Of a DNA stretch of 48,068 nucleotides, positions 1-48,068 are shown one piece after another. How positions within the stretch are numbered: the stretch's first letter is position 1; the number at the start of each line of letters is the position of its first letter. The position numbers were made by a program, and so were the translations under genes. The stretch is from a plasmid, in sequence record NZ_CP008945.1; one strand, written 5' to 3'. The notes below the pieces were generated by a model. It saw nothing but the letters and a program-made list of their open reading frames with translations, did no database searches and was not told the DNA's origin.

Positions 1-4
1 CTAT

Positions 5-21
5 GACGTCGAAAATGATAA
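5..21. repeat. Left terminal 17-bp inverted repeat GACGTCGAAAATGATAA. It is the perfect reverse complement of 48042..48058. Candidate outer att arm.
   Basis: Exact reverse-complement match between the two window ends, read directly from the sequence. Confidence 0.6.
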
Positions 22-157
22 GTAGGCGTTTGCATTAGCGAGTATGCCCCAAGGGGGCCAAGAAAATCGCTTGCGTTAGCGAGTGTATAGCGCGTTAGCT
101 CTGACCTGCAGAAACGCTCCCCGAGCACTATCACTTCGCTGCTGCCACGATTTCTGG

Positions 158-198
158 GCATGAGAAAAGCCCGTCCGGCGCTCATGCACGAACGGGCT
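158..198 (-). terminator. Candidate rho-independent terminator downstream of serine recombinase A.
   Basis: Hairpin AGCCCGT...ACGGGCT followed on the minus strand by TTTTCTC, about 20 bp after the stop at 219. Confidence 0.35.
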
Positions 199-218
199 AA
201 AAATTTCCCTCTAACCTC

Positions 219-1790
219 CTACAGCTGAACCCTCACTACCTCACCAACTCGGAACACGAACCGGATCGTATCCTCGTCTACGATGGCGTGGTCGATGAGT
301 GCGCTCCACTGTGAGGGGCGGAACTCGCTCACAGGTTCGCCCGCCAGATCGCCTAGGGCTGTAGTGACGGCGGCATGCTTGGCAGTGTTCGCTGCAATAT
401 CTGCCTCTAGGCTCGCTTTGCATGCGAGTGTCTTACGGTAGGCAGTATCGAGCTCTGTGTACTTGTTTTGGTAGGCGTCTTGGTCGAGCGCGCGTTGCTG
501 GTTTTCCGCAATCAGTGCTTCGATCTGCTCAGTGAGTTCCACGATTTTCGCCTGGCAGGCGGCGGCTTGTTCTTCCATGCGGCTCGTATCAAACATGGAG
601 TCAAAGATTTGCAGTAGGTGGCTTTGCCGTGACTGGCGGGCGATCAGTTGGTTGAGTGCTTGGACGAAAGCGTTCTTGATATGTTCGTCCTTCACAGTCG
701 CGCTGCTGCAAGGGTGTTCGACTGCGTATTTGTGGTTGCATTGCCAGACTGTGTACTTATATTTCGTGTTCGACGCCCACGTTTTACGCCCATACCATGC
801 ACCACACTGCGCACACTTGAGCCGGGTGGAGAATAAGCCGACTTTTGCTGACGATATGTTGCCATGCCTGGTGGTGAGCTCGTATTGCACCTGATCCCAG
901 ATACGCGGTTCGATGATCGGCTCATGATTACCTGATACATAGTATTGGGGTACTTCGCCTTCGTTGACCTTCATCTTCTTAGTAAGGAAATCGGTGGTGA
1001 ACGTCTTTTGCAGCAGGGCATCGCCCTTGTATTTTTCATTCGACAGGATGGAACGCACTGTCGACGTTGACCACACCTCTTTCCCACGCGGGGTGAGAAT
1101 CTTGCGGGTAGCGAGCTCGGTTTTGATCTCACTGATAGCCATCCCGTCAAGGAAAAGCTGGTAGATCAACCGGACAGTCGGTGCCTGGGTTTCGTCAATG
1201 ACGAGGTTACCGTCCGCTCCTTTCTTGTATCCGAGCAGCGACTTGTAGGGCACCATGACTTTTCCATCGGCAAAACGTTTCCTGTGTCCCCAGGTGACGT
1301 TTTCGGAGATAGAGCGGGATTCTTCTTGCGCCAGTGAGCTCATGATCGTGATCAATAGCTCGCCTTTGGCGTCGAAGGTGTAAATATTTTCCTTCTCAAA
1401 ATAGACCTCGACGCCTGCGTCTTTGAGCTTGCGCACGGTAGTGAGCGAGTCGACGGTGTTGCGTGCGAACCGGGACACGGATTTGGTGAGGATCAGATCG
1501 ATTTTGCCTGCCAGGGCATCATCGATCATGGTTTGGAATCCCTCACGGCGCTTCATAGAGGTGCCAGAGATACCTTCGTCGCAGTACATGCCCGCGAACT
1601 GCCAATCATTACGGGAGCGAATGTAGGTGGTGTAGTAGTCGATTTGCGCCTCATATGATGAGGTTTGTTCTTCCATCTCGGTAGAGACTCGCGCGTAGGC
1701 GGCGACCTTTCTGCGTGCCGGTACCCCGGACGGGGTTGTGACAGTTCCGGGTTTCTTTGTTGCGGGTATCGCAGTGACCGTGCGACTCAT
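219..1790 (-). CDS. Large serine recombinase (resolvase/invertase-type catalytic domain plus recombinase and zinc-ribbon domains), copy A.
   Basis: N-terminal YARVST...SGTSMKRREGFQ...KSVSRFARN serine-recombinase motifs. 523 aa. The ATG overlaps the stop of the upstream recombinase (ATGA). Confidence 0.85.
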   Translation of the reverse strand: MSRTVTAIPATKKPGTVTTPSGVPARRKVAAYARVSTEMEEQTSSYEAQIDYYTTYIRSRNDWQFAGMYCDEGISGTSMKRREGFQTMIDDALAGKIDLILTKSVSRFARNTVDSLTTVRKLKDAGVEVYFEKENIYTFDAKGELLITIMSSLAQEESRSISENVTWGHRKRFADGKVMVPYKSLLGYKKGADGNLVIDETQAPTVRLIYQLFLDGMAISEIKTELATRKILTPRGKEVWSTSTVRSILSNEKYKGDALLQKTFTTDFLTKKMKVNEGEVPQYYVSGNHEPIIEPRIWDQVQYELTTRHGNISSAKVGLFSTRLKCAQCGAWYGRKTWASNTKYKYTVWQCNHKYAVEHPCSSATVKDEHIKNAFVQALNQLIARQSRQSHLLQIFDSMFDTSRMEEQAAACQAKIVELTEQIEALIAENQQRALDQDAYQNKYTELDTAYRKTLACKASLEADIAANTAKHAAVTTALGDLAGEPVSEFRPSQWSALIDHAIVDEDTIRFVFRVGEVVRVQL

Positions 1791-3037
1791 GCCAACCTCC
1801 CCTCACTGGTTAAGCCCACCGGCGTCATAGTTCCATCCGCGAGGTGGAATGTGAGCTGGTGCGGGAAGGCTTCAATCATCACGATCTGCTCGCCAACCTG
1901 GACGGGGTCGAAACTTTGGGTGCCGAGCATGTCTGCGCAGGCTTGTTCGAGGAGTGTTTCGCGTAGGTTGTGCCCCCTACAGGGGTTGCCGTTCCCGGTG
2001 CAGGCACTCCAGCACCGCCAAAACTTATACGAGGTTCCAGACTTGTAGGTGCGGGTTTTGCGTTGATAGTTCTTCCCGCACGCGCCGCAGCAGATCCGTC
2101 CAGTGAACACGCCCGTGTTCTTTGACGGGGTCGCCGCCGGACCAATCTCGCGCCGATGAGCGATTTCTGCTTGCACCGCGTCAAACATCTCCTCGTCAAT
2201 GATTGGTGGGAGGGCTTGCTCAACCCAGTATCGCGGCAGCTCCCCGTCGTTGAGGGCACATGTGGGTGCTTGGATTGTGGGGCGGTACATTTTCTGTAGC
2301 ATTTGGCAGCCCTTGTAGCGCTCATTTTCGAGCATGCGACGAAACACTGACCCGTAGAAGCGTCCTCCACCGCGCGAACGCGCCCCTTGACCATTGAGGA
2401 TCGCGGCTGTCTTTTCCGGGCTGATCCCATCGAGATAATTGGCAAACAGTAAGCGCACAATCTTGGCTTCATCTTCAATGATGGTGAACTGGCCGTCTGC
2501 CCAGCTATAGCCGTAGACGACGAAAGAATTTGTGCCACCGTTCTTGTACCGGTTACGGATTGCCCATTTGACGTTCTGGGACAGGGAACGGGATTCTTCT
2601 TGAGCAAACGACGCCAACAAGGTCAGCAGGAGTTCTCCGTCAGCGCTGAGAGTGTCGATGCGTTCGCGTTCGAAGCGCACAGCCACACCAAGGTCTTTCA
2701 GCTCACGAACCGTAGCGAGCAGGTCGACAGTGTTGCGGGCAAGGCGCGAGATCGATTTACACAACACAAGATCGATCTTTCCTGCTCTGGCTGTGTTCAT
2801 CAGGTCGGCCAGGCCTTGCCGGGATTTCATCGAAGTGCCAGTAACCCCTTCGTCAGTGAATACACCCGCATAGGCCCATCCGGGCGTGGATTGGATCAGG
2901 CGCGAATAATACGACACTTGCGCCGATAGGGATGCTAACTGCTCGACGGCGTTGGTTGAGACCCGCGTGTATGCTGCTACGTTGACCAGTTTCGGGGTCG
3001 GCGGCCGAACTGGTGTCACCACACTAACTTGTGCCAC
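1787..3037 (-). CDS. Large serine recombinase, copy B. The likely start is the GTG at 3037, preceded by GAAAGGAG; the ORF track extends to 3067.
   Basis: AAYTRVST...GVTGTSMKSRQG...KSISRLARN motifs. A Cys-rich zinc-ribbon region. A C-terminal coiled-coil-like segment. Confidence 0.85.
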   Translation of the reverse strand: MAQVSVVTPVRPPTPKLVNVAAYTRVSTNAVEQLASLSAQVSYYSRLIQSTPGWAYAGVFTDEGVTGTSMKSRQGLADLMNTARAGKIDLVLCKSISRLARNTVDLLATVRELKDLGVAVRFERERIDTLSADGELLLTLLASFAQEESRSLSQNVKWAIRNRYKNGGTNSFVVYGYSWADGQFTIIEDEAKIVRLLFANYLDGISPEKTAAILNGQGARSRGGGRFYGSVFRRMLENERYKGCQMLQKMYRPTIQAPTCALNDGELPRYWVEQALPPIIDEEMFDAVQAEIAHRREIGPAATPSKNTGVFTGRICCGACGKNYQRKTRTYKSGTSYKFWRCWSACTGNGNPCRGHNLRETLLEQACADMLGTQSFDPVQVGEQIVMIEAFPHQLTFHLADGTMTPVGLTSEGRLA

Positions 3038-3060
3038 GTTTTCTCCTTTCGTGTTAGGTC

Positions 3061-3099
3061 TATACACGCTCTAAACCAGGTGTTTATCCAGTCGTTTCG
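3061..3099 (-). promoter_or_regulatory. R-motif copy 1 (CGAAACGACTGGATAAAC...TTTAGAGCGTGTATAGACC), immediately upstream of the recombinase B RBS.
   Basis: Shares the CGA[A/T]ACGACTGGATAA core and the TTTAGAG[C/T]GTGTAT segment with the copy at 23157..23213. Confidence 0.5.
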
Positions 3100-3293
3100 C
3101 CCACAATCTGTGGTTGATAGATCGGGCTCAACGCCTGGAACAACAACCGATAGACACGCCGATACTCTGCGGGGGTTAGCACTCCTCGACCTGCCAGCAT
3201 GCTCAACGTGTGAGCGTCAGTAATGAAGGCGAGTTCTCGGGTGAACACCTCGGGCCTTGTCATCTGGTCGACCGTGGTGGCGAGCGTGTTCAT
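3084..3293 (-). CDS. Small hypothetical protein (69 aa), translationally coupled to the upstream zinc-ribbon gene by an ATGA overlap.
   Basis: ATG at 3293 overlaps the stop at 3290 of the preceding gene. No recognisable domain. Confidence 0.35.
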   Translation of the reverse strand: MNTLATTVDQMTRPEVFTRELAFITDAHTLSMLAGRGVLTPAEYRRVYRLLFQALSPIYQPQIVGETTG

Positions 3294-3673
3294 GAGCGCC
3301 CACCTCGGGTGCCAAAGCGAGCACGCACATAACAGGCGTGACAGCAATACTTTTGACCTGGCTTGTCCACGATCACGAAGCGGTGCCCGCAGTGTGCACA
3401 GGTCTGCTTGCGCACGGGCTCGGTTTTCTGCCGTTCCCGCCAAGCTTTATGCCTGCAGGCGGGCGAGCAAAACCGAGCACGAGCACCTCCCCGAATAGGG
3501 CTGGCACACCAGCGGCACACCCGCTGAGCCACCACTGAACCGGCCTCGAGATTTCGGCTGGTGCAGTATGAACGGACCTGGTCACGGGTCAAGGCGCAAA
3601 ACTCGGCAATCGCTTTATACCCCCAGCCTGCTGTGCGCAGGTTACGGATACGTTCTTCTTCAATGTTCTTCAC
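3290..3673 (-). CDS. DNA-binding protein with an N-terminal HTH (sigma region-4-like) and two CxxC...CxxC zinc ribbons. Possible regulator or recombination directionality factor.
   Basis: CRWC...CSPAC and CAHC...CCHAC motifs. GTG start preceded by GAAGGGAG. An X-motif lies upstream. Confidence 0.55.
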   Translation of the reverse strand: MKNIEEERIRNLRTAGWGYKAIAEFCALTRDQVRSYCTSRNLEAGSVVAQRVCRWCASPIRGGARARFCSPACRHKAWRERQKTEPVRKQTCAHCGHRFVIVDKPGQKYCCHACYVRARFGTRGGRS

Positions 3674-3687
3674 AGTGGGGTCACTCC

Positions 3688-3729
3688 CTTCACCCCACTG
3701 CCGACAAACCCGTATGTGTTAAATCCGCC
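3688..3729 (-). promoter_or_regulatory. X-motif copy 1 (plus-strand CCTTCACCCCACTGCCGACAAACC...GTGTTAAATCCGC), upstream of the gene starting at 3673.
   Basis: One of three ~40-bp near-identical motifs. Each sits directly upstream of a minus-strand gene start. Confidence 0.45.
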
Positions 3730-3737
3730 CGTAAAAT

Positions 3738-3798
3738 GACGAAAAGCCCCGCCACCACCGGCTTCCCGAAAGTTGGGAAATCACAGTGATGACGGGGC
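3738..3798 (-). terminator. Candidate terminator after the endolysin gene.
   Basis: GCCCCG...CGGGGC stem with an inner TTCCC/GGGAA hairpin, followed on the minus strand by TTTTCGTCATTTT. Confidence 0.35.
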
Positions 3799-3825
3799 TT
3801 CAATACGCCACAGGAGCGTGCGGGG

Positions 3826-4638
3826 TTAGTAGCCGAGCTTGGCGTTCACTCGCGCTTGCACAGCGCTGTAGAGGTTTCCGAGACGGCGTTTACGCTCTTC
3901 GCCATTGCCGTACTCGCCACGGATCACGGCATCGGCAAGAGCATCGATGTTGGGCCCGGCGGGCTTCGTGGGCGTTCGGCCGGAGAGCTTTTCGTTGACT
4001 CGCTGTTGGACGGCGGCGTAGTTGGCTCCGAGGCGACGCTTGCGCTCATCCCCGTTGCCGTAGTCGCCACGGATCACGGCATCGGCGAGAGCGTCGATGT
4101 CCGGTGTGGCTGGTGCTGGTACTGGGGTGTTGCCGGTCATCTGCTCATACCAAGACTGTGCTCGTGCCATATACGCGGCGTGCTGACTGCCTGCCAGCGA
4201 GGCGGGGCATTCGGTCGAGGAGAAGTTCTTGTGCCCGAACACGTTCTTCCCCCAGACCGGTCGGCCGAGACCGTAGAACTTGCAAACGGCCGCGACGAGG
4301 TGTGCTCCGTTATCAAGGCACGCCTCCGACACAGCCCATGAATCACTAGTCATGTCGGCGTGTTCGATGCCGATGGAGGTGGTGTTGGCTACCCAGTTTC
4401 CTGCGTGCCAGGCGGTATCACGGTCCCACACCAACTGGCCTATGCGTCCGTCGGATTGAACTTGGTAGTGGGCGGAAGCAGGACGGGTTTGCCACACGTC
4501 GTAACATCCCTTGATGGTGAGGTTTCCGGCGTTGTGGTGGATGATGACCTTATCGATCCGTCTACCGTTCCTGCCGGGTGTGTAGTGCTTGTTCATGATG
4601 AGGCCGATATCGGCCTCAAGCGCGAACCAATTCTTCAT
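3826..4638 (-). CDS. Endolysin: N-acetylmuramoyl-L-alanine amidase (Amidase_2/PGRP) with two C-terminal CW_7 (Cpl-7-type) cell-wall-binding repeats.
   Basis: HHNAG...WHAGN amidase_2 signature. Two ~42-aa repeats IDALADAVIRG(D/E)YGNG(D/E)ERKRRLG...VQ.RVN.KL. RBS AAAGGAG. Confidence 0.85.
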   Translation of the reverse strand: MKNWFALEADIGLIMNKHYTPGRNGRRIDKVIIHHNAGNLTIKGCYDVWQTRPASAHYQVQSDGRIGQLVWDRDTAWHAGNWVANTTSIGIEHADMTSDSWAVSEACLDNGAHLVAAVCKFYGLGRPVWGKNVFGHKNFSSTECPASLAGSQHAAYMARAQSWYEQMTGNTPVPAPATPDIDALADAVIRGDYGNGDERKRRLGANYAAVQQRVNEKLSGRTPTKPAGPNIDALADAVIRGEYGNGEERKRRLGNLYSAVQARVNAKLGY

Positions 4639-4640
4639 GA

Positions 4641-5096
4641 CTAGTTCTCCTTTGTGTTTTCAGTGGTCGTTTCGGTCAGGGGTGGTCTGGTGTCGGCGCG
4701 GTTGGCAATCGCATCGAGCGCGCCACGCATTTGGGCAGGAACAGGCAGGCCCAGGCGGGTGGCGTTCTCGATCAGCGAGATGCCTTCGTTGGACAGGTAG
4801 AAGAAAATGACCGCCGCACGCAGCACGCCTGGCGCGCCGAGAATATGGACGTCGATCAAATGGGCGAGCCCGACGAGGGTGAAGATAAGGATCTTGCGGC
4901 TGATACCCCTAAAACCGACGGATGAGCTGAGGCGGCGCTCTGAAATGGCGGCGAAGACGCCGGTGATGTAGTCGGCGATAGCGAAGACGATCAGCGCATA
5001 GACAAGGCCGTCGAGCCCTCCAAGATAAGCGGCGAGCCAAGCACCGAAACCGGCGATGCCGGTTTGGATGGCGTGCCAGATAGCGTGAATAGACAT
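4641..5096 (-). CDS. Holin (toxin-secretion/phage-lysis holin family, Phage_holin_4_1-like). Likely start at 5096; the ORF track extends to 5144.
   Basis: Several transmembrane segments. DYITG...S..GFRGISRK motif. Sits immediately upstream of the endolysin. RBS GGAAGGAAC. Confidence 0.7.
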   Translation of the reverse strand: MSIHAIWHAIQTGIAGFGAWLAAYLGGLDGLVYALIVFAIADYITGVFAAISERRLSSSVGFRGISRKILIFTLVGLAHLIDVHILGAPGVLRAAVIFFYLSNEGISLIENATRLGLPVPAQMRGALDAIANRADTRPPLTETTTENTKEN

Positions 5097-5187
5097 AAAG
5101 CGTGTTCCTTCCAGGGTGGGTGGGCAAATGAAAAATACCCCCACCCATCTGGGGTGAAGGCAACAAAGAATCCCGCGTCGTAGCGGG

Positions 5188-5409
5188 TTACATGGTCGGG
5201 TCAGTCAAGACCTCCAAGATCGGCAGGCTCAAGTCGAAGGACGCCGCCTTGGGTGCTGGTAGTTCGTGGGCTTTGATAGCCTCTGCGGGTGGTGCAGGCG
5301 TGGCATCGGATTCAATTGGGACGATCGGCAACTGCACCTCATCGTCAGGCGTTGACTCATCAGCGGAGACTTCGGTGAGTTCTTTGCTCTTTTCTTCTTC
5401 GGCGCTCAT
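5188..5409 (-). CDS. Small acidic hypothetical protein.
   Basis: ORF with coupled overlap to the upstream gene. No recognisable domain. Confidence 0.4.
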   Translation of the reverse strand: MSAEEEKSKELTEVSADESTPDDEVQLPIVPIESDATPAPPAEAIKAHELPAPKAASFDLSLPILEVLTDPTM

Positions 5410-5828
5410 GTGTTGTCCTTGGTGATCGCGTCGTAGAGAACGTCGTAGGCCTCGGCCGCTTCGCCAGACAGCTCACCGTCATAGCCATCAAGAAGTGTTT
5501 TCACGTCCTTGTCGTGGCCGTCGTAGGTTGGCCCCGACACTTCAGCAATCGAGGTCAGCAGATTCTGACGGGCATCGAGAAATTCACTCGCTTTGTCGGG
5601 GTCAGCGAGCATGAAGGTGCCGTCGTCAGCGAACACTGGGCGACCACTCTCATCGAGGCTCGCATAGTGGGTGACGAGGTCGTATTCATCTTCCCCAAAC
5701 CGAGCAATCGCCTCCCTCACCAACGTCAGAAGTTTCGAGCGAGCACGGGACTGTGCCGCCTTCAACGGCATATTGGTGAGTAGGTCGGCGACGGGTTGGA
5801 GCTGCTGGTTGGCGAGCATGATGCGCAT
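5406..5828 (-). CDS. Hypothetical phage protein located between the tail genes and the lysis genes.
   Basis: Position and coding-like composition only. Confidence 0.45.
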   Translation of the reverse strand: MRIMLANQQLQPVADLLTNMPLKAAQSRARSKLLTLVREAIARFGEDEYDLVTHYASLDESGRPVFADDGTFMLADPDKASEFLDARQNLLTSIAEVSGPTYDGHDKDVKTLLDGYDGELSGEAAEAYDVLYDAITKDNT

Positions 5829-5839
5829 AGGTGTTCTCC

Positions 5840-8713
5840 TTAGCTGAGGGTGGTGGGCATGGTGGACAGGCCGGTGTTCGAGTAGTACTGCCAGGTGATG
5901 TTTGACCCCGACCCGGAAATCGAGGTGATCCAGCCACGGTTCAACAGCCCGATCAGCGTGTTCATCCGGCCCATGAGGTCACTGACCCTGTCGAAGAGGC
6001 GGCTCATGTTGTAGTAGGCACCGTTGGTGACGACCATCAGGTCGTAGGTGTGGAACACGACCTTCGAGTTCCCGGTCTGCCCCACCCAGCCCGGATGGGT
6101 TCCTTTCCCGCTGAGCGCACAGTCCTGCAACACCGCATACCGAGAGCCGGTGGTGTAGAACTTGTAGCCGTTCGTGCGCAGATCATCACCCAAGTGGATG
6201 CCAGCCTTACCGTAGAAGCGGCCCTTCGGATCCAGCGTCAAACACGTGAAATAGTCCCCGCCCGAGGCCGTCTGATACGTCCAGGCGACATAGTCGCCTC
6301 GGTAAGCAAGCTGGTTGACGATGCCCTGCACGTCGGGCTTGTCCTTGTGAGGACGCCTGGCCATCTCCCCGATATAGCGGGTGCCGTACCAGAACCGCAT
6401 CCCCGAACTGGAGATCGTGCCCTCCAGGGAGGACCCGTCATACCACGCGATCTGGGTTGGTGAAATGCGGATGGATTGTGTCCATCCGGCGAGCCCGACT
6501 TGGATCGCGTTGGTGGCGAGCTTGTCGGCAGTGATCGACTTCGCCCCAATCCGCGCCGCCGACAGTGTCCCGGTGGTGATCTTGCCAGCATCCAGCGAGG
6601 CAACCTTCGCCGAGATGATCGCCGCGTCCTTGATCATCGCCGTGGTGATGAACCCGTTGGCAATGGTCAACTTGTCGGACGTGATCGACCCGGCAGCGAT
6701 CCGTGCCGCCGACAAGGTACCGGTCGTAATCTTCGACGCCGACAGACTGCCAACCTTTGCGTCCGTGATCGCGGCGTTGGCAATCATTGCGGTGGTGATG
6801 AACCCACTCGCGATGGTCAGCTTGTCGGAGGTAATACTTCCCGTGGCGATACGGTCAGCCGCCAAGAACCCAGCCGTGATTTTGGCTGCCGACAGTGAAC
6901 TGATTTTCGCGTTGGTGATCGCGGCGTCGGCGATGTGTGCGGTGCCGATGGCGGCATCTGCGATGTGTGCTTGGCTGATCGCTTTCGGCCCAATCATCGC
7001 GGCGCCGACCGGTGTTGGTTCCCATTGGTTGTTGGTGAGGAGATATTGGCGGGCGATCACGCCGTCGACGCGCACTTGCCACAGCGCACCCTCCGGTCGA
7101 CCAGCCGCATCCGCTACGCTCGGATCAACAACAGCAACCGTGAGCCGCCCATCCGAGGTCACCGCAATGTCATGGGCATCCTGCGCCAACTGGGTAGCAC
7201 CAGCGGCTGCGGTCTTGGCCTGGTCGATCTTCACCTGCGCCGATGCCATCTGAGTGGCGACAGCATCGGCGGCGGTTTGTGCATCTTGGGCAGCGGTGAG
7301 GGCGTGGTCGACCTCTGCGCGGGCGGCGTCGAGTTCGGCCTGCACCTGGGCATGATTCAGATCAGTAGCGAGTGCCACCCAGCCGGGCTGCCCGGTGTCG
7401 GTCACGCGGTAGATCCAGATTTCTGTGGTTTCGCCGTTGCTCTTGAACCATGTGTCACCCAGCTGCGCGGTGGTGGGCTGCACGGTGCCGTAGTGGTTGG
7501 TGTTCTTCCCGTCCGCTGAAGCGAGTGCGAATCCTGCCGCATCCGACGCAGCCACCGCCGTATTGATGGCGGTCTTGATCTGCCGGGTGACAGACGTGAA
7601 CTTCCGAGCGGTAGAACCCAGTTCGACCGAGATGTACTGGAGCGTGAGTGGGTTGTATTCGTAAGCGACCACCCGTGCCGTGAGCGCAATCCCAAGATCA
7701 GCGTGACGGACGGTCACGGTGTCGCCAATTTCGACGGTTTCCAGGCGTGCAAGATCAGCGTATTCACGGGTGGTGGCGAGGTCGACGAACCGCACCTTAT
7801 ACGAGCCCGACGGCTCATCGACATGTCTTGCGCTGAATTCTGCTGCAGCTAGTCGGCGCAGCTCAGAGTGGGCTTGGTCGAGTGGGAGTTCACCTTCGCG
7901 CGGGTTGTCTTTATCAGTGATGGCTTTGACTTGTCCGTAGCGGATGACGTGGATACGCGGCACCACATAATCGCCCAACTTCGGCGAATCCACATAGAGT
8001 TCGGGTAGGAGTAGGCCGTCGTATCCGACTGGCAGAATCCGCGTCGCCACTGTTGAGAAGTCAATGGATGATTCGAAGCCAGTGAGGTTTTTCCGATCAC
8101 GAATCACCACCCCATGGTTGGCTCCGCGCATGGGCGTGTGATGGATCAGCCAATTATTACGCGTAATCTCGCCGCCCCAACGCGCAGCGAACGTGTTGTC
8201 CTCGCCCGCATCCATGAGAGCGGCGGCGATGGGCATGCGCACCAACCGCGCCGACGAGCGCGTCACCGTATCCGACGAGGTAGCAGTAAACCCGTGGCTC
8301 GTGTTCGCAGCCGCCAGGATCTGGGTGAGTGCACCTTTGGCGGTTTTGTTGACCACGTAGGTGTCGGCGATGAGATTCGCCGCCAGATCATAAAAGATGT
8401 GAAACGCCGTTACTTCGAGCATGCCTTCGAGGGTGGTGGCGACCTCGCTGATGCGGAACCCCTGACGTTGCTCCAGCCCTGGCACGAGCGCTGCCACAAT
8501 GTTCTCAAGCGTCAGGTGCTGTGCTGCAGGTCCATCTGCTGGGTAGGTGAAGGTCAGGGAGAATTCGCCGCCGAGTTCCTCGACCACGATCGGGTTGATG
8601 ATCTCCCGGTCGAGCACGCCGAGTCCGGTGGTGGTGAATGTCGTGGCGGTGCGGTCGTGAACCGTAATCATGAGAGGCCTTCCAAACAAAACAATTTGGC
8701 CACCCCATAACAA
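5840..8713 (-). CDS. Tail tip or receptor-binding tail protein (Tal-like N-terminus, a coiled coil, ~39-aa tandem repeats, and a C-terminal distal domain).
   Basis: 957 aa, immediately after Dit. Repeats of the form AITDAKVGSLSASKITTGTLSAARIAAGSITSDKLTIA.GFITTAMI. Confidence 0.7.
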   Translation of the reverse strand: MLWGGQIVLFGRPLMITVHDRTATTFTTTGLGVLDREIINPIVVEELGGEFSLTFTYPADGPAAQHLTLENIVAALVPGLEQRQGFRISEVATTLEGMLEVTAFHIFYDLAANLIADTYVVNKTAKGALTQILAAANTSHGFTATSSDTVTRSSARLVRMPIAAALMDAGEDNTFAARWGGEITRNNWLIHHTPMRGANHGVVIRDRKNLTGFESSIDFSTVATRILPVGYDGLLLPELYVDSPKLGDYVVPRIHVIRYGQVKAITDKDNPREGELPLDQAHSELRRLAAAEFSARHVDEPSGSYKVRFVDLATTREYADLARLETVEIGDTVTVRHADLGIALTARVVAYEYNPLTLQYISVELGSTARKFTSVTRQIKTAINTAVAASDAAGFALASADGKNTNHYGTVQPTTAQLGDTWFKSNGETTEIWIYRVTDTGQPGWVALATDLNHAQVQAELDAARAEVDHALTAAQDAQTAADAVATQMASAQVKIDQAKTAAAGATQLAQDAHDIAVTSDGRLTVAVVDPSVADAAGRPEGALWQVRVDGVIARQYLLTNNQWEPTPVGAAMIGPKAISQAHIADAAIGTAHIADAAITNAKISSLSAAKITAGFLAADRIATGSITSDKLTIASGFITTAMIANAAITDAKVGSLSASKITTGTLSAARIAAGSITSDKLTIANGFITTAMIKDAAIISAKVASLDAGKITTGTLSAARIGAKSITADKLATNAIQVGLAGWTQSIRISPTQIAWYDGSSLEGTISSSGMRFWYGTRYIGEMARRPHKDKPDVQGIVNQLAYRGDYVAWTYQTASGGDYFTCLTLDPKGRFYGKAGIHLGDDLRTNGYKFYTTGSRYAVLQDCALSGKGTHPGWVGQTGNSKVVFHTYDLMVVTNGAYYNMSRLFDRVSDLMGRMNTLIGLLNRGWITSISGSGSNITWQYYSNTGLSTMPTTLS
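6480..6990 (-). repeat. Tandem ~117-bp coding repeats inside the tail tip/fibre gene.
   Basis: Repeated nucleotide units are visible and correspond to the ~39-aa protein repeats. Confidence 0.6.
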
Positions 8714-8746
8714 GGGATGGCCATCGGAACTTGCGTGAGTTGGGTG

Positions 8747-9439
8747 TTAGGGGTTGCGCCAGTTCGGCGTGATCACGATCTTCGAAATACCCGCGCCGAG
8801 CGTGATCCGATTCAAACCAGGCTTAAAGGTTGGGAAGGTTTCGGTGAGCGCATCCGTCTGCACGCGACCTGATGCGTGAGCGACGAGACGCGCGCTGTCG
8901 AGCGTGACGGAACCTGCTGGCGAATTCACGTGATAGACGCGCGCATTGATCGTCAAAGACAACGCTCCGGTGCCGGTGATCGTGATGATTGGATCAGCTT
9001 CCAGTAGGCCGGGGTTCGTGATCGTCCCAGATGCAGTGAGCGTTACCGGATTCAATCCCCCGGTCAGGTAGGTGAAGGGTTGGCAGGTCAGGCGCGCGGT
9101 GAAGAACCCCCACCCCGATAGCTCCCGGCGCAGTTCGCTCACTTCGCAGTGCTTAACCTTGCGGTAAACACCAGGCTCGGCAGTGAACGCAATCGTGGAA
9201 GCGCCCGTCAGCTCGTGAGTAGCCTGCCGATACTGGTGGAGCCCGTCACGGACAGGAACGGCGAGCTCAAGCTCGATCTCGGTGTCTTCCCAGCCCGTGA
9301 AGCGCGTGAGGGTTCCTGCTCTGCCTTCGACCTCAATATCATCCACCGCACGGACGGCTGCGGGTATCGCAACCGGGGCAGCAAGGCGCAAACCCAACGA
9401 AGCAGAAGACACCTGGTTATTAAGGGTGAACCCATACAT
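8747..9439 (-). CDS. Distal tail protein (Dit-like).
   Basis: ~230 aa ORF immediately downstream of the tape measure gene. Identified by size and synteny. Confidence 0.55.
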   Translation of the reverse strand: MYGFTLNNQVSSASLGLRLAAPVAIPAAVRAVDDIEVEGRAGTLTRFTGWEDTEIELELAVPVRDGLHQYRQATHELTGASTIAFTAEPGVYRKVKHCEVSELRRELSGWGFFTARLTCQPFTYLTGGLNPVTLTASGTITNPGLLEADPIITITGTGALSLTINARVYHVNSPAGSVTLDSARLVAHASGRVQTDALTETFPTFKPGLNRITLGAGISKIVITPNWRNP

Positions 9440-11985
9440 TAATAGCCTCCTGCCATCACGGTCTGCCGCCGATCAAGGCGCGCGAGTTGTTTGTCGAGAG
9501 CAGGTGCGAGTTTGCCGACCAGCGTCCCATCCGAGAGCGTCACGCTAATGTCCAGCGAGGACAGGATGCGCTTTGCTGTGGCATCGACGATGCTCGCGAC
9601 ATCCACCCGCTCACTATCAGCACCGCCACTCGTATCGCGATTGATAGCTATGGGTTGTGGGGTCAGATCAACGGCCGGTACCTGCAGGTCTGCCACCGTC
9701 TCGATCGGCACAGCCAGCCCGTCCTCAAGGTTGGCGAAGGCGTTCATCGTGTCCCTAGCTAAACCAGTGGCAGCGGTGACAGCCTTGTTGCCGTCCGTGC
9801 GGATGGAGCCTGCGAGGCCTTCGACGAGCATTCGACCTGCCCAGGCCATCTTGCGTGACGGTGAGTGGATGCCAAAGAAGCCGGTGATGGAGTCCCAAAT
9901 CCCGCTTGCCCAGTTCGACACCGAATCACACAACCACCCGGCCAACGACTGGATACCGTTCCACAGGCCGTAGACGAGGTTCTTGCCCGCCTCCACCATC
10001 TGCCACACGCCCTGCCCAACGGCCGAGACGATGCCGGTGATGATTTGTGGGATTGCGGCGACGATCGTGGAAATAATCTGGGGCAACGCCCGCACCAACG
10101 CGGTCAAGAGTTGGATGCCTGCTTGGACGAGCTGCGGGATAGCCCCACCAATCGCCGACACAATAGCTCCGATAATCTGCGGGAGCGCTGCGACGATCGC
10201 TGTGATGATCTGAGGCAACGCCCCAATCAATGCGGTCAAAAGTTGGATTCCTGCTTCGATGATCTGCGGGATCGCCCCCACAAGGAACGTGACAATCCCG
10301 GTGATGATCTGTGGGAGGGCTTCGATGATGACGGGAATGGCAGCGATCAAGCCTTCGGCGAGTCCGGTGATGAGCTGCAACGCCGCATCCAACAAAAGCG
10401 GCAGGTTGTCTACCAGCCCCTGCACTAAAGCGGTGAGCGTCTCCACCGCCGCAGGAACCAGTTCTGGCAAGGCTTCACCGATACCTGAGACCAGCGTGGC
10501 GATGATCTGTATCGCCGCCTCAAGGAGCGCTGGCAGTGCTTCGATGATTGCCTCGACCAGCGCGATAATCAGCGTCACCGCCGTCTCGGCCACCTGTGGG
10601 AGCACTTCGATGATGCCTTCGAGCAGGACGGTGAGGATGGACATGCCGGTTTCAACCACCATCGGCAGCTGCTCAGCAATAAACCCGAGGGCTTCTTGCA
10701 ATACGCTACCGAGGGCGTCGATCAACGCTGGCGTGCCGCCTTCTTCAAAAGCTGTCGTGAGTTCGTCGATCCAGCCGTTCACCATGGGAAGGACTGACCC
10801 AGCCAACGCCTCGCTTAATCCGCCAGCCAGCAAGCCTTTGAGGTTTTCGATCCCGTCCTGCATTGTCGCGAGCTGACCAGAGAAGGTCTTGGATTGGGCG
10901 TCCATAGCCCCGTAGAAACGCCCGCCCTCGCTAGTGGCAGAAGCAAAGGCTTCCGCGACCATATCAGCCGAGATAGCGCCCTTGGCCATATCCTCCTTGA
11001 GCTCACCAATGCTTTTGCCGGTCTTACGCGAGATTTCCTCCAGGGGGTTGAATCCGGCGTTGATCATCTGCAGCAAATCCTGACCCGTAAGCTTGCCAGT
11101 CGAAGACATTTGCGCGAAGGCAAGCGTGAGCGACTCCATCTTCACCGCATCACCCTGGCTAATGTCGCCGATCTCGTGCAGGCGCTTTTTCGCATCCTCA
11201 AGGCTCATGCCAAAGCTCAGGAGGGTTTGCATGTTACCCGCAAGATCCTCCATACCAAACGGAGTCTTCGCCGCCTCAACCTTCAAATCATTCACAAGCT
11301 GCTGAGCCTTGGCTTGATCACCAAGCATCGTCGTGAAGCTTGTGGAGTATTGCTCCATACGCGCGTTGTACTCCACGCCCTCCTTCAAGGCTCCAGCCAT
11401 GCCGCGACCAATACTGGCGATCGCATGCCCGATACCCTTCACCCCGGCGATGATGGCTTCGGAGGCGAGGTTGGCTTTCAACACGTCGCCGAAAATGCGG
11501 GTCTTGCCGGAGGTGGTGTCCATCTCGTCCCCGAGATCGTCCACCGCACCCTCGAGCTTGCCCGCATCCTTCGCAGCCCCCTTCGCATCATCACCGGCAC
11601 CGTCCGCCTCGTTACCGAAATCAGAGAGGGCGTCGTTGTTGGCTTTGAGTTCGCCTTCGAGCCGGTTGAGCTCCGCGCCTGCGTTGTTGAGCTGGATCTG
11701 CCAATTCTTCGTCCGCGAATCATTCTCACCAAACGATGAGGCAGAGTTCTCCAGCGCGGCGCGCAGGGTCTCAATCTTCGACTTTTGAGCCTCGATCTCT
11801 TTGCCCAGCACCTGGTTACGGGCCGTGAGGGCTTCGGCGGACTTGTCATTCTTATCGAACGAGGAGGCGACCAGTTTCATCTCACTGCCGAGAACACGCA
11901 TCTCACGGTTAATATCCGAAATCGCGCGCTTGAACTCACGCTCACCCTCAAGCCCAATCTTCAAACCAAACGAACTGTCAGTCAT
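9439..11985 (-). CDS. Tail tape measure protein.
   Basis: 848 aa. N-terminal coiled coil. Long hydrophobic ALPQII.AIV..G.AIPQ repeats of ~33 aa. Lies between the chaperone and Dit. Confidence 0.85.
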   Translation of the reverse strand: MTDSSFGLKIGLEGEREFKRAISDINREMRVLGSEMKLVASSFDKNDKSAEALTARNQVLGKEIEAQKSKIETLRAALENSASSFGENDSRTKNWQIQLNNAGAELNRLEGELKANNDALSDFGNEADGAGDDAKGAAKDAGKLEGAVDDLGDEMDTTSGKTRIFGDVLKANLASEAIIAGVKGIGHAIASIGRGMAGALKEGVEYNARMEQYSTSFTTMLGDQAKAQQLVNDLKVEAAKTPFGMEDLAGNMQTLLSFGMSLEDAKKRLHEIGDISQGDAVKMESLTLAFAQMSSTGKLTGQDLLQMINAGFNPLEEISRKTGKSIGELKEDMAKGAISADMVAEAFASATSEGGRFYGAMDAQSKTFSGQLATMQDGIENLKGLLAGGLSEALAGSVLPMVNGWIDELTTAFEEGGTPALIDALGSVLQEALGFIAEQLPMVVETGMSILTVLLEGIIEVLPQVAETAVTLIIALVEAIIEALPALLEAAIQIIATLVSGIGEALPELVPAAVETLTALVQGLVDNLPLLLDAALQLITGLAEGLIAAIPVIIEALPQIITGIVTFLVGAIPQIIEAGIQLLTALIGALPQIITAIVAALPQIIGAIVSAIGGAIPQLVQAGIQLLTALVRALPQIISTIVAAIPQIITGIVSAVGQGVWQMVEAGKNLVYGLWNGIQSLAGWLCDSVSNWASGIWDSITGFFGIHSPSRKMAWAGRMLVEGLAGSIRTDGNKAVTAATGLARDTMNAFANLEDGLAVPIETVADLQVPAVDLTPQPIAINRDTSGGADSERVDVASIVDATAKRILSSLDISVTLSDGTLVGKLAPALDKQLARLDRRQTVMAGGY
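10020..10770 (-). repeat. Tandem ~99-bp coding repeats inside the tape measure gene.
   Basis: Repeated GATGATCTG(C/T)GGGA...CAA(A/G)AGTTGGAT units. Confidence 0.55.
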
Positions 11986-12044
11986 AGGTCTGTATTCCTT
12001 CGCGCTGCTGGGGCTTAAAATTGGCTAGAGGATGAGGAGGAATC

Positions 12045-12245
12045 GTGTGGGCCAATGTTGTAACTAATCGCCGGTGGGTATGGCCGTTGTTTGCTTTACT
12101 CGTCATCGGTACGGTAGTTTTCGCTGTTTTGTGGATGAGCGGTGTCGTGCATCCCGTCACGGGCATCGCTAATGCAGCAGGTTTCGCAATATGTGCGATC
12201 GGGCTTGCAGCGTGGCACCTTGCCACTCGTGGTTTGCAGCGATGA
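12045..12245 (+). CDS. Small two-transmembrane membrane protein (66 aa). Opposite-strand moron.
   Basis: Hydrophobic helices. Stop overlaps the ATG of the downstream hydrolase (ATGA). Confidence 0.45.
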   Translation: MWANVVTNRRWVWPLFALLVIGTVVFAVLWMSGVVHPVTGIANAAGFAICAIGLAAWHLATRGLQR

Positions 12246-12859
12246 GCACTCCGGTACTTTTCCTCCACGGACTCGGCGAGACCCCGCAAGCCTGGAATGG
12301 CGTCATCAACGAGTTCGAGAGCATTGACGCGCTCACGCCCACTGTTTTCGATCAGCCATCAGGAACGCCATGGTCGTTACATGAGCGCACGGACGAACTC
12401 GCCGCATCACTGAATGATCCAGTCGACGTGGTTGGGCTATCTCTTGGCGCGGTGATGGGTCTTGATCTGGCTATACGGCACCCGCACATGGTTCGGTCGC
12501 TGTTTCTTTCAGCTCCCCAAGCACGCCCGCCTAAAGCATTGATGCGCATTCAAAGCGTTCTCATGCGAGTCTTGCCTGAGCGTCTCGTGTGCCCACCACA
12601 GATTTCCAAGCAACAGTTGCTGGAAATCCTGCGGCAAATATCAGCCATTGATTTCGAGCCAGAGCTTGGAAATATCACGGTTCCAACAACGATTGCGTGC
12701 GGCGTGAAAGACCGCGCGAATCTTCCTGCCGCCCGCACCATCAGCCAACAGATCCCACCAGCCCGCCTCATCGTTGTGCCAGACGCGGGTCATCAATGGC
12801 ATCAATCAATGCCCACACAATTCGCTCACGAGCTAAAAACCCACCGGGACAACATCTAA
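12242..12859 (+). CDS. Alpha/beta-hydrolase fold esterase or lipase-like protein.
   Basis: HGLGE oxyanion region. GLSLG nucleophile-elbow (GxSxG). C-terminal DAGHQ His motif. Start at the second ATG, 12242. Confidence 0.7.
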   Translation: MSTPVLFLHGLGETPQAWNGVINEFESIDALTPTVFDQPSGTPWSLHERTDELAASLNDPVDVVGLSLGAVMGLDLAIRHPHMVRSLFLSAPQARPPKALMRIQSVLMRVLPERLVCPPQISKQQLLEILRQISAIDFEPELGNITVPTTIACGVKDRANLPAARTISQQIPPARLIVVPDAGHQWHQSMPTQFAHELKTHRDNI

Positions 12860-13077
12860 ATCCCGGCAGGAATCACGTCGTCGATGAACCATTGACGTAG
12901 CGGTTGGGCTCTGCCGGTTTCGAGTCGCCAGCAGTCGACCAGATCCAACAGCTCACCAAACACGGTTAAGCCCACCTCCACCCGCGATAGGTGAAGGTGA
13001 GCCATGCCGATATACGTCAGCCGCATGAACACAGCCTGATCGTTGTCGACTACGCGTCCGCTGCTGGTGCTTTTGGG
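12856..13077 (-). other. -1 frameshift extension (gpT-like) of the tail assembly chaperone. Slippery site CCCAAAA at ~13071..13077. The ~73-codon -1 frame is open to a TAG at 12856.
   Basis: Hand translation of the -1 frame shows no stops. This is the canonical G/GT arrangement. Confidence 0.5.
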
Positions 13078-13466
13078 GCTGGCTCGGTCAGGATGTCTCG
13101 GCGTGTGCCTCGTTGGAGGGCTTCGGCGATCGCGCCACGATAATCCGCCAGATCAGCAGGCACAGTGAGTAGTTCAACCTCGTCCTCGGTCAACTCTGGG
13201 CGCTTGTCGTCTGGGTGGCGCAGGTTGTGGATCTGGATGGACTGGTTGACCAGCAGCGTGATTAGCCAAATCACCTCACCGAGCATCTTGCCCAGATCGT
13301 CGGAGATTTCCAGGGCGTTACCCAGATGTTCGAGCCCGCCGTAACGCTCAGCGATCAGCCGCGTGGCTTTCGTCGTCAAGACAAGCTCGCAGTCGGTACC
13401 GCCGATGCTGACAGTGGCGGAGCGCCCTGGGTCAACAGCTGATTCAGTCTTCTTCTTGGTTGTCAT
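13050..13466 (-). CDS. Tail assembly chaperone (gpG-like).
   Basis: 138 aa, acidic. Sits between the major tail protein and the tape measure gene. The slippery heptamer CCCAAAA lies at its 3' end. Confidence 0.6.
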   Translation of the reverse strand: MTTKKKTESAVDPGRSATVSIGGTDCELVLTTKATRLIAERYGGLEHLGNALEISDDLGKMLGEVIWLITLLVNQSIQIHNLRHPDDKRPELTEDEVELLTVPADLADYRGAIAEALQRGTRRDILTEPAPKAPAADA

Positions 13467-13478
13467 GGCTCATGCTCC

Positions 13479-14075
13479 TTAGGCTTCAGATGTGGTGCTG
13501 GCGGGTTCATAAACTTGCGCATACCAATTAGTGATCGTCTCGGGCTTGACGCCGGTGCCGCCCTCTAGCACTTCGGCCTTCCACGGATGCCGCCCCTTAC
13601 TATCGGGTTTGTTACGCCGCAAAATCGTGCCCTCAATCGAGGGCGTCGAGAACGTAATCGAGTCGGCCTTTGTGGCCAACGTTTCTGTTGGGAGGGCGAA
13701 CTTGACCCGGTACAGCCAGAAATACTGATACTTCCCGTTGGAGCGTGCGGCTCGGAAGCCGATCGCCACGGGAGCCCCGCCGTCCTCGGAGGTGGAGATG
13801 AGTACGCCGTTCGCGTCCACGCTCGCGCCAGTGAGGGCTGCGGCTGCTTCACCACCCAGGTCGTCGATACCCAAAGTGAGGGTTCCGGATTTGAATTCCT
13901 TGACGATCTCGGACGGGCCGTCGTCGGCGTACAGGATCGCTTCAGCGACCTCGACGGAGAGTTCGGCGGAGATGGCTTTCGCGAGGGGTTTGGGCTTGGC
14001 GTAGGTTTCCTCACCCGTGTCGGGGTTTTCGGTGATCGTGGCGTAGTAGAGCTTGTCTAAACCAATCGTTGCCAT
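13479..14075 (-). CDS. Major tail protein.
   Basis: 198 aa, immediately upstream of the chaperone. Resembles phage major tail proteins of the TP901-1/phi13 class. Confidence 0.75.
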   Translation of the reverse strand: MATIGLDKLYYATITENPDTGEETYAKPKPLAKAISAELSVEVAEAILYADDGPSEIVKEFKSGTLTLGIDDLGGEAAAALTGASVDANGVLISTSEDGGAPVAIGFRAARSNGKYQYFWLYRVKFALPTETLATKADSITFSTPSIEGTILRRNKPDSKGRHPWKAEVLEGGTGVKPETITNWYAQVYEPASTTSEA

Positions 14076-14087
14076 AAGAAATTCTCC

Positions 14088-14432
14088 TTATCTGTAGGTG
14101 TGGTGGGTTGCGATGTTTATCGCGTAATGGTGGAATCCTGTATCCGCTTCGAAGCCGACATAGGTACGGCCAGTGATCGTCAGTCCAGTGTCGAGTAGGG
14201 CGCGGGTAATGCGGTTACGCAGGTCGAGATAGTTTCCTCGAGTGAAGAGTGCGAGGCGGACTTCCTCAACCTCAACGCTGGGTTGGTTATCTGCGAACAC
14301 GTCCAACACATCAGCCAGTGGGGTTGCCACCAGATACGTCTGCGGCGCGGGCGTAGCCGTATACAGGCCAACTTCGAACGGCAGGCCGAGCTTGTCAGCA
14401 ATCTGCGTGAGTTGTTCCAATAATGTGGTCAT
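14088..14432 (-). CDS. Tail terminator or tail completion protein (assigned by position).
   Basis: Synteny with the HK97-like connector region. Confidence 0.45.
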   Translation of the reverse strand: MTTLLEQLTQIADKLGLPFEVGLYTATPAPQTYLVATPLADVLDVFADNQPSVEVEEVRLALFTRGNYLDLRNRITRALLDTGLTITGRTYVGFEADTGFHHYAINIATHHTYR

Positions 14433-14866
14433 GGCCCCACCTGCTCAATGCGCGCTGTGAGCGCTGTTTTCATGGCCTTGATCGCACCACGCCGTGTTTG
14501 CGACCGTGTGGGTGCAAGGAACGGGCGTGCAGGCTGATTAGACCGTCCGTGTTCGAGGACGTTCGCAATCAACGCATTCGCTCGACCATCCCGGCGGTTC
14601 TCCGCGAAGCCGACCTTAACGTTGTGATCGCCTCGGCTGTTGACTTTCACCGAGGTCGTGCCCAAAGCGCTGAGTAGTTGCCCTGTTGACCGCGAGGGCT
14701 GATTGGTGGCACGTCCGATCGCGCCGGTGAGGTTGGCTTGCATGCACGGCTCAACCACGGCGGCTCCCGCCTCGAGCACTTCATCCGCCGATGTTTCTAG
14801 CACACGGCTGGCAGCATCAAGGGAATCAATGAACGCGTTGGGAAGGCGAATCTGAACTCTAGCCAT
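14429..14866 (-). CDS. HK97 gp10-family head-tail joining protein.
   Basis: Size, position and N-terminal MARV... pattern typical of the family. Confidence 0.5.
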   Translation of the reverse strand: MARVQIRLPNAFIDSLDAASRVLETSADEVLEAGAAVVEPCMQANLTGAIGRATNQPSRSTGQLLSALGTTSVKVNSRGDHNVKVGFAENRRDGRANALIANVLEHGRSNQPARPFLAPTRSQTRRGAIKAMKTALTARIEQVGP

Positions 14867-15197
14867 GGGCGTTTCCTTCGGGCGTGGTCTGGTGAGCGAG
14901 GATTTCCACGTAACGGCCGATCACTTCAACGGCGTCGATCACGTACCGCCCGTCTGGGCCGCTGATCTCCATATCAGTGGTCACGGATAGTCCGGGGATG
15001 GTGCGGATGCGGAAGAGGACGTCGGCTTTCGTATAGGCGGCGCGGTTCACCCACGCCCCGCTCGCGTGCCGAACCTCGATCTGCGCCCGCGCCGTTGCCT
15101 TCACTTCATCGCGTGTGGTGGTGAACCCCGCCTTATCCCGAACAACCGTCGGCTGGATGAGATCGATCGAGGTGCGCATGGATCCCAAAGAAGCCAT
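14859..15197 (-). CDS. Head closure or head-tail adaptor protein.
   Basis: Synteny. Confidence 0.5.
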   Translation of the reverse strand: MASLGSMRTSIDLIQPTVVRDKAGFTTTRDEVKATARAQIEVRHASGAWVNRAAYTKADVLFRIRTIPGLSVTTDMEISGPDGRYVIDAVEVIGRYVEILAHQTTPEGNAHG

Positions 15198-15201
15198 TGG
15201 T

Positions 15202-15528
15202 CTACACCTTCCAATCCCGGTCCAGGCGCAGCAGATTGTTCACCGCGCTCCATACCGCCCGCGCAGCATCTGGCTTATCTGCCCAGAAGCCTGCCGTGGA
15301 ACCATCACGAGACTCATAGAAATGGCTGGCGAGCATGACAATGCCTTGCCGGGTTGCTCCACTCATCTCGTGTGTTTCGTAGTGGTTTTCGGGCAGGTGC
15401 TGATAGGAGCAGGCGTAGGAGGTGGCCGCGTTGATCAGCGCGCCGATCAATTGATCGTCATCGTCAAAGGTGATGAGCAGATTCGCCTTCACCTGCGCAA
15501 CCAAATCAACCGTGGTCATTGCGGCCAC
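15202..15528 (-). CDS. Head-tail connector (gp6-like DNA packaging protein).
   Basis: Synteny: immediately downstream of the major capsid gene. Confidence 0.5.
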   Translation of the reverse strand: MAAMTTVDLVAQVKANLLITFDDDDQLIGALINAATSYACSYQHLPENHYETHEMSGATRQGIVMLASHFYESRDGSTAGFWADKPDAARAVWSAVNNLLRLDRDWKV

Positions 15529-15549
15529 CTCCTTCCACTGTCGCCGGGG

Positions 15550-16779
15550 TTATGCGGTGGTCTTTTGGGTGAGCAGCTTGACCGCTTCGGGTAGGACGAG
15601 CTTCCCGTCCAGACGCTGAGAAGCAAGGAACCCAACCTGACCGGTGGTGGCGAACAATTCGTTGAGTCGCTTAAAGGAGCGGCCCTGCCGGTCGGCGATC
15701 CAGTAATACGACAAGTCACCGAAAGCAACCGTCGACGCACCAGCCTTGATCTCCGGCACAAACGTGCTCGTGTGGACGGGGCGGCCAAGAACCAGATCCG
15801 GCGTTCCAGCAGTCAACGCTGGCTGCCACAAGTACTGGCCGTTACCATCCTTGAGCTTCCGGATGGTTTTCACAGTGGAATCGTTCATCAGCCACACCGC
15901 GTTCTTGCGGTACGGGCCACGCAGGGAATAGTGCAGGTCGATGAGCTCATCAGCGGTAATATCCGTGGCCTTACCCGCGGTCACCGCCTTCTCGCCACCG
16001 CCAGAGGCTGCGAAGATGCCGGTGGGCTTGCTCTTGCCATCCCCTGTGAGGAAGGCTTCTTCTTCAGCCGCTCCGATACGGCGAGCAAACTCAGCTGCTA
16101 GGTACTGCTCGACATTAAACGCGCTGTCATTGAGCAGCTCTTCGCTGATCTTGAGGAAGGTGCCGAGCTTAAACGCACTCAATGTGACCTGCGTGAAGGC
16201 TTCATCGGATTCGGTATACGGCTTGCCTTCATCGAGCCAGCCAGCAGTGCCATGGGTAGAGACGACTGGGATCTTCCGATCCCCGCTGGTGGTTTGAATG
16301 ACCTTGGCCAGGCCGCGCATGATGTTCTGATCCGCCAGTGCCGCCACGAGGGTGTGTTCGAACTCGTCCGGGACGAGGTATCCGCCCTCAGTATCGACGC
16401 CTTCGGAGAGTGCGTTGCGTACTTCCATCGGAGAAGCGTTGAGCCGCATGGCATCCCAGAAGGCTCGCTTATAGGAGGCTGAGGCGCGTGGGGTCGTCGG
16501 CTTGACATCGTCATTGTCGGGGTCGATGCCTGGCATTGAGGTGAGCGGTGTGTTGGTGGCCTTAGCCAGGTCGGCATCCCGGCGCAGGGCACGTTCAGAG
16601 CGGGCGATCTCATTGGAGAGTCGATCGATTTCGGCCTCCATCTTCGCGTAAGCCTGATCATCTTCAGCAGACAGGCAGCCAGATGTAGCATCGCGGCGTT
16701 CATCGAGGAATGCCTTCGCGCGCTCCCATACGTCGGCGCGCTTGGTGCGAAGGTCAGAAACAGTCATTGGGGTTGTCAT
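15550..16779 (-). CDS. Major capsid protein, HK97 family, with an N-terminal coiled-coil delta/scaffold domain.
   Basis: 409 aa. The N-terminal ~100 aa are coiled coil. HK97-fold signature segments. Confidence 0.85.
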   Translation of the reverse strand: MTTPMTVSDLRTKRADVWERAKAFLDERRDATSGCLSAEDDQAYAKMEAEIDRLSNEIARSERALRRDADLAKATNTPLTSMPGIDPDNDDVKPTTPRASASYKRAFWDAMRLNASPMEVRNALSEGVDTEGGYLVPDEFEHTLVAALADQNIMRGLAKVIQTTSGDRKIPVVSTHGTAGWLDEGKPYTESDEAFTQVTLSAFKLGTFLKISEELLNDSAFNVEQYLAAEFARRIGAAEEEAFLTGDGKSKPTGIFAASGGGEKAVTAGKATDITADELIDLHYSLRGPYRKNAVWLMNDSTVKTIRKLKDGNGQYLWQPALTAGTPDLVLGRPVHTSTFVPEIKAGASTVAFGDLSYYWIADRQGRSFKRLNELFATTGQVGFLASQRLDGKLVLPEAVKLLTQKTTA

Positions 16780-16793
16780 CGGTGGGGTTCCTT

Positions 16794-17663
16794 TCAGTGG
16801 GGTTGGTTCGCTAATTCGGCGTACAAATCGAGAACCCGCCGACCAGCAGGCACGGCGGGAGTAACGGTTGGGCGTGGTGGACGCACCGGCTTCGGCGGTG
16901 ATGTGGCGGTCAGATGTGCGACGAGTTTTTGTTCGGCTGCTCGGCGGGAAAACACCGTGCCAAGTCCTGCGTTCTTGGGTGGGAACACCTGCCGCTTCGG
17001 ATCTTCATCCTCGTCGTCTTCGTCGGGTTCATCTGGTGACTCGACCTCGTCCTCATCGTCATCGTCAGACTCGTCTGGCTTGTCGTTGAAGGCGGGGTTG
17101 CGTTCACCTGTCAGGAGTTCGTCGGCGAAACCCATGTCGATCGCGGCACGAGCGTCCATCCAGGTTTCGGCATCCATGAGCTTGGACAGCTTCGCCCGGG
17201 ACAGTCCAGTTTTTAGCTGGTAGACGTTGATAATCGAGTCTTTGACAGATTCAAGCATGCTCATCGCACGTGCGAGTTCGTCCTTATCGCCAACCGCCAT
17301 CGTCGCCGGGTTGTGGATCATCAACATCGACACCGGCGACATGGCAACGGTGGATGCGGCCATGGCGATCACGGACGCGGCCGATGCGGCGATGCCGTCG
17401 ATATTGACGGTCACCTCGCCTGGGTAGTCGATGAGCATGTTGTAGATCTGCGCCGCAGCCACCACGTCCCCTCCGGGACTGTTGAGCCAGATCGTCACCG
17501 GCCCGCTACCCGCGTTGAGTTCGGCTGCGAAGATGGCGGGGGTGATGTCGTCATCGAACCAGGACTCTTCAGCGATCGTGCCGCTGATACGCAAAACCCG
17601 GACTGCATCTGCGTCCGGGTCAGTTGATGGCTCGGGTGTGAGCCAGTTCCAAAAACGTCTCAT
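16794..17663 (-). CDS. Prohead (head maturation) protease, ClpP-like, with an acidic C-terminal extension.
   Basis: ClpP/S14 motifs (NSPGGDV...SAAS). Sits between portal and capsid genes. Poly-Asp/Glu tail. Confidence 0.8.
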   Translation of the reverse strand: MRRFWNWLTPEPSTDPDADAVRVLRISGTIAEESWFDDDITPAIFAAELNAGSGPVTIWLNSPGGDVVAAAQIYNMLIDYPGEVTVNIDGIAASAASVIAMAASTVAMSPVSMLMIHNPATMAVGDKDELARAMSMLESVKDSIINVYQLKTGLSRAKLSKLMDAETWMDARAAIDMGFADELLTGERNPAFNDKPDESDDDDEDEVESPDEPDEDDEDEDPKRQVFPPKNAGLGTVFSRRAAEQKLVAHLTATSPPKPVRPPRPTVTPAVPAGRRVLDLYAELANQPH

Positions 17664-18961
17664 ATCCTCCTCCTTACAGAAGATTCACTCATAGGTTCCT
17701 CAGCCGGTTCAGGCTCTGGTTCAGACTCGGTTGTCTGCGCGTATGCCCCTGCGAGACTGAGCGGGAGCATGTTGCCGTTGACGAGGTAGAGGTCGCCGCC
17801 AGCCTCGATGCTGATGCGGTCGAGGTTTTCTAGTTCGCGGATATCGTTAGCGCTCATCCACCCGTTCTGCCGTGCCACCGCGTATCCATCCATCCGTGAC
17901 TTGTAATCCCCTCGCAGGAGTCCTTCGAGGTTGAACTTCACATACACGCCAGGCTTTTCACGCGGGCTGAGGAGGGTTTTGGTGATGGCTTGTTCGAAGC
18001 GGATCACCCACGGGTCCAACGTGTATTTCACAAACTCCAACGACTGCTGCTCAATATTGCTAAAGGAACTCTTTTCGAGGTCGCCGATCATGTGCGGCGG
18101 AATACGGAAGATTCGAGCAATTTCGTTGATCTGAAACTTTCTCGTTTCAAGGAATTGAGCTTGTTCTGGGCTGACGGAGATCGGCGTGTACTTCATACCC
18201 TCCTCAAGCACAGCGATCTTGTTCCCGTTGCGGGCTCCGCCGAACGTGGACTGCCAGGACTCCCGCACACGTGCTGGGTCTTTGATCGTGCCCGGATGCT
18301 CCAACACACCACCAGGTGCAGCACCGTTAGCAAAAAACGATGCCCCGTAGTCTTCGGTTGCTTGGGCGAGGCCGATGGCGTTCTTTGCCATTGCAATCGG
18401 CGAATAGCCGACCAGCCCGTCAAATCCCAGCCCTGGAATATGCAACACATCGCGGGCTTGCAAGGTGACGGTTTCAAACCTTCCTGTTGGTTCGTCCCAC
18501 GTACGTTGATACTCGTAATACAGCCGCCCAGCCTCATCCCTTCCCACGGTCATCCGGTTGGGCATGAGTGGATACAGGCCGATGACCTCGTCGCGGCCGT
18601 TGCGGATCACCTGTGCAAAAGCATTACCCCAAAGAAGCAAATGCGTCATCAGAGTTTCCCTAAAGACAAAGGATGTCATCTCTGGATTCGGCTCATCATG
18701 AAGCAGTCGATACAACGGATGATCGAGCGCCTTCACCTTCGCGCCATCACTGGATTGTTGGTAGACGTGCAACGGCAGGCCCGCGATAGCTTCAGCCAGA
18801 ATTCGCACGCAACTGTAGACAGCGGTCATCTGCATCGCGCTGCGTTCCGTTACCGGACGACCAGAGCTCGTGGCTCCGAAGAAAAAGCTATATCCAGAGC
18901 TGATCGCGTGATCGTCAGCGGTGCGAGTGGTGTCGCCACGCAGCCAATTTAGAAAACCCAT
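17660..18961 (-). CDS. Portal protein (HK97 family). Likely start at the ATG at 18961; the ORF track extends to 19054.
   Basis: Portal family similarity. Lies downstream of the terminase large subunit. RBS GAAAGG ahead of MGFLNW. Confidence 0.85.
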   Translation of the reverse strand: MGFLNWLRGDTTRTADDHAISSGYSFFFGATSSGRPVTERSAMQMTAVYSCVRILAEAIAGLPLHVYQQSSDGAKVKALDHPLYRLLHDEPNPEMTSFVFRETLMTHLLLWGNAFAQVIRNGRDEVIGLYPLMPNRMTVGRDEAGRLYYEYQRTWDEPTGRFETVTLQARDVLHIPGLGFDGLVGYSPIAMAKNAIGLAQATEDYGASFFANGAAPGGVLEHPGTIKDPARVRESWQSTFGGARNGNKIAVLEEGMKYTPISVSPEQAQFLETRKFQINEIARIFRIPPHMIGDLEKSSFSNIEQQSLEFVKYTLDPWVIRFEQAITKTLLSPREKPGVYVKFNLEGLLRGDYKSRMDGYAVARQNGWMSANDIRELENLDRISIEAGGDLYLVNGNMLPLSLAGAYAQTTESEPEPEPAEEPMSESSVRRRI

Positions 18962-19009
18962 GTGCATACCTTTCAATGAGAGAATCGGTAAGAGAAGGAG
19001 GAGATAGCG

Positions 19010-19549
19010 ATGACCGAGAGTTCGTTCCAACAAGCAAAAGAGGCCTACCGACAAGCGCGTCTCGTTGAACGCGAGAAAATCCGTAACTTGCTTCGATCCA
19101 TGAATTTCGAAGTAATCGACGGTAAAGGAGCCGGAGAAGGTCCTTTCTCCTACCCAAAGAAATCAACGCGAATTCGCCCACAACTAGACCTAAGAAACTG
19201 GATGTGGGTAGAAGGAACGTCACTCAGCGATCCTTCAATCCAGGTTCTCGTCACACTGCAAGTACTTGACTGGGAATGGAAAGAGGAGGATGGCAAGTTA
19301 AAAAATACATCGAGAAATGTGCATGCCCTGTTTGATCGTTTAGGCGTTATTCCTTTTTGCGATGCTCCGCATCCGAAGCTTCGACCAGGTGCGCGTTCAA
19401 AATTCGCGACATGCAACCTCGAGGCCGATAAGTGGGTTAAGAACGCAGTTCTCAACGATCAGTTCCATACGGATATTGACCTCCCGCTGGATGAAATCAA
19501 ACTTCATAATCTCGAGCAGATAATCCGAACGCGATGCTGTCACGCCTAA
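19010..19549 (+). CDS. Hypothetical protein (179 aa). Opposite-strand, low-GC moron between the portal and terminase genes.
   Basis: Strong RBS GAAGGAGGAG. ~48% GC against a ~60% background. Convergent 4-nt overlap with the terL stop. Confidence 0.6.
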   Translation: MTESSFQQAKEAYRQARLVEREKIRNLLRSMNFEVIDGKGAGEGPFSYPKKSTRIRPQLDLRNWMWVEGTSLSDPSIQVLVTLQVLDWEWKEEDGKLKNTSRNVHALFDRLGVIPFCDAPHPKLRPGARSKFATCNLEADKWVKNAVLNDQFHTDIDLPLDEIKLHNLEQIIRTRCCHA

Positions 19550-21153
19550 ATAACGAATAATCCGCGCTCGTCATAAACGCTGCCGCTCACATGTCCGGTG
19601 CCGTTTCGAATGGCGCGATCCAACGCCATGATGGTGGCGACCACGCCGTCGATCTTCTCGGTGCTCTTTTGCTTGTCGGGTTTGATGTTGCCTGCGGGGT
19701 CGGTGCGCACGTGAATGTTATCGACCATCCACGACAGTACCGGATGTCCGCCATGCGCCAACCTGCCCTCCAGCGCGAGCTTCATCAGCTCCTTCGATGG
19801 TGGGCTCATGTCTTTGAAGCCCTGCCCGAAGGGAACGACGGTGAAGCCGAGTCCTTCGAGGTTTTGGCTCATTTGGACTGCGCCCCACCGGTCGAACGCG
19901 ATCTCCCGAATGTCGAACCGGGTGCCGAGTTCTTCGATGAACGCCTCAATCGCGCCATAGTGGACAACGTTTCCTTCGGTCGTCTGCAGGAAGCCTTGCT
20001 GGTGCCAGAGGTCGTAGGGCACGTGGTCGCGAGCCACCCGGAGCTTGAGGTTGTCTTCGGGTATCCAGAACCAGGGTGCGATCACATACGGCTCATCACC
20101 GGTTTGGGGTGGGAAGACGAGGACGAACGCGGTGATGTCCGTCGTGCTGGCGAGATCGAGCCCGCCGTAACAGACCCGGCCTTCCAGGTCGGCAAGGTCG
20201 ACGGGAGCCGAGTTGTTGTTCCACACGTGCATGGGCATCCACCGCACTGACTGCTTGACCCACTGGTTCAACCTGAGCTGGCGGAAGGTGTTTTCTTCGG
20301 CCGGATTCTGCCTGGCCGAGTTGCAGGCTTGGCGAACCTTCTCGATCGGCACTGTAATCCCCAGCGACGGGTTGGCTTTTGCCCAGACGGCTTCGTCGGT
20401 CCAGTCGTCGTCACGATCCGCGCCGTAGATGACCGGGTAGAAGGTCGGGTCATGTTTCTTGCCTGCGAGGATGTCCTCGGCTTTCTCGTGCTGCTCATAA
20501 CAAATCGAATGCGTGTCGGTACCCGCTGTCGTGATGAGAAAGTACAGCGGCTGGGTGCGGGCATCACCGCTGCCTTTGGTCATCACATCGAACAAGGCGC
20601 GGCCTGGTTGGGTGTGGAGTTCGTCGAAGACGACACCGGAAATGTTGAACCCGTGCTTCGAATACGCCTCTGCTGAGAGGACTTGGTAGAAGCTGTTGGT
20701 GGGCTTGTAGATGATGCGCTTTTGCGAGGCAAGAATCTTGACACGCTTGGACAGGGCGGGGCTCATGCGCACCATGTCGGCCGCGACCTCAAACACGATA
20801 GAGGCTTGCTGGCGGTCTGCCGCGCACCCATACACTTCAGCGCGTTCTTCACCATCCCCGCAGGTGAGCAGGAGCGCAACTGCGGCGGCGAGCTCTGATT
20901 TGCCCATCTTTTTGGGTATCTCGACGTAGGCGGTGGTGAACTGGCGGTAGCCGTCTTCTTTGACGGTGCCGAACAAGTCACGGATGATCTGTTCCTGCCA
21001 GTCGATGAGCTGGAAGGGCTTGCCTGACCAGCGGCCCTTCGTATGCTTCAAAGCTTGAATGAAGGCGACCGCGAAGTCGGCCTTCCGCTTGTCATAGGTG
21101 GAGCCTTCGGCCATGAACCGGGTCGGCGTGTAGGTGTCGAGGATGCGCATCAC
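19546..21153 (-). CDS. terL: Terminase large subunit.
   Basis: 535 aa. ATPase and nuclease domains. N-terminal MRILDTYTPTRFM...GKPF...LIDWQ pattern. Confidence 0.9.
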   Translation of the reverse strand: MMRILDTYTPTRFMAEGSTYDKRKADFAVAFIQALKHTKGRWSGKPFQLIDWQEQIIRDLFGTVKEDGYRQFTTAYVEIPKKMGKSELAAAVALLLTCGDGEERAEVYGCAADRQQASIVFEVAADMVRMSPALSKRVKILASQKRIIYKPTNSFYQVLSAEAYSKHGFNISGVVFDELHTQPGRALFDVMTKGSGDARTQPLYFLITTAGTDTHSICYEQHEKAEDILAGKKHDPTFYPVIYGADRDDDWTDEAVWAKANPSLGITVPIEKVRQACNSARQNPAEENTFRQLRLNQWVKQSVRWMPMHVWNNNSAPVDLADLEGRVCYGGLDLASTTDITAFVLVFPPQTGDEPYVIAPWFWIPEDNLKLRVARDHVPYDLWHQQGFLQTTEGNVVHYGAIEAFIEELGTRFDIREIAFDRWGAVQMSQNLEGLGFTVVPFGQGFKDMSPPSKELMKLALEGRLAHGGHPVLSWMVDNIHVRTDPAGNIKPDKQKSTEKIDGVVATIMALDRAIRNGTGHVSGSVYDERGLFVI

Positions 21154-21179
21154 GCCCGTCAGGTTCCTTCCTGCATTGG

Positions 21180-21467
21180 TTAGTTGGTGTGGGCAAGGGC
21201 CCAGGCGATGGCGTGGCCGGCGTCGGCGAACAGTTCGTCAGCCTCGGCAACCAGGGTAAGTTCGCATTCACTGAAACTGCGGGCGTCTGGTCCCCAGCCG
21301 CCGATGGGCGCCTCGGCGAGTTTGTAGACGCGGGCGTCGTTTCCGATCCGGCCTTTACCCAGGTGCCGGTATGCCGAGGCGAGCACGAAATCTCCGTAGG
21401 CGATCACCGTGCCGTAGCTGTCGGTCGCCATCTGCAGCTGCTCCATCGTGGTCTTGCCGTTGTTCAT
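21180..21467 (-). CDS. Small hypothetical protein Y1, starting MVMNNGK after the RBS AAAGGAG. The ORF-track N-terminus is read-through of the promoter module.
   Basis: RBS and start context GGAG.ATGGTCATGA is conserved with the gene at 22235..22423. Confidence 0.45.
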   Translation of the reverse strand: MNNGKTTMEQLQMATDSYGTVIAYGDFVLASAYRHLGKGRIGNDARVYKLAEAPIGGWGPDARSFSECELTLVAEADELFADAGHAIAWALAHTN

Positions 21468-21491
21468 GACCATCTCCTTTGCCTCTTGTTC

Positions 21492-21545
21492 GGTCATGTA
21501 CATACAGCCATAGGTGTGCGCGGTTATCCAGTCGTTTTCGGCGTA
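21492..21545 (-). promoter_or_regulatory. R-motif copy 4 (CGAAAACGACTGGATAACC...CACCTATGGCTGTATGTACATGACC).
   Basis: Near-identical to the copy at 22467..22515. Contains the palindrome CATGTACATG. Confidence 0.5.
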
Positions 21546-21592
21546 TTTACACGGGAAGAATAGAGATTCTGATCTCTTGCATATTTCCCGTT

Positions 21593-21714
21593 TATTCGGC
21601 CTGTGTGGGCGTGGTTTTCCACGCCGCATTCCCTTCCAAGTTGGTCAGCAGGACTCGGCGCACGTTCTTGTAACTGTCACCGATCATTCCCAGGCGTAGG
21701 AGCCAGCAGCGCAT
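21593..21714 (-). CDS. Conserved small peptide ORF (MRCWLLRLGMIGDSYKNVRRVLLTNLEGNAAWKTTPTQAE). It overlaps the 3' end of gene X1 in the -1 frame, and may be a frameshift-fused C-terminus.
   Basis: The paralogous copy at 22738..22860 differs mainly by synonymous third-position changes in this frame. Confidence 0.45.
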
Positions 21715-22238
21715 CGCATACTTATCATTCCCTGGTTCAGGTGGTTTCGGTGAGATGCGGGGGAGGTCTTGGCTTGCTCGATCATGAGCTGAAGGAGCAC
21801 ACTGGCCGCCTCGATCACCTCCGCGTCAGGAAGTTGTTCGAACCAGGCAAACTCAACCGTTCCCTCCACCGCATTCAAATTCATCGGAGTGGCCGGAATG
21901 CCCAGCGCCTTAGCGATGAGTTCTCCCTTGGCGGCGAGCAGGGCTTCGAGCTTCGCGGCTGTGGTCTCGTCCCACCCGGTCGTGGGGAAAGCAAGCATCA
22001 GCCCGTACTCCTCGCTCGTGGGCGCGAACCCGGCCTTCTGTGTGGCTTCAATGAGCGCTTCAGTGTAGAGGTCGTTTGGGAGGTGGAGCACCCAATCCCG
22101 ATCAAGGCGCGCCTGCCCAATCTCATAGTCGAAGGTCGGAGCACCCGCATAAACTGCCGTGAGACCAAGGTGAGCGGCGATGGTGTCGGCGAGTTTCTTA
22201 CGCCCGCTCTTGTTAGAGACGAACGAAATTTGGTTCAT
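21684..22238 (-). CDS. Hypothetical protein X1 (184 aa) with two HTH-like KL..IA..LG segments.
   Basis: ORF. Paralogous to the disrupted copy at 22738..23113. Confidence 0.55.
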   Translation of the reverse strand: MNQISFVSNKSGRKKLADTIAAHLGLTAVYAGAPTFDYEIGQARLDRDWVLHLPNDLYTEALIEATQKAGFAPTSEEYGLMLAFPTTGWDETTAAKLEALLAAKGELIAKALGIPATPMNLNAVEGTVEFAWFEQLPDAEVIEAASVLLQLMIEQAKTSPASHRNHLNQGMISMRCAAGSYAWE

Positions 22239-22423
22239 GCCGCCACACCCTCACCGTCAAACCAAAACTCGACCAGTTGCAGGTAGCCGGTTGCGTCGTG
22301 TTCGATCGCACCGGCAACCAGCGGGAAGTTCCACTTTCGTGCAATGTCGAGGGCTTCTTCGACGTCCCAGATATTGATGCCCGCTTCGAGCATCTCGCTA
22401 ATCTCAATATGCAAATCACTCAT
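22235..22423 (-). CDS. Small hypothetical protein Y2 (MVMSDLHIEISEML...).
   Basis: RBS GGAGGA. Conserved start context. Located downstream of R-motif copy 3. Confidence 0.45.
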   Translation of the reverse strand: MSDLHIEISEMLEAGINIWDVEEALDIARKWNFPLVAGAIEHDATGYLQLVEFWFDGEGVAA

Positions 22424-22466
22424 GACCATCCTCCATCTCACGTTTGCTCTTGTCAGGGATTCGTTT

Positions 22467-22515
22467 GGTCATGTACATACAGCCATAGGTGCGGCGCTAC
22501 ATCCAGTCATTTTCG
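22467..22515 (-). promoter_or_regulatory. R-motif copy 3.
   Basis: CGAAAATGACTGGAT...CACCTATGGCTGTATGTACATGACC. Confidence 0.5.
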
Positions 22516-22737
22516 CCCTGAATATCAACGAAAAATAGCGGTCTGCATCACTGACTTTGTGGAAGGTATTCCCACCTGTCAACACCGGGGATCAGGCCGG
22601 GTGTTGAGCCTGTGCAGTCAACGTGGACCGTCCCGCATCTTCAACAAGCATGCCCGTTTGTCAGATGCAAGGTAGGCGTATGGATCCGTGGTCGCGATGA
22701 GCCGAAGCAGACGCCCTTCACGCTTTCCGCTCATTAC

Positions 22738-23113
22738 TCACCCCTCATGTGCGGGTGCGGTTTTCCATGCCGCGTTGCCTTCCAGATTCGCCAGCAGGAC
22801 TCGGCGCACGTGCTTGTAGCTGTCGCCGATCATGTCTAGGCGCAGCAGCCAGCAGCGCATCGCATACTTGTCATTTCCACCTGTCTGGGCAGGCTTCGCG
22901 GATACTCTCGTGGCGACCTTGGCGTGTTCGATGATCCGGGCGATCAACACCGTCACGGCCTCCACCACCTGCGGGTCAGGCACTTGGAGAACCAGGGGAA
23001 CTCGACCGTCCCGGCCTTTTCGGCGATGTTCATCGGGGTTACGGGGATTTGAAGTGCCTTGGCGATGAGGGCGGCGAGCTGCTTGCGGCCCTTGGCCTGT
23101 TTGGTGAACTGGA
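22738..23113 (-). pseudogene. Frameshifted paralogue (X2) of gene X1. An N-terminal frame (MTTIQFTKQAKGRKQLAALIAKALQIPVTPMNIAEKAGTVEF) is followed, after a 1-nt deletion, by a second frame carrying the conserved ...IEHAK...NDKYAMRCWLLRLDMIGDSYKHVRRVLLANLEGNAAWKTAPAHEG tail.
   Basis: Alignment to X1 shows a 1-nt deletion near tggttc|tccaag. The 244-aa ORF 22738..23472 is a composite of frames. Confidence 0.4.
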
Positions 23114-23156
23114 TTGTTGTCATGACCGGCTCCTTTACGTGTTTCCCAAGTCGGGG

Positions 23157-23213
23157 TGGCGTTTTGGGTCATGTACATACACACTCTAAACGCGCCGGTT
23201 ATCCAGTCGTATC
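23157..23213 (-). promoter_or_regulatory. R-motif copy 2 (CGATACGACTGGATAACCGG...TTTAGAGTGTGTATGTACATGACCC). It overlaps the 3' end of the C5-MTase gene.
   Basis: Shares both the R1 segment and the GGTCATGTACATAC segment of copies 3 and 4. Confidence 0.5.
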
Positions 23214-24602
23214 GACCACGTTTTCCACTCTTTCCAGGACGTGTTCGGCTACCGGCAGTGCGATCCCGTTGCCCCACAACTTGTACTGCGCCGAATCCGA
23301 CGCCGGGTCTGCGAGCCAGCTGGCGACCTGCTTGCGGGAGCGCGGCCTGACGCCTCGGAGGCGGTTCCATTCGGCCCACACGTCCACCCAGTAGTCGAGC
23401 TGGGCATCGGTGGGGTCGGTGATGGCGAGCTGGTCGCACCAGTCGTCGGGGAAGCCCTGCAACCGGGCGCACTCGACCGGCGTCAACCGCCTGGGACGCA
23501 GCGAGTGCCCGGCCACCATGGGCGGATCGGTGTAATCCGAGGCCAACAAGGCACCGGCCTGATCCTTGGTGGCGCGGATGAAATAGTCGGCCTTGGATGC
23601 GGCATAGACGGGCTCCAAGATGACCATGCCGCCCTGGTTGCAGGTCGGCTCCCCGCCTTTCAGGTCGAGGGTTTTCGACACTTCCGCTTCGTAGCCGTAG
23701 TGGCCGCCACCGCTGCGGGACAGGTGGATCGAATTCAGACCAAACACCCTGCGTTCCTCTGGGGCGTCGAGGAGGATGGGCACGTTGGTGGGTGAGTTGC
23801 CCATCCGGGCAGTCAACGTCTGCACCACCCCCAAGGAGTCGACGGTCAACCTCAAGTCCTGCAGATGATGATCCATCAATATCACCGAGCCGCTACGGAC
23901 TCCAAGGCTTGCTTCAGGGGTGTGGGCATGGTCTTGTTCTTGCGTGCCGCACGATTCAGGATGCCCTGAGCTGCTCGCGGGCTCAAAAAGAATCTCGGGT
24001 GCGGCTCGGCCTGCAAAATCTGCGACAAGGTAGATGCGGCGACGTCGTTGGACCAGACCGAAATGTTGCGCATCGAGTACACGCCACGCAACCGAGCATC
24101 CACCTGCCACAACGCATCCCGCATCTGTCCACCGGGGTACAGGGACAGGCACGTCAGCAACGGTCGGGCTCTGGATGCGGATGAGGCTCGTGAGGACCGC
24201 CGCGAAATCCGCCCCTTGGTTGGAGGAGAAGGCTCCCGGCACGTTCTCCCAGACAGCAAATCGGGGATATCGGTCATTAGTCGCCTCCCTCATTTCCTTG
24301 ATGATGCGAACAGCCTGAAAGAACAGGCCAGAACGAGAACCTGCCAGCCCGGTCTGCCGTCCTGCGACCGACAGGTCTTGGCACGGCGACCCGAACGAGA
24401 CGATGTCCACCGGCTCGATCACGGTGCCGTCGATAGTGTTGACGTCGCCGAGGTGGGTGACCGCGGGCAGACGGGTGGAGGTGACCAGAATCGGAAACGG
24501 CTCCACCTCGGACGCCCAGACGGGGCGGATACCGACGTGGAGGGCGGCGAGTGGGAAACCGCCCGACCCGTCAAACAGAGAACCAAGCGTCAACGCGGTC
24601 AT
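23199..24602 (-). CDS. DNA (cytosine-5)-methyltransferase.
   Basis: Motif I LFDGSGGF. PC-like region. ENV motif AVWENVPG. QRRR motif. The ATG at 24602 overlaps the upstream stop (ATGA). Confidence 0.85.
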   Translation of the reverse strand: MTALTLGSLFDGSGGFPLAALHVGIRPVWASEVEPFPILVTSTRLPAVTHLGDVNTIDGTVIEPVDIVSFGSPCQDLSVAGRQTGLAGSRSGLFFQAVRIIKEMREATNDRYPRFAVWENVPGAFSSNQGADFAAVLTSLIRIQSPTVADVPVPVPRWTDAGCVVAGGCSVAWRVLDAQHFGLVQRRRRIYLVADFAGRAAPEILFEPASSSGHPESCGTQEQDHAHTPEASLGVRSGSVILMDHHLQDLRLTVDSLGVVQTLTARMGNSPTNVPILLDAPEERRVFGLNSIHLSRSGGGHYGYEAEVSKTLDLKGGEPTCNQGGMVILEPVYAASKADYFIRATKDQAGALLASDYTDPPMVAGHSLRPRRLTPVECARLQGFPDDWCDQLAITDPTDAQLDYWVDVWAEWNRLRGVRPRSRKQVASWLADPASDSAQYKLWGNGIALPVAEHVLERVENVVDTTG

Positions 24603-25849
24603 GTGGTGCCTCGATCCACTGCCTTCACCACATCCAGGTAGGCGAGCTGGTGGCCGTCGCGGAGACACGTGATGCCTGCGGCGTCTCCGGTGGCGTCAGC
24701 ATAGCGGCGCAGAATAACGCTCGCGTATTTTTCGTCGAGCTCCATGCAATAGCAGATGCGGTCGGTTGCCTCAGCTGCCATGAGCGTGGAGCCCGAGCCT
24801 GCGAACGTGTCGAGCACGATCGCATTGGCCTGCGTGGAGTTCCCAATCGGATACGCCAACAAGTCCAGTGGCTTGCTGGTTGGGTGGTCGGCGTTGCGGC
24901 GGGGCTTGGCGAAGTTCCAGATCGTCGTCTGCTTACGATCCGCATACCAGCGATGCTTACCCGTCTTCACCCAGCCAAAGAGCACCGGCTCATGCTGCCA
25001 CTGATACGGGGATCGGCTAAGGACGAGGGAATCTTTCACCCAGATGCAACACCCAGACAGATAGAAACCGGCATCAGCGAACGCTTTACGGAAGTTGAGA
25101 CCTTCAGTGTCAGCGTGGAAAACATAAGCGGACGCACCCTTCTCACACACCGCCGCCATGTTCGTAAACGCCGATAGCAGTAAGTCGTAGAACTTATCGC
25201 CATCCATCTTGTCGTTCTTGATCGACAAACCCGACCCTGATTCGAAGGCGACGTTATAGGGCGGATCGGTGAGCACAAGATTGGCTTTCTTGCCATCCAT
25301 CAGCGTGGCGACATCGTCGGCGCTGGTGGCATCCCCGCACACGAGTCGATGGCGGCCGACCGTCCAGATATCCCCACGCTCCACGAACGCGGCGGCCTCC
25401 AGGGCGGCGGTAAGGTCGAAATCATCATCCGCCACCTCGCCCTCATCCAATGAGCCGATAAGCTGCGCGATCTCAGCATCGTCAAAGCCAGTCAGTTCAG
25501 CATCGAAATCCGAAGCATCGAGGTCGGCGATGAGGAGGGCGAGTTTGGATTCATCCCACTCGCCACTGATCTTGTTCAAGGCAATGTTGAGTGCTTTCTC
25601 GCGGGTCTCATCAAGCTCAACAACGATCACGTCCACATGCTCGTGGCCGAGGTCTTCCAGCACCTTCAAGCGCTGATGACCACCTACAATGTTGCCGGTG
25701 GTCTGGTTCCAGATGACGGGTTCAACGTAGCCAAACTCGGTCAGGGATCGCTTGAGCTTCTCATACTCAGCATCACCAGGCTGAAGATCTTTACGCGGAT
25801 TGTAATCAGCAGGCTTCAACTCACCTATCGGCATCGTTTTCATGAGCAT
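24599..25849 (-). CDS. ParB-like N-terminal nuclease domain fused to a DNA methyltransferase (N6-adenine or N4-cytosine, DPPY motif).
   Basis: ParB/Srx-like GGHQRL segment. TDPPYN catalytic motif. SAM-binding FAGSGST. Confidence 0.8.
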   Translation of the reverse strand: MLMKTMPIGELKPADYNPRKDLQPGDAEYEKLKRSLTEFGYVEPVIWNQTTGNIVGGHQRLKVLEDLGHEHVDVIVVELDETREKALNIALNKISGEWDESKLALLIADLDASDFDAELTGFDDAEIAQLIGSLDEGEVADDDFDLTAALEAAAFVERGDIWTVGRHRLVCGDATSADDVATLMDGKKANLVLTDPPYNVAFESGSGLSIKNDKMDGDKFYDLLLSAFTNMAAVCEKGASAYVFHADTEGLNFRKAFADAGFYLSGCCIWVKDSLVLSRSPYQWQHEPVLFGWVKTGKHRWYADRKQTTIWNFAKPRRNADHPTSKPLDLLAYPIGNSTQANAIVLDTFAGSGSTLMAAEATDRICYCMELDEKYASVILRRYADATGDAAGITCLRDGHQLAYLDVVKAVDRGTT

Positions 25850-27011
25850 GCTTCTTCACCGCCTTCCGCAGCGCATCAATGTGAGCGAACGAGTTTTCCC
25901 AGCGCAGACCGGGATGGCCGAAGTGCCCATAAGTTGAGTAGCGCGTGAATCCTGGCTTGCGAAGATTCAAAGCATCGATGATCCCACCGGGGCGTAGCGG
26001 AAACACCTCGGCTGCAGCCTTAGCGAGGACCTCGTCGGCGTATTCGCCCGTGCCAAGCGTGTCCACACTGAAGGCGACCGGGTCGGCCTTCCCAATCGCA
26101 TAACTCAGGCTCACTTGGCACTCGACGGCCAACCGTGCCTCGACGATAGTCTTGGCGATCAGACGCGCCATATAGGCACCCGAACGATCAACCTTCGAGG
26201 CATCCTTACCAGAGAACGCACCACCACCATGTGGGGCAAGACCACCGTAACTATCAACCATCAACTTGCGACCCGTCAGACCCGTGTCGGCCTTCGGCCC
26301 ACCCACCGTAAACAAGCCCGAGGGATTCACCAGAATCTCGGTGTCAGCGCTCATCGGCAGATACGGCTTACACGCGGATGCAACGATAAGGGTTCTCACC
26401 TCCGACGCCAACTCATCGAGATCCTTGGTTTTATCGTGCTGAATCGACACCACCACCGTCTCAACCGCCACGGGCCTACCAGCAGCGTCGTAACGAACTG
26501 TCACCTGCGCCTTACCATCAGACTTAATGCCAGTGATGGTGCCGTCTTTGCGTGCCTGGTCGAGCCGGGCGCAAATCTCATGTGAGAGCACCAACGGCAA
26601 CGGCAAACGCTGCGGAGTCTCGGCCGTGGCATAACCATAAACAGTGCCCTGATCACCCGCTCCTTGGAGCGCGAACTCGGTATCATCACCGAAACGAGCC
26701 TCCAAGGACTTGGAGACTCCGGCGTTGATGTCTGGAGACTGCCTGCGAGTCCAGACGAAAACGAGGAACTTCCACGGCACATAACCCGCCTTCGCCAACG
26801 CATAACGCACCGACTCACGAATACGCGGACGACCCTTCGACGTAATATCGCCAGTCACAATGATCCTGCGGCCAGATGCCATCACTTCTACTGCAACGCG
26901 TGCGGATGGGTCCTCATAAAGGAGGTCATCAAGGATCGTGTCCGCGATCAGATCGCAGAGCTTATCGGGATGGCCGATACACACGGCCTCAGCAGTCTTC
27001 GTGACAGACAT
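25821..27011 (-). CDS. metK: S-adenosylmethionine synthetase (MetK). Probable start MSVTKTAEAVCIGHPDK at 27011.
   Basis: GHPDK motif. Methionine adenosyltransferase central and C-terminal signature segments. ~396 aa. Confidence 0.85.
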   Translation of the reverse strand: MSVTKTAEAVCIGHPDKLCDLIADTILDDLLYEDPSARVAVEVMASGRRIIVTGDITSKGRPRIRESVRYALAKAGYVPWKFLVFVWTRRQSPDINAGVSKSLEARFGDDTEFALQGAGDQGTVYGYATAETPQRLPLPLVLSHEICARLDQARKDGTITGIKSDGKAQVTVRYDAAGRPVAVETVVVSIQHDKTKDLDELASEVRTLIVASACKPYLPMSADTEILVNPSGLFTVGGPKADTGLTGRKLMVDSYGGLAPHGGGAFSGKDASKVDRSGAYMARLIAKTIVEARLAVECQVSLSYAIGKADPVAFSVDTLGTGEYADEVLAKAAAEVFPLRPGGIIDALNLRKPGFTRYSTYGHFGHPGLRWENSFAHIDALRKAVKKHAHENDADR

Positions 27012-27093
27012 ACACACACTCACTTTCCAAAGAATCAGGGCAGAACAAAACGTCCACCCGTCAAACACAGGCAGGCGCAAGAAAGAAAAAGGG

Positions 27094-27666
27094 TTAGGAG
27101 CGGGCTTTCAGCAGCTGCTCCATCACATCATCACCAGGCGCACCGCCCGAGTAGTCGGTGGTGCAGGTGGCGCGCACAATCTCGTAAATCTCGTACCAAT
27201 ACACATTCGCCTGCTTACCGAACGACTGGGACATGGCAACGAACGGGGACGCGATAGCTGCGCCTGTGGTTGGGTGTTTGCCGAGCAGGCCGAACTTGGA
27301 GATCGCCTGCTCGCACTGCACATAACGCGCGAACGCCTGCGCATAGGACTCAATCAGACGTGGTGCGACGAACTGCGAACAGCCGCGCTGATCGAGCCAC
27401 TGCCAGGTCTCGCGGTAAACCAAATCAGCACCGAGGAGTTTGCCATCGCGCTGAATATCCGACAGGTAATCGGAAGGCTCGGGCATCGTCTCACCAGCGA
27501 GCACCGCACCATCACCAATATCAGAGCCTTCGAAATCGAACGGCTCAGCCAGCGGATCCTCCAGGCGAGTAGCAGGCAGACCCTTAGCGAGTTTCTCGTT
27601 GAGCGGGTCGGGTTTCGCGCCAGCCCTCACGCGGCGTCCGCCACGGTTGGTGCCGTCTTTCGCCAT
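27094..27666 (-). CDS. Putative terminase small subunit (P27-family-like).
   Basis: 190 aa, immediately downstream of the HNH endonuclease. This is typical HK97-like HNH-terS synteny. Sequence similarity is weak. Confidence 0.4.
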   Translation of the reverse strand: MAKDGTNRGGRRVRAGAKPDPLNEKLAKGLPATRLEDPLAEPFDFEGSDIGDGAVLAGETMPEPSDYLSDIQRDGKLLGADLVYRETWQWLDQRGCSQFVAPRLIESYAQAFARYVQCEQAISKFGLLGKHPTTGAAIASPFVAMSQSFGKQANVYWYEIYEIVRATCTTDYSGGAPGDDVMEQLLKARS

Positions 27667-27948
27667 GGGTGTGCCTCCTTGTCTAGGCCGTTGTGGCCTT
27701 GGATTAGAGGCCGAAAAGTGCGCTCGTGGGCGCAGAAGAATTCGTGGGGCGGGTCAATACCCTGTTTGATTCGGTCTTTTTGCGTACGGTTGGCCCCGCC
27801 CGCTGACCTGTGCCAAGGCTGTAGAGATTCGACGGCCCTACCCCTCACCAGCCTTTCGATGTTGCCACGTGTTCGACAAACGCCAGGCGGGTAGGCAAAT
27901 TTGAGGTGCGCGACGACAACCGCGACAGGGCGGAACGTGGCGAAGAAT

Positions 27949-28326
27949 TCAGTAGGTGTAGACCCGAGGTTGTTGCCGCCACCGATCATCATCAAGCGCG
28001 GTCTGGCGCGAGTGGCAGGGCTTGCACAGCGAACGGAGGTTGTCGAAGTTGTGGGTGCCGCCGTGCTCAAGCGGGAGAACGTGGTGGACCTCTTGGACAG
28101 GCGTGTACTTGCCTTGTTCGAGGCAGTCTTCGCAGAGCGGGTGGGCGGTGATGTAGGCGGCGCGGATCTTCCGCCACCGGGCACCGTAACGCCGGTTGAT
28201 CTTCGGGTCACGCTGCCACTTGCGGTACCGCTCGTCCTCAGCCTTGGCATGCTCCGGGCAGTAGCGTTCACGGGTGAGCTCAGGGCAACCAGGATGGGAG
28301 CACGGGGAGGCTGGTTTGACCGGCAT
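27949..28326 (-). CDS. HNH endonuclease.
   Basis: CxxC...HH...N...CxxCH HNH zinc-finger motif (VHHVLPLEHGGTHNFDNLRSLCKPCH). Confidence 0.8.
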   Translation of the reverse strand: MPVKPASPCSHPGCPELTRERYCPEHAKAEDERYRKWQRDPKINRRYGARWRKIRAAYITAHPLCEDCLEQGKYTPVQEVHHVLPLEHGGTHNFDNLRSLCKPCHSRQTALDDDRWRQQPRVYTY

Positions 28327-28465
28327 CGCTGGCTCCTTCCCCCTGGATGTGGTGAAGCCCCAAGTTCCCGTGTGGGTTCTTGGGGTTTCTCCTAGTTTTC
28401 AACCACTTACATGTTCTCACACCGATATGCGGTTTTCTATCGCATGTTTCGGATACCCGCTAACG

Positions 28466-28924
28466 CTAGAGCTGTCCGTACAAGGCGGTGGCAAACCTGT
28501 CGAGGGCCCGGTTCTTGCGCCGATAGACCGTGTCACGCTCGACGTAGAAGTGATCGGCGATCATCGATACCTTCTCATCTTGTGTCCCCTCGCTGAGGAA
28601 GAAGCCTTCGAGAATGAAGCGGTCGTCTTCAGCGATGACTTCCCACGCAGGCAAGAACCAGTCCATGTACTGGCGGGCCTGTAGGTAGCGAGCCTTGTAG
28701 GCGTCGATTCGCTCAATGCTCGCGACGATCCTGTTCTCCGAAGCGTGGAGGTTGCCTGATGGTGGTGTGCCGTCCATGCGTGGGGATGCGGGGCTTGCCG
28801 CGTCAGCGTAAGCCGCCTTGATCTGCTCGTCGGTACTCTCGATGATCTGTTCCATCACCGCATAATCCTGCAAGGCGGAGATGGCGGCTTTGCGGGTGTC
28901 GAGGTATTTGGTCATCACATGCAT
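28466..28924 (-). CDS. ArpU/RinA-like late-gene transcriptional regulator (sigma-70 region 4-like C-terminus).
   Basis: 152 aa. C-terminal HTH ADHFYVERDTVYRRKNRALDRFATALYG. Lies upstream of the HNH/terS genes. Confidence 0.55.
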   Translation of the reverse strand: MHVMTKYLDTRKAAISALQDYAVMEQIIESTDEQIKAAYADAASPASPRMDGTPPSGNLHASENRIVASIERIDAYKARYLQARQYMDWFLPAWEVIAEDDRFILEGFFLSEGTQDEKVSMIADHFYVERDTVYRRKNRALDRFATALYGQL

Positions 28925-30324
28925 GAGCTTGTCCTTTCAGTGGTTGTGATTTCTGCTGTGACCGCGTCAATCAACGCAGCCTGAGTAGCGTCTTTCGCAT
29001 CAAGAGCTTTGAGAACGGTTTCATCGAGCGTCCCTTCCGCAACAAGATGCGTGATCGTCACAGGTTCGGTTTGTCCTTGCCGATACAGCCGTGCGTTGGT
29101 CTGCTGGTAAAGCTCCAGGCTCCACGTGAGCGAGAACCACACCAGTAGGTGCCCACCCGCCTGCAAGTTCAGCCCGTGGCCAGCCGATGCTGGGTGGATC
29201 AGCCCGAGGGTTATCTCGCCTCTGTTCCATGCCTCGATATCCGCGCTTGTTTTGAGTTCGCGAGCCTGCGGGAAGCGGGCGGTGATGCGTTCGCGGTCGT
29301 GAGTGAACCAATAAGTCACCAATAACGGGCTGCCGTTGGCTGCCTCATAGAGGTCTTCGAGAGCGTCGAGCTTCCGATCATGAACCGGAGCCCATTGACC
29401 GCCTGCGGTGTAGATCGCGCCGCTCGCGAGTTGGAGTAGCTTTCCGGACAAAGCGGCGGCGTTCGCGGCATCGATTGTCGCCCCATCAAGGTCGAGGACG
29501 AGGTCTGCCTTGAGTTGGTCGTAGACCTTGCGTTCTTTCGGCTCCAACGTGACGGGCGTGGTCGTGACCGTCAAGGACGGGAGTTGGAGGTGGTCGGTGG
29601 TGCGCATCGACAACGTCATGTCACCGATCGCCGCATAGATCTCATCCTCAGCACCGCTGCGCGGCTTATAGGTGAACACCTGCATCCCGTTGCGTTTATC
29701 GGGCAGGAACCACTTGTCGCGGTAGCGGGTGATGAACCTGCCGAGGCGTTGGCCTCCGTCGAGGAGCCGGAACTGCGCCCAGATATCCATCAGCCCGTTG
29801 CTGGCGGGGGTGCCGGTCAGGCCGACCCAGCGCTTGACGTGTGGGCGCATTTTCACCAGCGTGGTGAACCGTTTCGCGCGATGGTTTTTGAAGCTGGAGA
29901 GTTCGTCGATGACGACCATGTCGAACGGCCACGCGCTCCCGAGTTGGCCGATGAGCCATGGGATGTTTTCGCGATTGATGATGGTCACCATCGCAGACTT
30001 GGCTAACGCCGCCAGCCGGTCGGCTTTGGTTCCGACAGCTACGGCTACGGTGAGCCCGTCAAGGTGATCCCACTTGCGAATTTCGGCGGGCCAGGTGTCT
30101 CGCGCTACTCGAAGCGGTGCGACAACCAGCACGCGGGAGATGCTGAAGTAGTCGAGCAGCAGCTCCCAGATCGCCGTCAGGGTGATGACACTCTTGCCGA
30201 GTCCCATGCCCAGGAGGATGGCAGCCTCTGGGTGGTCGAGGATGAACCGGGTGGCGGTCTGCTGGTAGTCATGCGGCGTGTAGTGCATCAAGCACCTCCT
30301 GGATGCCGTCCACCGAATCAACAA
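28915..30324 (-). CDS. SNF2-family DEAD/H helicase.
   Basis: Walker A GMGLGKS. DEAH-like DELSSFKN. Helicase C-terminal domain. Confidence 0.8.
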   Translation of the reverse strand: MLIRWTASRRCLMHYTPHDYQQTATRFILDHPEAAILLGMGLGKSVITLTAIWELLLDYFSISRVLVVAPLRVARDTWPAEIRKWDHLDGLTVAVAVGTKADRLAALAKSAMVTIINRENIPWLIGQLGSAWPFDMVVIDELSSFKNHRAKRFTTLVKMRPHVKRWVGLTGTPASNGLMDIWAQFRLLDGGQRLGRFITRYRDKWFLPDKRNGMQVFTYKPRSGAEDEIYAAIGDMTLSMRTTDHLQLPSLTVTTTPVTLEPKERKVYDQLKADLVLDLDGATIDAANAAALSGKLLQLASGAIYTAGGQWAPVHDRKLDALEDLYEAANGSPLLVTYWFTHDRERITARFPQARELKTSADIEAWNRGEITLGLIHPASAGHGLNLQAGGHLLVWFSLTWSLELYQQTNARLYRQGQTEPVTITHLVAEGTLDETVLKALDAKDATQAALIDAVTAEITTTERTSSCM

Positions 30325-30553
30325 CCAATGCGGTGAAACCTTGGTAGCGGAGTTGATTCATCCGATGCTGTTGGATTGGGCGTGGCTGTTTGCCTGGTGC
30401 TTTGAGCTCGACGAAAACGGCCCGGCTGTTCATCAGGCATATCCGGTCAGGTACGCCACTGGTTCCAGGGCAGACGAGCTTCCAGCACAAGCCGCCAGAG
30501 GCTTCAACGACGTTCTTGAGTTTCGTTTCAATTACGTGTTCGTTCATGGTCAC
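30269..30553 (-). CDS. VRR-NUC domain nuclease.
   Basis: 94 aa. PD-(D/E)XK-like D...VELK motif. Conserved association with phage SNF2 helicases. Confidence 0.65.
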   Translation of the reverse strand: MTMNEHVIETKLKNVVEASGGLCWKLVCPGTSGVPDRICLMNSRAVFVELKAPGKQPRPIQQHRMNQLRYQGFTALVVDSVDGIQEVLDALHAA

Positions 30554-30597
30554 TCCTTGAGTTCGCTTTCAGGGGTGACGGCAGGTGACGAGTCGTT

Positions 30598-30650
30598 CCT
30601 AACCTTTTATATAGAGAAATACACAATGTAATTTCACATGCATAAAGTAG
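30598..30650 (-). promoter_or_regulatory. AT-rich promoter-like island between the primase and VRR-NUC genes.
   Basis: TTTATGCATGTGAAATTACATTGTGTATTTCTCTATATAAAAGG on the minus strand, in an otherwise 60% GC region. Confidence 0.3.
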
Positions 30651-30682
30651 GGAATGGCTCGTCACAGCTCGTCACCATGGGG

Positions 30683-32944
30683 CTAGTTGCCGAACTCGGA
30701 TGCGATCGCGAGCCCGTAGACGTACATGCCGTGCTTGGTCTTTTTCCGCACGAATCCGGCTTGTTCGACCGCAGCGTTGAAGTCGACCATCGGGCGCGCC
30801 CATCCTGAGGTGTTTTGCGCCCACGCCCGATACGTCTGATAGAGGTCACCAGCCCTCTCCGCTAAGCCATCCTCGACGTCGCACGAGTCCTCAAGGAACT
30901 GCGAGAACCAGTCGTTATCCTCCTTATAGGCCTGTGAGGCTTGAACCACCTGAGGCGGGGCTTTGAGCTTGTAGCCCTCACTGTGAATGAGGCGCGCGCC
31001 CTCCATAATCCACGTAAGGATTGCTCCGCCAGCGTGTTCGTAGAGGTGGTCGGCGTAGTTCTTCACATCCGTATCGCCTTCGATGACCGCGTTGAACGGG
31101 ATGACGATCAGACGCCGCCAGATGCCTGCGTCCATGGCTCCCACACGCGGCAAATGGTTCGTGTACAAGACCAGCGTGTGGGACGGAGTGAACGCGAAGG
31201 GATCCTTAAACTTTTTCTCTGCCGAGATCTGATCGGTCGAAGCAAGCTGTTTGACGTTCGAGGTTGATAGGCGCATGCCTTCTTCGGTTTCAGCCGCGAT
31301 CAAGAGCCGTTTACCTCTGGCTTCGGCAAGTTCGGGTTTGACGTTGCGACGCACCCCGACAGTGAGCGCATCTGCTGAGATCGTGCCCGAATACGTCCCC
31401 AACACGCGGGCGATGGTGTTCCAGAAGGTGGATTTGCCGTTTCGTCCGTCCCCGTAGGCGATGACGAGTGCTTCGACGAAGACTTGCCCGATCGCCGCCA
31501 ACCCCACAATGCGCTGCACGTAACCAATCAGCTCAGGATCTCCTTGGAAGAACACGTCAAGCGCGTCGGCCCAGATCTGTGCACCCTCATCGCTGGGGCC
31601 GACAGCGGTCTGCTTGGTCAATAGATCGGCTGGGTTGTGCTCGTGGCTACTACTGTCGCGTAGATCCCAGGTACCTGCCGGGGTGTTGAGCTGGTAGGGG
31701 TCGACGTCGAGGTCACGGATACGCACCTGCAAGATCGGCCCGGCTTCTTTCAACGTGGCCGTGATATTGCGTGACAAACGCCTGGAGAGAACGAACTTGT
31801 GATAGTTTTTGGATTCATCCCACGCCTTGAATGCTGCGACTTGGGCGGGGTTGAGTTTTGCTAGGCCGCGGGCTTTCGATGAAGCCGATGCCATCACCAC
31901 GTCAGCACCGGTAGAAACCATGGCTTGCCATGTTGTGGCGATAAGGTGTTGTGCTTCTTCAAGTTGACGAGAAGTCAGTTCTTGAACCACTCCTTGTGCG
32001 GACAGGTCGTTCTCATCCCACACGCCATGGTCGTAGACAAGCCACTTGGTAGCCAGCGAGTAGCGGATCTTGTTCGCATACTCGCCAGCCAATGTGTCTG
32101 CCTGACCGACATCGGAAAAATCATCCGGACGAAGCCCCGCCAACGCCTCATAAGCCTCTGGCGGCAGATAGCCTGGATCAGCAGCGACCTTCGAAGCGAA
32201 CCTGCACGCGCTATTCCAGATCGTCTGTAATTCTCCCTCGCTGAGCGGTGGCTCGCAGAGGTTGGCTTTGCGGTCGAACAGGTCTCGTGCTTGATCGGTC
32301 TGCCCGTAGCGGATGAGGACCCTGCCTGCGAAACGTGAGAGTGTAGCGTTGCGTGACCCTTCACCAATCACGAGAGTGCTTTGATCAAAGGCGGCGAACA
32401 CGTCGATCTCATCAGCGTCGTCCAACCAAGCATCGAGCAACTGGTCGCCCTCATGCACCGTAACTTGTGGGTTAGGGGTGCCGTAGATGAAGCGACCGGC
32501 ATCCAGAGCATTGCGATCAAAGAAACCAAAGCGCGATGCCAGGCGATGCTTCAATCCCGCGTATTCGTCCGCGTTCGTGATCGTGTGGATTGGGAAGTAG
32601 ACGTGGAAACGCGGCCTCGCCGATACCACACCCTTCGCCTTCATGTGATTACGGGAGGTGGCGGTCATGAACTCCACACCAGACATCAACTCGCCGAGCT
32701 TCTCAGGCGTGATCCACTCGGTGTGGGTTTCGGTGTGGTCGTTATCGATATCCATGACCACGCAATCCGAAGACATGAACGCTGCAGTTGAGCGGCGGTC
32801 ATTCACGTAGGTGGCTGCCACGTGATCGAAACCCGCGACTGCCGACAGCGACGCCGCGTCCGTGACGGTGTGGCTGTTCGGGTAGTGGTTGTTATTCCGT
32901 ACGCCGCTCACATTCGCGGCGCACAGGGTGAAGGGCGTGGTCAT
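30683..32944 (-). CDS. DNA primase/helicase (AEP-type prim-pol N-terminus, D5_N/PriCT region, P4-type SF3 helicase).
   Basis: VVMDIDNDH AEP motif. Walker A GDGRNGKST. 753 aa. Confidence 0.8.
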   Translation of the reverse strand: MTTPFTLCAANVSGVRNNNHYPNSHTVTDAASLSAVAGFDHVAATYVNDRRSTAAFMSSDCVVMDIDNDHTETHTEWITPEKLGELMSGVEFMTATSRNHMKAKGVVSARPRFHVYFPIHTITNADEYAGLKHRLASRFGFFDRNALDAGRFIYGTPNPQVTVHEGDQLLDAWLDDADEIDVFAAFDQSTLVIGEGSRNATLSRFAGRVLIRYGQTDQARDLFDRKANLCEPPLSEGELQTIWNSACRFASKVAADPGYLPPEAYEALAGLRPDDFSDVGQADTLAGEYANKIRYSLATKWLVYDHGVWDENDLSAQGVVQELTSRQLEEAQHLIATTWQAMVSTGADVVMASASSKARGLAKLNPAQVAAFKAWDESKNYHKFVLSRRLSRNITATLKEAGPILQVRIRDLDVDPYQLNTPAGTWDLRDSSSHEHNPADLLTKQTAVGPSDEGAQIWADALDVFFQGDPELIGYVQRIVGLAAIGQVFVEALVIAYGDGRNGKSTFWNTIARVLGTYSGTISADALTVGVRRNVKPELAEARGKRLLIAAETEEGMRLSTSNVKQLASTDQISAEKKFKDPFAFTPSHTLVLYTNHLPRVGAMDAGIWRRLIVIPFNAVIEGDTDVKNYADHLYEHAGGAILTWIMEGARLIHSEGYKLKAPPQVVQASQAYKEDNDWFSQFLEDSCDVEDGLAERAGDLYQTYRAWAQNTSGWARPMVDFNAAVEQAGFVRKKTKHGMYVYGLAIASEFGN

Positions 32945-33378
32945 GGGGTGACCTCCTTGAAATCAGAATCGAAAAACTTAATGGGCAACTCGAGGTCGCG
33001 TGCCCACCCGATCTCTAAGCGCATACCAGGGCTGACGTGTCCGACATATGCCCAGAAGGCTTCGCACTTGGCGAGCAGCACACGGTTGAAAAACATCGCC
33101 AGCTCCCGCTGATCAAAATCGGTGTCATCCATGAACTGCGGGAACAGCAGGTGTGGGGCGAATAGGATTTTGCCCGCGCCCACTGCAAATCCACAGAATT
33201 GACGGGCCAGCTCCACGTTCGCCTCGGTGTCGCCCGAGTAGGGCGAGCAGATATAAACCAAGGGCCGGTAACCGAACAGTTCACGCTGGAGCTTCTTGAG
33301 CGCGTGGTAGCTCGTCAGGTCCAGATAGCCTTCGGTGTTCTTCTTCGAAAACCCAATATCAAGAGTCGCGACGGTCAT
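32941..33378 (-). CDS. DUF4406 / nucleoside 2-deoxyribosyltransferase-like protein.
   Basis: LVYICSPYSGD...FAPH...WAY...SPGM.LEIGWARDLELPIKFF pattern of the phage DUF4406 family. Confidence 0.5.
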   Translation of the reverse strand: MTVATLDIGFSKKNTEGYLDLTSYHALKKLQRELFGYRPLVYICSPYSGDTEANVELARQFCGFAVGAGKILFAPHLLFPQFMDDTDFDQRELAMFFNRVLLAKCEAFWAYVGHVSPGMRLEIGWARDLELPIKFFDSDFKEVTP

Positions 33379-34139
33379 GCTTGCACCTGACCTTCACGCT
33401 CAATCACCGGCAGAATGCCGAGCTGGTTCTTCAAAAGGTCGTAGATGAACAAGCGACCCTTCTGGGTCCAGTACATGTGGGTCGCGGTTTTACCTTCGCC
33501 GTATTCGTGGGTCTTGGACTGGGTGTAGCCCTGCTCGGCGTACTTGGCATAGAGGAACCAGCGGCCAGACTGATGGAACTGCACGTGAGCATCACGCAGA
33601 ATGCGGTTGAGCTTCTTCGCGGAAAGTCCGTAGTCCTTCGCAATCGCCGTCGTCGTCAGGAGTGAATCGGACTGCAACACAACGTCGTAGTACGAGACTT
33701 TCGGTGCCGCTTCAAGTAGCGCTTGCTCTGCGGCCAGGCGCTTGGCTCGCTCGGCACGCAGCGTGGCGATGGCATGCTCAAGGAACTCATCGTCAACGAG
33801 GAGTTCGTCGTATGCGTACATGCCGTGGCGGCGAATCGTCGGTAGCACTTCATCGAACACCCATGCTTCGAACTTCTGCGCTGCCGGGAGTTTGGAGGAG
33901 ATGATGAGGCGGTAGAGGTCGCCTTCAGCAATGAAGCGAACCTGCTGGATTCCACCAGCGGTCTCAAGGGGGTGGTAATTTGCCACCCCCTTGCAGTGCA
34001 GCTTCACCGCGTTCGTCGCATCCTGGTAGCCGAGCGCGGTGGCGACGTCCTTGCCGCAGAAAAGGATCTGACCATCATTGGTGGTGGTTCGGATCGTGCC
34101 GAACACGTCGTTGGTGAATGTTTGAATCTGGTTTCCCAT
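33375..34139 (-). CDS. Phage antirepressor (Bro-N N-terminal domain plus KilAC/ORF6C C-terminal domain). Probable start MGNQIQTF.
   Basis: Bro-N pattern FxxxxIRxxxxDGxxLFxGKDVAxALGY. RBS GGAAGGAAC. Confidence 0.75.
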   Translation of the reverse strand: MGNQIQTFTNDVFGTIRTTTNDGQILFCGKDVATALGYQDATNAVKLHCKGVANYHPLETAGGIQQVRFIAEGDLYRLIISSKLPAAQKFEAWVFDEVLPTIRRHGMYAYDELLVDDEFLEHAIATLRAERAKRLAAEQALLEAAPKVSYYDVVLQSDSLLTTTAIAKDYGLSAKKLNRILRDAHVQFHQSGRWFLYAKYAEQGYTQSKTHEYGEGKTATHMYWTQKGRLFIYDLLKNQLGILPVIEREGQVQA

Positions 34140-34203
34140 GGCGGGGTTCCTTCCCGAGACCCCGTCGAGAAAAAGTCGTGCCGGTCGGCACAAGGGTTAA
34201 GGG

Positions 34204-34247
34204 CCTCACCCCACTGCCGACGAACCTAAAAGTGTTAAATCCGCGCC
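34204..34247 (-). promoter_or_regulatory. X-motif copy 2, upstream of the antirepressor gene.
   Basis: CCTCACCCCACTGCCGACGAACC...GTGTTAAATCCGCGCC. Confidence 0.45.
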
Positions 34248-34280
34248 GGGTATACCCCGCAGACAAACAGTGCTGCGCGA

Positions 34281-34478
34281 GTGAACATGGGTGGCATGAG
34301 TGAGATTGATAAGGCCACGGTGTGGGCGATGGCGAAAAACATGCGCCTATTCGCCTTGATGGAATATCTGCGCAACCTCGACAACGACCCAGCACCGAAC
34401 GCTGCGAATCAGCAAATCGCCGCTTATCTGCGAGAGTTCATGGAAACCGACCCGAAGCTGCTGCTCGGCGACGAGTAG
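34281..34478 (+). CDS. Small hypothetical protein (65 aa). Opposite-strand ORF with a GTG start.
   Basis: ORF only. Lies between the antirepressor start and the polymerase stop. Confidence 0.3.
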   Translation: MNMGGMSEIDKATVWAMAKNMRLFALMEYLRNLDNDPAPNAANQQIAAYLREFMETDPKLLLGDE

Positions 34479-34481
34479 GAG

Positions 34482-36449
34482 TTAGTCCTTGCGGTAGTAG
34501 CCGCACTCGTAACCGTCCGCATCCAACGGCAAACCGTCGGCCCAGGCTGGGAGCGTGGACATGAGCTGGCACGCATCGGTGACGGTGAAGCCCGAATCCA
34601 GAGGTTCGTCGATGACGATTTCGTCGTGAACATGCATCACGATCTGATGCCCATCTTGCGCTACTGCGTGCATACCGGTGACGAGAAGGTCACGCGCGAT
34701 CGCCTGAACGATATTCTCGACCAACTTGCCGCCGTAGGTTTCGAGCTGCCCCCAGCGACGTGCAGTGGTGGTTCCGGTGTAGGTGATGGACGTGCCACCC
34801 CAACGATTCTCACCCAGACGCGGCTGCACATACGCTAATCTCCTGCCTGAGGGCAATTCGATGAAGAGAATCCCAGACTCGACACTGAACCGTAGCTTCC
34901 GTAGACGGATTGGTTGACGAGACGTGATGGCGGCGATCGCGGCTTCTTCGACGTCTGCCCAGAGCTGAACGATGTGTGGATTAGCTTGCCGCCATGCATC
35001 CACGACTGGTTTGAGCTCATGCTCAGCTAAGCCCATGGTGAGGGCTCCCATGGCTTTAAGCGCACCAGCTGACCCTTGATAACCACAGCTTAGGGTCGCA
35101 ATTTTCCCTTTCTGCCGTAGCTCGCCGTTGATGCCGTGTTTTTCGACTGGGACGCCAAACATGCGCGACGCGGTCTCGCAGTAGAGGTCTTTGCCCTCAC
35201 GGAAGGCGGCCAGGGTGGTTGTTTCTCCTGCGAGCCAGGCTATGACGCGCGCCTCGATTGCAGAAAAGTCAGCGACGATAAACCTGTGCCCCGGAGAAGG
35301 AATAAAGGCGGTACGAATAAGTTGGCTGAGCGTGTCGGGCACAGACTCGTAGAGCAGCTCCAACGCATCAAGATTACCCGCCCTGACCAGAGTTCGGGCT
35401 TGGTCGAGATCAGGCAGATAGTTCCTGGGCAAGTTCTGTACCTGCACGAGGCGTCCGGCGAAGCGCCCGGTGCGTCCTGCTCCGTAGAACTGGATGAGCC
35501 CACGCGCCCGGCCGTCGCCGCCTGCGACGTTTTGCATCGCCTGGTATTTCTTGACGCTGGATTTCGCTAGATCGCCGCGCAGTTCGAGGACTTCTTTCAC
35601 CTCGCCAGTGGCGGTATCGAGGGCTGCATCGACGTCGGCTTTCGCTAGTGATTCGAGTTCGCAGCCGTGGTTGTGGAGCCATTGTTTGAGCTGGATCGGC
35701 GAGTTCGGATTCTCCAACCCAGTCAATGTCTGTGCCCGAGCGAGTGTGGCGTTGCGGTGGTGTTCGTCCACGGCAACGGCATTATCGACGAGCGTGTGGT
35801 CGAGGAGAATCCCAGCATCATTGATCCGTTGGTCGAGGTCGTAGGTGTCCCACTCGGACTCCGGCATCGGGAACGATGAGAGCCGCTCGTGGATGGCAAG
35901 TTCGACTTCGACGTCACGACGGTTGTAGTCGATAAATCTCGCCCAGCCGGGCGGGTCAGCTGATGGTGGGTTCCTGCGTTTTCCACCGTTGAGCACTGAG
36001 GGTGTGGTGGGAGTGCAGAATTGCTTGATCAACTTGCGGCCGGCGCTGTCCTTTTGAACATTGAGGTTGAGGACAGTGGCCACTGCGTCGAGGCTCATTG
36101 GTAAACCGAGGTAGGCGGACCAGATCATGGTGCAGCGCCACTGAGGCGGATCAAGAAACTCCTCAGTGAGGAGGTCTGGGTGGTGGCGGCGCAGCCACGC
36201 CGAGAGTGCGACTCGCTCGAAGGCGGCGTTATGCGCCCACTTGACCACATCCGGATCCACCAGTGCCGCCAGAGCCTCATCGGGCAGGGCCTCGCCGCTG
36301 GCAAGATCCACCACCTCAACCGGGTCACCGTCAATCGAATATCCGAAGAGAAGCAGGTCAAAGTCTGGGTGGTCGGCATACGGGTAAACACCCGTCTTGG
36401 CGAGCCGAACAGGGCTGAAAGATTCAATATCGCAGAAGAGTGTTCGCAT
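34482..36449 (-). CDS. DNA polymerase I (family A) with an N-terminal 3'-5' exonuclease domain.
   Basis: Exo motif CDIES...; Pol motif C VHDEIVI. RBS GAAAGGAAC before MRTLFCD. Confidence 0.85.
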   Translation of the reverse strand: MRTLFCDIESFSPVRLAKTGVYPYADHPDFDLLLFGYSIDGDPVEVVDLASGEALPDEALAALVDPDVVKWAHNAAFERVALSAWLRRHHPDLLTEEFLDPPQWRCTMIWSAYLGLPMSLDAVATVLNLNVQKDSAGRKLIKQFCTPTTPSVLNGGKRRNPPSADPPGWARFIDYNRRDVEVELAIHERLSSFPMPESEWDTYDLDQRINDAGILLDHTLVDNAVAVDEHHRNATLARAQTLTGLENPNSPIQLKQWLHNHGCELESLAKADVDAALDTATGEVKEVLELRGDLAKSSVKKYQAMQNVAGGDGRARGLIQFYGAGRTGRFAGRLVQVQNLPRNYLPDLDQARTLVRAGNLDALELLYESVPDTLSQLIRTAFIPSPGHRFIVADFSAIEARVIAWLAGETTTLAAFREGKDLYCETASRMFGVPVEKHGINGELRQKGKIATLSCGYQGSAGALKAMGALTMGLAEHELKPVVDAWRQANPHIVQLWADVEEAAIAAITSRQPIRLRKLRFSVESGILFIELPSGRRLAYVQPRLGENRWGGTSITYTGTTTARRWGQLETYGGKLVENIVQAIARDLLVTGMHAVAQDGHQIVMHVHDEIVIDEPLDSGFTVTDACQLMSTLPAWADGLPLDADGYECGYYRKD

Positions 36450-36527
36450 GACGGGGTTCCTTTCACATAGAGGAAAATGTGGAGGGAACCAACAAGATGT
36501 GCTGATTCCCTCCACGTGTGGGGATGG

Positions 36528-37079
36528 TTAGTTCAGGAAGTTGTCATCAGCGGCGAAGGAACCGAAGTCGGTCTCAGCGCTCACGCGGCCACCACCGAGA
36601 CTCTCGCCGTCACGGGTCTTTTGAATGTTGCCGAGTCCGCACGCCACACCCTTGTTCCCGTTCCTGTTGAAGCTGTAGAAGGACAGGGATACTCGTGCGT
36701 AGCAGCCCGAGTAGACCTCGCCGCGGTCAAGAATCGGCGCGACGCTCTGATCGACGATCTGCGGAGCTGTCAGAGAGTTTGCGTTGAGGAAGTAGGCGCC
36801 CTTGTAGGCTTCATCGTCACGCTCAATATCCCCATCACGCAACGGAAGCTTCAAGGCAGCCTTGTTCGGGCGCTTCCCACCAAACTTGGCAATACCGGCC
36901 TCGATGGCCGCGTCCACGGCCTTCTCAATGGCTGCGATGGTGGATGTGTCGGACTTCGGGATGATCAGGGAGACGGAGTACTTGGGTTTTCCGCCTTGGA
37001 TGGAGTTCGGCTCCCAAATATGGGCATAACTGAGGCGTACTTCGCCGGTGACGATACGGGTCGGATTAGTCGTTGTCAT
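36528..37079 (-). CDS. DUF2815-family phage protein (predicted ssDNA-binding).
   Basis: RLSYAHIWEP N-terminal signature. Conserved trio with a DUF2800 nuclease and a family-A polymerase. Confidence 0.5.
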   Translation of the reverse strand: MTTTNPTRIVTGEVRLSYAHIWEPNSIQGGKPKYSVSLIIPKSDTSTIAAIEKAVDAAIEAGIAKFGGKRPNKAALKLPLRDGDIERDDEAYKGAYFLNANSLTAPQIVDQSVAPILDRGEVYSGCYARVSLSFYSFNRNGNKGVACGLGNIQKTRDGESLGGGRVSAETDFGSFAADDNFLN

Positions 37080-37102
37080 AATCTTGTTCTTCTTTCTGTT
37101 CG

Positions 37103-38242
37103 TTACTTGTTTGGTTGGAAATCGGTGGCCGCACTCACCAGGTCAAGCGGCGGCCGTTTGTCGGATGCAGGCACCAGGGTTGGTTTTCCTGCAGGTTTGG
37201 TTACGAGGTCACCGAGGACCTCGTTGAAGGTAGGTTTGCCCATGAGCTTTTCCATGGCTGTGAGGGTGATGAGCTTTCGGTCCCAGATGTCCCTATAGCC
37301 AGCCGCTTCCGCCGCTGCAGCCACCTCTTTCTCAGAGGTGTATTTGCGTATCGACCGTCCGGCGACGAGCTTGAACCCCTCAAAGACCACTCCCTGGTTG
37401 ACGGCCTTGGAAAGGGCGTAGGCTTCCACGTCGGATGCCCAGGACTTCAGATCCGGAATCTTCGCTAGTACGTCAGCGATCTCTGCATCACTCAGTTCTG
37501 CTGGTGGGGCGAACTCCAACTTGGCAAGTTGAAGATTGGCTTCGGCTCGTGCTCGACACGTTGGCGCGATACGACAGAACTGACACCACGAGCCTGGACA
37601 AAACTCACCCTCACCTACGGCTGCGAGCTCGGCTTTCGGTTTCACCTTGGCCTCAGCCCAGGCTTCAAGTTCTGCGACGGTGATGCTCCAGGTGTTGACG
37701 TTGGATCGGCGTGGCTGGAAGATCGTCACCTCCACCGTCTCGATGTCATACAGGCTCCCGAACGCATGGAGCGCTCCGAGGACGTAAAGCATGAGTTGCG
37801 GGTTCTGCTCGGCTTCAACCAACACACCTTGCCCGTACTTCAGATCAATGATCTGGAGTGTGGGTTCAGCGATGATAACGGCGTCGCCGGTGCCGAACCC
37901 GCCCGGCACAATGTGGGAGAAGTCGAGACGCTGCTCGATCAGCACCTGCGGATCACCACAGGCCTCCCGAGCCAGCGAGACGTGCTCCTGGATGAAGGCG
38001 ACGTAATCATCGGTGTAGTGCTCCATCTCGGTATCGATCCAGTCGGATTCCGGCTTGAACGCGGGTGCCTGGTGGAGGGCGCACCGCAGTTTCCACTCTG
38101 CGAGGGCGTGTGCGACGGTGCCCTGCTCGGCAGCCGATGACGAAGAATCCGGCTCGCGGGACTCCAGGACGGCGCTGGGCGGGCAGTTCAACCACCGGTG
38201 CGCACCCGACGCCGACAACAACGCGTGATCACTCGGAGCCAT
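37103..38242 (-). CDS. DUF2800 / Cas4-RecB-like PD-(D/E)XK exonuclease with a C-terminal Cys cluster.
   Basis: LSASGAHRWLNCP N-terminus. D..K nuclease motifs. CPGSWCQFCRIAPTC Fe-S-like cluster. Confidence 0.65.
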   Translation of the reverse strand: MAPSDHALLSASGAHRWLNCPPSAVLESREPDSSSSAAEQGTVAHALAEWKLRCALHQAPAFKPESDWIDTEMEHYTDDYVAFIQEHVSLAREACGDPQVLIEQRLDFSHIVPGGFGTGDAVIIAEPTLQIIDLKYGQGVLVEAEQNPQLMLYVLGALHAFGSLYDIETVEVTIFQPRRSNVNTWSITVAELEAWAEAKVKPKAELAAVGEGEFCPGSWCQFCRIAPTCRARAEANLQLAKLEFAPPAELSDAEIADVLAKIPDLKSWASDVEAYALSKAVNQGVVFEGFKLVAGRSIRKYTSEKEVAAAAEAAGYRDIWDRKLITLTAMEKLMGKPTFNEVLGDLVTKPAGKPTLVPASDKRPPLDLVSAATDFQPNK

Positions 38243-38636
38243 CAGCTAACCCCTGTGCCTTGGCGAGCAGCCATGAGTATTTGGCCGGGTCGACCGCCGA
38301 GAGCTTGTCTGCGCCGGTGGCGACGATCAGTTCCCGTACCTGCTCGGTCATGCCCTGACTGGAGAGCCCGGCGAGGACGCCACGCACCTGCACCAACGAC
38401 ACAGGCTCAGGTGCCGGTTCGGGTGCCTGCTGGTGGGTGGTCCTGTACTCAGCAGCCGCTTCTTCCAGCGCAGGTTGTGCCAGTTGGGCGGCGGCGATCG
38501 GACGCGCACCGGGCATCCCGGCATGATCCTCGAACCCTTCCCACGCGGTCTCCTCAATCGCGGCCGCAAGCATCGTCACGCCTTCGGCGATCCGGTTCAA
38601 CGCTGCGATGTGCTTGTTCGCATCGGTGACGTTCAC
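38229..38636 (-). CDS. Hypothetical phage protein.
   Basis: ORF in an operon with overlapping stop and start codons. Confidence 0.45.
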   Translation of the reverse strand: MNVTDANKHIAALNRIAEGVTMLAAAIEETAWEGFEDHAGMPGARPIAAAQLAQPALEEAAAEYRTTHQQAPEPAPEPVSLVQVRGVLAGLSSQGMTEQVRELIVATGADKLSAVDPAKYSWLLAKAQGLADGSE

Positions 38637-38887
38637 GCCGCATCACCACCCTCACGGGTGACACCTGCCGCGTCGGCCAGCGCCATCAGGTCGTCGTCGG
38701 TTTCGGCGATGTCGATCTGCTTGACCGAGTTGCCGGGCACGACGATGGTGACGCGCTGCTTGCGACCCAGGAGCTTGCGCATGATGCGTCCGCGCAGGGT
38801 GACTGTGCGGGTGCCGACGATCCCCGGATCATCGGGGATGTGCTTGGCGATATGGAGCTTGAGCCGATGCTGGGTCATCTCCTTCAC
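38633..38887 (-). CDS. Hypothetical phage protein (84 aa).
   Basis: ORF. An X-motif lies immediately upstream. Confidence 0.45.
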   Translation of the reverse strand: MKEMTQHRLKLHIAKHIPDDPGIVGTRTVTLRGRIMRKLLGRKQRVTIVVPGNSVKQIDIAETDDDLMALADAAGVTREGGDAA

Positions 38888-39663
38888 CTGCCTTCCTTAC
38901 TGGTGGGAGTGGCCCGGGTGGCTGCTCCCTTCACCCCACTGCCGACACCATCGGAAGTGTTAAATCGCGTCGCCTCCACCGCTGCGCGAAGGACCGCAGC
39001 TGCTTCCTTGAACAGTTGTGAGACCCGGGCTCGCGACAGGCCCAGGGCGCGGGCAACATCAGACTGCTTCATGTCCGCGCCGACGAGCATCAGCTCCATC
39101 ACTTGTTTGTGCTTGCCCTCCAGGCCAGCGATCGCCTCCCGCAGCGCTTGGAATTCGCGGGCCTTCCGAGCGGTGTCTTCAGCGGCGATCAGCTGGTCTT
39201 CGGGCGACGCGGTGATATCCTCGACAACCGCAGATGGATCGTCGGACTTGTCAACAACGAATTCCGGTTCACGGTCGATCTCCATGAACCAGTCGAGCGA
39301 CCACGGCGCGTTTTTCGGCACCCGGCAGCCACGGCGCGGGCCGCACCCGGCACCGCAGCTGCACTTGCGAGCGCCGGGGCCACGATCACCCCGGTAGGCC
39401 TCGTGGAAGACGGCCTCTTCCTGCCTGGCCATGTCATCGAGAATCTGCTGCGGATGCCTCGGCTTGATCTCATCGACCGGACGGCCTGTCTGTTGGGCGC
39501 GTTCACGCCGGTCGGTTTTCACCATCACGGCAAACTCGCCGGGGTCGATCTCGTAGACGTCGGTGATGGATTCGTGCTTGTTGTTGTCGGCTTCGTGCTT
39601 AAAGCGGATTGTGAGCGCAGCGTTGTTGTTCTGCGTTTCCTGCGCGTCCGTACGCTTGGACAT
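38884..39663 (-). CDS. DNA-binding protein with a Cys cluster and a C-terminal sigma-70 region-4-like HTH. Probable start MSKRTDAQ at 39663.
   Basis: CSCGAGCGPRRGC cluster. C-terminal ELMLVGADMKQSDVARALGLSRARVSQL HTH. Confidence 0.5.
   Translation of the reverse strand: MSKRTDAQETQNNNAALTIRFKHEADNNKHESITDVYEIDPGEFAVMVKTDRRERAQQTGRPVDEIKPRHPQQILDDMARQEEAVFHEAYRGDRGPGARKCSCGAGCGPRRGCRVPKNAPWSLDWFMEIDREPEFVVDKSDDPSAVVEDITASPEDQLIAAEDTARKAREFQALREAIAGLEGKHKQVMELMLVGADMKQSDVARALGLSRARVSQLFKEAAAVLRAAVEATRFNTSDGVGSGVKGAATRATPTSKEGR
38928..38969 (-). promoter_or_regulatory. X-motif copy 3, embedded in the 3' end of the upstream gene.
   Basis: CCTTCACCCCACTGCCGACACCATCGGAAGTGTTAAATCGCG. Confidence 0.45.
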
Positions 39664-39708
39664 TGGGGATCTCCTGTCGGATTGGGATCCGCAGGAGTCC
39701 GCCACGCC

Positions 39709-39788
39709 GCAGAAACGGCAAGACGGGCAGGTTCACGCGCCTCAAAGTCGAGGTGATGCGTGATCCTTGCCCGTCTAGCGGTTCTGCG
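39709..39788 (-). repeat. Imperfect ~22-bp inverted repeat (GCAGAAACGGCAAGACGGGCAGG ... CCTTGCCCGTCTAGCGGTTCTGC) with a ~34-nt spacer, located in the leader of the early operon.
   Basis: Read from the sequence. No U-tract follows, so it is not a classic terminator. Confidence 0.35.
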
Positions 39789-39830
39789 GATCGAACTGTT
39801 TATGTCGGTATTTAGTTGTGGTTCGGTGGG

Positions 39831-40001
39831 TTATCGATAGTGCGGTTCAGGTGGGGGTCGTCGTTCGTGACGCTGGTGAAAGCCCCCGTAGTCGTCGAAC
39901 CAGAGCCGGGAGAGGCATCCCTTATGGACGATCTCGATCTGCCTACGCTCTAGGTCGACACGGCAAATCGTTTTGCCTCCCGCGTTCTTTACTGTTTCCA
40001 T
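39831..40001 (-). CDS. Small protein (56 aa, METVKNAGGKTICRVDLERRQIEIVHKG...), the first gene downstream of the immunity module. It is below the ORF-track size cutoff.
   Basis: RBS GGAGGTG with 7-nt spacing to the ATG. The frame is open to a TAA. An operator-like palindrome lies immediately upstream. Confidence 0.4.
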   Translation of the reverse strand: METVKNAGGKTICRVDLERRQIEIVHKGCLSRLWFDDYGGFHQRHERRPPPEPHYR

Positions 40002-40018
40002 AACACCTCCTATTCACT

Positions 40019-40037
40019 AGTTAGCTAAGTTGCTTAC
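40019..40037. promoter_or_regulatory. Operator site 1: palindrome GTAAGCAACTTAGCTAAC. Read on the same strand it is nearly identical to site 2.
   Basis: 18-bp GTTAGC-N6-GCTAAC-type dyad between the immA stop and the next gene's RBS. Confidence 0.5.
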
Positions 40038-40078
40038 AACATGGGTAAAAAAAGAGAACCCGACTCGTAGTGAATGAA

Positions 40079-40753
40079 TTACGCGGCGAGCTTCAGGTTC
40101 TTGATGCGGATTGCGGCAGCCTGCTTAGAAACCTCGAAAGTCCCAGCGAGTTCCCGGACGACACGGCGCTTGCGTCGCTCATCCAATGATCGCCAGCCTT
40201 CGGGGGCAAGCTCGGTGAATGCCTGCGAGAACGGGTCACGGGGCATGAGTAGCGCCGCCCCGAGGTAGTTGGCTTGGAACTCGGCGCGGTCCACCTTGTT
40301 GTCGGCGCGAACGCCCTCCGAGGTAGTAGTGAACGGGCGATACCCTGTTCCTCCCTTGCACTTCATCCGAGGGTCTCGGTAGTAGATATGCCGATGCAGG
40401 AGGAGGTGAGCGCACTCGTGAGCAATCGTGAAACGCAGTCGACTGTCCGGGGAGTCACGCAAGGCATCGTCGTCGATAACGATTGTTCGTTCTGGAAAAA
40501 CGATGTCAACCCTTGCGCCGGTAGACTCGAAGACAGGGATGGACAGCTCCTGGAAGATCGACATTCCAAGCACGCTGCCGTCCGACGAAAGCCGCTGATA
40601 GTCCAGTGCCGCTCCCAGGTGAAACTCGGCGAAGCTGTCGACGTCGAGCGGGATAGGCGCTACCAGTTGAGCGCCACCGGCGAATTTCTCGAGCTCCTTC
40701 TCTGCGCGAGCCTCGAGTCGCTCCTTGCTGAGGTATTTGGGGTCAAGGCTCAC
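40079..40753 (-). CDS. ImmA/IrrE-family metallopeptidase (anti-repressor protease).
   Basis: HEXXH motif FTIAHECAHLLLH. Gene pairing with the upstream XRE repressor. Confidence 0.8.
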   Translation of the reverse strand: MSLDPKYLSKERLEARAEKELEKFAGGAQLVAPIPLDVDSFAEFHLGAALDYQRLSSDGSVLGMSIFQELSIPVFESTGARVDIVFPERTIVIDDDALRDSPDSRLRFTIAHECAHLLLHRHIYYRDPRMKCKGGTGYRPFTTTSEGVRADNKVDRAEFQANYLGAALLMPRDPFSQAFTELAPEGWRSLDERRKRRVVRELAGTFEVSKQAAAIRIKNLKLAA

Positions 40754-41127
40754 TGGTCAGCTTCCCCGCCTTCAATGATGTCGATGATGTCCCGCCACTG
40801 CTGGTCACTCAGGTCATGTTCTTTCGCCCGGCGAAGAGCGACGCGAGCCATGTCGGTTTGCATAATGTAGCCCGACAGGTCGGTAGACACCTGGTTCTCG
40901 CGAGTCAATGCTGCCAGGTCATACATCCGCTCCCTCTCGGAGCGGGAGAGTCGCAACGTCTCCGCGATGTCCCCCAGCTTGCCGTCCGGGGCAGCCCGGC
41001 GGCCTTTCTCGATGTCACTCAGGTAGGGAGCGGTCACACCGATGGCGTCCGCGAACTTGCGCATGGTTAAGCCTTGCGCCTTCCTATGTGCTTCCAGGAA
41101 GGCACCGAAGTTCTCTGATTCAGTCAT
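40750..41127 (-). CDS. XRE-family HTH repressor (ImmR/CI-like). Probable start MTESENF at 41127.
   Basis: HTH QGLTMRKFADAIGVTAPYLSDIEKGRR. RBS GAGGAGG. Confidence 0.8.
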   Translation of the reverse strand: MTESENFGAFLEAHRKAQGLTMRKFADAIGVTAPYLSDIEKGRRAAPDGKLGDIAETLRLSRSERERMYDLAALTRENQVSTDLSGYIMQTDMARVALRRAKEHDLSDQQWRDIIDIIEGGEADQ

Positions 41128-41148
41128 TGGAACAGCCTCCTCACGTCT

Positions 41149-41166
41149 GTTAGCAACTAAGCTAAC
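41149..41166. promoter_or_regulatory. Operator site 2: perfect dyad GTTAGCAACTAAGCTAAC, 22 bp upstream of the repressor start. Probable autoregulation site.
   Basis: Perfect 6-bp half-sites with an N6 spacer. Confidence 0.55.
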
Positions 41167-41196
41167 ACGTGAAGTAGGTTGGTGCAAGTCTACGGA

Positions 41197-44100
41197 TCAG
41201 GAGTCGTCTCGTTGGCTATCCTCGTGCCGGGGTCGGTTGAGGCGGTCGTGGATGAGCGGGAGCAGGATCGCGTCCACGTCGGCTCGGAAGGCTTTGTCCG
41301 ACAGGTACTTCATGGAGAAGTCGTGATTTTGGGTCATCCGCGCCAGCATGACGTCGGGCATCTTCTCGTCGTAGATGATCTTGAACAGGTCGAGCGGGTT
41401 ATGGGCACGCAGCTGGATCTCGTTGTCTTGGGCGAGGTCGTCGGCGACCTGTTCGAGCACTTTGTCCATGTTGGTGAACTCGGTGCCCCATCGTTCGTTG
41501 AGGGAGTCGAGGATCTTTGAGAGTCGCTCGCGGTCGTCTTCGGTGGGCATGCTCAGCTTGGGCGAGTTGTTCAACTCACCCACCTGGTCTTGTAGGTCGA
41601 TGGAGCCCTCGTAGACCGACTGGAGCCGGTAGTACTGCAAGGTGACCTCATCATCCAGGTGTGGGGCGGGGTCGCCGTCGATGTGGAGCTTGCGGGTCAG
41701 CAGTTTCGCGTATGCGGCGAACTTGTGCAGCTGCTCGTCGTCGAAGCGGATGATGTGGGTCAAGAACTCGTAGTTGCGGTTGAACTTGTTGAACGCCGAG
41801 CGCACCTCGACTTTTTCCTCGTCGTCAAGGGCGTCGAAGCGGCCGACCGCCGGGTCGAGATAGGCGTTGAGCCTGCCAAAGTCGAGGTTGGTCTGCTGCT
41901 TCTGCTCTCTGAAGAACACGGTCGCGAACCCGTCGATCTCCTCGACCTGCCACAGCTGGTAGGAGGCGATCAGGTGGTAGAGGTCGTAGACGATGTTCGG
42001 GTCGGTTTCCTCGCTGATCGAGGTCGACACGTAGTAGTCCTGGAACGCCGCCTGAATGTCGTCAGCGCTGTTGACGAAGTCCAACACGAACGTGTCTGAC
42101 TTGCCCGGGCACATCCGGTTGATCCGTGACAGAGTCTGCACGGCCTTGACCCCGTGGAGCTTCTTGTCCACATACATGGTCTGCAGCAGGGGCTGGTCGA
42201 ACCCGGTCTGGTATTTCTCGGCCACCAGCAGAATCTGGTACTCACCGGTGTCGAACCGGTCTGGCAGCTCGGCTTCGGGGAAGCCGTTGAGTTGTTCCTC
42301 GGTGTAGTCATGCCCGTCGTCTTCGACGGTGCCGGAGAACGCCACCAGCACACCCAGGTCGGTGTAGCCCTTGGCTTTGATGTAGTTGGCGAACGCGAAG
42401 TAGTAGCGTACCGCGTGCAACCGGGAGCCGGTCACCAGCATTGCCTTGGCTTTGCCGCCGATCTTGTGCGCCACGTTGCTGCGGAAGTGCTCGATGATGA
42501 TCTCGGCCTTCTGCCGCAGATTGTGCGGATGCAGGGCTAAGTACTTGCCCAGCGCCTTGTTGGCCTGCTTCTTGGCGTACTCCGGATCGTCAGCGGTGGC
42601 CTTACCAACCTTGTAGTACGTCTGGTAGGTGATGTAGTTCGCCAGCACGTCGAGGATAAACCCCTCCTCGATCGCCTGCTTCATCGAATACACATGGAAC
42701 GGGCGCGGCGCGCCACCAGGCGTCGGAGTGCCGAAAATCTCCAGAGTCTTCTGCTTCGGGGTGGCCGTGAACGCGAAGAACGACAGATTCGGCTGACAAC
42801 CGTGGGTAGCCATGTCGGCGGCGATCTGCTCGTCAACCTCCAACTGTTCGGTCTCCACCTGAGCCTCAGCCTTCGCATACCGATCCAGCAACTCGGCCTC
42901 AGACTCCTGACCCGCTTGGGCAGTGTCAGCCAGCACCTGCTTGAGCCGCTCAGATGCCTGCCCGGTCTGCGACGAGTGCGCCTCATCCACAATCACCGCG
43001 AACCGCTTCCCGACCGTCACAATGTTGGACACGTCAACGAACGGAAACTTCTGCAACGTCGAAATGATGATCCGAGCACCCCGACCCAGCGCATCAGTGA
43101 GCTGACGGGCGTTCTTGTCCACCTTCACCACCACACCGGCGGTGTGATCCATCGAAAACACCGTGTCCTGGAGTTGCTTGTCCAACACCCTCCGGTCAGT
43201 GATCACAATGATCGAATCAAACACCACCCGCTGCTCGTCATCATGCAGGTTTGACAGGTGGTGAGCCAGCCACGCGATCGTGTTCGACTTGCCCGAGCCC
43301 GCCGAATGCTGCACCAAATAGTTATGACCAGCGCCGTTCGCCTTCGCGTCCGCGATGAGTTTACGCACCGCATCGAGCTGGTGGAAGCGCGGAAAGATCA
43401 CCTTGTCTTTCGACTTCGCCGAACGCCCCTCGGGAGTCTTGCCGGGCACGAACTGCACAAACCGGTGCAAAATATCAAGCAGTGAATCCTTCGCCAGCAC
43501 CTGCTCCCACAAATACGAGGTCTTGAACTTCCCCTCCACCGGAGGATTACCAGCACCATTCTGGAAACCTCTGTTGAACGGCAGGAACACCGTATCTTGA
43601 CCGGCCAGCTTCGTCGTCATCCACACCTCATCGGTGTCAACCGCGAAATGCACCACCGCACGCCGATTCAACCCAAACAACGGCTCCGAGGCCGGGCGAT
43701 CCCGCTTGTACTGGGCGATCGCGTTCCGGTAGGTCTGCCCCGTCAGCGGGTTCTTCAACTCGAGCGTCGCCACCGGGATGCCGTTCACCAACAGCACCGT
43801 GTCAACCGAGTTCTCACTGCGCGTTGAATACCGCAGCTGGCGCACGATGCTCATCTCGTTCGCCCAATACTTCTCAGCAAGCACCTCGTTCAAGTCAGTG
43901 CCGGGAGCAAAATACACCAGCTTGAACCGAGCACCCACATCCTCAACGCCACGGCGCAACACATCGATCACACCACGCTGATCAAGCTGCGCAGCGACAC
44001 GCTTCAGAAACTTCTGCTCCGCGTTACCCCGGTAACTGCGCTCCAACTTCGCCCACTGATCAGGCTGAGTAACCTTCACAAACCGGATCAGATCCGCAGG

Positions 44101-44226
44101 ATACAGACACAGCTCACGATCAAAACCCTGCGGGTCACGCGACTCAAAGCGGTCAAACTCCGCGCCCCGGGCAGTCAGCCAGTACTCGATCTCCGACTCA
44201 AACCGCCGCTCCGACGTATCCATCAC
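41197..44226 (-). CDS. hsdR: Type I restriction enzyme R subunit (HsdR).
   Basis: 1009 aa. N-terminal Type I/III restriction domain. DEAD-box helicase motifs (GSGKS, DEAH). Confidence 0.9.
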   Translation of the reverse strand: MMDTSERRFESEIEYWLTARGAEFDRFESRDPQGFDRELCLYPADLIRFVKVTQPDQWAKLERSYRGNAEQKFLKRVAAQLDQRGVIDVLRRGVEDVGARFKLVYFAPGTDLNEVLAEKYWANEMSIVRQLRYSTRSENSVDTVLLVNGIPVATLELKNPLTGQTYRNAIAQYKRDRPASEPLFGLNRRAVVHFAVDTDEVWMTTKLAGQDTVFLPFNRGFQNGAGNPPVEGKFKTSYLWEQVLAKDSLLDILHRFVQFVPGKTPEGRSAKSKDKVIFPRFHQLDAVRKLIADAKANGAGHNYLVQHSAGSGKSNTIAWLAHHLSNLHDDEQRVVFDSIIVITDRRVLDKQLQDTVFSMDHTAGVVVKVDKNARQLTDALGRGARIIISTLQKFPFVDVSNIVTVGKRFAVIVDEAHSSQTGQASERLKQVLADTAQAGQESEAELLDRYAKAEAQVETEQLEVDEQIAADMATHGCQPNLSFFAFTATPKQKTLEIFGTPTPGGAPRPFHVYSMKQAIEEGFILDVLANYITYQTYYKVGKATADDPEYAKKQANKALGKYLALHPHNLRQKAEIIIEHFRSNVAHKIGGKAKAMLVTGSRLHAVRYYFAFANYIKAKGYTDLGVLVAFSGTVEDDGHDYTEEQLNGFPEAELPDRFDTGEYQILLVAEKYQTGFDQPLLQTMYVDKKLHGVKAVQTLSRINRMCPGKSDTFVLDFVNSADDIQAAFQDYYVSTSISEETDPNIVYDLYHLIASYQLWQVEEIDGFATVFFREQKQQTNLDFGRLNAYLDPAVGRFDALDDEEKVEVRSAFNKFNRNYEFLTHIIRFDDEQLHKFAAYAKLLTRKLHIDGDPAPHLDDEVTLQYYRLQSVYEGSIDLQDQVGELNNSPKLSMPTEDDRERLSKILDSLNERWGTEFTNMDKVLEQVADDLAQDNEIQLRAHNPLDLFKIIYDEKMPDVMLARMTQNHDFSMKYLSDKAFRADVDAILLPLIHDRLNRPRHEDSQRDDS

Positions 44227-45416
44227 GCAGCCTCCTCACTAACCCGAACCTTGCCCGTCACCACATCATTAATAACCTGCTTGCGATAAGCACCCAACAA
44301 CTCCATCTGGCGGTCAATATCGCCAATCAAGCCGTCAATTTCTGCTGTCTTCGAATCGAGGAAATCTGCGATTTCTTCCTGCTCGCGAAGCGGCGGAAGA
44401 AGTGTTGGCAGTTTCCTTAGTTCTGAATAGTTCAACGACTGCCGCACGCCAGATCCAAGCCCGTAGAAAATCTTCTTTAGATCGTAAGCGCGCATCATCC
44501 ATCCAAGGAATCGCGGATCTATCTGAGCCCCGGGAATAAGCCCAATGTATGCTCCTGTGATGATTCCACGTTCACTAACGTAACCACTGCGCAGGCTTCT
44601 CTTGTCATTTTGCAGATCGGTCATGCGTAGAACTACATACCCAGGATTAACGATTTGATAAGTATCAAACGAAGCTGACAACAGCCCAAAAGCCAGATTA
44701 ATATCCTTGCGAATGATCGAACCGTAGCTAAGGCTCAGGAGATTACTCTCCGAAAGATCCTTGTTCTTCGTTTTGTTCTCATCGGTCATATTTGAAAGCG
44801 TCTGGATCTGCCACGCTTCTGGGATCTCGCCGATCCACTGCAACCCACTTTCTTTCATGGGGGCTTCGGGGTCGAGTCCCTTCGTGACGGTGTGGGCGAT
44901 CAACTCACGCTTGTAACGCTCCAACAACTCCCGCTGGCGCCTGAGCTTCTCGACCACCACGTCAATCTCAGCAGTCTTCGCATCCAAGAACGCAGCCATC
45001 CGTTCCTGTACTTCAATGTGCGACGGTATGGAAATTCGAACCTTCTCGATAACGCTGGCTGATATTCCCGGCTGTGCAGCCGCCTGAGAATATTGATTTA
45101 GATTCATTTGGATTAGCAGATAATACAAATACCTTGGGAGAACAAGACCGGAGATCGAGGCGATAAGTGCATGCTCGGATGCATATGCGGGTTGTGCAAC
45201 AAAGTGCACGTTTCCGGCCAGTGCTCCCTGCCGACCCACTAGAAGGTTAGTTCCTTCAATATTCGATGTCTCGGTGTACCCTCTTATTCCGTTACCTCCA
45301 AATACTGGATAGGTTCCCGTTTCGTGGATCTCTTCTCCTCGAATAGATCCACCGGAACGGAATCTGGCTAGTCGCTTAAGCGGGATTTCCAAACTTCCAC
45401 CTGGGTAACTGTCCAT
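44223..45416 (-). CDS. hsdS: Type I restriction-modification specificity subunit (HsdS) with two target-recognition domains.
   Basis: Two TRDs separated by conserved coiled-coil spacers (..LDAKTAEID..). Lower GC than the flanking genes. Confidence 0.85.
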   Translation of the reverse strand: MDSYPGGSLEIPLKRLARFRSGGSIRGEEIHETGTYPVFGGNGIRGYTETSNIEGTNLLVGRQGALAGNVHFVAQPAYASEHALIASISGLVLPRYLYYLLIQMNLNQYSQAAAQPGISASVIEKVRISIPSHIEVQERMAAFLDAKTAEIDVVVEKLRRQRELLERYKRELIAHTVTKGLDPEAPMKESGLQWIGEIPEAWQIQTLSNMTDENKTKNKDLSESNLLSLSYGSIIRKDINLAFGLLSASFDTYQIVNPGYVVLRMTDLQNDKRSLRSGYVSERGIITGAYIGLIPGAQIDPRFLGWMMRAYDLKKIFYGLGSGVRQSLNYSELRKLPTLLPPLREQEEIADFLDSKTAEIDGLIGDIDRQMELLGAYRKQVINDVVTGKVRVSEEAA

Positions 45417-47465
45417 CTATACCGCCTGCTCACTGAATAGTTTGGCGATGGAGGCTTGGATGTGGGCTCCAAGGCTTTGGATTTCGGCGAGGGTTTTGGT
45501 TGGGTCGCCGAGTTCTTCGTATTGGTAGAAGTAGCGGGTGAAGGGGATCTCGTAGCCGATCTTGGTCTTGTCGGGGTCGACGTAGGCGTCGGCCGCGTAG
45601 GGGATGACTTCGCGCTGGATGTAGGCGTCGATGTCTTCAGCGAGTGGGATCTGCTCGGTGTCGCGCAGCGCAGGGTCAGGTTCCGGGTTGCCCTTGGTGT
45701 CGCGGCAGATGTCTGCAGTCGGGTCAGTTTCACCCAGAGCCACCACGATCGCTTTCAACAGCGGGGCGCGCACCGTCAAACCATGCTCTTTGAAAGAGGC
45801 TTTGAGGACCTTCGTGAATTCGTCTCGGTTCTTCCACACCCGCTGGTCGCCGAGAGTTTCGATGGCGTCGACGATCGCTCGTTGGGTCTTCTTGCCGCCC
45901 TCGATCTCTTGGGTGCGGGCGGCTTCGCTACGCTTCTTCGAGGTGGCCAGATTCTTGAACGGGGTCCGCTCCCAGACTCGCTCGACGCGCTCAGGTGTGG
46001 CGGTGAAGTTCAAACGTAGCGGGCGTTCCACCGTGACTTCATGGAAGCCGAACTCGCGGGTGTCGAAAATCTTGGAGTGCTCACCCTCGGTGAAGTCGCC
46101 GTAGATGCGCGCGATCTGGGCAATGTTGTCAGCGGTGAGGTATTTGCGTTTTTCGCCGAGCGGTTTGCGCATCCTGGCAAAGAACTTGGTGGCGTCGATC
46201 AGTTGCACCTTGTTCTTGCGGATCGATGCCTTCCGGTTGGAGAGCACCCAGATGTAGGTAAGGATGCCGGTGTTGTAGAACATCTGGTCAGGCAGGGCGA
46301 CGATGGTCTCAAGCCAGTCGTTTTCAAGAATCCAGCGACGAATGTTCGACTCGCCCGACCCTGCCGCGCCGGTAAACAGGGGCGAGCCGTTGAACACGAT
46401 CCCGATCCGAGTGCCCGGCGCGTTCTGCGTATCAGCCGGATCGTAAGACTTCATCTTCGAGATCATGTGCTGCAAGAACAGGAACGACCCATCAGAGATT
46501 CGGGGCAGGCCAGCGCCGAAGCGCCCCTTCCACCCCCGCTTCTCGGCCTCGTCCTTGATCGGGCCTGCGTACTTCTTCCATTCCACGCCGAAGGGTGGGT
46601 TGCACAGCATGTAGTTGAACGTCCGACCCGCTGTTCTGTCAGCGGTCAGCGAGTTGCCGAAGTAGATTCGGTCGGCGTCATCGCCCTTGATGAGAATGTC
46701 GGACTTTGCCACCGCGTAGGATTGCGGGTTGAGCTCCTGCCCGTACACTTCGATGCGCGCGTCGTCGTTGAGGACCCGGGCTCGTTCGATCGCTTCGGAG
46801 AGCATGCCACCGGTGCCAACTCCCGGGTCATACAGCGACGCCATGAACCCGGGCGCGCATATGGCATCCATGTCCGGGTCGAACAGCACCTCGACCATGA
46901 GCTGGATGACTTCACGTGGGGTGAAGTGCTCACCGGCGGTCTCGTTGGACAGCTCGTTGAATCGCCGGATCAGTTCTTCAAAGATCGACCCCATGTCTTC
47001 GTTGGAGACCGCTGCAGGTAAGAAGTCCACCGCAGGGTCAGTGAAAGCATCGACGATCTGGTAGAGCAGATCGGAGCGGTCGAGACGGTCAATCACGGTA
47101 TAGAAGTCGTAGGACTTCATCACGTCGCGGGCGTTCCGCGAAAAGCCCTCCACGTAGGAGCGCAGGTTACCTTCCAGGTTGTCAGGATCGTTCTTGAGCG
47201 TGTGCAGCGTGAACCTGGAGGTGTTCCAGAACGGGTAGCCCGTAGCTCTCGCGTATTGGATGCGCTTGACCTCAGCCGGGACACCCTTCTGGTCACGAAT
47301 CTGGGCAACTTTGTCCTTCGTACTCACGAGAACCGAATCGAGACGGGTAAGCACCGTGAACGGCAAGATCACGTCCCCGTACTCGTGCTCCTTGTAGTCA
47401 CCGCGCAGCAGGTTCGCAATCTTCCAAATGAAGCTGACATAGTTCGTTGTTTTCTCAGTGCCCAT
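45417..47465 (-). CDS. hsdM: Type I restriction-modification N6-adenine methyltransferase subunit (HsdM).
   Basis: HsdM N-terminal domain (IWKIANLLRGDY..EYGDVILPFTVLTRLD). NPPF catalytic motif. SAM-binding region. Confidence 0.9.
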   Translation of the reverse strand: MGTEKTTNYVSFIWKIANLLRGDYKEHEYGDVILPFTVLTRLDSVLVSTKDKVAQIRDQKGVPAEVKRIQYARATGYPFWNTSRFTLHTLKNDPDNLEGNLRSYVEGFSRNARDVMKSYDFYTVIDRLDRSDLLYQIVDAFTDPAVDFLPAAVSNEDMGSIFEELIRRFNELSNETAGEHFTPREVIQLMVEVLFDPDMDAICAPGFMASLYDPGVGTGGMLSEAIERARVLNDDARIEVYGQELNPQSYAVAKSDILIKGDDADRIYFGNSLTADRTAGRTFNYMLCNPPFGVEWKKYAGPIKDEAEKRGWKGRFGAGLPRISDGSFLFLQHMISKMKSYDPADTQNAPGTRIGIVFNGSPLFTGAAGSGESNIRRWILENDWLETIVALPDQMFYNTGILTYIWVLSNRKASIRKNKVQLIDATKFFARMRKPLGEKRKYLTADNIAQIARIYGDFTEGEHSKIFDTREFGFHEVTVERPLRLNFTATPERVERVWERTPFKNLATSKKRSEAARTQEIEGGKKTQRAIVDAIETLGDQRVWKNRDEFTKVLKASFKEHGLTVRAPLLKAIVVALGETDPTADICRDTKGNPEPDPALRDTEQIPLAEDIDAYIQREVIPYAADAYVDPDKTKIGYEIPFTRYFYQYEELGDPTKTLAEIQSLGAHIQASIAKLFSEQAV

Positions 47466-47664
47466 TCGGGTCAACTCCATCTTCCATCAATCGCTCGTAA
47501 CGCTCATGCGACATGACCACCACGAGAGGCTTTCCGTAACGCAACACGTAGGCCACATCGTCACCATCAGCCACTTCCTTGAGCAGCTTCGATGCCTGAC
47601 CACGTCCAAGGTCGCCAATGTTGATGTGCTTCATCGACTTCTTCGCCGTACGCTTCCGCACCAT
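47455..47664 (-). CDS. Phd/YefM-family antitoxin-like DNA-binding protein, translationally coupled to hsdM (11-nt overlap).
   Basis: KHINIGDLGRGQASKLLKEVADGDDVAYVLRYGKPLVVVMSHERYERL matches the Phd/YefM fold pattern. No cognate toxin gene follows. Confidence 0.6.
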   Translation of the reverse strand: MVRKRTAKKSMKHINIGDLGRGQASKLLKEVADGDDVAYVLRYGKPLVVVMSHERYERLMEDGVDPNGH

Positions 47665-47699
47665 CGTATCCTTCACCACGAGTTACCGCCAACGCCTCA

Positions 47700-47775
47700 T
47701 TTTCCCATAAATGCATGCAAAATATCGTCACAACATGCGCGAGATACTACATGTACTTTTGCATGTGGTTCTTCG
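47700..47775. promoter_or_regulatory. AT-rich promoter/operator region upstream of the Phd-like gene, containing the inverted repeat CATGCAAAAGTA ... TATTTTGCATG.
   Basis: Lower GC content. TTGTGAC -35-like element. Dyad symmetry typical of antitoxin-type autoregulation sites. Confidence 0.35.
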
Positions 47776-48041
47776 TGAAGATGGAGACATGTGCGCGAGC
47801 CAGAACGCCCCACAAGGTCGAAGGTGGGCACGGTCTTATCAATCACAATTGAGGGCACGCCCCCTCGCCAGATATCCGCTAACGCAAGCCCACCAGCAGA
47901 CCCCCTCAACCAGAAACGTGCACCACTCCAACGGGAAGATCGGGGACGAGCACCCGATTACTGAACCTCCAGCACACCAGCGAACAGCCCCAGAAACAAC
48001 AAAATCCCTGGTCAAAAGGGGTTCAGGAACTCACGCGGTTT

Positions 48042-48058
48042 TTATCATTTTCGACGTC
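48042..48058. repeat. Right terminal 17-bp inverted repeat TTATCATTTTCGACGTC, the reverse complement of 5..21.
   Basis: Exact match, read from the sequence. Confidence 0.6.
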
Positions 48059-48068
48059 TTTGTTTCCA

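What the first reader, a model, noticed from the sequence alone, without database searches (positions are those of the whole stretch)
1..48068. Perfect 17-bp inverted repeats at both window ends suggest the whole 48 kb is one integrated element with palindromic attB arms
Positions 5..21 (GACGTCGAAAATGATAA) and 48042..48058 (TTATCATTTTCGACGTC) are exact reverse complements. The sequence inside them diverges immediately. Large serine integrases recombine at sites whose two half-sites are inverted repeats around a central dinucleotide. After integration the host-derived outer arms (B in attL, B' in attR) therefore remain as an inverted repeat flanking the element. Two serine recombinases sit at the left end, and an RM/immunity region lies just inside the right end. 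The simplest reading is that attL is near position 22 and attR near 48041. That would place the Type I RM system and the Phd-like gene inside the prophage as cargo. Deleting the element would rebuild a perfect palindromic attB, GACGTCGAAAATGATAA-NN-TTATCATTTTCGACGTC.
Basis: partly seen in the sequence, partly recalled or inferred. Interest (0 to 1): 0.65.

Follow-up and report, generated by a model that had tools for sequence, protein, structure and literature searches.

The report
Phage attP arms, not host attB
The 17-bp inverted repeat at the two window ends is real, but it is the phage's own pair of integrase-binding arms (attP) from a serine-integrase prophage that inserts at the 3' end of a tRNA-Gly gene, not a split palindromic host site.

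Summary
The repeat is confirmed: 5-21 and 48042-48058 are exact reverse complements, unique in the window and absent from shuffles.

The window is one unit length of a 48-kb siphovirus-type prophage. It carries two large serine recombinases at one end and a Type I RM plus a Phd-like gene inside the other end.

The arms, however, belong to the element, not the host. Joining the window ends gives TTATCATTTTCGACGTC-TTTGTT-TC-CACTAT-GACGTCGAAAATGATAA, a 23+2+23 bp site. The same site occurs intact in relatives. In about 25 genomes from at least 10 actinobacterial genera, arm plus left-end sequence sits 4 nt after the CCA end of tRNA-Gly (once tRNA-Thr). The other arm abuts unrelated host DNA.

A metagenomic contig shows the tRNA-Gly/downstream junction unoccupied and without arms there, although a variant-arm relative sits about 290 bp downstream. 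All four site types (attP, attB, attL, attR) were observed. Exchange is confined to the central TC (window 48065-48066), about 6 bp outside each arm, not inside them. The predicted palindromic attB does not exist.

Overall this is an ordinary large-serine-integrase attP. Three less common features are a tRNA target, a conserved two-recombinase module, and tandem or integrase-less relatives.

The parts
1..4 (+). CTAT: the P'-side part of the attP spacer (spacer positions 11-14). The window starts right after the shared TCCA.
   Evidence: Register matches the intact sites TAAGTA-TC-CACTAT in L005 and L088. In attL junctions these 4 nt follow the tRNA CCA and vary by element lineage: CTAT, CTTA, ACAT, ATTG, CTTG, ATAT.
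5..21 (+). P' arm of attP (GACGTCGAAAATGATAA), the integrase-proximal half-site.
   Evidence: Always followed by the Y sequence, and 4 nt from a tRNA 3' end in about 25 genomes.
22..118 (+). Y: conserved element end next to the P' arm. It contains 2-3 copies of a (T)TGCGTTAGCG-type motif.
   Evidence: Conserved next to the arm in L001, L005 and L088-L120. In L005 the homology breaks at 118, where a 6.4-kb cassette is inserted. A small terminator-like hairpin lies at 82-67 on the minus strand.
219..1790 (-). Int1: large serine recombinase, 523 aa, with a long C-terminal extension after the zinc ribbon.
   Evidence: Pfam Resolvase + Recombinase + Zn_ribbon_recom. PDB hits to SPbeta SprA, TP901-1, A118 and phiC31 integrases. 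PHROG 95 integrase. RVST motif.
1787..3067 (-). Int2: paralogous large serine recombinase, 426 aa, ending about 45 residues after the zinc ribbon. Overlaps Int1 by 4 nt.
   Evidence: (39% identity to Int1). The pair is conserved at 88-91% in L095, L097, L118 and L120, and is present in nearly all 80 IMG/VR relatives.
3826..39705 (-). Phage body: lysin, tail, tape measure, capsid, portal, TerL, C5 and N6 methylases, SAM synthetase, SNF2 helicase, D5 primase, antirepressor, PolA, DUF2800 nuclease, sigma-like protein.
   Evidence: Pfam.
40079..41187 (-). HTH regulator (40750-41187) plus M78/ImmA-like peptidase (40079-40753): probable immunity module.
41197..47480 (-). Type I restriction-modification genes hsdR, hsdS and hsdM: cargo inside the element.
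   Evidence: Pfam. Collinear with phage genes and the arm in L123 and L124. The same module is in the 15.7-kb A. urogenitalis element.
47455..47679 (-). Phd/YefM-like 74-aa gene overlapping the hsdM start.
   Evidence: Pfam PF02604, E 7.7e-7, 29.2 bits, just under the 29.8-bit cutoff.
47857..48041 (+). X: conserved element end next to the P arm.
   Evidence: 74-90% identical in L002, L003, L005, L006, L007, L088, L094, L099 and L119.
48042..48058 (+). P arm of attP (TTATCATTTTCGACGTC).
48059..48068 (+). TTTGTT-TC-CA: P-side spacer. The central crossover dinucleotide TC is at 48065-48066, and the CA is shared with the tRNA CCA end.
   Evidence: The same 10 nt lie at the attR junction of Mobiluncus MAG L119.

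Best explanation
The two 17-mers are the P and P' arms of the attachment site (attP) of a temperate siphovirus that integrates by large-serine-recombinase recombination.

On the excised circle the site reads P arm (17) - 6 nt - TC - 6 nt - P' arm (17). That is 48 bp, made of two 23-bp half-sites around a non-palindromic central dinucleotide.

The inferred mechanism is the textbook one for this enzyme family. Integrase dimers bind attP and the host attB. Here attB is the last ~23 nt of a tRNA-Gly gene, ...CCCGTCNCCCGC-TC-CA, plus whatever lies downstream. The dimers synapse, make 2-nt staggered cuts at TC, rotate and religate.

This gives attL = tRNA...GC-TC-CACTAT-P' arm-Y-int, and attR = X-P arm-TTTGTT-TC-CA-host. 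The phage supplies CA, so the encoded CCA end is kept. The asymmetric TC fixes orientation, so the integrase end always lies next to the tRNA.

The window is exactly one unit of this element, cut just after the shared TCCA on the left and at its end on the right. That is why the arms sit 4 and 10 nt from the window ends.

What is shown: the architecture, all four junction types, the target, and the orientation rule. What is inferred: the cleavage chemistry, which of Int1 and Int2 acts, and the excision control.
For: (1) Joining the window ends gives the same 17+14+17 register as the intact sites in L005/L052 and L088.

(2) In about 25 genome loci (Gleimia, Actinomyces, Mobiluncus, Trueperella, Varibaculum, Winkia, Actinotignum, Actinobaculum, Arcanobacterium, Corynebacterium, Propionimicrobium), arm plus Y follows 4 nt after GCTCCA. 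In most of these, and in every such locus run through ARAGORN, this is the end of a complete tRNA-Gly(CCC/TCC), or of tRNA-Thr(CGT) in L102. In a few loci (L097, L099, L113, L114) it is only a partial 13-24-nt copy of the tRNA 3' end.

(3) The other arm plus X abuts unrelated DNA in L007, L094, L119 and L099.

(4) L137 has the complete tRNA-Gly(TCC) running directly into the same downstream DNA that follows arm-TAAGTATCCA in L007 (79 nt at 92%). It has no type-1 arm within 4.3 kb.

(5) attP and attB share only TCCA. attL diverges from attP left of T7, and L006/L145 diverges right after C8. This confines exchange to TC, the geometric centre.

(6) The orientation is invariant: the Y/int end is always the one next to the tRNA.

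(7) Integrases 67-70% identical carry a co-varying arm (GACGTCGGATTTGATAA) at the same place, also next to the tRNA-Gly 3' end.

(8) Int1 and Int2 have all three large-serine-recombinase domains and the RVST motif, and Int1 ends about 200 bp from the arm.

(9) In A. urogenitalis both junctions lie on one scaffold in the expected inverted arrangement.
Against: There is no experiment, and no read-level evidence of excision or circles.

The window's own host flanks are unavailable: the exact Int1 and HsdM products are not on record. I therefore cannot say whether the window was cut from an integrated prophage or from a circle.

Most junction loci were retrieved with the exact 17-mer, so arm conservation is partly ascertainment.

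L137 is not a pristine empty site. A variant-arm relative sits 290 bp downstream, next to a 13-nt duplicate of the tRNA end. A same-species empty site for A. urogenitalis was not obtained.

The 4-bp identity TCCA means sequence alone does not pin the cut to TC. That rests on site geometry and on the L006/L145 junction.

The B' half of attB is not conserved (3-8 of 21 nt between four sites), which is unusual for characterised serine integrases. The need for two recombinases is unexplained.
Confidence: 0.9

Rival explanations
1. One reading: the 17-mers are the host-derived B and B' arms of a palindromic attB. The crossover lies just inside them (about 22 / 48041), and excision rebuilds GACGTCGAAAATGATAA-NN-TTATCATTTTCGACGTC.
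For: The repeat is exact and lies at both ends. Serine-integrase sites do have inverted half-sites.
Against: The arms move with the element's X and Y ends into more than 10 genera, where the outer flanks differ. The outer flank on one side is always a tRNA 3' end. Intact sites have the arms in the opposite order, separated by 14 nt, with element DNA on both sides (L005/L123). The unoccupied tRNA junction in L137 has no arm at the junction and no exact or type-1 arm within 4.3 kb; a variant arm of a separate element lies about 290 bp away. No locus showed the predicted arrangement, although no dedicated scan for that exact palindrome was run.
Confidence: 0.02
2. The 17-mers are sub-terminal inverted repeats of a transposon-like element, and the repeated TCCA is a 4-bp target-site duplication.
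For: Inverted repeats lie near both ends, and a short direct repeat (TCCA) brackets the unit. Integrase-less derivatives bounded by the same ends exist (L099, L092).
Against: No transposase was found among the ORFs scanned, only serine recombinases. TCCA pre-exists once in the intact site and once in the tRNA, so nothing is duplicated. The 4 and 6 nt between repeat and TCCA are asymmetric. Insertion is strictly site- and orientation-specific at tRNA 3' ends. Intact arm-6-TCCA-4-arm junctions recur in five contigs.
Confidence: 0.03
3. The window is a circular or linear phage genome opened in the loop of a 17-bp hairpin. That hairpin would serve another role, such as a packaging (cos/pac) site, telomere-resolution site, replication origin or bidirectional terminator.
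For: The joined ends fold into a 17-bp stem (-18.6 kcal/mol, z = -7.8). The window is exactly one unit length.
Against: Exchange with tRNA and host DNA occurs in the middle of the spacer in dozens of genomes. The 14-nt centre is not palindromic, as a hairpin-telomere site would need, and no protelomerase-like gene was among the large ORFs scanned. TerL lies about 20 kb away. When the element is integrated, the arms are 48 kb apart and cannot pair. A secondary role in the circular form is not excluded.
Confidence: 0.04

Closest known systems
attP/attB systems of phage large serine integrases (Bxb1, phiC31, A118/LI, TP901-1, SPbeta SprA)
   Same: Three-domain recombinase with a catalytic serine. 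The integrase gene lies beside attP. attP is about 48 bp with inverted half-sites around a 2-bp non-palindromic centre. attB is unrelated apart from the centre. Hybrid attL and attR products form, and orientation is fixed.
   Different: The arms are a perfect 17-bp repeat, more symmetric than the characterised sites I recall (from memory, not tested here). The target is the 3' end of a tRNA gene, which Mageeney et al. 2020 (PMC7192596) called previously unreported for this class. Only one attB half-site is conserved. Two paralogous recombinases are encoded.
SCCmec cassette recombinases CcrA/CcrB
   Same: A pair of large serine recombinase genes. Insertion at the 3' end of a conserved housekeeping gene. 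Tandem or composite arrays. Recombinase-less cassettes bounded by the same ends.
   Different: Int1 and Int2 score far below the CcrA/B/C model cutoffs (143 and 114 bits against 900). The element is a tailed phage. The target is tRNA-Gly, not rlmH.
Triplet serine-integrase modules of Streptococcus ICEs (Ambroset et al. 2016, PMC4701971)
   Same: Several paralogous serine integrase genes in a conserved order at the element end. Some relatives here carry a third copy.
   Different: Those elements are conjugative and insert inside protein-coding genes (mutT, traG, hsdM). This one is a phage that preserves a tRNA.
Tyrosine-integrase prophages and islands at tRNA 3' ends, and CIME/accretion arrays
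   Same: The same kind of target (tRNA 3' end), tandem accretion, and decayed integrase-less derivatives.
   Different: A different enzyme family. No long duplicated tRNA core is made by this element; only TCCA is shared. The partial tRNA copies seen nearby probably come from other elements.

Membership tests
Large serine recombinase (serine integrase) att system | N-terminal resolvase-type catalytic domain with a serine nucleophile | tested here: met
   PF00239 at E 2e-34 (Int1) and 9e-33 (Int2). A..RVST motif in both.
Large serine recombinase (serine integrase) att system | Recombinase domain plus zinc-ribbon domain C-terminal to the catalytic domain | tested here: met
   PF07508 and PF13408 in both proteins. 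Alignment to SPbeta SprA chains across residues 75-399 for Int1 and 76-363 for Int2.
Large serine recombinase (serine integrase) att system | Coiled-coil motif associated with the zinc-ribbon domain (controls synapsis and directionality) | tested here: inconclusive
   Int1 has about 140 residues after the zinc ribbon, rich in heptad-like E/Q/A/L (sequence). Int2 has only about 45, and the Int1/Int2 alignment ends near Int1 residue 420. No structure prediction was run.
Large serine recombinase (serine integrase) att system | attP of about 50 bp with inverted half-sites around a central dinucleotide, adjacent to int | tested here: met
   23+2+23 bp site, about 200 bp from the Int1 stop codon. 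Intact in L005 and L088, and in the joined window ends.
Large serine recombinase (serine integrase) att system | attB distinct from attP, with identity limited to the crossover region; hybrid attL and attR products | tested here: met
   All four site types observed. Shared identity is TCCA only. The B half-site shares only GACG at +7..+10 with the P arms.
Large serine recombinase (serine integrase) att system | Two-nt staggered cleavage at the centre, subunit rotation, and excision dependent on a directionality factor | not testable with these tools
   Inferred from family knowledge. The junctions confine exchange to TC.
   No arm at the unoccupied tRNA junction in L137, and no type-1 arm within 4.3 kb. 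Both arms lie on contiguous element DNA in L005/L123.
SCC-type CcrA/CcrB recombinases | Score above the NCBIfam equivalog cutoffs for CcrA, CcrB or CcrC | tested here: not met
   Best scores are 142.6 bits (Int1) and 113.7 bits (Int2) against a 900-bit cutoff.
Transposon with terminal inverted repeats | A transposase gene and a newly generated target-site duplication at varied sites | tested here: not met
   No transposase family among the 28 window ORFs scanned. The target is site-specific, and TCCA pre-exists in both partners.
Hairpin-telomere (protelomerase) or cos end | A site palindromic through its centre, or ends adjacent to the terminase genes | tested here: not met
   The central 14 nt TTTGTTTCCACTAT is non-palindromic. 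TerL is at 19546-21153.

The most novel reading that the evidence does not exclude
The conserved Int2+Int1 pair (one paralogue lacking the long C-terminal extension) may recognise an intrinsically asymmetric attB, in which only the tRNA half-site matters. If so, any junction that keeps a tRNA-Gly/Thr 3' end, including the attL of a resident element, would remain a target. That would account for three observations: the tandem arrays, the hetero-arm junctions, and the small integrase-less cassettes bounded by the same 48-bp half-sites (ECF/ABC transporter, Type I RM, Hachiman-like). Those cassettes could then be moved in trans by the phage recombinases. This would amount to an SCC-like accretion system, run by phages, at tRNA genes of Actinomycetota.
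Probability: 0.25. Interest if true: 0.6.

Novelty: new member of a known kind. Interest (0 to 1): 0.35.

Why it matters
It corrects the map. The element's true ends are about 6 bp outside the arms, and the real target is a tRNA-Gly 3' end. Anyone looking for an empty site, designing junction PCR or delimiting the prophage would otherwise search for a sequence that does not exist.

It also documents, from sequence alone, all four att sites of a large-serine-integrase family that targets tRNA genes across many Actinomycetaceae, Corynebacterium and Propionimicrobium species of the human urogenital and skin flora. The literature I could search describes this target class as essentially unreported for these enzymes.

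A 48-bp attP with perfect arms, paired with a target half-site that lies within a tRNA gene, could interest people who collect orthogonal integrases as tools.

Defence cargo (Type I RM; a Hachiman-like pair in a relative) sitting next to attP fits the known pattern of cargo slots at prophage ends.

Tried and rejected
- Megablast of the whole window against deposited phages found only a 395-bp, 74% helicase match to Corynebacterium phages. The window is not a deposited genome.
- ARAGORN found no tRNA inside the window, so the target tRNA lies outside it.
- Exact-product look-ups of the window's Int1 and HsdM found nothing on record, so the window's own flanks could not be retrieved.
- For a same-species empty site in A. 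urogenitalis, I identified the flanking host gene (dCTP deaminase). The only contig with the identical protein stops 130 nt short of the tRNA. I ran no further search on this.
- I tested whether the L005 contig is a circular or overlapping assembly by fetching capsid loci. That contig was not among the hits, so its structural module differs and the tandem-versus-circle question stays open for L005. L088 (323-kb contig) and the L006 contig (two capsid genes) show that chromosomal tandem or composite arrangements exist.
- Promoter and terminator scans of both ends were uninformative.
- My genome scan pattern required RWA after the arm. This excluded the common AAG-type X ends, so attR junctions are under-sampled.
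- L004, L089, L104, L108 and L112 are chance 17-mer hits in unrelated organisms.
- I considered a hairpin-telomere, a cos site and a transposon, and rejected each (see the rival explanations).


Full report
**Observation.** Positions 5-21 (GACGTCGAAAATGATAA) and 48042-48058 (TTATCATTTTCGACGTC) are exact reverse complements (pair I25). Allowing 3 mismatches, they are the only two matches in the window. No dinucleotide-preserving shuffle gave two matches. The repeat is real and far beyond chance, particularly given that both copies lie within 30 nt of the ends.

**What the window is.** All large ORFs are on the minus strand. From left to right they are:
- two large serine recombinases: Int1 at 219-1790 and Int2 at 1787-3067, each with Resolvase, Recombinase and zinc-ribbon domains;
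- an amidase lysin, tail endopeptidase, tape measure, capsid, portal and TerL;
- two DNA methylases and a SAM synthetase;
- SNF2 helicase, D5 primase, antirepressor, PolA, a DUF2800 nuclease and a sigma-like protein;
- an HTH plus M78-peptidase pair;
- a Type I RM (hsdR, hsdS, hsdM);
- a 74-aa Phd/YefM-like gene.

GC content is about 58%. There is no tRNA in the window. It is not a deposited phage.

**The key geometric point.** An exact-17-mer scan of viral contigs instead found L005. There, the window's right end (45412-48068, 90% identical) runs directly into its left end (1-118, 91.5%) through TTATCATTTTCGACGTC-TAAGTATCCACTAT-GACGTCGAAAATGATAA. The window's own ends, when joined, give TTATCATTTTCGACGTC-TTTGTTTCCA|CTAT-GACGTCGAAAATGATAA. 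This has the same 14-nt spacer in the same register. On both sides of the L005 site lies phage DNA: about 16 kb collinear with window 48068 down to 32282 on one side, and the Int1/Int2 pair at 93-94% / 90% identity on the other. The arms are therefore inside the mobile unit and face each other across a 14-nt spacer.

**Junctions in genomes.** A scan of one genome per species returned 33 loci. About five are chance hits in unrelated phyla. The rest come from Gleimia, Actinomyces, Mobiluncus, Trueperella, Varibaculum, Winkia, Actinotignum, Actinobaculum, Arcanobacterium, Corynebacterium and Propionimicrobium.

In about 25 loci, the arm followed by the window's left-end sequence (Y, window 22-118) lies exactly 4 nt after ...GCTCCA. 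In most of them, and in every such locus I ran through ARAGORN, this is the end of a complete tRNA-Gly(CCC) or tRNA-Gly(TCC), or of tRNA-Thr(CGT) in Mobiluncus curtisii. In a few loci it is only a partial 13-24-nt copy of the tRNA end (discussed below).

The arm followed by the right-end sequence (X, window 47857-48041) abuts unrelated DNA:
- TAAGTATCCA-CGGGTTTCC in A. urogenitalis (L094);
- TAAGTATCCA-TTGACTAAAAG in L007;
- TAAGCCTCCA-CTAACACCCC in Corynebacterium (L099);
- TTTGTTTCCA-AATTTGCTGGG in a Mobiluncus MAG (L119). These 10 nt are the window's own last 10 nt.

Integrases only 67-70% identical (L009-L012) carry a variant arm, GACGTCGGATTTGATAA, at the same distance from the gene. It too lies 4 nt from a tRNA-Gly 3' end. 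Arm and integrase therefore go together.

**Unoccupied target.** I scanned metagenomes with L007's host flank, starting at the shared CCA. This found L137, a 113.8-kb contig. In it a complete tRNA-Gly(TCC) (...CCCGTCGCCCGCTCCA) runs directly into TTGACTAAAAGCCGGGC..., which is the DNA that follows arm-TAAGTATCCA in L007.

No type-1 arm occurs within the 4.3 kb held. There is a caveat. About 290 bp further on lies a 13-nt duplicate of the tRNA end (GTCGCCCGCTCCA), followed by CTTG, the variant arm, Y and an integrase. This is a related element at a displaced partial tRNA copy. So the locus is not element-free, but the junction used by L007's phage is unoccupied there and carries no arm.

**The four sites**:

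| Site | Sequence |
|---|---|
| attB | cgggttcgattcccgtcgcccgc-TC-cattgactaaaagccgggcttca |
| attP | ttatcattttcgacgtctaagta-TC-cactatgacgtcgaaaatgataa |
| attL | cgggttcgattcccgtcgcccgc-TC-cactatgacgtcgaaaatgataa |
| attR | ttatcattttcgacgtctaagta-TC-cattgactaaaagccgggcttca |

attP and attB share only TCCA. attL departs from attP immediately left of the T. In L006/L145, a truncated phage (TerL to capsid) is fused to arm-X of a second phage, and the identity with attP ends immediately after the C. Exchange is therefore confined to TC. That dinucleotide is the exact centre of a 23+2+23 bp site.

In window coordinates the right-hand TC is at 48065-48066. The left-hand copy lies 3-4 nt before position 1. 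The window starts just after the tRNA's CCA and ends at the second TCCA, so it is exactly one unit length. I cannot tell whether it was cut from an integrated prophage or from a circle.

**Mechanism.** The architecture matches what is established for large serine integrases: a roughly 48-bp attP with inverted half-sites beside the integrase gene; an unrelated attB; a non-palindromic central dinucleotide that sets polarity; and hybrid attL and attR products. The polarity prediction holds, because the integrase end is next to the tRNA in every attL seen. The phage contributes CA after the crossover, so the encoded CCA end is preserved.

Both recombinases hit solved serine integrases (SPbeta SprA, TP901-1, A118, phiC31) and PHROG 95 "integrase". 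Cleavage chemistry, which protein acts, and excision control are inferred, not shown.

**Less ordinary features.**

(a) *The target.* Mageeney et al. 2020 (PMC7192596) state that use of a t(m)RNA gene by a large serine integrase had not been reported. They saw it in only 14 of 297 computational calls. My literature searches found no description of this family.

(b) *attB is one-sided.* Ten distinct tRNA half-sites are 14-22 of 23 identical to one another, and share only GACG at +7..+10 with the P arms. Four independent downstream half-sites are unrelated (3-8 of 21).

(c) *Two recombinases.* Int1 and Int2 are 39% identical paralogues. Int2 lacks most of Int1's post-zinc-ribbon extension. The Int2-then-Int1 gene order is present in nearly all 80 IMG/VR relatives, down to about 50% identity, sometimes with a third copy. 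They are not Ccr orthologues. Triplet modules are known in Streptococcus ICEs (PMC4701971).

(d) *Intact and hetero-arm junctions inside chromosomes.* L088 has an intact site in a 323-kb Trueperella contig. L092, L002 and L003 have one type-1 arm paired with a diverged arm. These indicate tandem arrays.

(e) *Integrase-less elements with the same arms and the same X and Y ends:*
- a 7-kb ECF/ABC-transporter cassette in Corynebacterium (L099/L114);
- a 4.3-kb element in Varibaculum (L092);
- a 15.7-kb element in A. urogenitalis that carries the window's Type I RM at 90-92% identity.

For the first two, tblastn found no full recombinase gene. For the A. urogenitalis element only 7.6 of its 15.7 kb could be read, so its recombinase content is unknown.

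(f) *Cargo slots on both sides of attP.* Next to X lies the RM plus Phd-like gene here, and a HamA-plus-helicase pair in L088. Next to Y lies the 6.4-kb cassette in L005, L109 and L111.

**Rivals.**
- A transposon reading fails. No transposase was found, TCCA pre-exists in both partners, and insertion is strictly site- and orientation-specific.
- A hairpin, cos or telomere reading is unsupported. The joined ends do fold well. However, the centre is not palindromic, TerL is 20 kb away, and exchange with host DNA occurs within the spacer.

**Verdict.** This is a new member of a well-understood kind of system. It has a rarely documented target class and an uncharacterised two-recombinase module. 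Interest is modest (0.35).

Noticed in passing
L099 146-7125 (also L114); L092 128-4449: Small elements bounded by the same arms and the same X and Y ends, with no full recombinase gene by tblastn (L092 has only a 64-aa Int1-like fragment). One is a 7-kb ECF transporter plus two ABC exporters in Corynebacterium. The other is a 4.3-kb element (ABC ATPase, bacterial PH domain) next to tRNA-Gly in Varibaculum. They could be deletion derivatives, or cassettes mobilisable in trans.
   Followed up: partly
L088 2803-2850; L092 about 97-144; L002 about 5130-5175; L003 about 3630-3675; L005 4112-4159: Intact arm-N14-arm junctions inside contigs, some pairing a type-1 arm with a diverged arm (GACCTCGCATTTGATAA, GACATCGGATTTGATAA). 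This implies tandem arrays of related elements at one tRNA. For L005, tandem versus circular was not resolved.
   Followed up: partly
L094 958-8000 and L093 1-651 (NZ_DS999574.1 544,958-560,651): Actinomyces urogenitalis DSM 15434 has a 15.7-kb element with the same ends. It carries the window's Type I RM, Phd-like gene and HTH region (window 40665-48068) at 90-92% identity. The middle 8 kb could not be read.
   Followed up: partly
L088 3033-6717: At the position occupied by the Type I RM in the window (just inside the X end), Trueperella bernardiae has a HamA protein plus a DEAD/ResIII helicase, a Hachiman-like defence pair. This points to a defence-cargo slot next to attP.
   Followed up: no
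L001 6876-6903; L009-L011; L097; L099/L113/L114; L137 (rc) 3643-3657: Partial copies (13-30 nt) of the tRNA-Gly 3' end lie directly next to the arm instead of a full tRNA, twice in tandem in C. riegelii (L113). They probably come from other elements inserted later between the tRNA and this element. This is not demonstrated.
   Followed up: partly
L102 6942-7038: In Mobiluncus curtisii ATCC 35241 the same arm and Y end follow tRNA-Thr(CGT) (...GGCGGCTCCA-CTTG-arm). That half-site lacks the GACG shared by the tRNA-Gly half-sites and the P arms.
   Followed up: no
L145 2661-8905 (contig of L006): A truncated prophage (TerL, portal, capsid) is fused exactly at the central TC to arm-X of a complete second prophage. 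This looks like a site-specific deletion or a pseudo-site event.
   Followed up: partly
window 3684-3725, 34200-34241, 38925-38966: A 42-nt direct repeat family (76-86% identical) in three places, two of them intergenic. On the coding (minus) strand it ends in GAAGGGAG just upstream of ORF starts. It may be a phage-specific promoter or leader, and a sigma-like gene lies at 38884-39705.
   Followed up: no
window 31-45, 71-85, 92-100 and 47877-47887: A (T)TGCGTTAGCG-type motif is repeated in the Y end and occurs once, inverted, in the X end. This accounts for the second inverted pair (69-92 / 47866-47889). One copy forms a small terminator-like hairpin (82-67, minus strand). Function unknown.
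   Followed up: partly
window 23199-27080: The phage carries a C5 cytosine methylase, a ParB-N6/N4 methylase and a full S-adenosylmethionine synthetase in a row, in addition to the Type I RM.
   Followed up: no
L008-L087 (for example L024, L032, L063, L064, L067, L077): The Int2-then-Int1 gene pair is conserved in nearly all of the 80 best IMG/VR relatives of Int1 (out of 599 or more hits). Several loci have a third serine recombinase gene downstream.
   Followed up: partly
window 47455-47679: The Phd/YefM-like ORF has no adjacent toxin-like partner among the ORFs listed, and it overlaps the hsdM start by 26 nt. It may act as a regulator of the RM operon rather than as an antitoxin.
   Followed up: no
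window 21602-21732 and 22748-22878: A 131-nt direct repeat (85% identical), with copies 1146 nt apart, just upstream of the terminase region. Not examined.
   Followed up: no

What the first reader, a model, noticed from the sequence alone, without database searches (positions are those of the whole stretch)
219..3067. Two tandem, translationally coupled large serine recombinases instead of a single integrase
Two full-length large serine recombinases (523 and ~417 aa, clearly diverged paralogues) overlap by ATGA. Phages usually carry a single serine integrase. Paired serine recombinases are the hallmark of ccrA/ccrB cassette recombinases and of some clostridial and Bacillus elements. A heteromeric integrase in a complete HK97-like prophage would be unusual. 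It may dictate an asymmetric att site, although the terminal inverted repeat is perfect.
Basis: partly seen in the sequence, partly recalled or inferred. Interest (0 to 1): 0.55.

Follow-up and report, generated by a model that had tools for sequence, protein, structure and literature searches.

The report
Paired serine integrase genes in prophage
The two overlapping serine recombinase genes are real and both look active. This pair is the standard, already described integration module of a large family of temperate phages, so it is an ordinary member of a known but biochemically unstudied kind.

Summary
On the minus strand, a 416-aa large serine recombinase ("A", 1787-3037) overlaps a 523-aa one ("B", 219-1790) by ATGA. 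The two proteins are 39% identical, and both keep every catalytic residue.

The pair is not unusual. In 106 of 106 related loci with enough sequence, an A-type gene is followed directly by a B-type gene. These loci come from actinobacterial genomes, IMG/VR viral contigs, streptococcal Javan prophages and gut Ca. Heliusvirales phages. The same arrangement was published for Streptococcus phages phi1207.3 and phi-m46.1 and was compared there with SCCmec ccrAB.

New details from this work:
- A-type proteins form one clade, and the A-type proteins examined lack the coiled-coil motif that B keeps.
- The pair belongs to a four-gene cassette (Z, S, A, B) that ends in a terminator next to the attachment site.
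- attP is a 48-bp imperfect palindrome around a TC/GA crossover, at the CCA end of a tRNA gene.
- The variable positions of the att arms track B's C-terminal DNA-binding domains, not A.

Most likely mechanism (inferred, not shown): a two-subunit integrase, where B reads the sites and supplies the coiled coil, and A is a catalytic partner.

Verdict: new member of a known kind, of moderate to low interest.

The parts
219..1790 (-). B-type large serine recombinase, 523 aa. Catalytic domain with nucleophile S36, recombinase domain, zinc ribbon, coiled-coil hairpin (about residues 403-480) and a C-terminal helix plus three-strand tail.
   Evidence: ORF. Pfam domains. AF2 model m2a24b8eccf76 shows helices 403-432 and 437-480, then strands 499-522. 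Invariant catalytic residues.
1787..3037 (-). A-type large serine recombinase, 416 aa (GTG start at 3037; the open frame extends to 3067). Same domains as B, with nucleophile S27, but no coiled-coil motif.
   Evidence: ORF and RBS. Closest homologues mostly 412-416 aa. Pfam domains. AF2 model mfadd1807cd50 (pLDDT 83.6) goes from the zinc ribbon straight to short helices and strands 385-409. LSR fold matches to SprA, Bxb1 and PhiC31.
1787..1790 (-). ATGA overlap between the stop codon of A and the start codon of B, with GGAGG upstream inside A. Probable translational coupling.
   Evidence: Read directly from the sequence. The same 4-nt overlap occurs in 28 related loci.
3084..3293 (-). S: small ORF of 69 aa, function unknown. 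Its ATG overlaps the stop of Z by ATGA.
   Evidence: Sequence. Conserved at 74-96% identity in actinobacterial relatives. No family match.
3290..3673 (-). Z: 127-aa protein with four CxxC pairs, two of them in an FCSxxC-like context. By eye the N-terminal part looks like a helix-turn-helix. Function unknown; first gene of the cassette.
   Evidence: PHROG 2308, unknown function. No Pfam, NCBIfam or PDB match. Found upstream of A in 98 of 99 loci with room. Annotated 'zinc-finger protein' in phage Javan93.
162..209 (-). Hairpin followed by UUUUCUC, just after the stop of B. Probable intrinsic terminator closing the Z-S-A-B unit.
   Evidence: RNA fold, -29.7 kcal/mol, z = -2.1. The sequence is conserved in relatives.
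1..21 (.). Phage half-site of the tRNA-proximal junction: CTAT + GACGTCGAAAATGATAA. By inference from relatives, the crossover TC and the tRNA gene lie just outside the window.
   Evidence: Inverted repeat. In 13 relatives the same arm is followed by NNNN-TG-GA-GC..., the 3' end of a tRNA gene called in 11 of them: tRNA-Gly(CCC) in 8, tRNA-Gly(TCC) in 2 and tRNA-Thr(CGT) in 1.
48042..48068 (.). Other phage half-site, TTATCATTTTCGACGTC-TTTGTT, then the crossover dinucleotide TC (48065-48066) and CA. This is the TCCA repeat of the tRNA end.
   Evidence: Joining the two window ends gives a 48-bp attP. An intact site of the same design is present in IMG/VR contig L112 at 4112-4159.
30..103 (.). 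Two to three copies of the motif TTGCGTTAGCGAG (GCTAACGC on the other strand) next to the att arm, with one more copy at 47875-47887. Possible accessory protein-binding sites.
   Evidence: (repeat I2). Conserved in relatives with TTATCA-type arms and absent from three lineages with GTATCA-type arms.

Best explanation
**What it is.** The two genes encode the two subunits of one integration/excision enzyme. They belong to a widespread phage family in which an ancient duplication of a large serine recombinase became fixed as an obligate pair.

**How it most likely works.**
- B is a complete, canonical integrase.
  - Its C-terminal recombinase, zinc-ribbon and coiled-coil domains read the att arms.
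  - These domains supply the only coiled-coil motifs used for synapsis and directionality control.
- A has lost the coiled coil but keeps a full catalytic domain and both DNA-binding domains. It is made in step with B through the ATGA overlap.
- A is proposed to occupy some of the four half-sites in the synaptic tetramer as a catalytic partner, as described for CcrA with CcrB.
- The enzyme recombines a 48-bp attP with an attB at the CCA end of a tRNA gene, exchanging strands at TC/GA.

**Shown here.** The gene pair, its conservation, intact active sites, absence of a coiled coil in A, the att geometry, and the covariation of arm sequence with B.

**Inferred.** Physical A-B assembly, which half-sites A occupies, and any role of Z and S.
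For: **Obligate linkage.** In 106 of 106 loci with downstream sequence, an A-type gene is followed by a B-type gene, overlapping or at most 13 nt away.

**Ancient paralogy.** Median identity is 51% within A, 57% within B and 34% between A and B. The A clade, including phi1207.3 orf56, has 167/200 NJ bootstrap support.

**Selection for catalysis in both.** The nucleophile Ser, the Arg residues and the Asp are invariant in 95 A-type and 81 B-type sequences. The zinc-ribbon cysteines of A are invariant.

**Coiled coil.**
- It is absent from A and present in B in the AF2 models.
- The long A-types shown from Heliusvirales-type contigs carry a second zinc ribbon plus tail, not a coiled coil.
- A coiled-coil deletion of the Listeria integrase still catalyses intramolecular recombination but cannot integrate and loses site selectivity (PMC3783163). 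A is therefore plausibly active but dependent on a partner.

**Co-expression.** There is an ATGA overlap with an internal SD, and one terminator follows B.

**Site reading by B.**
- The variable N6 of the arm (TATCA-N6-ACGTC) follows the B lineage, not the A lineage.
- Mosaic elements keep A and the catalytic domain of B at 95-98% identity.
- In the same elements B's zinc-ribbon, coiled-coil and tail regions fall to 25-61%.

**Precedent.** CcrA and CcrB are described as working as a heterotetramer (PMC10581047). The authors of the phi1207.3 sequence proposed that its two recombinases cooperate.
Against: - No experiment and no complex prediction shows that A and B touch each other.
- B has everything a single serine integrase needs and might suffice alone.
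- A and B do not co-vary tightly. For example, in L003 A is 94% but B 73% identical to the window proteins, and in L025 A is 85% and B 63%. Intimate heteromers often co-evolve. The conserved unit 'A + B catalytic domain' may simply reflect physical linkage.
- A's DNA-binding domains are well conserved across elements whose arm sequences and targets differ. No DNA site could be assigned to A.
- One lineage breaks the arm/B covariation. L028 has a B 89% identical to that of L003 but a different N6.
Confidence: 0.55

Rival explanations
1. Division of labour. B alone is the integrase for attP x attB. A, which lacks the coiled coil, is a dedicated excision (attL x attR) or resolution enzyme, or a built-in directionality subunit that replaces a classical recombination directionality factor.
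For: A Listeria integrase without its coiled coil recombines every site pairing intramolecularly, including attL x attR, but cannot integrate (PMC3783163). This is the behaviour expected of an excision-only enzyme. No recognisable RDF was found. Both A and B have the extra C-terminal beta strands that were suggested to block the usual RDF site in the SCCmec recombinases (PMC12286644).
Against: A and B appear to be co-translated from one message. This gives no obvious switch between integration and excision. A would have to read the same arms as B, yet arm variation follows B and not A.
Confidence: 0.2
2. A serves another purpose in the phage, unrelated to integration, and merely sits next to the integrase gene. 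Possible roles are DNA inversion, multimer resolution, or use of a second target site. Several automatic annotations call it a 'DNA invertase'.
For: A-type genes are labelled DNA invertase in several Heliusvirales records. A's DNA-binding domains do not track the att arms.
Against: A has the full large-serine-recombinase build, not that of a small invertase. The only perfect copies of the att-arm motif in the 48-kb window are the two terminal arms, and no convincing internal pair of recombination sites was found. The strict adjacency and overlap with B in 106 of 106 loci across two phyla would be hard to explain for an unrelated function.
Confidence: 0.1
3. Redundancy or decay. One of the two is a relic of a duplication or of a former neighbouring element and contributes nothing.
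For: None specific. This is the null hypothesis for a duplicated gene.
Against: Both reading frames are intact in essentially all relatives. Catalytic residues are invariant in both clades over a divergence down to 35-45% identity within each clade. This requires long-term purifying selection on both.
Confidence: 0.03

Closest known systems
Tandem recombinases orf56/orf57 of Streptococcus pyogenes prophage phi1207.3 (also phi10394.4, phi-m46.1 and many 'Javan' streptococcal prophages)
   Same: - A short upstream LSR (412 aa) overlaps a roughly 521-aa downstream LSR at the prophage end, just after the lysis genes.
- orf56 falls in the A clade, and B is 47% identical to orf57.
- The attP arms have TATCA at -23..-19 from a GA/TC centre in both phages.
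- The published interpretation is that the two cooperate, as ccrAB do.
   Different: - The host phylum differs: Actinomycetota here, Bacillota there.
- The target here is a tRNA 3' end rather than comEC or rum.
- Sequence identity is only 37-47%. By BLAST, A is about equally similar to orf56 and orf57.
- phi1207.3 lacks the Z gene between the lysin and the small ORF, whereas Javan93 has it.
- No search found a biochemical test of the streptococcal pair.
CcrA/CcrB of staphylococcal SCCmec
   Same: - Two co-transcribed large serine recombinases, a shorter one upstream of a longer one, are described as acting as a heterotetramer.
- The central dinucleotide is GA, and a TATCA-containing core lies in the att sites.
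- Extra C-terminal beta strands follow the second DNA-binding domain.
   Different: - The window proteins are not orthologues. Both A and B score best on the CcrB model (143 and 114 bits against a cut-off of 900) and worse on CcrA (69 and 55 bits against 700). The A/B duplication is therefore separate from the CcrA/CcrB split.
- The element here is a tailed prophage at a tRNA gene, not a cassette in rlmH.
- Whether CcrA also lacks a coiled coil was not tested here.
Triplets of serine integrases in streptococcal integrative conjugative elements
   Same: Several adjacent LSR paralogues cluster by their position in the array. This implies an ancestral multi-gene module that is inherited as a unit (PMC4701971).
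   Different: There are three genes rather than two, in conjugative elements rather than phages, with targets inside protein-coding genes. Relatedness to A and B was not examined.
Canonical single serine integrase plus RDF (PhiC31, Bxb1, SPbeta SprA/SprB, Listeria A118/LI)
   Same: B has the full domain set, including the coiled coil. The A model matches these structures over its catalytic, recombinase and zinc-ribbon domains. attP is about 50 bp, an imperfect palindrome around a 2-bp crossover.
   Different: Those systems use a homotetramer of one protein, and directionality rests on coiled-coil contacts among all four subunits plus an RDF. Here a second catalytic paralogue without a coiled coil is always present, and no RDF is recognisable.

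Membership tests
Large serine recombinases (serine integrases) | N-terminal resolvase-type catalytic domain with the nucleophile serine and the conserved Arg/Asp set | tested here: met
   PF00239 at E = 2e-34 (B) and 9e-33 (A). S36 in B and S27 in A, with the partner residues, are invariant across 81 and 95 sequences.
Large serine recombinases (serine integrases) | Recombinase domain (PF07508) followed by a zinc-ribbon domain (PF13408) | tested here: met
   Both domains exceed the Pfam cut-offs in both proteins. The A model has fold matches to SprA, Bxb1, PhiC31 and LI integrases.
Large serine recombinases (serine integrases) | Coiled-coil motif projecting from the zinc-ribbon domain | tested here: inconclusive
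   Met for B (helices 403-432 and 437-480). Not met for A or for the A-type relatives shown in the alignment. A is therefore an atypical, coiled-coil-less member.
CcrA/CcrB cassette chromosome recombinases | Score above the NCBIfam equivalog cut-off for CcrA (700 bits) or CcrB (900 bits) | tested here: not met
   B scores 142.6 on CcrB and 68.8 on CcrA. A scores 113.7 on CcrB and 54.7 on CcrA.
CcrA/CcrB cassette chromosome recombinases | Carried by an SCC-type cassette integrated in rlmH (orfX) | tested here: not met
   The element is a 48-kb tailed prophage. Its relatives sit at the 3' end of tRNA-Gly or tRNA-Thr genes.
CcrA/CcrB cassette chromosome recombinases | Both recombinases act together (heterotetramer) | not testable with these tools
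   Only the gene organisation (overlap, obligate linkage) is shown. An assembly test needs biochemistry or complex prediction.
phi1207.3 / phi-m46.1-type tandem LSR integration module of temperate phages | Short upstream LSR overlapping or abutting a downstream LSR of about 520 aa, at the prophage end after the lysis genes | tested here: met
   The window has 416 aa + 523 aa after the amidase and holin genes. phi1207.3 has 412 + 521 aa. Javan93 has 402 + 521 aa.
phi1207.3 / phi-m46.1-type tandem LSR integration module of temperate phages | Upstream and downstream proteins belong to the two corresponding paralogue groups | tested here: met
   The A clade, including orf56, is supported in 167 of 200 bootstraps. 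The outgroup joins the B side. B matches orf57 best. Caveat: by pairwise BLAST, A scores about the same on orf56 and orf57.
phi1207.3 / phi-m46.1-type tandem LSR integration module of temperate phages | attP arms of about 23 bp with TATCA at -23..-19 around a GA/TC crossover | tested here: met
   The geometry is identical in the window, in L112 and in the ends of phi1207.3. The crossover position in the window is inferred from symmetry and from relatives, not measured.

The most novel reading that the evidence does not exclude
The Z-S-A-B cassette may be a distinct and very common class of multi-component serine integrase. In it, a catalytically active paralogue without a coiled coil takes some of the four positions in the synaptic tetramer. 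Directionality would then be set by subunit composition, and perhaps by the zinc-finger protein Z bound to the GCTAACGC repeats next to attP, rather than by the canonical four-coiled-coil plus RDF mechanism.
Probability: 0.3. Interest if true: 0.65.

Novelty: new member of a known kind. Interest (0 to 1): 0.35.

Why it matters
Serine integrases are prized genome-engineering tools because one protein and two short sites are enough. Two-recombinase systems such as SCCmec CcrAB remain poorly understood.

This work shows that a paired system is the norm in a very large group of phages of the gut, mouth and skin. These include Heliusvirales, streptococcal resistance-carrying prophages and actinobacterial prophages.

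The pair always combines one coiled-coil-bearing subunit with one coiled-coil-less subunit. The attP is defined, and the tRNA target is inferred from relatives. Together these give a tractable model for how heteromeric serine recombinases divide site recognition, catalysis and directionality.

For this particular window, however, the pair is simply the expected integration module of its phage family.

Tried and rejected
1. **Palindromic attP.** I first read the 17-bp repeats as a 28-bp perfect palindrome centred on CG. That would have raised a polarity problem.
   - In relatives, the 4 nt after GACGTC follow the phage lineage, not the host tRNA.
   - The TATCA motif would have sat 10 bp too close to the centre compared with phi1207.3.
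   - An intact 48-bp site exists in L112.

2. **Origin of the window.** An exact-sequence look-up of B found nothing on record.

3. **Misiura et al. 2013 on CcrA/CcrB.** The paper could not be read because it is not held. Statements about CcrAB therefore rest on secondary citations.

4. **Assigning a DNA target to A.** Neither the arm N6, nor the tRNA versus non-tRNA target, nor the GCTAACGC repeats follow the A lineage.

5. **Promoter scan.** It was uninformative: one site found against 1.6 expected.

6. **Z and S.** Neither has a match in Pfam, NCBIfam or the PDB.

7. **First bootstrap script.** It timed out and was rerun on a thinned set.

8. **One copy inactive.** This idea was rejected.

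9. **A as part of a separate inserted element.** This idea was rejected.
Full report
**1. The observation**

The window carries two adjacent minus-strand ORFs: 219..1790 (523 aa, called B here) and 1787..3067 (426 aa from the first GTG, called A). The true start of A is almost certainly the GTG at 3037. It is preceded by GAAAGGAGAAAAC and gives 416 aa, and the closest homologues are mostly 412-416 aa long.

Window 1787-1790 reads tcat, which is ATGA on the coding strand. A's stop therefore overlaps B's start, and a GGAGG lies a few bases upstream inside A. Both proteins have the three Pfam domains of large serine recombinases (Resolvase, Recombinase, Zn_ribbon_recom), well above the cut-offs. 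They are 39% identical. The surrounding element is a tailed prophage with an HK97-type capsid gene, ClpP-like protease, portal, large terminase, tape measure, holin and amidase.

**2. The pair is a fixed, ancient unit, not an oddity**

*Phage records.* A DNA search against phage records immediately hit pairs of recombinase genes in Streptococcus 'Javan' prophages, phiSsuJS7, PhiSdyV1524 and gut Ca. Heliusvirales phages. In Javan93 and in Acutalibacteraceae phage NatCom_11578 the order is the same as here: lysin, a zinc-finger-like protein, a small ORF, the upstream recombinase, then the downstream recombinase at the genome end. A protein search of the phage collection found 203 records. All but one short fragment of the 40 best hold two or more recombinase-like places.

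*Genomes and viral contigs.* I collected three sets of loci:
- 23 loci from one-per-species genomes. The hosts are Actinobaculum, Varibaculum, Winkia, Arcanobacterium, Mobiluncus, Gleimia, Trueperella, Schaalia, Corynebacterium and others, with A 87-97% identical in 21 of them.
- 80 loci from IMG/VR, where at least 592 stretches matched.
- The annotated phage loci.

In all 106 loci that extend far enough, the A-type gene is followed at once by a B-type gene. The two either overlap or lie at most 13 nt apart. The only three exceptions run off the end of their contig.

*Paralogy.* Identities are 51% (median) within A, 57% within B and 34% between A and B. With an outgroup, the A clade, including orf56 of phi1207.3, has 167/200 bootstrap support, and the outgroup joins the B side. 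A-type proteins therefore look like a derived offshoot of ordinary integrases. Labels were first assigned by relative phmmer score. The independent fact is that the A-labelled gene is always the upstream one.

**3. The literature already describes it**

Iannelli et al. 2014 (PMC4260502) reported the following for S. pyogenes prophage phi1207.3:
- orf56 (412 aa) and orf57 (521 aa) both carry the three LSR domains and sit at the right end after the lysis cassette.
[quoted passage not shown] - They noted the same tandem arrangement in SCCmec and in phi-m46.1.

Triplets of serine integrases that cluster by position are known in streptococcal ICEs (PMC4701971). CcrA and CcrB are described as acting as a heterotetramer (PMC10581047). 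I found no paper that tests a phage pair biochemically. My searches cover only open-access text.

**4. Are both active?**

Yes, as far as sequence can tell. In an alignment of 95 distinct A-type and 81 distinct B-type proteins, several residues never vary:
- the Tyr, Arg and nucleophile Ser of the YxRVS motif (S27 in A, S36 in B);
- the Asp of DEG;
- the two Arg of the SRxxRN motif.

A's four zinc-ribbon cysteines are invariant too.

**5. What distinguishes A from B**

AlphaFold2 models were built from 31-sequence alignments.
- B follows its zinc ribbon with two long antiparallel helices (403-432 and 437-480). This is the coiled-coil motif of serine integrases. A short helix and three strands come next.
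- A goes from the zinc ribbon through two short helices straight to the same three-strand tail (pLDDT 83.6).
- A still matches full-length SprA, Bxb1, PhiC31 and LI integrase structures.

Lack of a coiled coil holds for all the A-type proteins inspected. The short A-types (402-475 aa) shown in the alignment lack the insert. The two 555-618-aa A-types shown, from Heliusvirales-type contigs, carry a second zinc ribbon plus tail instead of a coiled coil.

This matters because a coiled-coil deletion of the Listeria integrase remains catalytic. It recombines every site pairing intramolecularly but cannot integrate (PMC3783163). The C-terminal strands recall the extension noted in AlphaFold models of the SCCmec recombinases, which was suggested to block the usual RDF site (PMC12286644).

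**6. The cassette**

A 127-aa protein (Z, 3290..3673) lies upstream of A. It has four CxxC pairs, two of them FCSxxC-like, and belongs to PHROG 2308 of unknown function. By eye its N-terminal part looks like a helix-turn-helix. Next comes a 69-aa ORF (S, 3084..3293), whose ATG overlaps Z's stop, again by ATGA. Z is found upstream of A in 98 of 99 loci with room, across both phyla. A hairpin followed by a U-run sits after B's stop. The functional unit is therefore Z-S-A-B plus a terminator, placed directly beside the attachment site.

**7. The attachment site**

*Junction with the host.* The perfect 17-bp terminal inverted repeat lies at 5-21 and 48042-48058. It is the outer part of the phage att arms. 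In 13 relatives the arm next to B is followed by four lineage-specific bases and then TGGAGC.... ARAGORN calls this the reverse complement of the 3' end of tRNA-Gly(CCC) in 8 loci, tRNA-Gly(TCC) in 2 and tRNA-Thr(CGT) in 1. No tRNA was called in one locus and one short contig was not scanned.

*Reconstructed attP.* Joining the window's two ends gives TTATCATTTTCGACGTC-TTTGTT-TC-CACTAT-GACGTCGAAAATGATAA. This is 48 bp, with arms identical at 20 of 23 positions around a central TC (GA on the other strand). The window begins just after the position where, in relatives, the tRNA's CCA ends. It ends with the TCCA repeat.

*Two independent checks.* An IMG/VR contig (L112) contains an intact site of the same design, with spacer TAAGTATCCACTAT. 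On one side its flank matches the window's right end. On the other it matches the non-coding 200 nt at the window's left end, followed by other (cargo-like) ORFs rather than B. The ends of phi1207.3, whose GA crossover is experimental, give arms with TATCA at exactly the same distance from the centre, -23 to -19.

The site is thus a normal serine-integrase attP with a non-palindromic crossover. Nothing about it demands a heteromer.

**8. Which protein reads the site?**

Across actinobacterial lineages the arm has the form TATCA-N6-ACGTC-N6-crossover.
- The N6 block and the base before TATCA follow the B lineage.
  - L003 (A 94%, B 73% to the window) and L030 (A 66%, B 67%) share AATCCG, and their B proteins are 80% alike.
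  - L025 (A 85%, B 63%) and L035 (A 55%, B 56%) share AAATGA, and their B proteins are 81% alike.
- Domain by domain, the mosaics keep A and the catalytic domain of B at 95-98%. B's recombinase, zinc-ribbon, coiled-coil and tail regions drop to 82/61/44/50% in L003 and 73/31/25/29% in L025.
- One exception exists. L028 has a B close to that of L003 but another N6.

I conclude, as inference, that B's C-terminal half determines arm specificity. I could not assign any DNA feature to A. Neither the arm, nor the target type, nor a repeated GCTAACGC motif beside the arm follows A.

**9. Mechanism and rivals**

*Best supported (about 0.55).* This is an obligate two-subunit integrase in which B recognises the arms and provides the coiled coils, while A is a co-translated catalytic partner in the tetramer. 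A mixed tetramer would carry fewer coiled coils than a canonical one. Directionality control should therefore differ from that of PhiC31, Bxb1 or SprA, perhaps approaching the relaxed site selectivity reported for CcrAB.

*Against it.* There is no evidence of physical contact, B looks self-sufficient, and A and B co-vary only loosely.

*Rivals.*
- B integrates and A excises or sets direction (0.2). This fits the coiled-coil-deletion phenotype but not the co-translation or A's insensitivity to arm sequence.
- A has an unrelated role such as inversion (0.1). No internal site pair was found, and the strict linkage argues against it.
- One copy is a relic (0.03). The conservation excludes this.

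**10. Comparison and verdict**

In organisation and probable operation this is closest to phi1207.3 orf56/orf57, of which it is a distant family member, and to CcrAB, which it resembles but does not belong to. Both proteins fall far below the NCBIfam Ccr cut-offs and both prefer the CcrB model, so the duplication is separate.

The finding is real but ordinary for this phage family, and it has been published in outline. What may be new is the family-wide picture: obligate pairing in over a hundred loci across two phyla, a partner without a coiled coil, the Z-S-A-B cassette, and site specificity residing in B. I cannot show that this is unpublished.

Novelty: new member of a known kind. Interest: 0.35.

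Noticed in passing
window 41197-47480 (minus strand): A type I restriction-modification system appears to be carried inside the prophage next to the right att arm. HsdM is at 45417-47480 and HsdR at 41197-44226. A 397-aa ORF (44223-45416) lies between them and is probably the specificity subunit.
   Followed up: partly
window 30-103 and 47875-47887; also L005, L007, L003, L030, L028, L112: The motif CTC-GCTAACGC-AA occurs two to three times within about 110 nt of the att arm next to B, and once near the other arm. It is conserved in lineages with TTATCA-type arms and absent from three lineages with GTATCA-type arms. Serine integrases normally need no accessory sites. Z is a candidate binder.
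   Followed up: partly
window 3290-3673 (Z) and 3084-3293 (S): Z is an uncharacterised 127-aa protein with four CxxC pairs and a helix-turn-helix-like N-terminus (by eye). It sits upstream of the recombinase pair in 98 of 99 loci across Actinomycetota and Bacillota, followed by a small ORF. There is no family or structure match. Either could be a directionality or regulatory factor.
   Followed up: partly
L002, L040-L106 (IMG/VR and Heliusvirales loci): The two long upstream recombinases inspected (555 and 595 aa; the class spans 555-618 aa) end in a second copy of the zinc ribbon plus beta tail rather than a coiled coil. This domain duplication may give an extra DNA-binding module.
   Followed up: partly
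L008-L011, L016, L022, L027 (after position ~7820); L012 4487-6593: In several close relatives extra genes lie between the B gene and the att arm. One class begins with a conserved membrane-protein-like ORF, and L012 has a 2.1-kb insert. This position is apparently a hotspot for cargo. phi1207.3 carries an ADP-ribosyltransferase toxin gene at the same place.
   Followed up: no
L003 (Corynebacterium jeikeium LS483459.1, 2249194-2262444): The Z-S-A-B cassette survives here without phage genes, flanked by IS-type transposase genes. It is a probable remnant, or a cassette moved by insertion sequences.
   Followed up: no
L013, L014, L015 (Mobiluncus curtisii, Gleimia europaea, Mobiluncus mulieris): The A and B proteins score identically against the window proteins in all three loci, which come from three species. 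The elements sit at different tRNA genes: Thr-CGT in one and Gly-TCC in two. This shows recent cross-genus spread and tolerance for different tRNA 3' ends as targets.
   Followed up: partly
L112 4112-4159 (IMGVR_UViG_2806310650_000001): An intact 48-bp attP lies inside a 61.7-kb contig derived from an isolate genome. The phage may be present there as a circle, a tandem copy or a permuted assembly rather than a simple integrated prophage.
   Followed up: no
window 15410-15540: An inverted repeat with 28-nt arms (79% complementary) separated by 75 nt lies near the capsid gene region. It is unexplained.
   Followed up: no

What the first reader, a model, noticed from the sequence alone, without database searches (positions are those of the whole stretch)
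25821..27080. Phage-encoded full-length S-adenosylmethionine synthetase directly upstream of, and overlapping, two DNA methyltransferase genes
A bacterial-type MetK with a 29-bp overlap into the ParB-MTase gene. Phages more commonly destroy SAM (SAM lyases) to evade restriction-modification or BREX. Encoding a SAM synthetase next to MTases points to the opposite strategy: boosting the methyl donor for rapid self-methylation. It could also compensate for host defences that deplete or inhibit MetK.
Basis: partly seen in the sequence, partly recalled or inferred. Interest (0 to 1): 0.65.

Follow-up and report, generated by a model that had tools for sequence, protein, structure and literature searches.

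The report
Prophage SAM synthetase coupled to DNA methyltransferases
A temperate phage of Actinomycetaceae carries an intact gene for the enzyme that makes the methyl donor SAM, fused by overlap to two DNA-methylase genes, but this arrangement and its likely purpose were already described in related streptococcal and gut phages.

Summary
A 396-aa MetK lies at 25821-27011 (-); its true start is the ATG at 27011, not 27080. It has all three MetK domains, passes the NCBIfam metK equivalog cut-off, keeps every catalytic residue, and is under purifying selection (dN/dS 0.09-0.19). Its last 29 nt overlap a ParB-N6/N4 methyltransferase gene (24599-25849). That gene overlaps a C5-cytosine methyltransferase gene (23199-24602) by 4 nt.

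The three genes sit between terS and terL of a temperate siphovirus-type prophage with the Ca. Heliusvirales gene set. In 53 of 53 related loci with a full MetK, the ParB-methylase follows directly. In 64 of 67 loci the two genes overlap. MetK co-diverges with TerL and groups with phage copies, not with housekeeping MetK.

The most likely role is a dedicated SAM supply for phage self-methylation. This rests on genomic linkage only.

It is not new. The same module and hypothesis were published for streptococcal prophage Phi1207.3 in 2014. MetK (K00789) is reported in 58.9% of Heliusvirales genomes. I found no support for the idea that it compensates for a host defence.

Side finding: many relatives carry a 260-aa "mini-MetK" in the same slot.

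The parts
25821..27011 (-). metK: 396-aa S-adenosylmethionine synthetase of the phage-lineage clade
   Evidence: Pfam N/M/C domains. TIGR01034 equivalog 396.5 bits vs cut-off 309.4. PDB 7r3b E=4e-108. All catalytic residues invariant in the alignment with E. coli MetK. dN/dS 0.09-0.19.
25821..25849 (-). 29-nt out-of-frame overlap between the metK 3' end and the ParB-methyltransferase 5' end (probable translational coupling)
   Evidence: Sequence. The overlap is conserved in 64 of 67 related loci at 11, 20, 29, 44 or 56 nt, always in the same relative frame.
24599..25849 (-). ParB_N-domain + N6/N4 DNA methyltransferase (DPPY motif), 416 aa
   Evidence: Pfam PF02195 + PF01555. phrog_498 DNA methyltransferase E=1e-175. 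'LVLTDPPYNV' is visible in the translation.
24599..24602 (-). ATGA start/stop overlap between the ParB-methyltransferase and the C5 methyltransferase
   Evidence: Coordinates and translations. M23 of the listed GTG ORF is the ATG at 24602.
23199..24602 (-). C5-cytosine DNA methyltransferase, 467 aa
   Evidence: Pfam PF00145 E=2e-38. TIGR00675 dcm 130 bits vs cut-off 100.65. Motifs FDGSGG, SPCQDLS, ENV, QRRR and GNG are visible in the translation.
27038..27074 (-). GC-rich hairpin followed by a T-run in the 82-nt terS-metK spacer (terminator-like)
   Evidence: Scan hit. A hairpin plus U-run sits at the same place, with different stem sequences, in 7 of 7 representative actinobacterial relatives. 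The window copy is the weakest (z=-0.68).
27094..27666 (-). small terminase subunit (P27/Terminase_4 type)
   Evidence: Pfam PF05119 E=1e-5. phrog_83 E=9e-29.
27949..28326 (-). HNH endonuclease next to terS (packaging-associated type)
   Evidence: Pfam PF01844 E=6e-13. Conserved synteny in relatives.
22738..23178 (-). conserved protein of unknown function (matches the middle of phrog_2443); probable ATG at 23178
   Evidence: phrog_2443 E=9e-21. Its C-terminal ~75 aa are found before terL in nearly all related loci.
21684..22238 (-). paralogous phrog_2443-like protein, 184 aa
   Evidence: phrog_2443 E=4e-21.
21180..21629 (-). Nmad4 (nucleotide modification associated domain 4) protein, 149 aa
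   Evidence: Pfam PF18756 E=3e-29. phrog_6231.
19546..21114 (-). large terminase subunit; closes the terS-to-terL interval that holds the metK/methylase cassette
   Evidence: phrog_9 E=6e-189. 80% and 76% identical to the TerL of phage NatCom_35866 and Erysipelothrix phage phi1605.
41197..47480 (-). phage-borne type I restriction-modification system (hsdM 45417-47480, hsdS 44223-45416, hsdR 41197-44226); a further SAM-dependent system on the same element, given as context
   Evidence: Pfam HsdM_N/N6_Mtase, Methylase_S and HSDR_N/SWI2_SNF2. The same hsdMSR-XRE-ImmA synteny occurs in IMG/VR relatives L157-L160, with a variable HsdS.

Best explanation
The gene encodes a catalytically competent class-I SAM synthetase (ATP + methionine -> SAM) that belongs to a phage lineage of MetK, not to the host's housekeeping enzyme. 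It is the first gene of a three-gene cassette, metK, ParB-N6/N4 methylase and C5 methylase, joined by overlapping stop and start codons. The cassette sits between terS and terL at the head of the packaging/late region. What is shown: enzyme integrity, purifying selection, obligate adjacency to the methylase, and co-inheritance with the phage backbone. What is inferred: the three proteins are made together and in fixed proportion during lytic growth. MetK would then raise or buffer the SAM pool, so that the phage's two orphan methylases can fully methylate rapidly replicating DNA before it is packaged. This would protect progeny from restriction in the next host, and possibly from the phage's own type I R-M system.
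For: Enzyme integrity:
- Three MetK domains and the metK equivalog cut-off passed.
- E. coli-numbered residues H14, D16, K17, E42, D118, K165, F230, D238, R244, K245, K265, K269 and D271 all fall in invariant alignment columns.
- dN/dS is 0.09-0.19 against relatives at 81-90% identity.

Linkage to the methylase:
- In 35 of 35 genome loci and 18 of 18 IMG/VR loci with a full MetK and a complete terS-terL interval, the ParB-methylase is the next gene.
- Its N-terminus starts upstream of the MetK stop in 64 of 67 loci, in Actinobacteria and Firmicutes alike.
- In a TerL-anchored sample unbiased for MetK, a full MetK goes with a second (C5) methylase in 15 of 18 loci, against 10 of 29 otherwise (Fisher p=0.002, not phylogeny-corrected).
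- Thirteen further loci have a 260-aa MetK-like gene in the same slot, with the catalytic residues retained.
- The unrelated Faecalibacterium myovirus FP_Brigit also pairs a MetK with a DAM-like methylase about 1.8 kb downstream.

Phage lineage:
- MetK identity tracks TerL, ParB-MTase and TerS identity (Spearman 0.81-0.83, n=53).
- The window protein is 54-58% identical to Firmicutes phage copies. It is only 44-49% identical to housekeeping MetK of E. coli, M. tuberculosis and L. plantarum, and it clusters apart from them.
- It scores lower against actinobacterial MetK structures (C. glutamicum 8jzg 315 bits, M. tuberculosis 3tde 303 bits) than against L. plantarum 7r3b (365 bits).

Literature: the same inference was made for Phi1207.3 (PMC4260502), and an anti-restriction role was suggested for Heliusvirales (PMC11283538).
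Against: No expression, SAM-level or methylome data exist for any member of this clade. The ParB-methylase occurs with neither a full nor a mini MetK in 13 of the 16 TerL-anchored loci that lack a MetK (47 loci in all), so MetK is not required for the methylase to be kept. Hosts have an essential MetK of their own, and it is not obvious that SAM limits methylation. Extra SAM would also feed SAM-dependent host restriction such as type I/III and BREX; T3 does the reverse (bioRxiv 10.1101/2023.02.27.530186). In S. agalactiae, deleting a prophage metK from a different, shorter clade changed aggregation and biofilm of the lysogen (PMC8223999). That points to a role in lysogeny. A terminator-like hairpin separates terS from metK in actinobacterial members, so the transcriptional timing is unknown. 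The C5 association is not corrected for shared ancestry.
Confidence: 0.55

Rival explanations
1. Lysogenic conversion. MetK is expressed from the resident prophage and alters the host's SAM-dependent physiology (AI-2, polyamines, cell envelope, biofilm). It would benefit the lysogen rather than phage DNA methylation.
For: In S. agalactiae 12/111phiA, deleting prophage metK and complementing it on a plasmid changed flocculation, chain length and glycocalyx (PMC8223999). A terminator-like hairpin just upstream could mark metK as a separate transcription unit.
Against: The gene lies inside the terS-terL packaging region and is overlap-coupled to a DNA methylase in 64 of 67 loci, which is not the usual moron position. 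No sigma-70-like promoter was found on its strand, though that scan is weak for a high-GC host. The streptococcal enzyme belongs to a different, shorter MetK clade, and complementation in that study was only partial.
Confidence: 0.15
2. SAM supply for something other than the two orphan methylases. Candidates are a more complex DNA modification made by the whole terS-terL island (Nmad4 protein and phrog_2443-like proteins), or the phage's own SAM-dependent type I R-M system.
For: An Nmad4 'nucleotide modification associated' protein and two conserved unknown proteins sit between the methylases and terL. A type I hsdMSR system is conserved cargo of this phage group.
Against: MetK linkage is to the ParB-methylase specifically: always adjacent and overlapping. 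Nmad4 and the second phrog_2443-like paralogue are absent from most Firmicutes relatives that keep MetK. No hsd homologue lies within 10 kb of MetK in any related locus, apart from one 35% HsdR-like match in L070.
Confidence: 0.13
3. Counter-defence. The phage MetK replaces host SAM synthesis when a host defence or a competing phage depletes SAM or inhibits host MetK.
For: The enzyme is from a separate lineage and is only about 45% identical to actinobacterial housekeeping MetK, so an inhibitor aimed at the host enzyme might not bind it. Phages that cleave SAM and inhibit MetK do exist (bioRxiv 10.1101/2023.02.27.530186).
Against: My literature searches found no SAM-depleting host defence. Nothing in the window or in related loci links MetK to a defence or anti-defence gene. 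The tight coupling to a methylase is left unexplained.
Confidence: 0.07
4. Passenger gene with no selected function in the phage, captured from a host.
For: metK is a common bacterial gene, and some INPHARED 'phage' hits are evidently host DNA or flanking host genes, for example the H. pylori prophage flanks.
Against: dN/dS is 0.09-0.19. The gene co-diverges with TerL across two phyla. The junction with the methylase is conserved. It belongs to a phage-specific clade. Truncated copies occur only in prophages that lack the methylases and terL downstream of the break (L068, L073, L075).
Confidence: 0.03

Closest known systems
Streptococcal prophages Phi1207.3 / Phi10394.4 / Phi-m46.1 and the Javan prophages: orf29 (MetK), orf32 (ParB + DNA methylase), orf33 (C5 methylase)
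   Same: Same backbone order: DNA polA, D5 primase, VRR-NUC, SNF2 helicase, HNH, MetK, ParB-methylase, C5 methylase, terL, with multiple serine recombinases (PMC4260502). [quoted passage not shown]
   Different: The streptococcal MetK is a shorter form (about 345-353 aa), only 42-45% identical, and falls in a separate clade. HNH lies between MetK and the methylases, so those genes do not overlap. The host phylum differs.
Ca. Heliusvirales gut phages (e.g. NatCom_35866) and Erysipelothrix phage phi1605
   Same: TerL is 76-80% identical and MetK 54-57% identical. The order is the same: HNH, terS, MetK, ParB-methylase and on to terL, with an 11-nt MetK/methylase overlap in NatCom_35866. All nine marker-gene functions are present in the window. 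K00789 MetK is reported in 58.9% and C5 methylase in 67% of these genomes (PMC11283538).
   Different: The window phage is from high-GC Actinomycetaceae-type hosts, whereas more than 93% of predicted Heliusvirales hosts are Firmicutes. It also has a terminator-like hairpin before metK, an Nmad4 gene and a type I R-M cargo. Formal membership needs the published TerL HMM score and tree, which I could not run.
Housekeeping bacterial MetK (E. coli; L. plantarum PDB 7R3B; M. tuberculosis 3TDE)
   Same: Same three-domain fold family, same catalytic residues, and full length with the longer Gram-positive-type gating loop.
   Different: Only 44-49% identical. It lacks 7 residues in the N-domain segment that reads GYVHSDMGFDANS in E. 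coli, and carries a short His-rich C-terminal tail that overlaps the methylase gene. No SAM riboswitch lies upstream. It is encoded on a mobile element.
Phage T3 SAMase / SAM lyases
   Same: Both are phage genes that act on the SAM pool in the context of restriction-modification.
   Different: The direction is opposite and the fold unrelated. T3 destroys SAM and inhibits host MetK to disable SAM-dependent type I R-M and BREX (bioRxiv 10.1101/2023.02.27.530186). This phage makes SAM and carries its own methylases.

Membership tests
MetK / methionine adenosyltransferase (class I SAM synthetase) | Three-domain architecture (S-AdoMet_synt N, M, C) | tested here: met
   PF00438 E=1e-21, PF02772 E=2e-36 and PF02773 E=1e-56, all above gathering scores.
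MetK / methionine adenosyltransferase (class I SAM synthetase) | Full-length match above the curated equivalog threshold | tested here: met
   TIGR01034 metK scores 396.5 bits vs cut-off 309.4, covering residues 6-383 against profile positions 3-375 of 377.
MetK / methionine adenosyltransferase (class I SAM synthetase) | Catalytic and metal/substrate-binding residues (E. coli H14, D16, K17, E42, D118, K165, F230, D238, R244, K245, K265, K269, D271) | tested here: met
   All fall in invariant columns of the alignment with E. coli MetK and eight phage or prophage homologues. The residue roles come from established MetK structural literature, not from a test here.
MetK / methionine adenosyltransferase (class I SAM synthetase) | SAM-forming activity and dimer/tetramer assembly | not testable with these tools
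   Needs an enzyme assay or complementation. No structure of the window protein was predicted, because it is about 49% identical to a solved MetK.
Ca. Heliusvirales-type phage (de Jonge et al. 2024) | [quoted passage not shown] | tested here: met
   Found by function: DUF2800/phrog_69 exonuclease, Enc34-type SSB, PolA, VRR-NUC, SNF2, TerL, portal, protease and major head protein. The authors' own HMMs were not used.
Ca. Heliusvirales-type phage (de Jonge et al. 2024) | TerL HMM bit score above 700 and placement inside the monophyletic TerL clade | not testable with these tools
   The published HMM and tree are not available. As a proxy, TerL is 80% identical to that of NatCom_35866, whose record is classified in Ca. 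Heliusvirales.
Phage orphan DNA methyltransferases (self-methylation against restriction) | Intact methyltransferase motifs | tested here: met
   The N6/N4 enzyme has DPPY plus PF01555. The C5 enzyme has FxGxG, PCQ, ENV, QRR and GNG motifs plus PF00145/TIGR00675.
Phage orphan DNA methyltransferases (self-methylation against restriction) | No cognate restriction endonuclease next to the methylase | tested here: met
   The neighbours are metK, a phrog_2443-like protein, an Nmad4 protein and the terminase genes. The type I R-M system lies 16 kb away with its own HsdM.
Phage orphan DNA methyltransferases (self-methylation against restriction) | Phage DNA is methylated and thereby protected | not testable with these tools
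   Needs a virion methylome and plating assays.
SAM riboswitch-controlled metK (typical of Gram-positive hosts) | A SAM-binding riboswitch in the 5' leader | tested here: not met
   No Rfam family reaches its gathering score anywhere in the window. The leader is only 82 nt.

The most novel reading that the evidence does not exclude
MetK may be more than a generic auxiliary metabolic gene. It could be an obligate partner of the ParB-domain methylase, made in fixed ratio through the conserved out-of-frame overlap and perhaps physically associated with it. SAM would then be produced at the site of methylation and packaging, independently of the host pool. In this reading the phage lineage keeps such a partner in two forms, a full 396-aa enzyme (as here) or a stripped-down 260-aa 'mini-MetK' that retains the catalytic residues.
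Probability: 0.15. Interest if true: 0.6.

Novelty: new member of a known kind. Interest (0 to 1): 0.3.

Why it matters
Phage MetK is among the most abundant "auxiliary metabolic genes" in gut, rumen and digester viromes. I found no study showing what it does for the phage.

This window adds an actinobacterial branch to a module known from Firmicutes phages. The comparison also sharpens the hypothesis into something testable. MetK is always tied to one particular methylase, by a conserved overlap. It travels with the phage backbone and is not borrowed from hosts.

If confirmed experimentally, this would show that phages manage methyl-donor supply in both directions: SAM lyases destroy it, SAM synthetases make it. 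As a discovery, however, the finding is a rediscovery of a published arrangement and idea.

Tried and rejected
- **Exact-sequence look-up** of the MetK protein: not on record.
- **Megablast of 14 kb against INPHARED**: only a 74% helicase fragment in Corynebacterium phages, so no close sequenced phage.
- **SAM riboswitch or other known RNA upstream of metK**: none at Rfam gathering scores.
- **Promoter scan**: none on the gene's strand. The scan uses the sigma-70 consensus and is weak for this GC content.
- **RNAalifold on 13 terS-metK spacers**: no consensus structure, because MAFFT did not put the hairpins in register. Folding each spacer separately showed the hairpins.
- **Recent capture from the host**: considered and rejected. 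The window MetK is 45% identical to the M. tuberculosis MetK and scores no better against the C. glutamicum structure. It is 54-58% identical to Firmicutes phage copies and co-diverges with TerL.
- **Inactive or decaying gene**: rejected.
- **MetK serving mainly the phage's type I R-M system**: judged unlikely, because the linkage is to the ParB-methylase and is seen in loci with no hsd homologue within 10 kb.
- **AlphaFold model of the mini-MetK**: low confidence (pLDDT 60). Its Foldseek hits are all MetK but at TM of only 0.4-0.47, so I draw no structural conclusion beyond the fold family.
- **Literature searches** for a described mini or truncated phage MetK and for Nmad4 returned nothing useful. 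The PMC id I recalled for Iyer et al. (2013) is not held in the library.
Full report
**Observation.** As listed it begins at a TTG at 27080. The first 23 codons have no homology, and an ATG at 27011 follows a GGAAAGTGAG ribosome-binding-like stretch. The gene is therefore 25821-27011 (-), encoding 396 aa. It has the three Pfam MetK domains and passes the curated NCBIfam metK equivalog cut-off, 396.5 against 309.4 bits. It matches solved MetK structures end to end; the best is 7r3b, the L. plantarum enzyme, at E=4e-108.

In an alignment with E. coli MetK and eight phage or prophage homologues, every residue known to bind metal, ATP or methionine is invariant. In E. coli numbering these are H14, D16, K17, E42, D118, K165, F230, D238, R244, K245, K265, K269 and D271. 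Against relatives 81-90% identical, dN/dS is 0.09-0.19.

**The neighbouring genes.**
- The downstream ORF 24599-25849 (-) is a ParB_N domain fused to an N6/N4 DNA methylase with a DPPY motif.
- Its first ATG, at 25849, gives exactly the reported 29-nt overlap.
- The next gene, 23199-24602 (-), is a C5-cytosine methylase with all the canonical motifs.
- Its ATG overlaps the preceding stop as ATGA.

**Context.** The window is a temperate siphovirus-type element, and nearly all of its genes are on the minus strand. In transcription order it carries:
- a type I R-M system (hsdM, hsdS, hsdR) and an XRE/ImmA immunity module;
- a replication block: DUF2800 exonuclease, Enc34-type ssDNA-binding protein, PolA, antirepressor, D5 primase, VRR-NUC and SNF2 helicase;
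- a late-regulator-like protein, HNH and terS;
- the cassette: metK, ParB-methylase, C5 methylase, two phrog_2443-like proteins and an Nmad4-domain protein;
- the structural and lysis genes: terL, portal, protease, major head protein, tail genes, holin and amidase;
- two large serine recombinases.

So the metK/methylase cassette fills the interval between the small and large terminase genes. No close phage is in INPHARED at the DNA level. The nearest MetK proteins (86-91% identity) are in prophages of Varibaculum, Trueperella, Gleimia, Mobiluncus, Arcanobacterium, Schaalia and Actinobaculum, so the host is an Actinomycetaceae-type bacterium.

**How general the arrangement is.** I fetched 71 genome loci using MetK as the query and 80 IMG/VR loci using TerL, then mapped the window's proteins onto them.
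- In every locus with a full-length MetK and a complete terS-terL interval (35 genome loci, 18 IMG/VR loci), the ParB-methylase is the next gene.
- In 64 of 67 loci the methylase N-terminus begins upstream of the MetK stop. The overlaps are 11, 20, 29, 44 or 56 nt, always in the same relative frame, in Actinobacteria and Firmicutes alike. This also confirms the first ATG as the methylase start in the window.
- The TerL-anchored sample is unbiased with respect to MetK. Of its 47 complete intervals, 18 have a full MetK, 13 have a 260-aa MetK-like gene in the same slot, and 16 have neither. The ParB-methylase is present in 42 of the 47.
- A full MetK goes with a second, C5 methylase in 15 of 18 loci, against 10 of 29 otherwise (Fisher p=0.002; not corrected for shared ancestry).

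MetK is therefore never seen without the methylase in this lineage, while the methylase can do without MetK. MetK looks like an accessory to methylation.

**Origin.** MetK identity to the window tracks that of TerL, ParB-methylase and TerS across loci (Spearman 0.81-0.83, n=53). The window protein is 54-58% identical to copies in Firmicutes phages and prophages, namely NatCom_35866, Erysipelothrix phi1605, and Clostridium, Vagococcus and Syntrophomonas prophages. It is only 44-49% identical to housekeeping MetK of E. coli, M. tuberculosis (sequence verified against 3tde) and L. plantarum.

In a neighbour-joining tree the phage copies from both phyla form one clade, apart from the housekeeping enzymes (no bootstrap). 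The protein scores lower against actinobacterial MetK structures (C. glutamicum, Mycobacterium) than against the Lactobacillus one. This is an old phage-lineage gene, not a recent capture from the host.

**Mechanism.** The best-supported reading is a dedicated SAM supply, co-translated with the phage's two orphan methylases at the start of the packaging region. It would let replicating DNA be fully methylated before encapsidation.
- Shown: enzyme integrity, selection, obligate adjacency with overlap, and co-inheritance.
- Inferred: timing, the effect on SAM, and the effect on methylation and restriction.

Several points count against it. A third of relatives keep the methylase without any MetK. 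Hosts already have MetK. Extra SAM also feeds SAM-dependent restriction. A streptococcal prophage metK, from a different and shorter clade, affects lysogen aggregation and biofilm (PMC8223999). A terminator-like hairpin lies between terS and metK. I put this explanation at 0.55. The rivals are lysogenic conversion (0.15), SAM for another modification or for the phage's own type I R-M (0.13), counter-defence against SAM depletion (0.07) and a passenger gene (0.03).

**Comparison with what is known.** The module is already in the literature.
- Iannelli et al. (2014; PMC4260502) annotated Phi1207.3 orf29 (MetK), orf32 (ParB + methylase) and orf33 (C5 methylase) on the same backbone. [quoted passage not shown]
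- de Jonge et al. (2024; PMC11283538) found K00789 MetK in 58.9% and C5 methylase in 67% of 1,032 Ca. Heliusvirales genomes, and suggested an anti-restriction role.
- A 2026 digester virome study found it to be the most abundant AMG in two of three feedstocks (PMC13644194).
- INPHARED holds 134 records with a homologue, and PHROGs has a family for it, phrog_1569, labelled unknown function.

This window adds an actinobacterial branch. My comparison adds three things I did not find stated in the papers I could search: the universality and overlap of the MetK-methylase junction, the phage-specific MetK clade, and the mini-MetK alternative.

**Verdict.** This is a new member of a known kind, of modest interest (0.3). 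The real open question, what phage MetK does for the phage, remains experimentally untested and is now well posed.

Noticed in passing
Related loci L098, L121, L126, L127, L129, L131, L133, L139, L140, L141, L144, L156 (between terS and the ParB-methylase); not in the window: A ~260-aa 'mini-MetK' occupies the slot where the window has the full MetK. It keeps the HPDK, AVE, CGDNG, DGK, GG.DVDTG.TNRK and GGG.HGKD.SKAD motifs, which correspond to the catalytic residues, but lacks about 120 residues spread over all three domains. Pfam sees only the N-domain. I found no paper describing it. The AF2 model is poor (pLDDT 60) and hits only MetK structures.
   Followed up: partly
window 27038-27074 (-), and the terS-metK spacers of L006, L007, L014, L016, L029, L032 and others: A GC-rich hairpin of 8-11 bp followed by a U-run sits between terS and metK in actinobacterial members. 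The stem sequences differ between lineages. It is absent in Firmicutes relatives, where the two genes abut. It could be an intrinsic terminator or an antitermination site.
   Followed up: partly
window 21180-21629 (-): A 149-aa protein with an Nmad4 'nucleotide modification associated domain 4' (E=3e-29) lies between the methylase cassette and terL. It hints that the terS-terL island may do more than simple methylation.
   Followed up: no
window 21684-22238 (-) and 22738-23178 (-): Two paralogous proteins of unknown function match the middle of phrog_2443 (labelled amidoligase). The C-terminal ~75 aa of one is conserved before terL in almost all related phages. In phi1605 it is annotated 'virulence-related protein'.
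   Followed up: no
window 41197-47480 (-); related loci L157-L160: A complete type I R-M system (hsdM, hsdS, hsdR) sits next to the XRE/ImmA immunity module. It is conserved cargo in IMG/VR relatives (HsdM/HsdR 67-95% identical), while HsdS is only 37-52% identical, which suggests specificity switching.
   Followed up: partly
window 219-1790 (-) and 1787-3067 (-): Two tandem, overlapping large serine recombinases lie at one end of the element. Phi1207.3 is reported to have three.
   Followed up: no
window 12191-12859 (+): An alpha/beta-hydrolase ORF on the opposite strand sits inside the tail gene block, in a moron-like position.
   Followed up: no
L006 5590-8079 (+), and the equivalent ~4-kb inserts between HNH and terS in L007, L010-L014, L028, L039: Many close relatives carry about 4 kb between HNH and terS that the window lacks. 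In L006 the insert encodes an 829-aa protein with a peptidoglycan-binding domain and an Rv2525c-like glycoside-hydrolase domain.
   Followed up: partly
L008, L009, L017, L019, L020, L022, L024-L026, L082, L083: the ~340-nt terS-metK spacer: A conserved ~340-nt insertion lies between terS and metK in one sub-lineage. By eye, its reverse strand looks as if it could encode a small hydrophobic peptide; this was not checked by translation or ORF call. The insertion is followed by the hairpin plus U-run.
   Followed up: no
L068, L073, L075, L076: These prophages keep only the first 70-123 codons of metK. In L068, L073 and L075 there are no methylases and no terL downstream of the break, as expected for a truncated prophage; L076 holds too little downstream sequence to judge.
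   Followed up: no
L172 2157-3596 (Faecalibacterium phage FP_Brigit, record 14156-15595): A 479-aa 'hypothetical protein' about 1.8 kb downstream of FP_Brigit's MetK is a phage DAM-like methylase domain fused to a phage GNAT-like domain. An unrelated myovirus thus also pairs MetK with a DNA methylase.
   Followed up: partly
window 19546-21114 (-) compared with L001 and L002: TerL is unusually conserved across host phyla, at 76-80% amino-acid identity between this actinobacterial phage and the Firmicutes phages. The other genes of the module are far less conserved, at 42-63%.
   Followed up: no

What the first reader, a model, noticed from the sequence alone, without database searches (positions are those of the whole stretch)
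41197..47664. Complete Type I RM system inside the prophage, directly upstream of the immunity repressor
hsdM-hsdS-hsdR point toward immR with only ~30 bp between the hsdR stop and the repressor operator. Under the terminal inverted-repeat interpretation the RM system is phage cargo. It would defend the lysogen against other phages, and the phage's own MTase/MetK island would protect its DNA. Read-through from the RM operon may also contribute to repressor expression.
Basis: partly seen in the sequence, partly recalled or inferred. Interest (0 to 1): 0.55.

Follow-up and report, generated by a model that had tools for sequence, protein, structure and literature searches.

The report
Prophage-borne Type I restriction-modification operon
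A temperate phage of Actinomyces/Corynebacterium-type bacteria carries a complete, intact Type I restriction-modification operon just inside its attachment site and next to its lysogeny switch, which is a well-supported but fairly ordinary case of a phage carrying a defence system as cargo.

Summary
On the minus strand lie hsdM (45417-47465), hsdS (44223-45416) and hsdR (41197-44226). All have intact catalytic motifs. Next come an XRE repressor (40750-41127) and an M78 ImmA-type peptidase (40079-40753). A palindromic operator starts 29 nt after the hsdR stop.

The window is exactly one prophage unit. Its 17-nt terminal inverted repeats are the two arms of a palindromic serine-integrase attP. 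This attP is intact in one relative. It is split at the 3' end of tRNA-Gly in integrated relatives. A contig 100% identical to the window loses homology exactly at window base 48068. The RM operon is therefore phage cargo, about 390 bp inside attR.

Three refinements:
- The operon has a fourth, leading gene (47455-47664). It encodes only the DNA-binding domain of a Phd/YefM antitoxin.
- immR has its own conserved promoter and operator, and a conserved terminator follows immA. Read-through from the RM operon is possible but not required.
- HsdS target-recognition domains are shuffled between near-identical phages, and the slot holds other defence genes in related phages.

Self-protection must come from HsdM/HsdS, not from the orphan MTase/MetK island. 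Verdict: new member of a known kind, moderate interest.

The parts
5..21 (.). attP arm on the integrase side (GACGTCGAAAATGATAA). It is the left end of the prophage.
   Evidence: It is the perfect reverse complement of 48042-48058. In L003/L065 the two arms are adjacent around a 14-nt spacer.
48042..48068 (.). attP arm on the RM side (TTATCATTTTCGACGTC, 48042-58), followed by the spacer that ends in the crossover core TCCA (48065-68). This is the right end of the prophage.
   Evidence: L188 is 100% identical to the window, and its homology ends exactly at 48068. The core GTGGA is shared by attP, attL and attR of relatives, with GA at the centre of the palindrome.
219..3067 (-). Two tandem large serine recombinase genes (219-1790 and 1787-3067).
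   Evidence: Both have Resolvase, Recombinase and Zn_ribbon_recom domains. They lie next to the attP arm.
47680..47800 (-). Upstream control region of the RM operon, carrying several CATG-centred palindromes (CACATGCA, TACATGTA, TGCATGCA).
   Evidence: The region is conserved in ~90% relatives. The 70% relatives and Arcanobacterium carry 2-3 copies of TTACATGTAA at the same place.
47455..47664 (-). Phd/YefM-like gene (69 aa), first gene of the operon. It has the DNA-binding domain only, and no toxin gene follows it.
   Evidence: TIGR01552 scores 28.6 bits against a cut-off of 20.8. The AF2 model has pLDDT 84.8 and a beta-alpha-beta-beta-alpha fold. Foldseek matches YefM, Phd and RelB2 N-terminal domains at probability 0.99-1.0. 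The gene always overlaps hsdM in homologous loci.
45417..47465 (-). hsdM (682 aa).
44223..45416 (-). hsdS (397 aa), with two target-recognition domains and conserved central and C-terminal helices.
   Evidence: The target-recognition domains are mosaic between relatives.
41197..44226 (-). hsdR (1008-1009 aa).
   Evidence: The closest solved relative is EcoR124I HsdR, which is distant (E 1.5e-14).
41142..41186 (-). immR promoter-like elements (TTGCAC, 17 nt, TAGCTT) overlapping operator O1. O1 is TGTTAGCTTAGTTGCTAACA at 41148-41167.
   Evidence: The elements are conserved in all relatives. L106 shows a compensatory change to TGTTCGC..GCGAACA.
40750..41127 (-). immR, an XRE-family repressor (125 aa).
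   Evidence: HTH_31 and HTH_3 hits. A 125-aa gene is called in L181 and L187.
40079..40753 (-). immA, an M78 (ImmA/IrrE) metallopeptidase (224 aa, motif HECAH). It overlaps the immR stop codon.
   Evidence: Peptidase_M78 E 5.7e-13. PADLOC capP E 3e-18. Sequence read.
40047..40101 (-). Intrinsic-terminator-like hairpin plus U7 run, closing the RM-immRA block.
   Evidence: Folding energy -15.1 kcal/mol, z -2.1. A hairpin plus T6-8 run is present at the same spot in all relatives, although the stem sequences differ.
40019..40038 (-). Operator O2 (TGTAAGCAACTTAGCTAACT), in front of the first early gene (39831-40001).
   Evidence: It is the only other match to the O1 pattern with 2 or fewer mismatches. 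It is conserved at this position in all relatives.

Best explanation
**What the window is.** The window is one complete temperate siphophage-type prophage of 48,068 bp. Related prophages occur in Gleimia, Actinomyces, Schaalia and Corynebacterium. It is bounded by the two halves of a palindromic attP that is used by two tandem large serine recombinases. In relatives the target is the 3' end of tRNA-Gly.

**Layout at the RM end.** Immediately inside the end far from the integrases lies a co-directional block of about 7.6 kb:
- a promoter region with CATG palindromes;
- the Phd/YefM-like small gene;
- hsdM, hsdS and hsdR;
- then, with no terminator in between, the immR promoter and operator O1;
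- immR and immA;
- a terminator;
- operator O2 in front of the early genes.

**Inferred mechanism.**
- The RM operon is expressed from its own promoter in the lysogen.
- HsdM2S methylates host and prophage DNA at a bipartite site set by HsdS.
- HsdR restricts unmethylated incoming DNA, so the prophage protects its host, and itself, from other phages.
- ImmR represses its own promoter (O1) and the early promoter (O2). ImmA cleaves ImmR on induction, as in ICEBs1 and phage phi105.
- The RM operon is accessory cargo in a variable defence slot between att and the immunity region.
- HsdS target-recognition domains are exchanged by recombination between near-identical phages, which diversifies specificity.
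- The Phd/YefM-like protein most likely acts as a DNA-binding autoregulator of the RM operon.

**Shown versus inferred.** Shown here: gene content, intact motifs, att structure, element boundaries, conserved operators and terminator, synteny, and the mosaic HsdS domains. Inferred: expression in the lysogen, restriction activity, the ImmR-operator interaction, and the role of the Phd-like protein.
For: **Gene identities and motifs.**

**The rest of the window is phage.** It encodes TerL, portal, ClpP protease, tape-measure protein, holin, amidase, PolA, primase and Ant.

**att and boundaries.**
- The window ends are contiguous in L003/L065.
- Integrated junctions lie at tRNA-Gly in L102, L023, L025 and L105.
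- The exact attR junction is seen in the 100% identical contig L188.

**Synteny.** The order phd-hsdMSR-immR-immA-early genes is kept in relatives from 97% down to ~70% identity. In a sample drawn by DUF2800, independently of the RM genes, all 6 contigs with the window-type XRE/M78 and enough sequence upstream carry the RM.

**Cargo status.**
- Only about 5 of 30 DUF2800 relatives with at least 8 kb of upstream sequence carry any Type I RM there.
- L197 instead carries a Type III-like Mod/Res pair plus HamA in the slot.
- L210, L228 and L230 carry a different Type I system in the opposite orientation.

**Regulatory elements.** O1, O2 and the promoter are conserved, with a compensatory change in L106. 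The terminator after immA is conserved in function but not in sequence.

**Mosaic HsdS.** L181 has a 100% identical HsdM and an identical first target-recognition domain (TRD1), but a different second one (TRD2).

**Precedent.** Complete Type I RM systems in prophages have been described in C. clostridioforme LM41 (PMC11318856).
Against: - There is no expression, methylome or restriction data, so activity is inferred from intact motifs and conservation only.
- The window's own left junction with host DNA was not seen. Only its right junction was seen (L188).
- No convincing sigma-70-type promoter was called upstream of the Phd-like gene.
- Having a lysogeny-expressed block co-directional with the lytic genes is unusual. 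It depends on the predicted terminator after immA, which is modest (z -2.1).
- The near-perfect linkage of the RM with this immR/immA allele could reflect shared ancestry of one clade rather than any functional tie.
Confidence: 0.82

Rival explanations
1. The RM system belongs to the host. On this reading the prophage ends between hsdR and immR, and the RM merely flanks it.
For: IMG/VR provirus calls for two relatives cut the element at or inside the RM. L019/L191 starts at immR and L001/L190 starts inside hsdR. RM genes are not viral hallmark genes.
Against: Those cuts are prediction boundaries, not att sites. The attP arm and crossover core lie ~390 bp beyond the Phd-like gene. L188 is 100% identical to the window and diverges exactly at 48068. 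L003/L065 joins the RM end to the integrase end through an intact attP. Homology across the hsdR-immR junction persists in all relatives.
Confidence: 0.02
2. The XRE plus M78 pair is not the phage immunity switch. Instead it is a CapH/CapP-type regulator that turns the RM operon on in response to DNA damage.
For: The M78 protein hits PADLOC capP (E 3e-18) and the XRE hits capH weakly (E 2.7e-6). The pair always travels with this RM. It is partly kept in the Corynebacterium remnant L106. CapH/CapP-like pairs regulate many defence operons (10.1101/2022.04.27.489752).
Against: CapH/CapP sit upstream of their operon and divergent from it. Here the pair is downstream and co-directional. The two operators flank immR-immA, and O2 sits before the early phage genes. 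No O1-like site exists in the RM promoter region. RM-only mini-elements (L105, L182-184) keep the RM without the pair. In L015/L016 the XRE-M78 pair is co-oriented with DUF2800/SSB/PolA and divergent from the RM.
Confidence: 0.07
3. The RM operon mainly serves the phage as a stabilisation (addiction) module or as an epigenetic regulator of host genes, rather than as anti-phage defence.
For: The RM is retained in decayed elements that have lost every phage gene. L105 and L182-184 have two different deletion junctions, and L106 is cut by an IS. Type I systems can reprogramme gene expression by methylation (PMC12255300).
Against: Retention in remnants is equally expected for a useful defence gene. 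Shuffling of HsdS target-recognition domains between near-identical phages is the signature of diversifying selection on restriction specificity. The same slot holds other bona fide defence genes in relatives. The roles are not exclusive.
Confidence: 0.12
4. Read-through from the RM operon is the main source of immR-immA transcripts. Repressor level would then be tied to RM expression.
For: In this window there is no terminator between hsdR and immR. The spacer is only 69 nt and the genes are co-directional. The next terminator is after immA.
Against: A conserved TTGCAC-17-TAGCTT promoter-like element with an overlapping operator sits in the spacer in all relatives. The L104/L004/L002 clade has a GC-rich hairpin right after the hsdR stop. 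Phages with the divergent arrangement (L015/L016) express XRE-M78 without any RM read-through.
Confidence: 0.15

Closest known systems
Classical Type I restriction-modification systems (HsdM/HsdS/HsdR, for example EcoR124I and EcoKI)
   Same: All three subunits are present with their defining domains and motifs: NPPF, the AdoMet motif, two target-recognition domains with conserved helices, a PD-(D/E)xK-type nuclease motif, Walker A and DEAH. The genes form a tight operon.
   Different: HsdR is only distantly related to solved structures (EcoR124I, E 1.5e-14 over residues 120-431). NCBIfam equivalog cut-offs are not reached. HsdM belongs to a long ~680-aa subfamily (PDLC03029). The operon is led by an extra Phd/YefM-like gene and sits in a phage.
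Prophage-encoded complete Type I RM systems (Clostridium clostridioforme LM41 phi5 and phi13beta; PMC11318856)
   Same: A full hsdM/hsdS/hsdR set is carried as accessory cargo by a temperate phage.
   Different: The host phylum differs (Actinomycetota). Here the element boundaries, the att site and the position relative to the immunity switch are resolved, and the same slot is shown to vary between relatives.
ImmR/ImmA of ICEBs1 and the phi105 repressor/ImmA-type switches (also DdrO/IrrE and CapH/CapP)
   Same: An XRE HTH repressor is followed by an overlapping M78 (HExxH) metallopeptidase gene. Palindromic operators lie at its own promoter and at the promoter it silences.
   Different: The pair is co-directional with the lytic genes and is insulated by a terminator rather than being divergent. 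It lies downstream of a defence operon. Cleavage and the inducing signal are untested.
Small dedicated repressors of RM operons: RptR of EPEC Type I RM islands (PMC12255303) and the C proteins of Type II systems
   Same: A small DNA-binding protein is encoded as the first gene, in front of the RM genes. Repeated short palindromes lie in the promoter region.
   Different: RptR and the C proteins are helix-turn-helix proteins. The protein here has the Phd/YefM antitoxin N-terminal fold. Its binding to the CATG palindromes is only a hypothesis.
Defence hotspots of temperate phages and satellites (for example the P2/P4 hotspots and lambda rexAB next to cI). This comparison rests on my own knowledge and was not checked here.
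   Same: A fixed genomic slot next to att and the immunity region is filled by different defence systems in related phages. Examples here are Type I RM, another Type I in the opposite orientation, and a Type III-like Mod/Res pair plus HamA.
   Different: The phage lineage differs: DUF2800/Enc34-SSB/PolA replication module, serine integrases, Actinomycetota hosts.

Membership tests
Type I restriction-modification system | HsdM: N6-adenine methyltransferase with an HsdM N-terminal domain, an AdoMet-binding motif and an NPPF catalytic motif | tested here: met
   PF12161 and PF02384. PADLOC MTase_I full length, E 2e-263. NPPF at residue 289 and DPGVGTGG.
Type I restriction-modification system | HsdS: two target-recognition domains separated by conserved helical regions | tested here: met
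   Two PF01420 stretches. Full-length Specificity_I hits. Conserved central and C-terminal helices with variable target-recognition domains in the alignment.
Type I restriction-modification system | HsdR: N-terminal PD-(D/E)xK nuclease plus an SF2 translocase with Walker A and DEAH motifs | tested here: met
   PF04313, PF18766, PF04851 and PF22679. GSGKS at 310, DEAH at 414 and D..ELK. TIGR00348 scores 202 bits, below its 284-bit cut-off.
Type I restriction-modification system | Sequence-specific m6A methylation and ATP-dependent restriction of unmodified DNA | not testable with these tools
   This needs a methylome and plating assays.
Prophage cargo (gene inside the integrated element) | The gene lies between attL and attR, equivalently on the circular attP form | tested here: met
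   The attP is intact in L003/L065, with the RM end joined to the integrase end. The attR junction is at window 48068 in the 100% identical L188. tRNA-Gly junctions are seen in relatives.
Prophage cargo (gene inside the integrated element) | Accessory: present in some close relatives of the phage and absent from others | tested here: met
   In the DUF2800-based sample the RM is present in 6 contigs of the clade. It is absent or replaced in most of the other relatives that have at least 8 kb of upstream sequence.
ImmR/ImmA-type lysogeny switch | An XRE HTH repressor gene followed by an M78 (HExxH) metallopeptidase gene | tested here: met
   PF13560, PF01381 and PF06114. HECAH motif and 4-nt gene overlap.
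ImmR/ImmA-type lysogeny switch | Repressor operators at its own promoter and at the promoter of the genes it silences | tested here: inconclusive
   Two conserved palindromes, O1 and O2, sit at exactly these places, with a compensatory change in L106. Binding has not been shown.
ImmR/ImmA-type lysogeny switch | ImmA-dependent cleavage of the repressor on induction | not testable with these tools
   This needs biochemistry or genetics.
CapH/CapP defence-operon regulator | The pair is encoded upstream of, and divergent from, the regulated defence operon, sharing its promoter region | tested here: not met
   The pair is downstream of the RM and co-directional with it. There is no O1-like site in the RM promoter region.
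Phd/YefM type II antitoxin | N-terminal beta-alpha-beta-beta-alpha DNA-binding and dimerisation domain | tested here: met
   TIGR01552 above its cut-off. AF2 model with pLDDT 84.8. Foldseek hits to YefM, Phd and RelB2 at probability 0.99-1.0.
Phd/YefM type II antitoxin | A cognate toxin gene (Doc, YoeB or RelE type) immediately downstream, and a C-terminal toxin-binding tail | tested here: not met
   The downstream gene is hsdM in every locus. The protein ends a few residues after helix 2. It therefore has the antitoxin fold but is not a member of a toxin-antitoxin pair.

The most novel reading that the evidence does not exclude
The small leading gene encodes a toxin-less Phd/YefM DNA-binding domain. 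It would be a dedicated transcriptional controller of this Type I RM subfamily, binding the CATG-centred palindromes in the promoter. Functionally it would parallel RptR and the Type II C proteins, but with an antitoxin fold. It could set the timing of restriction when the phage lysogenises a naive, unmethylated host.

In addition, the 7-kb RM-only elements keep both att arms (Schaalia turicensis L182-184 and MAG L105). They might still be excised and moved by a helper phage's serine integrases, acting as integrase-less, satellite-like defence cassettes.
Probability: 0.3. Interest if true: 0.55.

Novelty: new member of a known kind. Interest (0 to 1): 0.36.

Why it matters
It gives a cleanly delimited example, with att sites mapped to the base, of a temperate phage that spends 13% of its genome on a full Type I RM system. 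The RM system lies within ~400 bp of its attachment site and sits next to its lysogeny switch.

- **Host barriers.** These phages occur in human-associated Actinomycetaceae and Corynebacterium. Lysogeny would change which DNA and which phages those strains accept. This is relevant to phage susceptibility and to genetic tractability.
- **Diversification.** The shuffled HsdS domains between near-identical phages show specificity diversifying on a mobile platform.
- **Domestication.** The RM-only remnants show how phage cargo becomes 'chromosomal' defence.
- **A cheap testable hypothesis.** The toxin-less Phd/YefM gene in front of hsdM may be a regulator of Type I systems, and this is inexpensive to test.

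Tried and rejected
1. Megablast of the RM end and of the first 25 kb against INPHARED phages found no match. No annotated close relative was available.
2. Exact-product look-ups with the mechanical ORF starts failed. After hsdM was corrected to start at ATG 47465 they worked.
3. There are no tRNA genes in the window and no Rfam family hits.
4. I first read L102 (Actinomyces urogenitalis) as a 15.7-kb remnant carrying only the RM, immRA and an ABC cluster. I rejected this because the scaffold has N-gaps at 9183-9935 and 14230-15655. Only its att junctions are used.
5. I first read the Schaalia loci L182-184 as non-phage chromosomal RM operons. I rejected this because they are flanked by X/att arms and by the last codons of the integrase gene. 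They are deletion derivatives of this phage family.
6. I considered a second, inner inverted repeat (69-92 / 47866-47889) as the att site. I rejected it because it is one copy of a repeated GCGTTAGCG motif that flanks the real attP.
7. The consensus sigma-70 scan gave nothing above shuffled expectation in 38.5-48 kb. The promoter proposals rest on conservation instead.
8. An attempt to identify the host from a flank ORF of L188 gave no homologues.
9. A search for an attP-like palindrome in the distant relative L005 found nothing convincing.


Full report
**1. What is at the coordinates**

The minus strand between 41197 and 47664 holds four tightly packed genes.

- *hsdM.* It has HsdM_N and N6_Mtase domains. 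It matches PADLOC model MTase_I PDLC03029 end to end (E 2e-263). It carries NPPF at residue 289 and a DPGVGTGG AdoMet motif. Its real start is ATG 47465, giving 682 aa. An identical product is called on metagenome contig L181. Look-ups with the mechanical start at 47480 found nothing.
- *hsdS* (44223-45416, 397 aa). It has two target-recognition domains.
- *hsdR* (41197-44226). It has HSDR_N, SF2 helicase and T1R_D3 domains. Its motifs are GSGKS at 310, DEAH at 414 and a D..ELK nuclease motif. Its nearest solved relative is EcoR124I HsdR, and that is distant.
It overlaps hsdM by 11 nt.

Downstream lie an XRE repressor (40750-41127, 125 aa) and an M78/ImmA peptidase (40079-40753, motif HECAH). 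These two genes overlap by 4 nt.

The hsdR stop codon (41199-41197) lies 29 nt from a perfect palindrome, TGTTAGC-N6-GCTAACA (41167-41148). It lies 69 nt from the immR ATG.

**2. The rest of the window is a temperate phage**

Nearly all genes are on the minus strand. Pfam finds the following:

- two tandem large serine recombinases (219-1790 and 1787-3067);
- amidase and holin;
- tail proteins and a tape-measure protein;
- ClpP-type protease, portal and TerL;
- an Nmad4 protein, a C5 MTase, a ParB-N6/N4 MTase, MetK and TerS;
- an SNF2 helicase, a D5-type primase and an antirepressor;
- PolA, an Enc34-type SSB and DUF2800.

**3. Where the element ends**

The window starts and ends with a perfect 17-nt inverted repeat (5-21 and 48042-48058). 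By my own estimate, the chance of this occurring within ~25 nt of both ends is about 1e-8.

In the ~90% identical IMG/VR contig 2806310650 (L003/L065), the reverse complement of window 118-1 is followed directly by the reverse complement of window 48068 onward. The two arms then form one palindrome around a 14-nt spacer. In that contig the only break in collinearity is a 6.4-kb insertion between the integrase stop codon and window position ~118.

In integrated relatives the arms are separated:

- The integrase-side arm abuts the 3' end of tRNA-Gly. This is seen in L025, L023, L102 and L105.
- The RM-side arm abuts unrelated host DNA. This is seen in L102, L104, L004, L020 and L101.

attP, attL and attR share the core GTGGA. 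Its GA lies at the exact centre of the palindrome, as expected for a large serine integrase.

Contig L188 is 100% identical to window 48068-45991. Its homology begins exactly at base 48068 (...CATAAAAA|TGGAAACAAAGACGTC). L187 gives the same result at 97% identity.

The window is therefore precisely one prophage unit. The RM operon lies inside it, ~390 bp from attR.

**4. Cargo, and a variable slot**

The order phd-hsdM-hsdS-hsdR-immR-immA-early genes is kept in relatives of 97% to ~70% identity. Hosts are Gleimia hominis, Actinomyces urogenitalis and Corynebacterium isolates and MAGs.

I then drew a sample that does not depend on the RM, using DUF2800 as the query (79 loci).

- Every contig with the window-type XRE/M78 and enough upstream sequence has the RM (6 of 6).
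- Only about 5 of 30 relatives with at least 8 kb of upstream sequence carry any Type I RM there.
- L197 (DUF2800 84% identical) instead has a Type III-like Mod/Res pair and HamA.
- L210, L228 and L230 have a different Type I system in the opposite orientation.
- More distant phages repeat the theme. L005 has the order lysis-int2-int1-hsdMSR. L015/L016 have XRE-M78-DUF2800-SSB-PolA divergent from hsdMSR.

The slot between att and the immunity region therefore behaves as a defence-cargo hotspot. Complete Type I systems in prophages have been reported before (PMC11318856).

**5. Signs that the RM is under selection**

HsdS is mosaic.

- The conserved helices are nearly invariant, while the target-recognition domains are swapped.
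- L181 has a 100% identical HsdM and an identical first target-recognition domain (TRD1), but a different second one (TRD2).
- The window's TRD2 resembles that of the 70% relative L020.

Decayed elements also keep the RM.

- In MAG L105 and in Schaalia turicensis (L182-184), the hsdR stop is joined to the last codons of the integrase gene. There are two different deletion junctions. Both att arms are retained, which leaves a ~7-kb RM-only element.
- In Corynebacterium sp. HMSC074A01 (L106), the RM, the XRE and a truncated M78 gene are cut by an IS next to the FAS-I gene.

I had first misread L182-184 as ordinary chromosomal loci. L102 cannot be used as a remnant because of N-gaps.

**6. The immunity switch and the read-through idea**

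- *Promoter and O1.* The 69-nt spacer contains TTGCAC, 17 nt, then TAGCTT, overlapped by operator O1. All of these are conserved in every relative. L106 has a compensatory change on both half-sites (TGTTCGC..GCGAACA).
- *O2.* A second operator of the same design (40019-40038) sits just after immA and before the first early ORF. It is also conserved.
- *Terminator.* Between immA and O2, every relative has a hairpin followed by a run of T6-T8, although the stem sequences differ.
- *No terminator before immR.* No terminator lies between hsdR and immR in this window. The L104/L004/L002 clade has a GC hairpin there.

Read-through into immR-immA is therefore physically possible. However, immR has its own autoregulated promoter, and the whole lysogenic block is insulated from the lytic genes.

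The pair resembles CapH/CapP at the sequence level. It fails the defining layout, which is upstream and divergent. No O1-like site lies in the RM promoter region. The pair is best read as the phage's ImmR/ImmA switch.

**7. The fourth gene**

- The 69-aa product passes NCBIfam TIGR01552 (28.6 bits against a cut-off of 20.8).
- Its AF2 model has pLDDT 84.8 and a beta-alpha-beta-beta-alpha fold. The model matches the N-terminal DNA-binding domains of YefM, Phd and RelB2 at probability 0.99-1.0.
- It lacks a toxin-binding tail, and hsdM follows it rather than a toxin gene.
- Homologues (35 clusters, 83% mean column identity) occur in Corynebacterium, Schaalia, Arcanobacterium, Mobiluncus and Brevibacterium. 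In every locus examined the homologue overlaps hsdM.
- Weaker homologues precede hsdM in Firmicutes MAGs.
- The upstream region carries repeated CATG-centred palindromes. These are TACATGTA and TGCATGCA in the window, and TTACATGTAA in two or three copies in relatives.

I propose that this protein autoregulates the operon. It would be an analogue of RptR (PMC12255303) and of the Type II C proteins, with a different fold. I found no paper describing this. It remains a hypothesis.

**8. Correction on self-protection**

The C5 MTase, ParB-MTase and MetK genes are real. A Type I enzyme's target is set by its HsdS subunit. Protection of the prophage and host from this system must therefore come from HsdM/HsdS. 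The orphan methyltransferases more likely counter other RM systems met on infection. This is inference.

**9. Verdict**

The finding is correct and its main interpretation is supported. It is a new member of a known kind: a defence system carried as prophage cargo in a variable hotspot. It comes with unusually clean boundaries and several modest extras:

- a toxin-less Phd/YefM leader gene;
- shuffled HsdS target-recognition domains;
- att-flanked RM-only remnants.

Activity, expression and regulation remain untested.

Noticed in passing
window 39700-39800 (minus strand): A very stable hairpin (-52.8 kcal/mol, z -6.1; no shuffle folds as well). It lies between the 56-aa first early ORF (39831-40001) and the sigma-70-region-4-like gene (38884-39621). 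It has no Rfam match. It could be a regulated terminator or antiterminator, or a processing site.
   Followed up: partly
window 3684-3725, 34200-34241, 38925-38966: A 42-nt repeat (76-86% identical copies). In minus-strand sense, each copy lies just upstream of a gene start: ORF 3290-3673, the antirepressor gene 33375-34193, and the 81-aa ORF ending at 38887. It is a candidate phage-specific promoter, possibly read by the phage's own sigma-like protein.
   Followed up: no
window 32-100 and 47877-47885; also 12167-12175 and 28458-28466: Motif GCGTTAGCG(AG). Three direct copies lie on the integrase side of attP and one inverted copy lies on the RM side. These are conserved in the 70% relatives. 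Another copy sits 16 nt upstream of the only plus-strand gene (alpha/beta hydrolase, 12191-12859). There are 28 matches at 1 mismatch or fewer, against 12.2 expected. Its binding factor is unknown.
   Followed up: partly
window 219-3067 and both ends (5-21, 48042-48068): Two tandem large serine recombinases use a 17+14+17-nt palindromic attP. In relatives they integrate at the very 3' CCA end of tRNA-Gly and leave the tRNA intact. A tRNA target is more typical of tyrosine integrases.
   Followed up: partly
L065 11541-17928 (IMGVR_UViG_2806310650_000001); L102 15848-22078: A 6.4-kb extra cargo block lies between the integrase gene and attP in some relatives. It contains two ABC exporter genes and an ECF-type transporter (Trep_Strep, CbiQ, double ABC ATPase). 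The same cluster lies ~6 kb from the RM mini-element in Schaalia turicensis (L182).
   Followed up: partly
L182 ~9640-16870 (Schaalia turicensis JASOMS010000008.1), L183, L184, L105: About 7-kb elements that contain only phd-hsdMSR. They are flanked by both att arms, with the hsdR stop fused to the last codons of the integrase gene. There are two independent deletion junctions. L182 also has an intact attP-like palindrome upstream, which suggests tandem remnants.
   Followed up: partly
L101 1-6600 (Gleimia hominis CCUG 57540): Directly outside attR of the intact prophage lies a scrambled, ~79% identical set of fragments of portal, PolA and TerS genes. This is a degraded second prophage of the same family at the same site.
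   Followed up: no
window 21602-21732 and 22748-22878; 21488-21516 and 22463-22491: Direct repeats (131 nt at 85% identity, and 29 nt at 97% identity) lie ~1 kb apart in the region between the Nmad4 gene and the C5 MTase gene. They suggest a local gene duplication.
   Followed up: no
Loci L101-L107, P0001: Near-identical copies of this RM and phage (85-97% protein identity) are reported from two orders: Actinomycetales (Gleimia, Actinomyces) and Mycobacteriales (Corynebacterium isolates and MAGs). This points either to a broad host range or recent transfer, or to mis-binning in the case of the MAGs.
   Followed up: no
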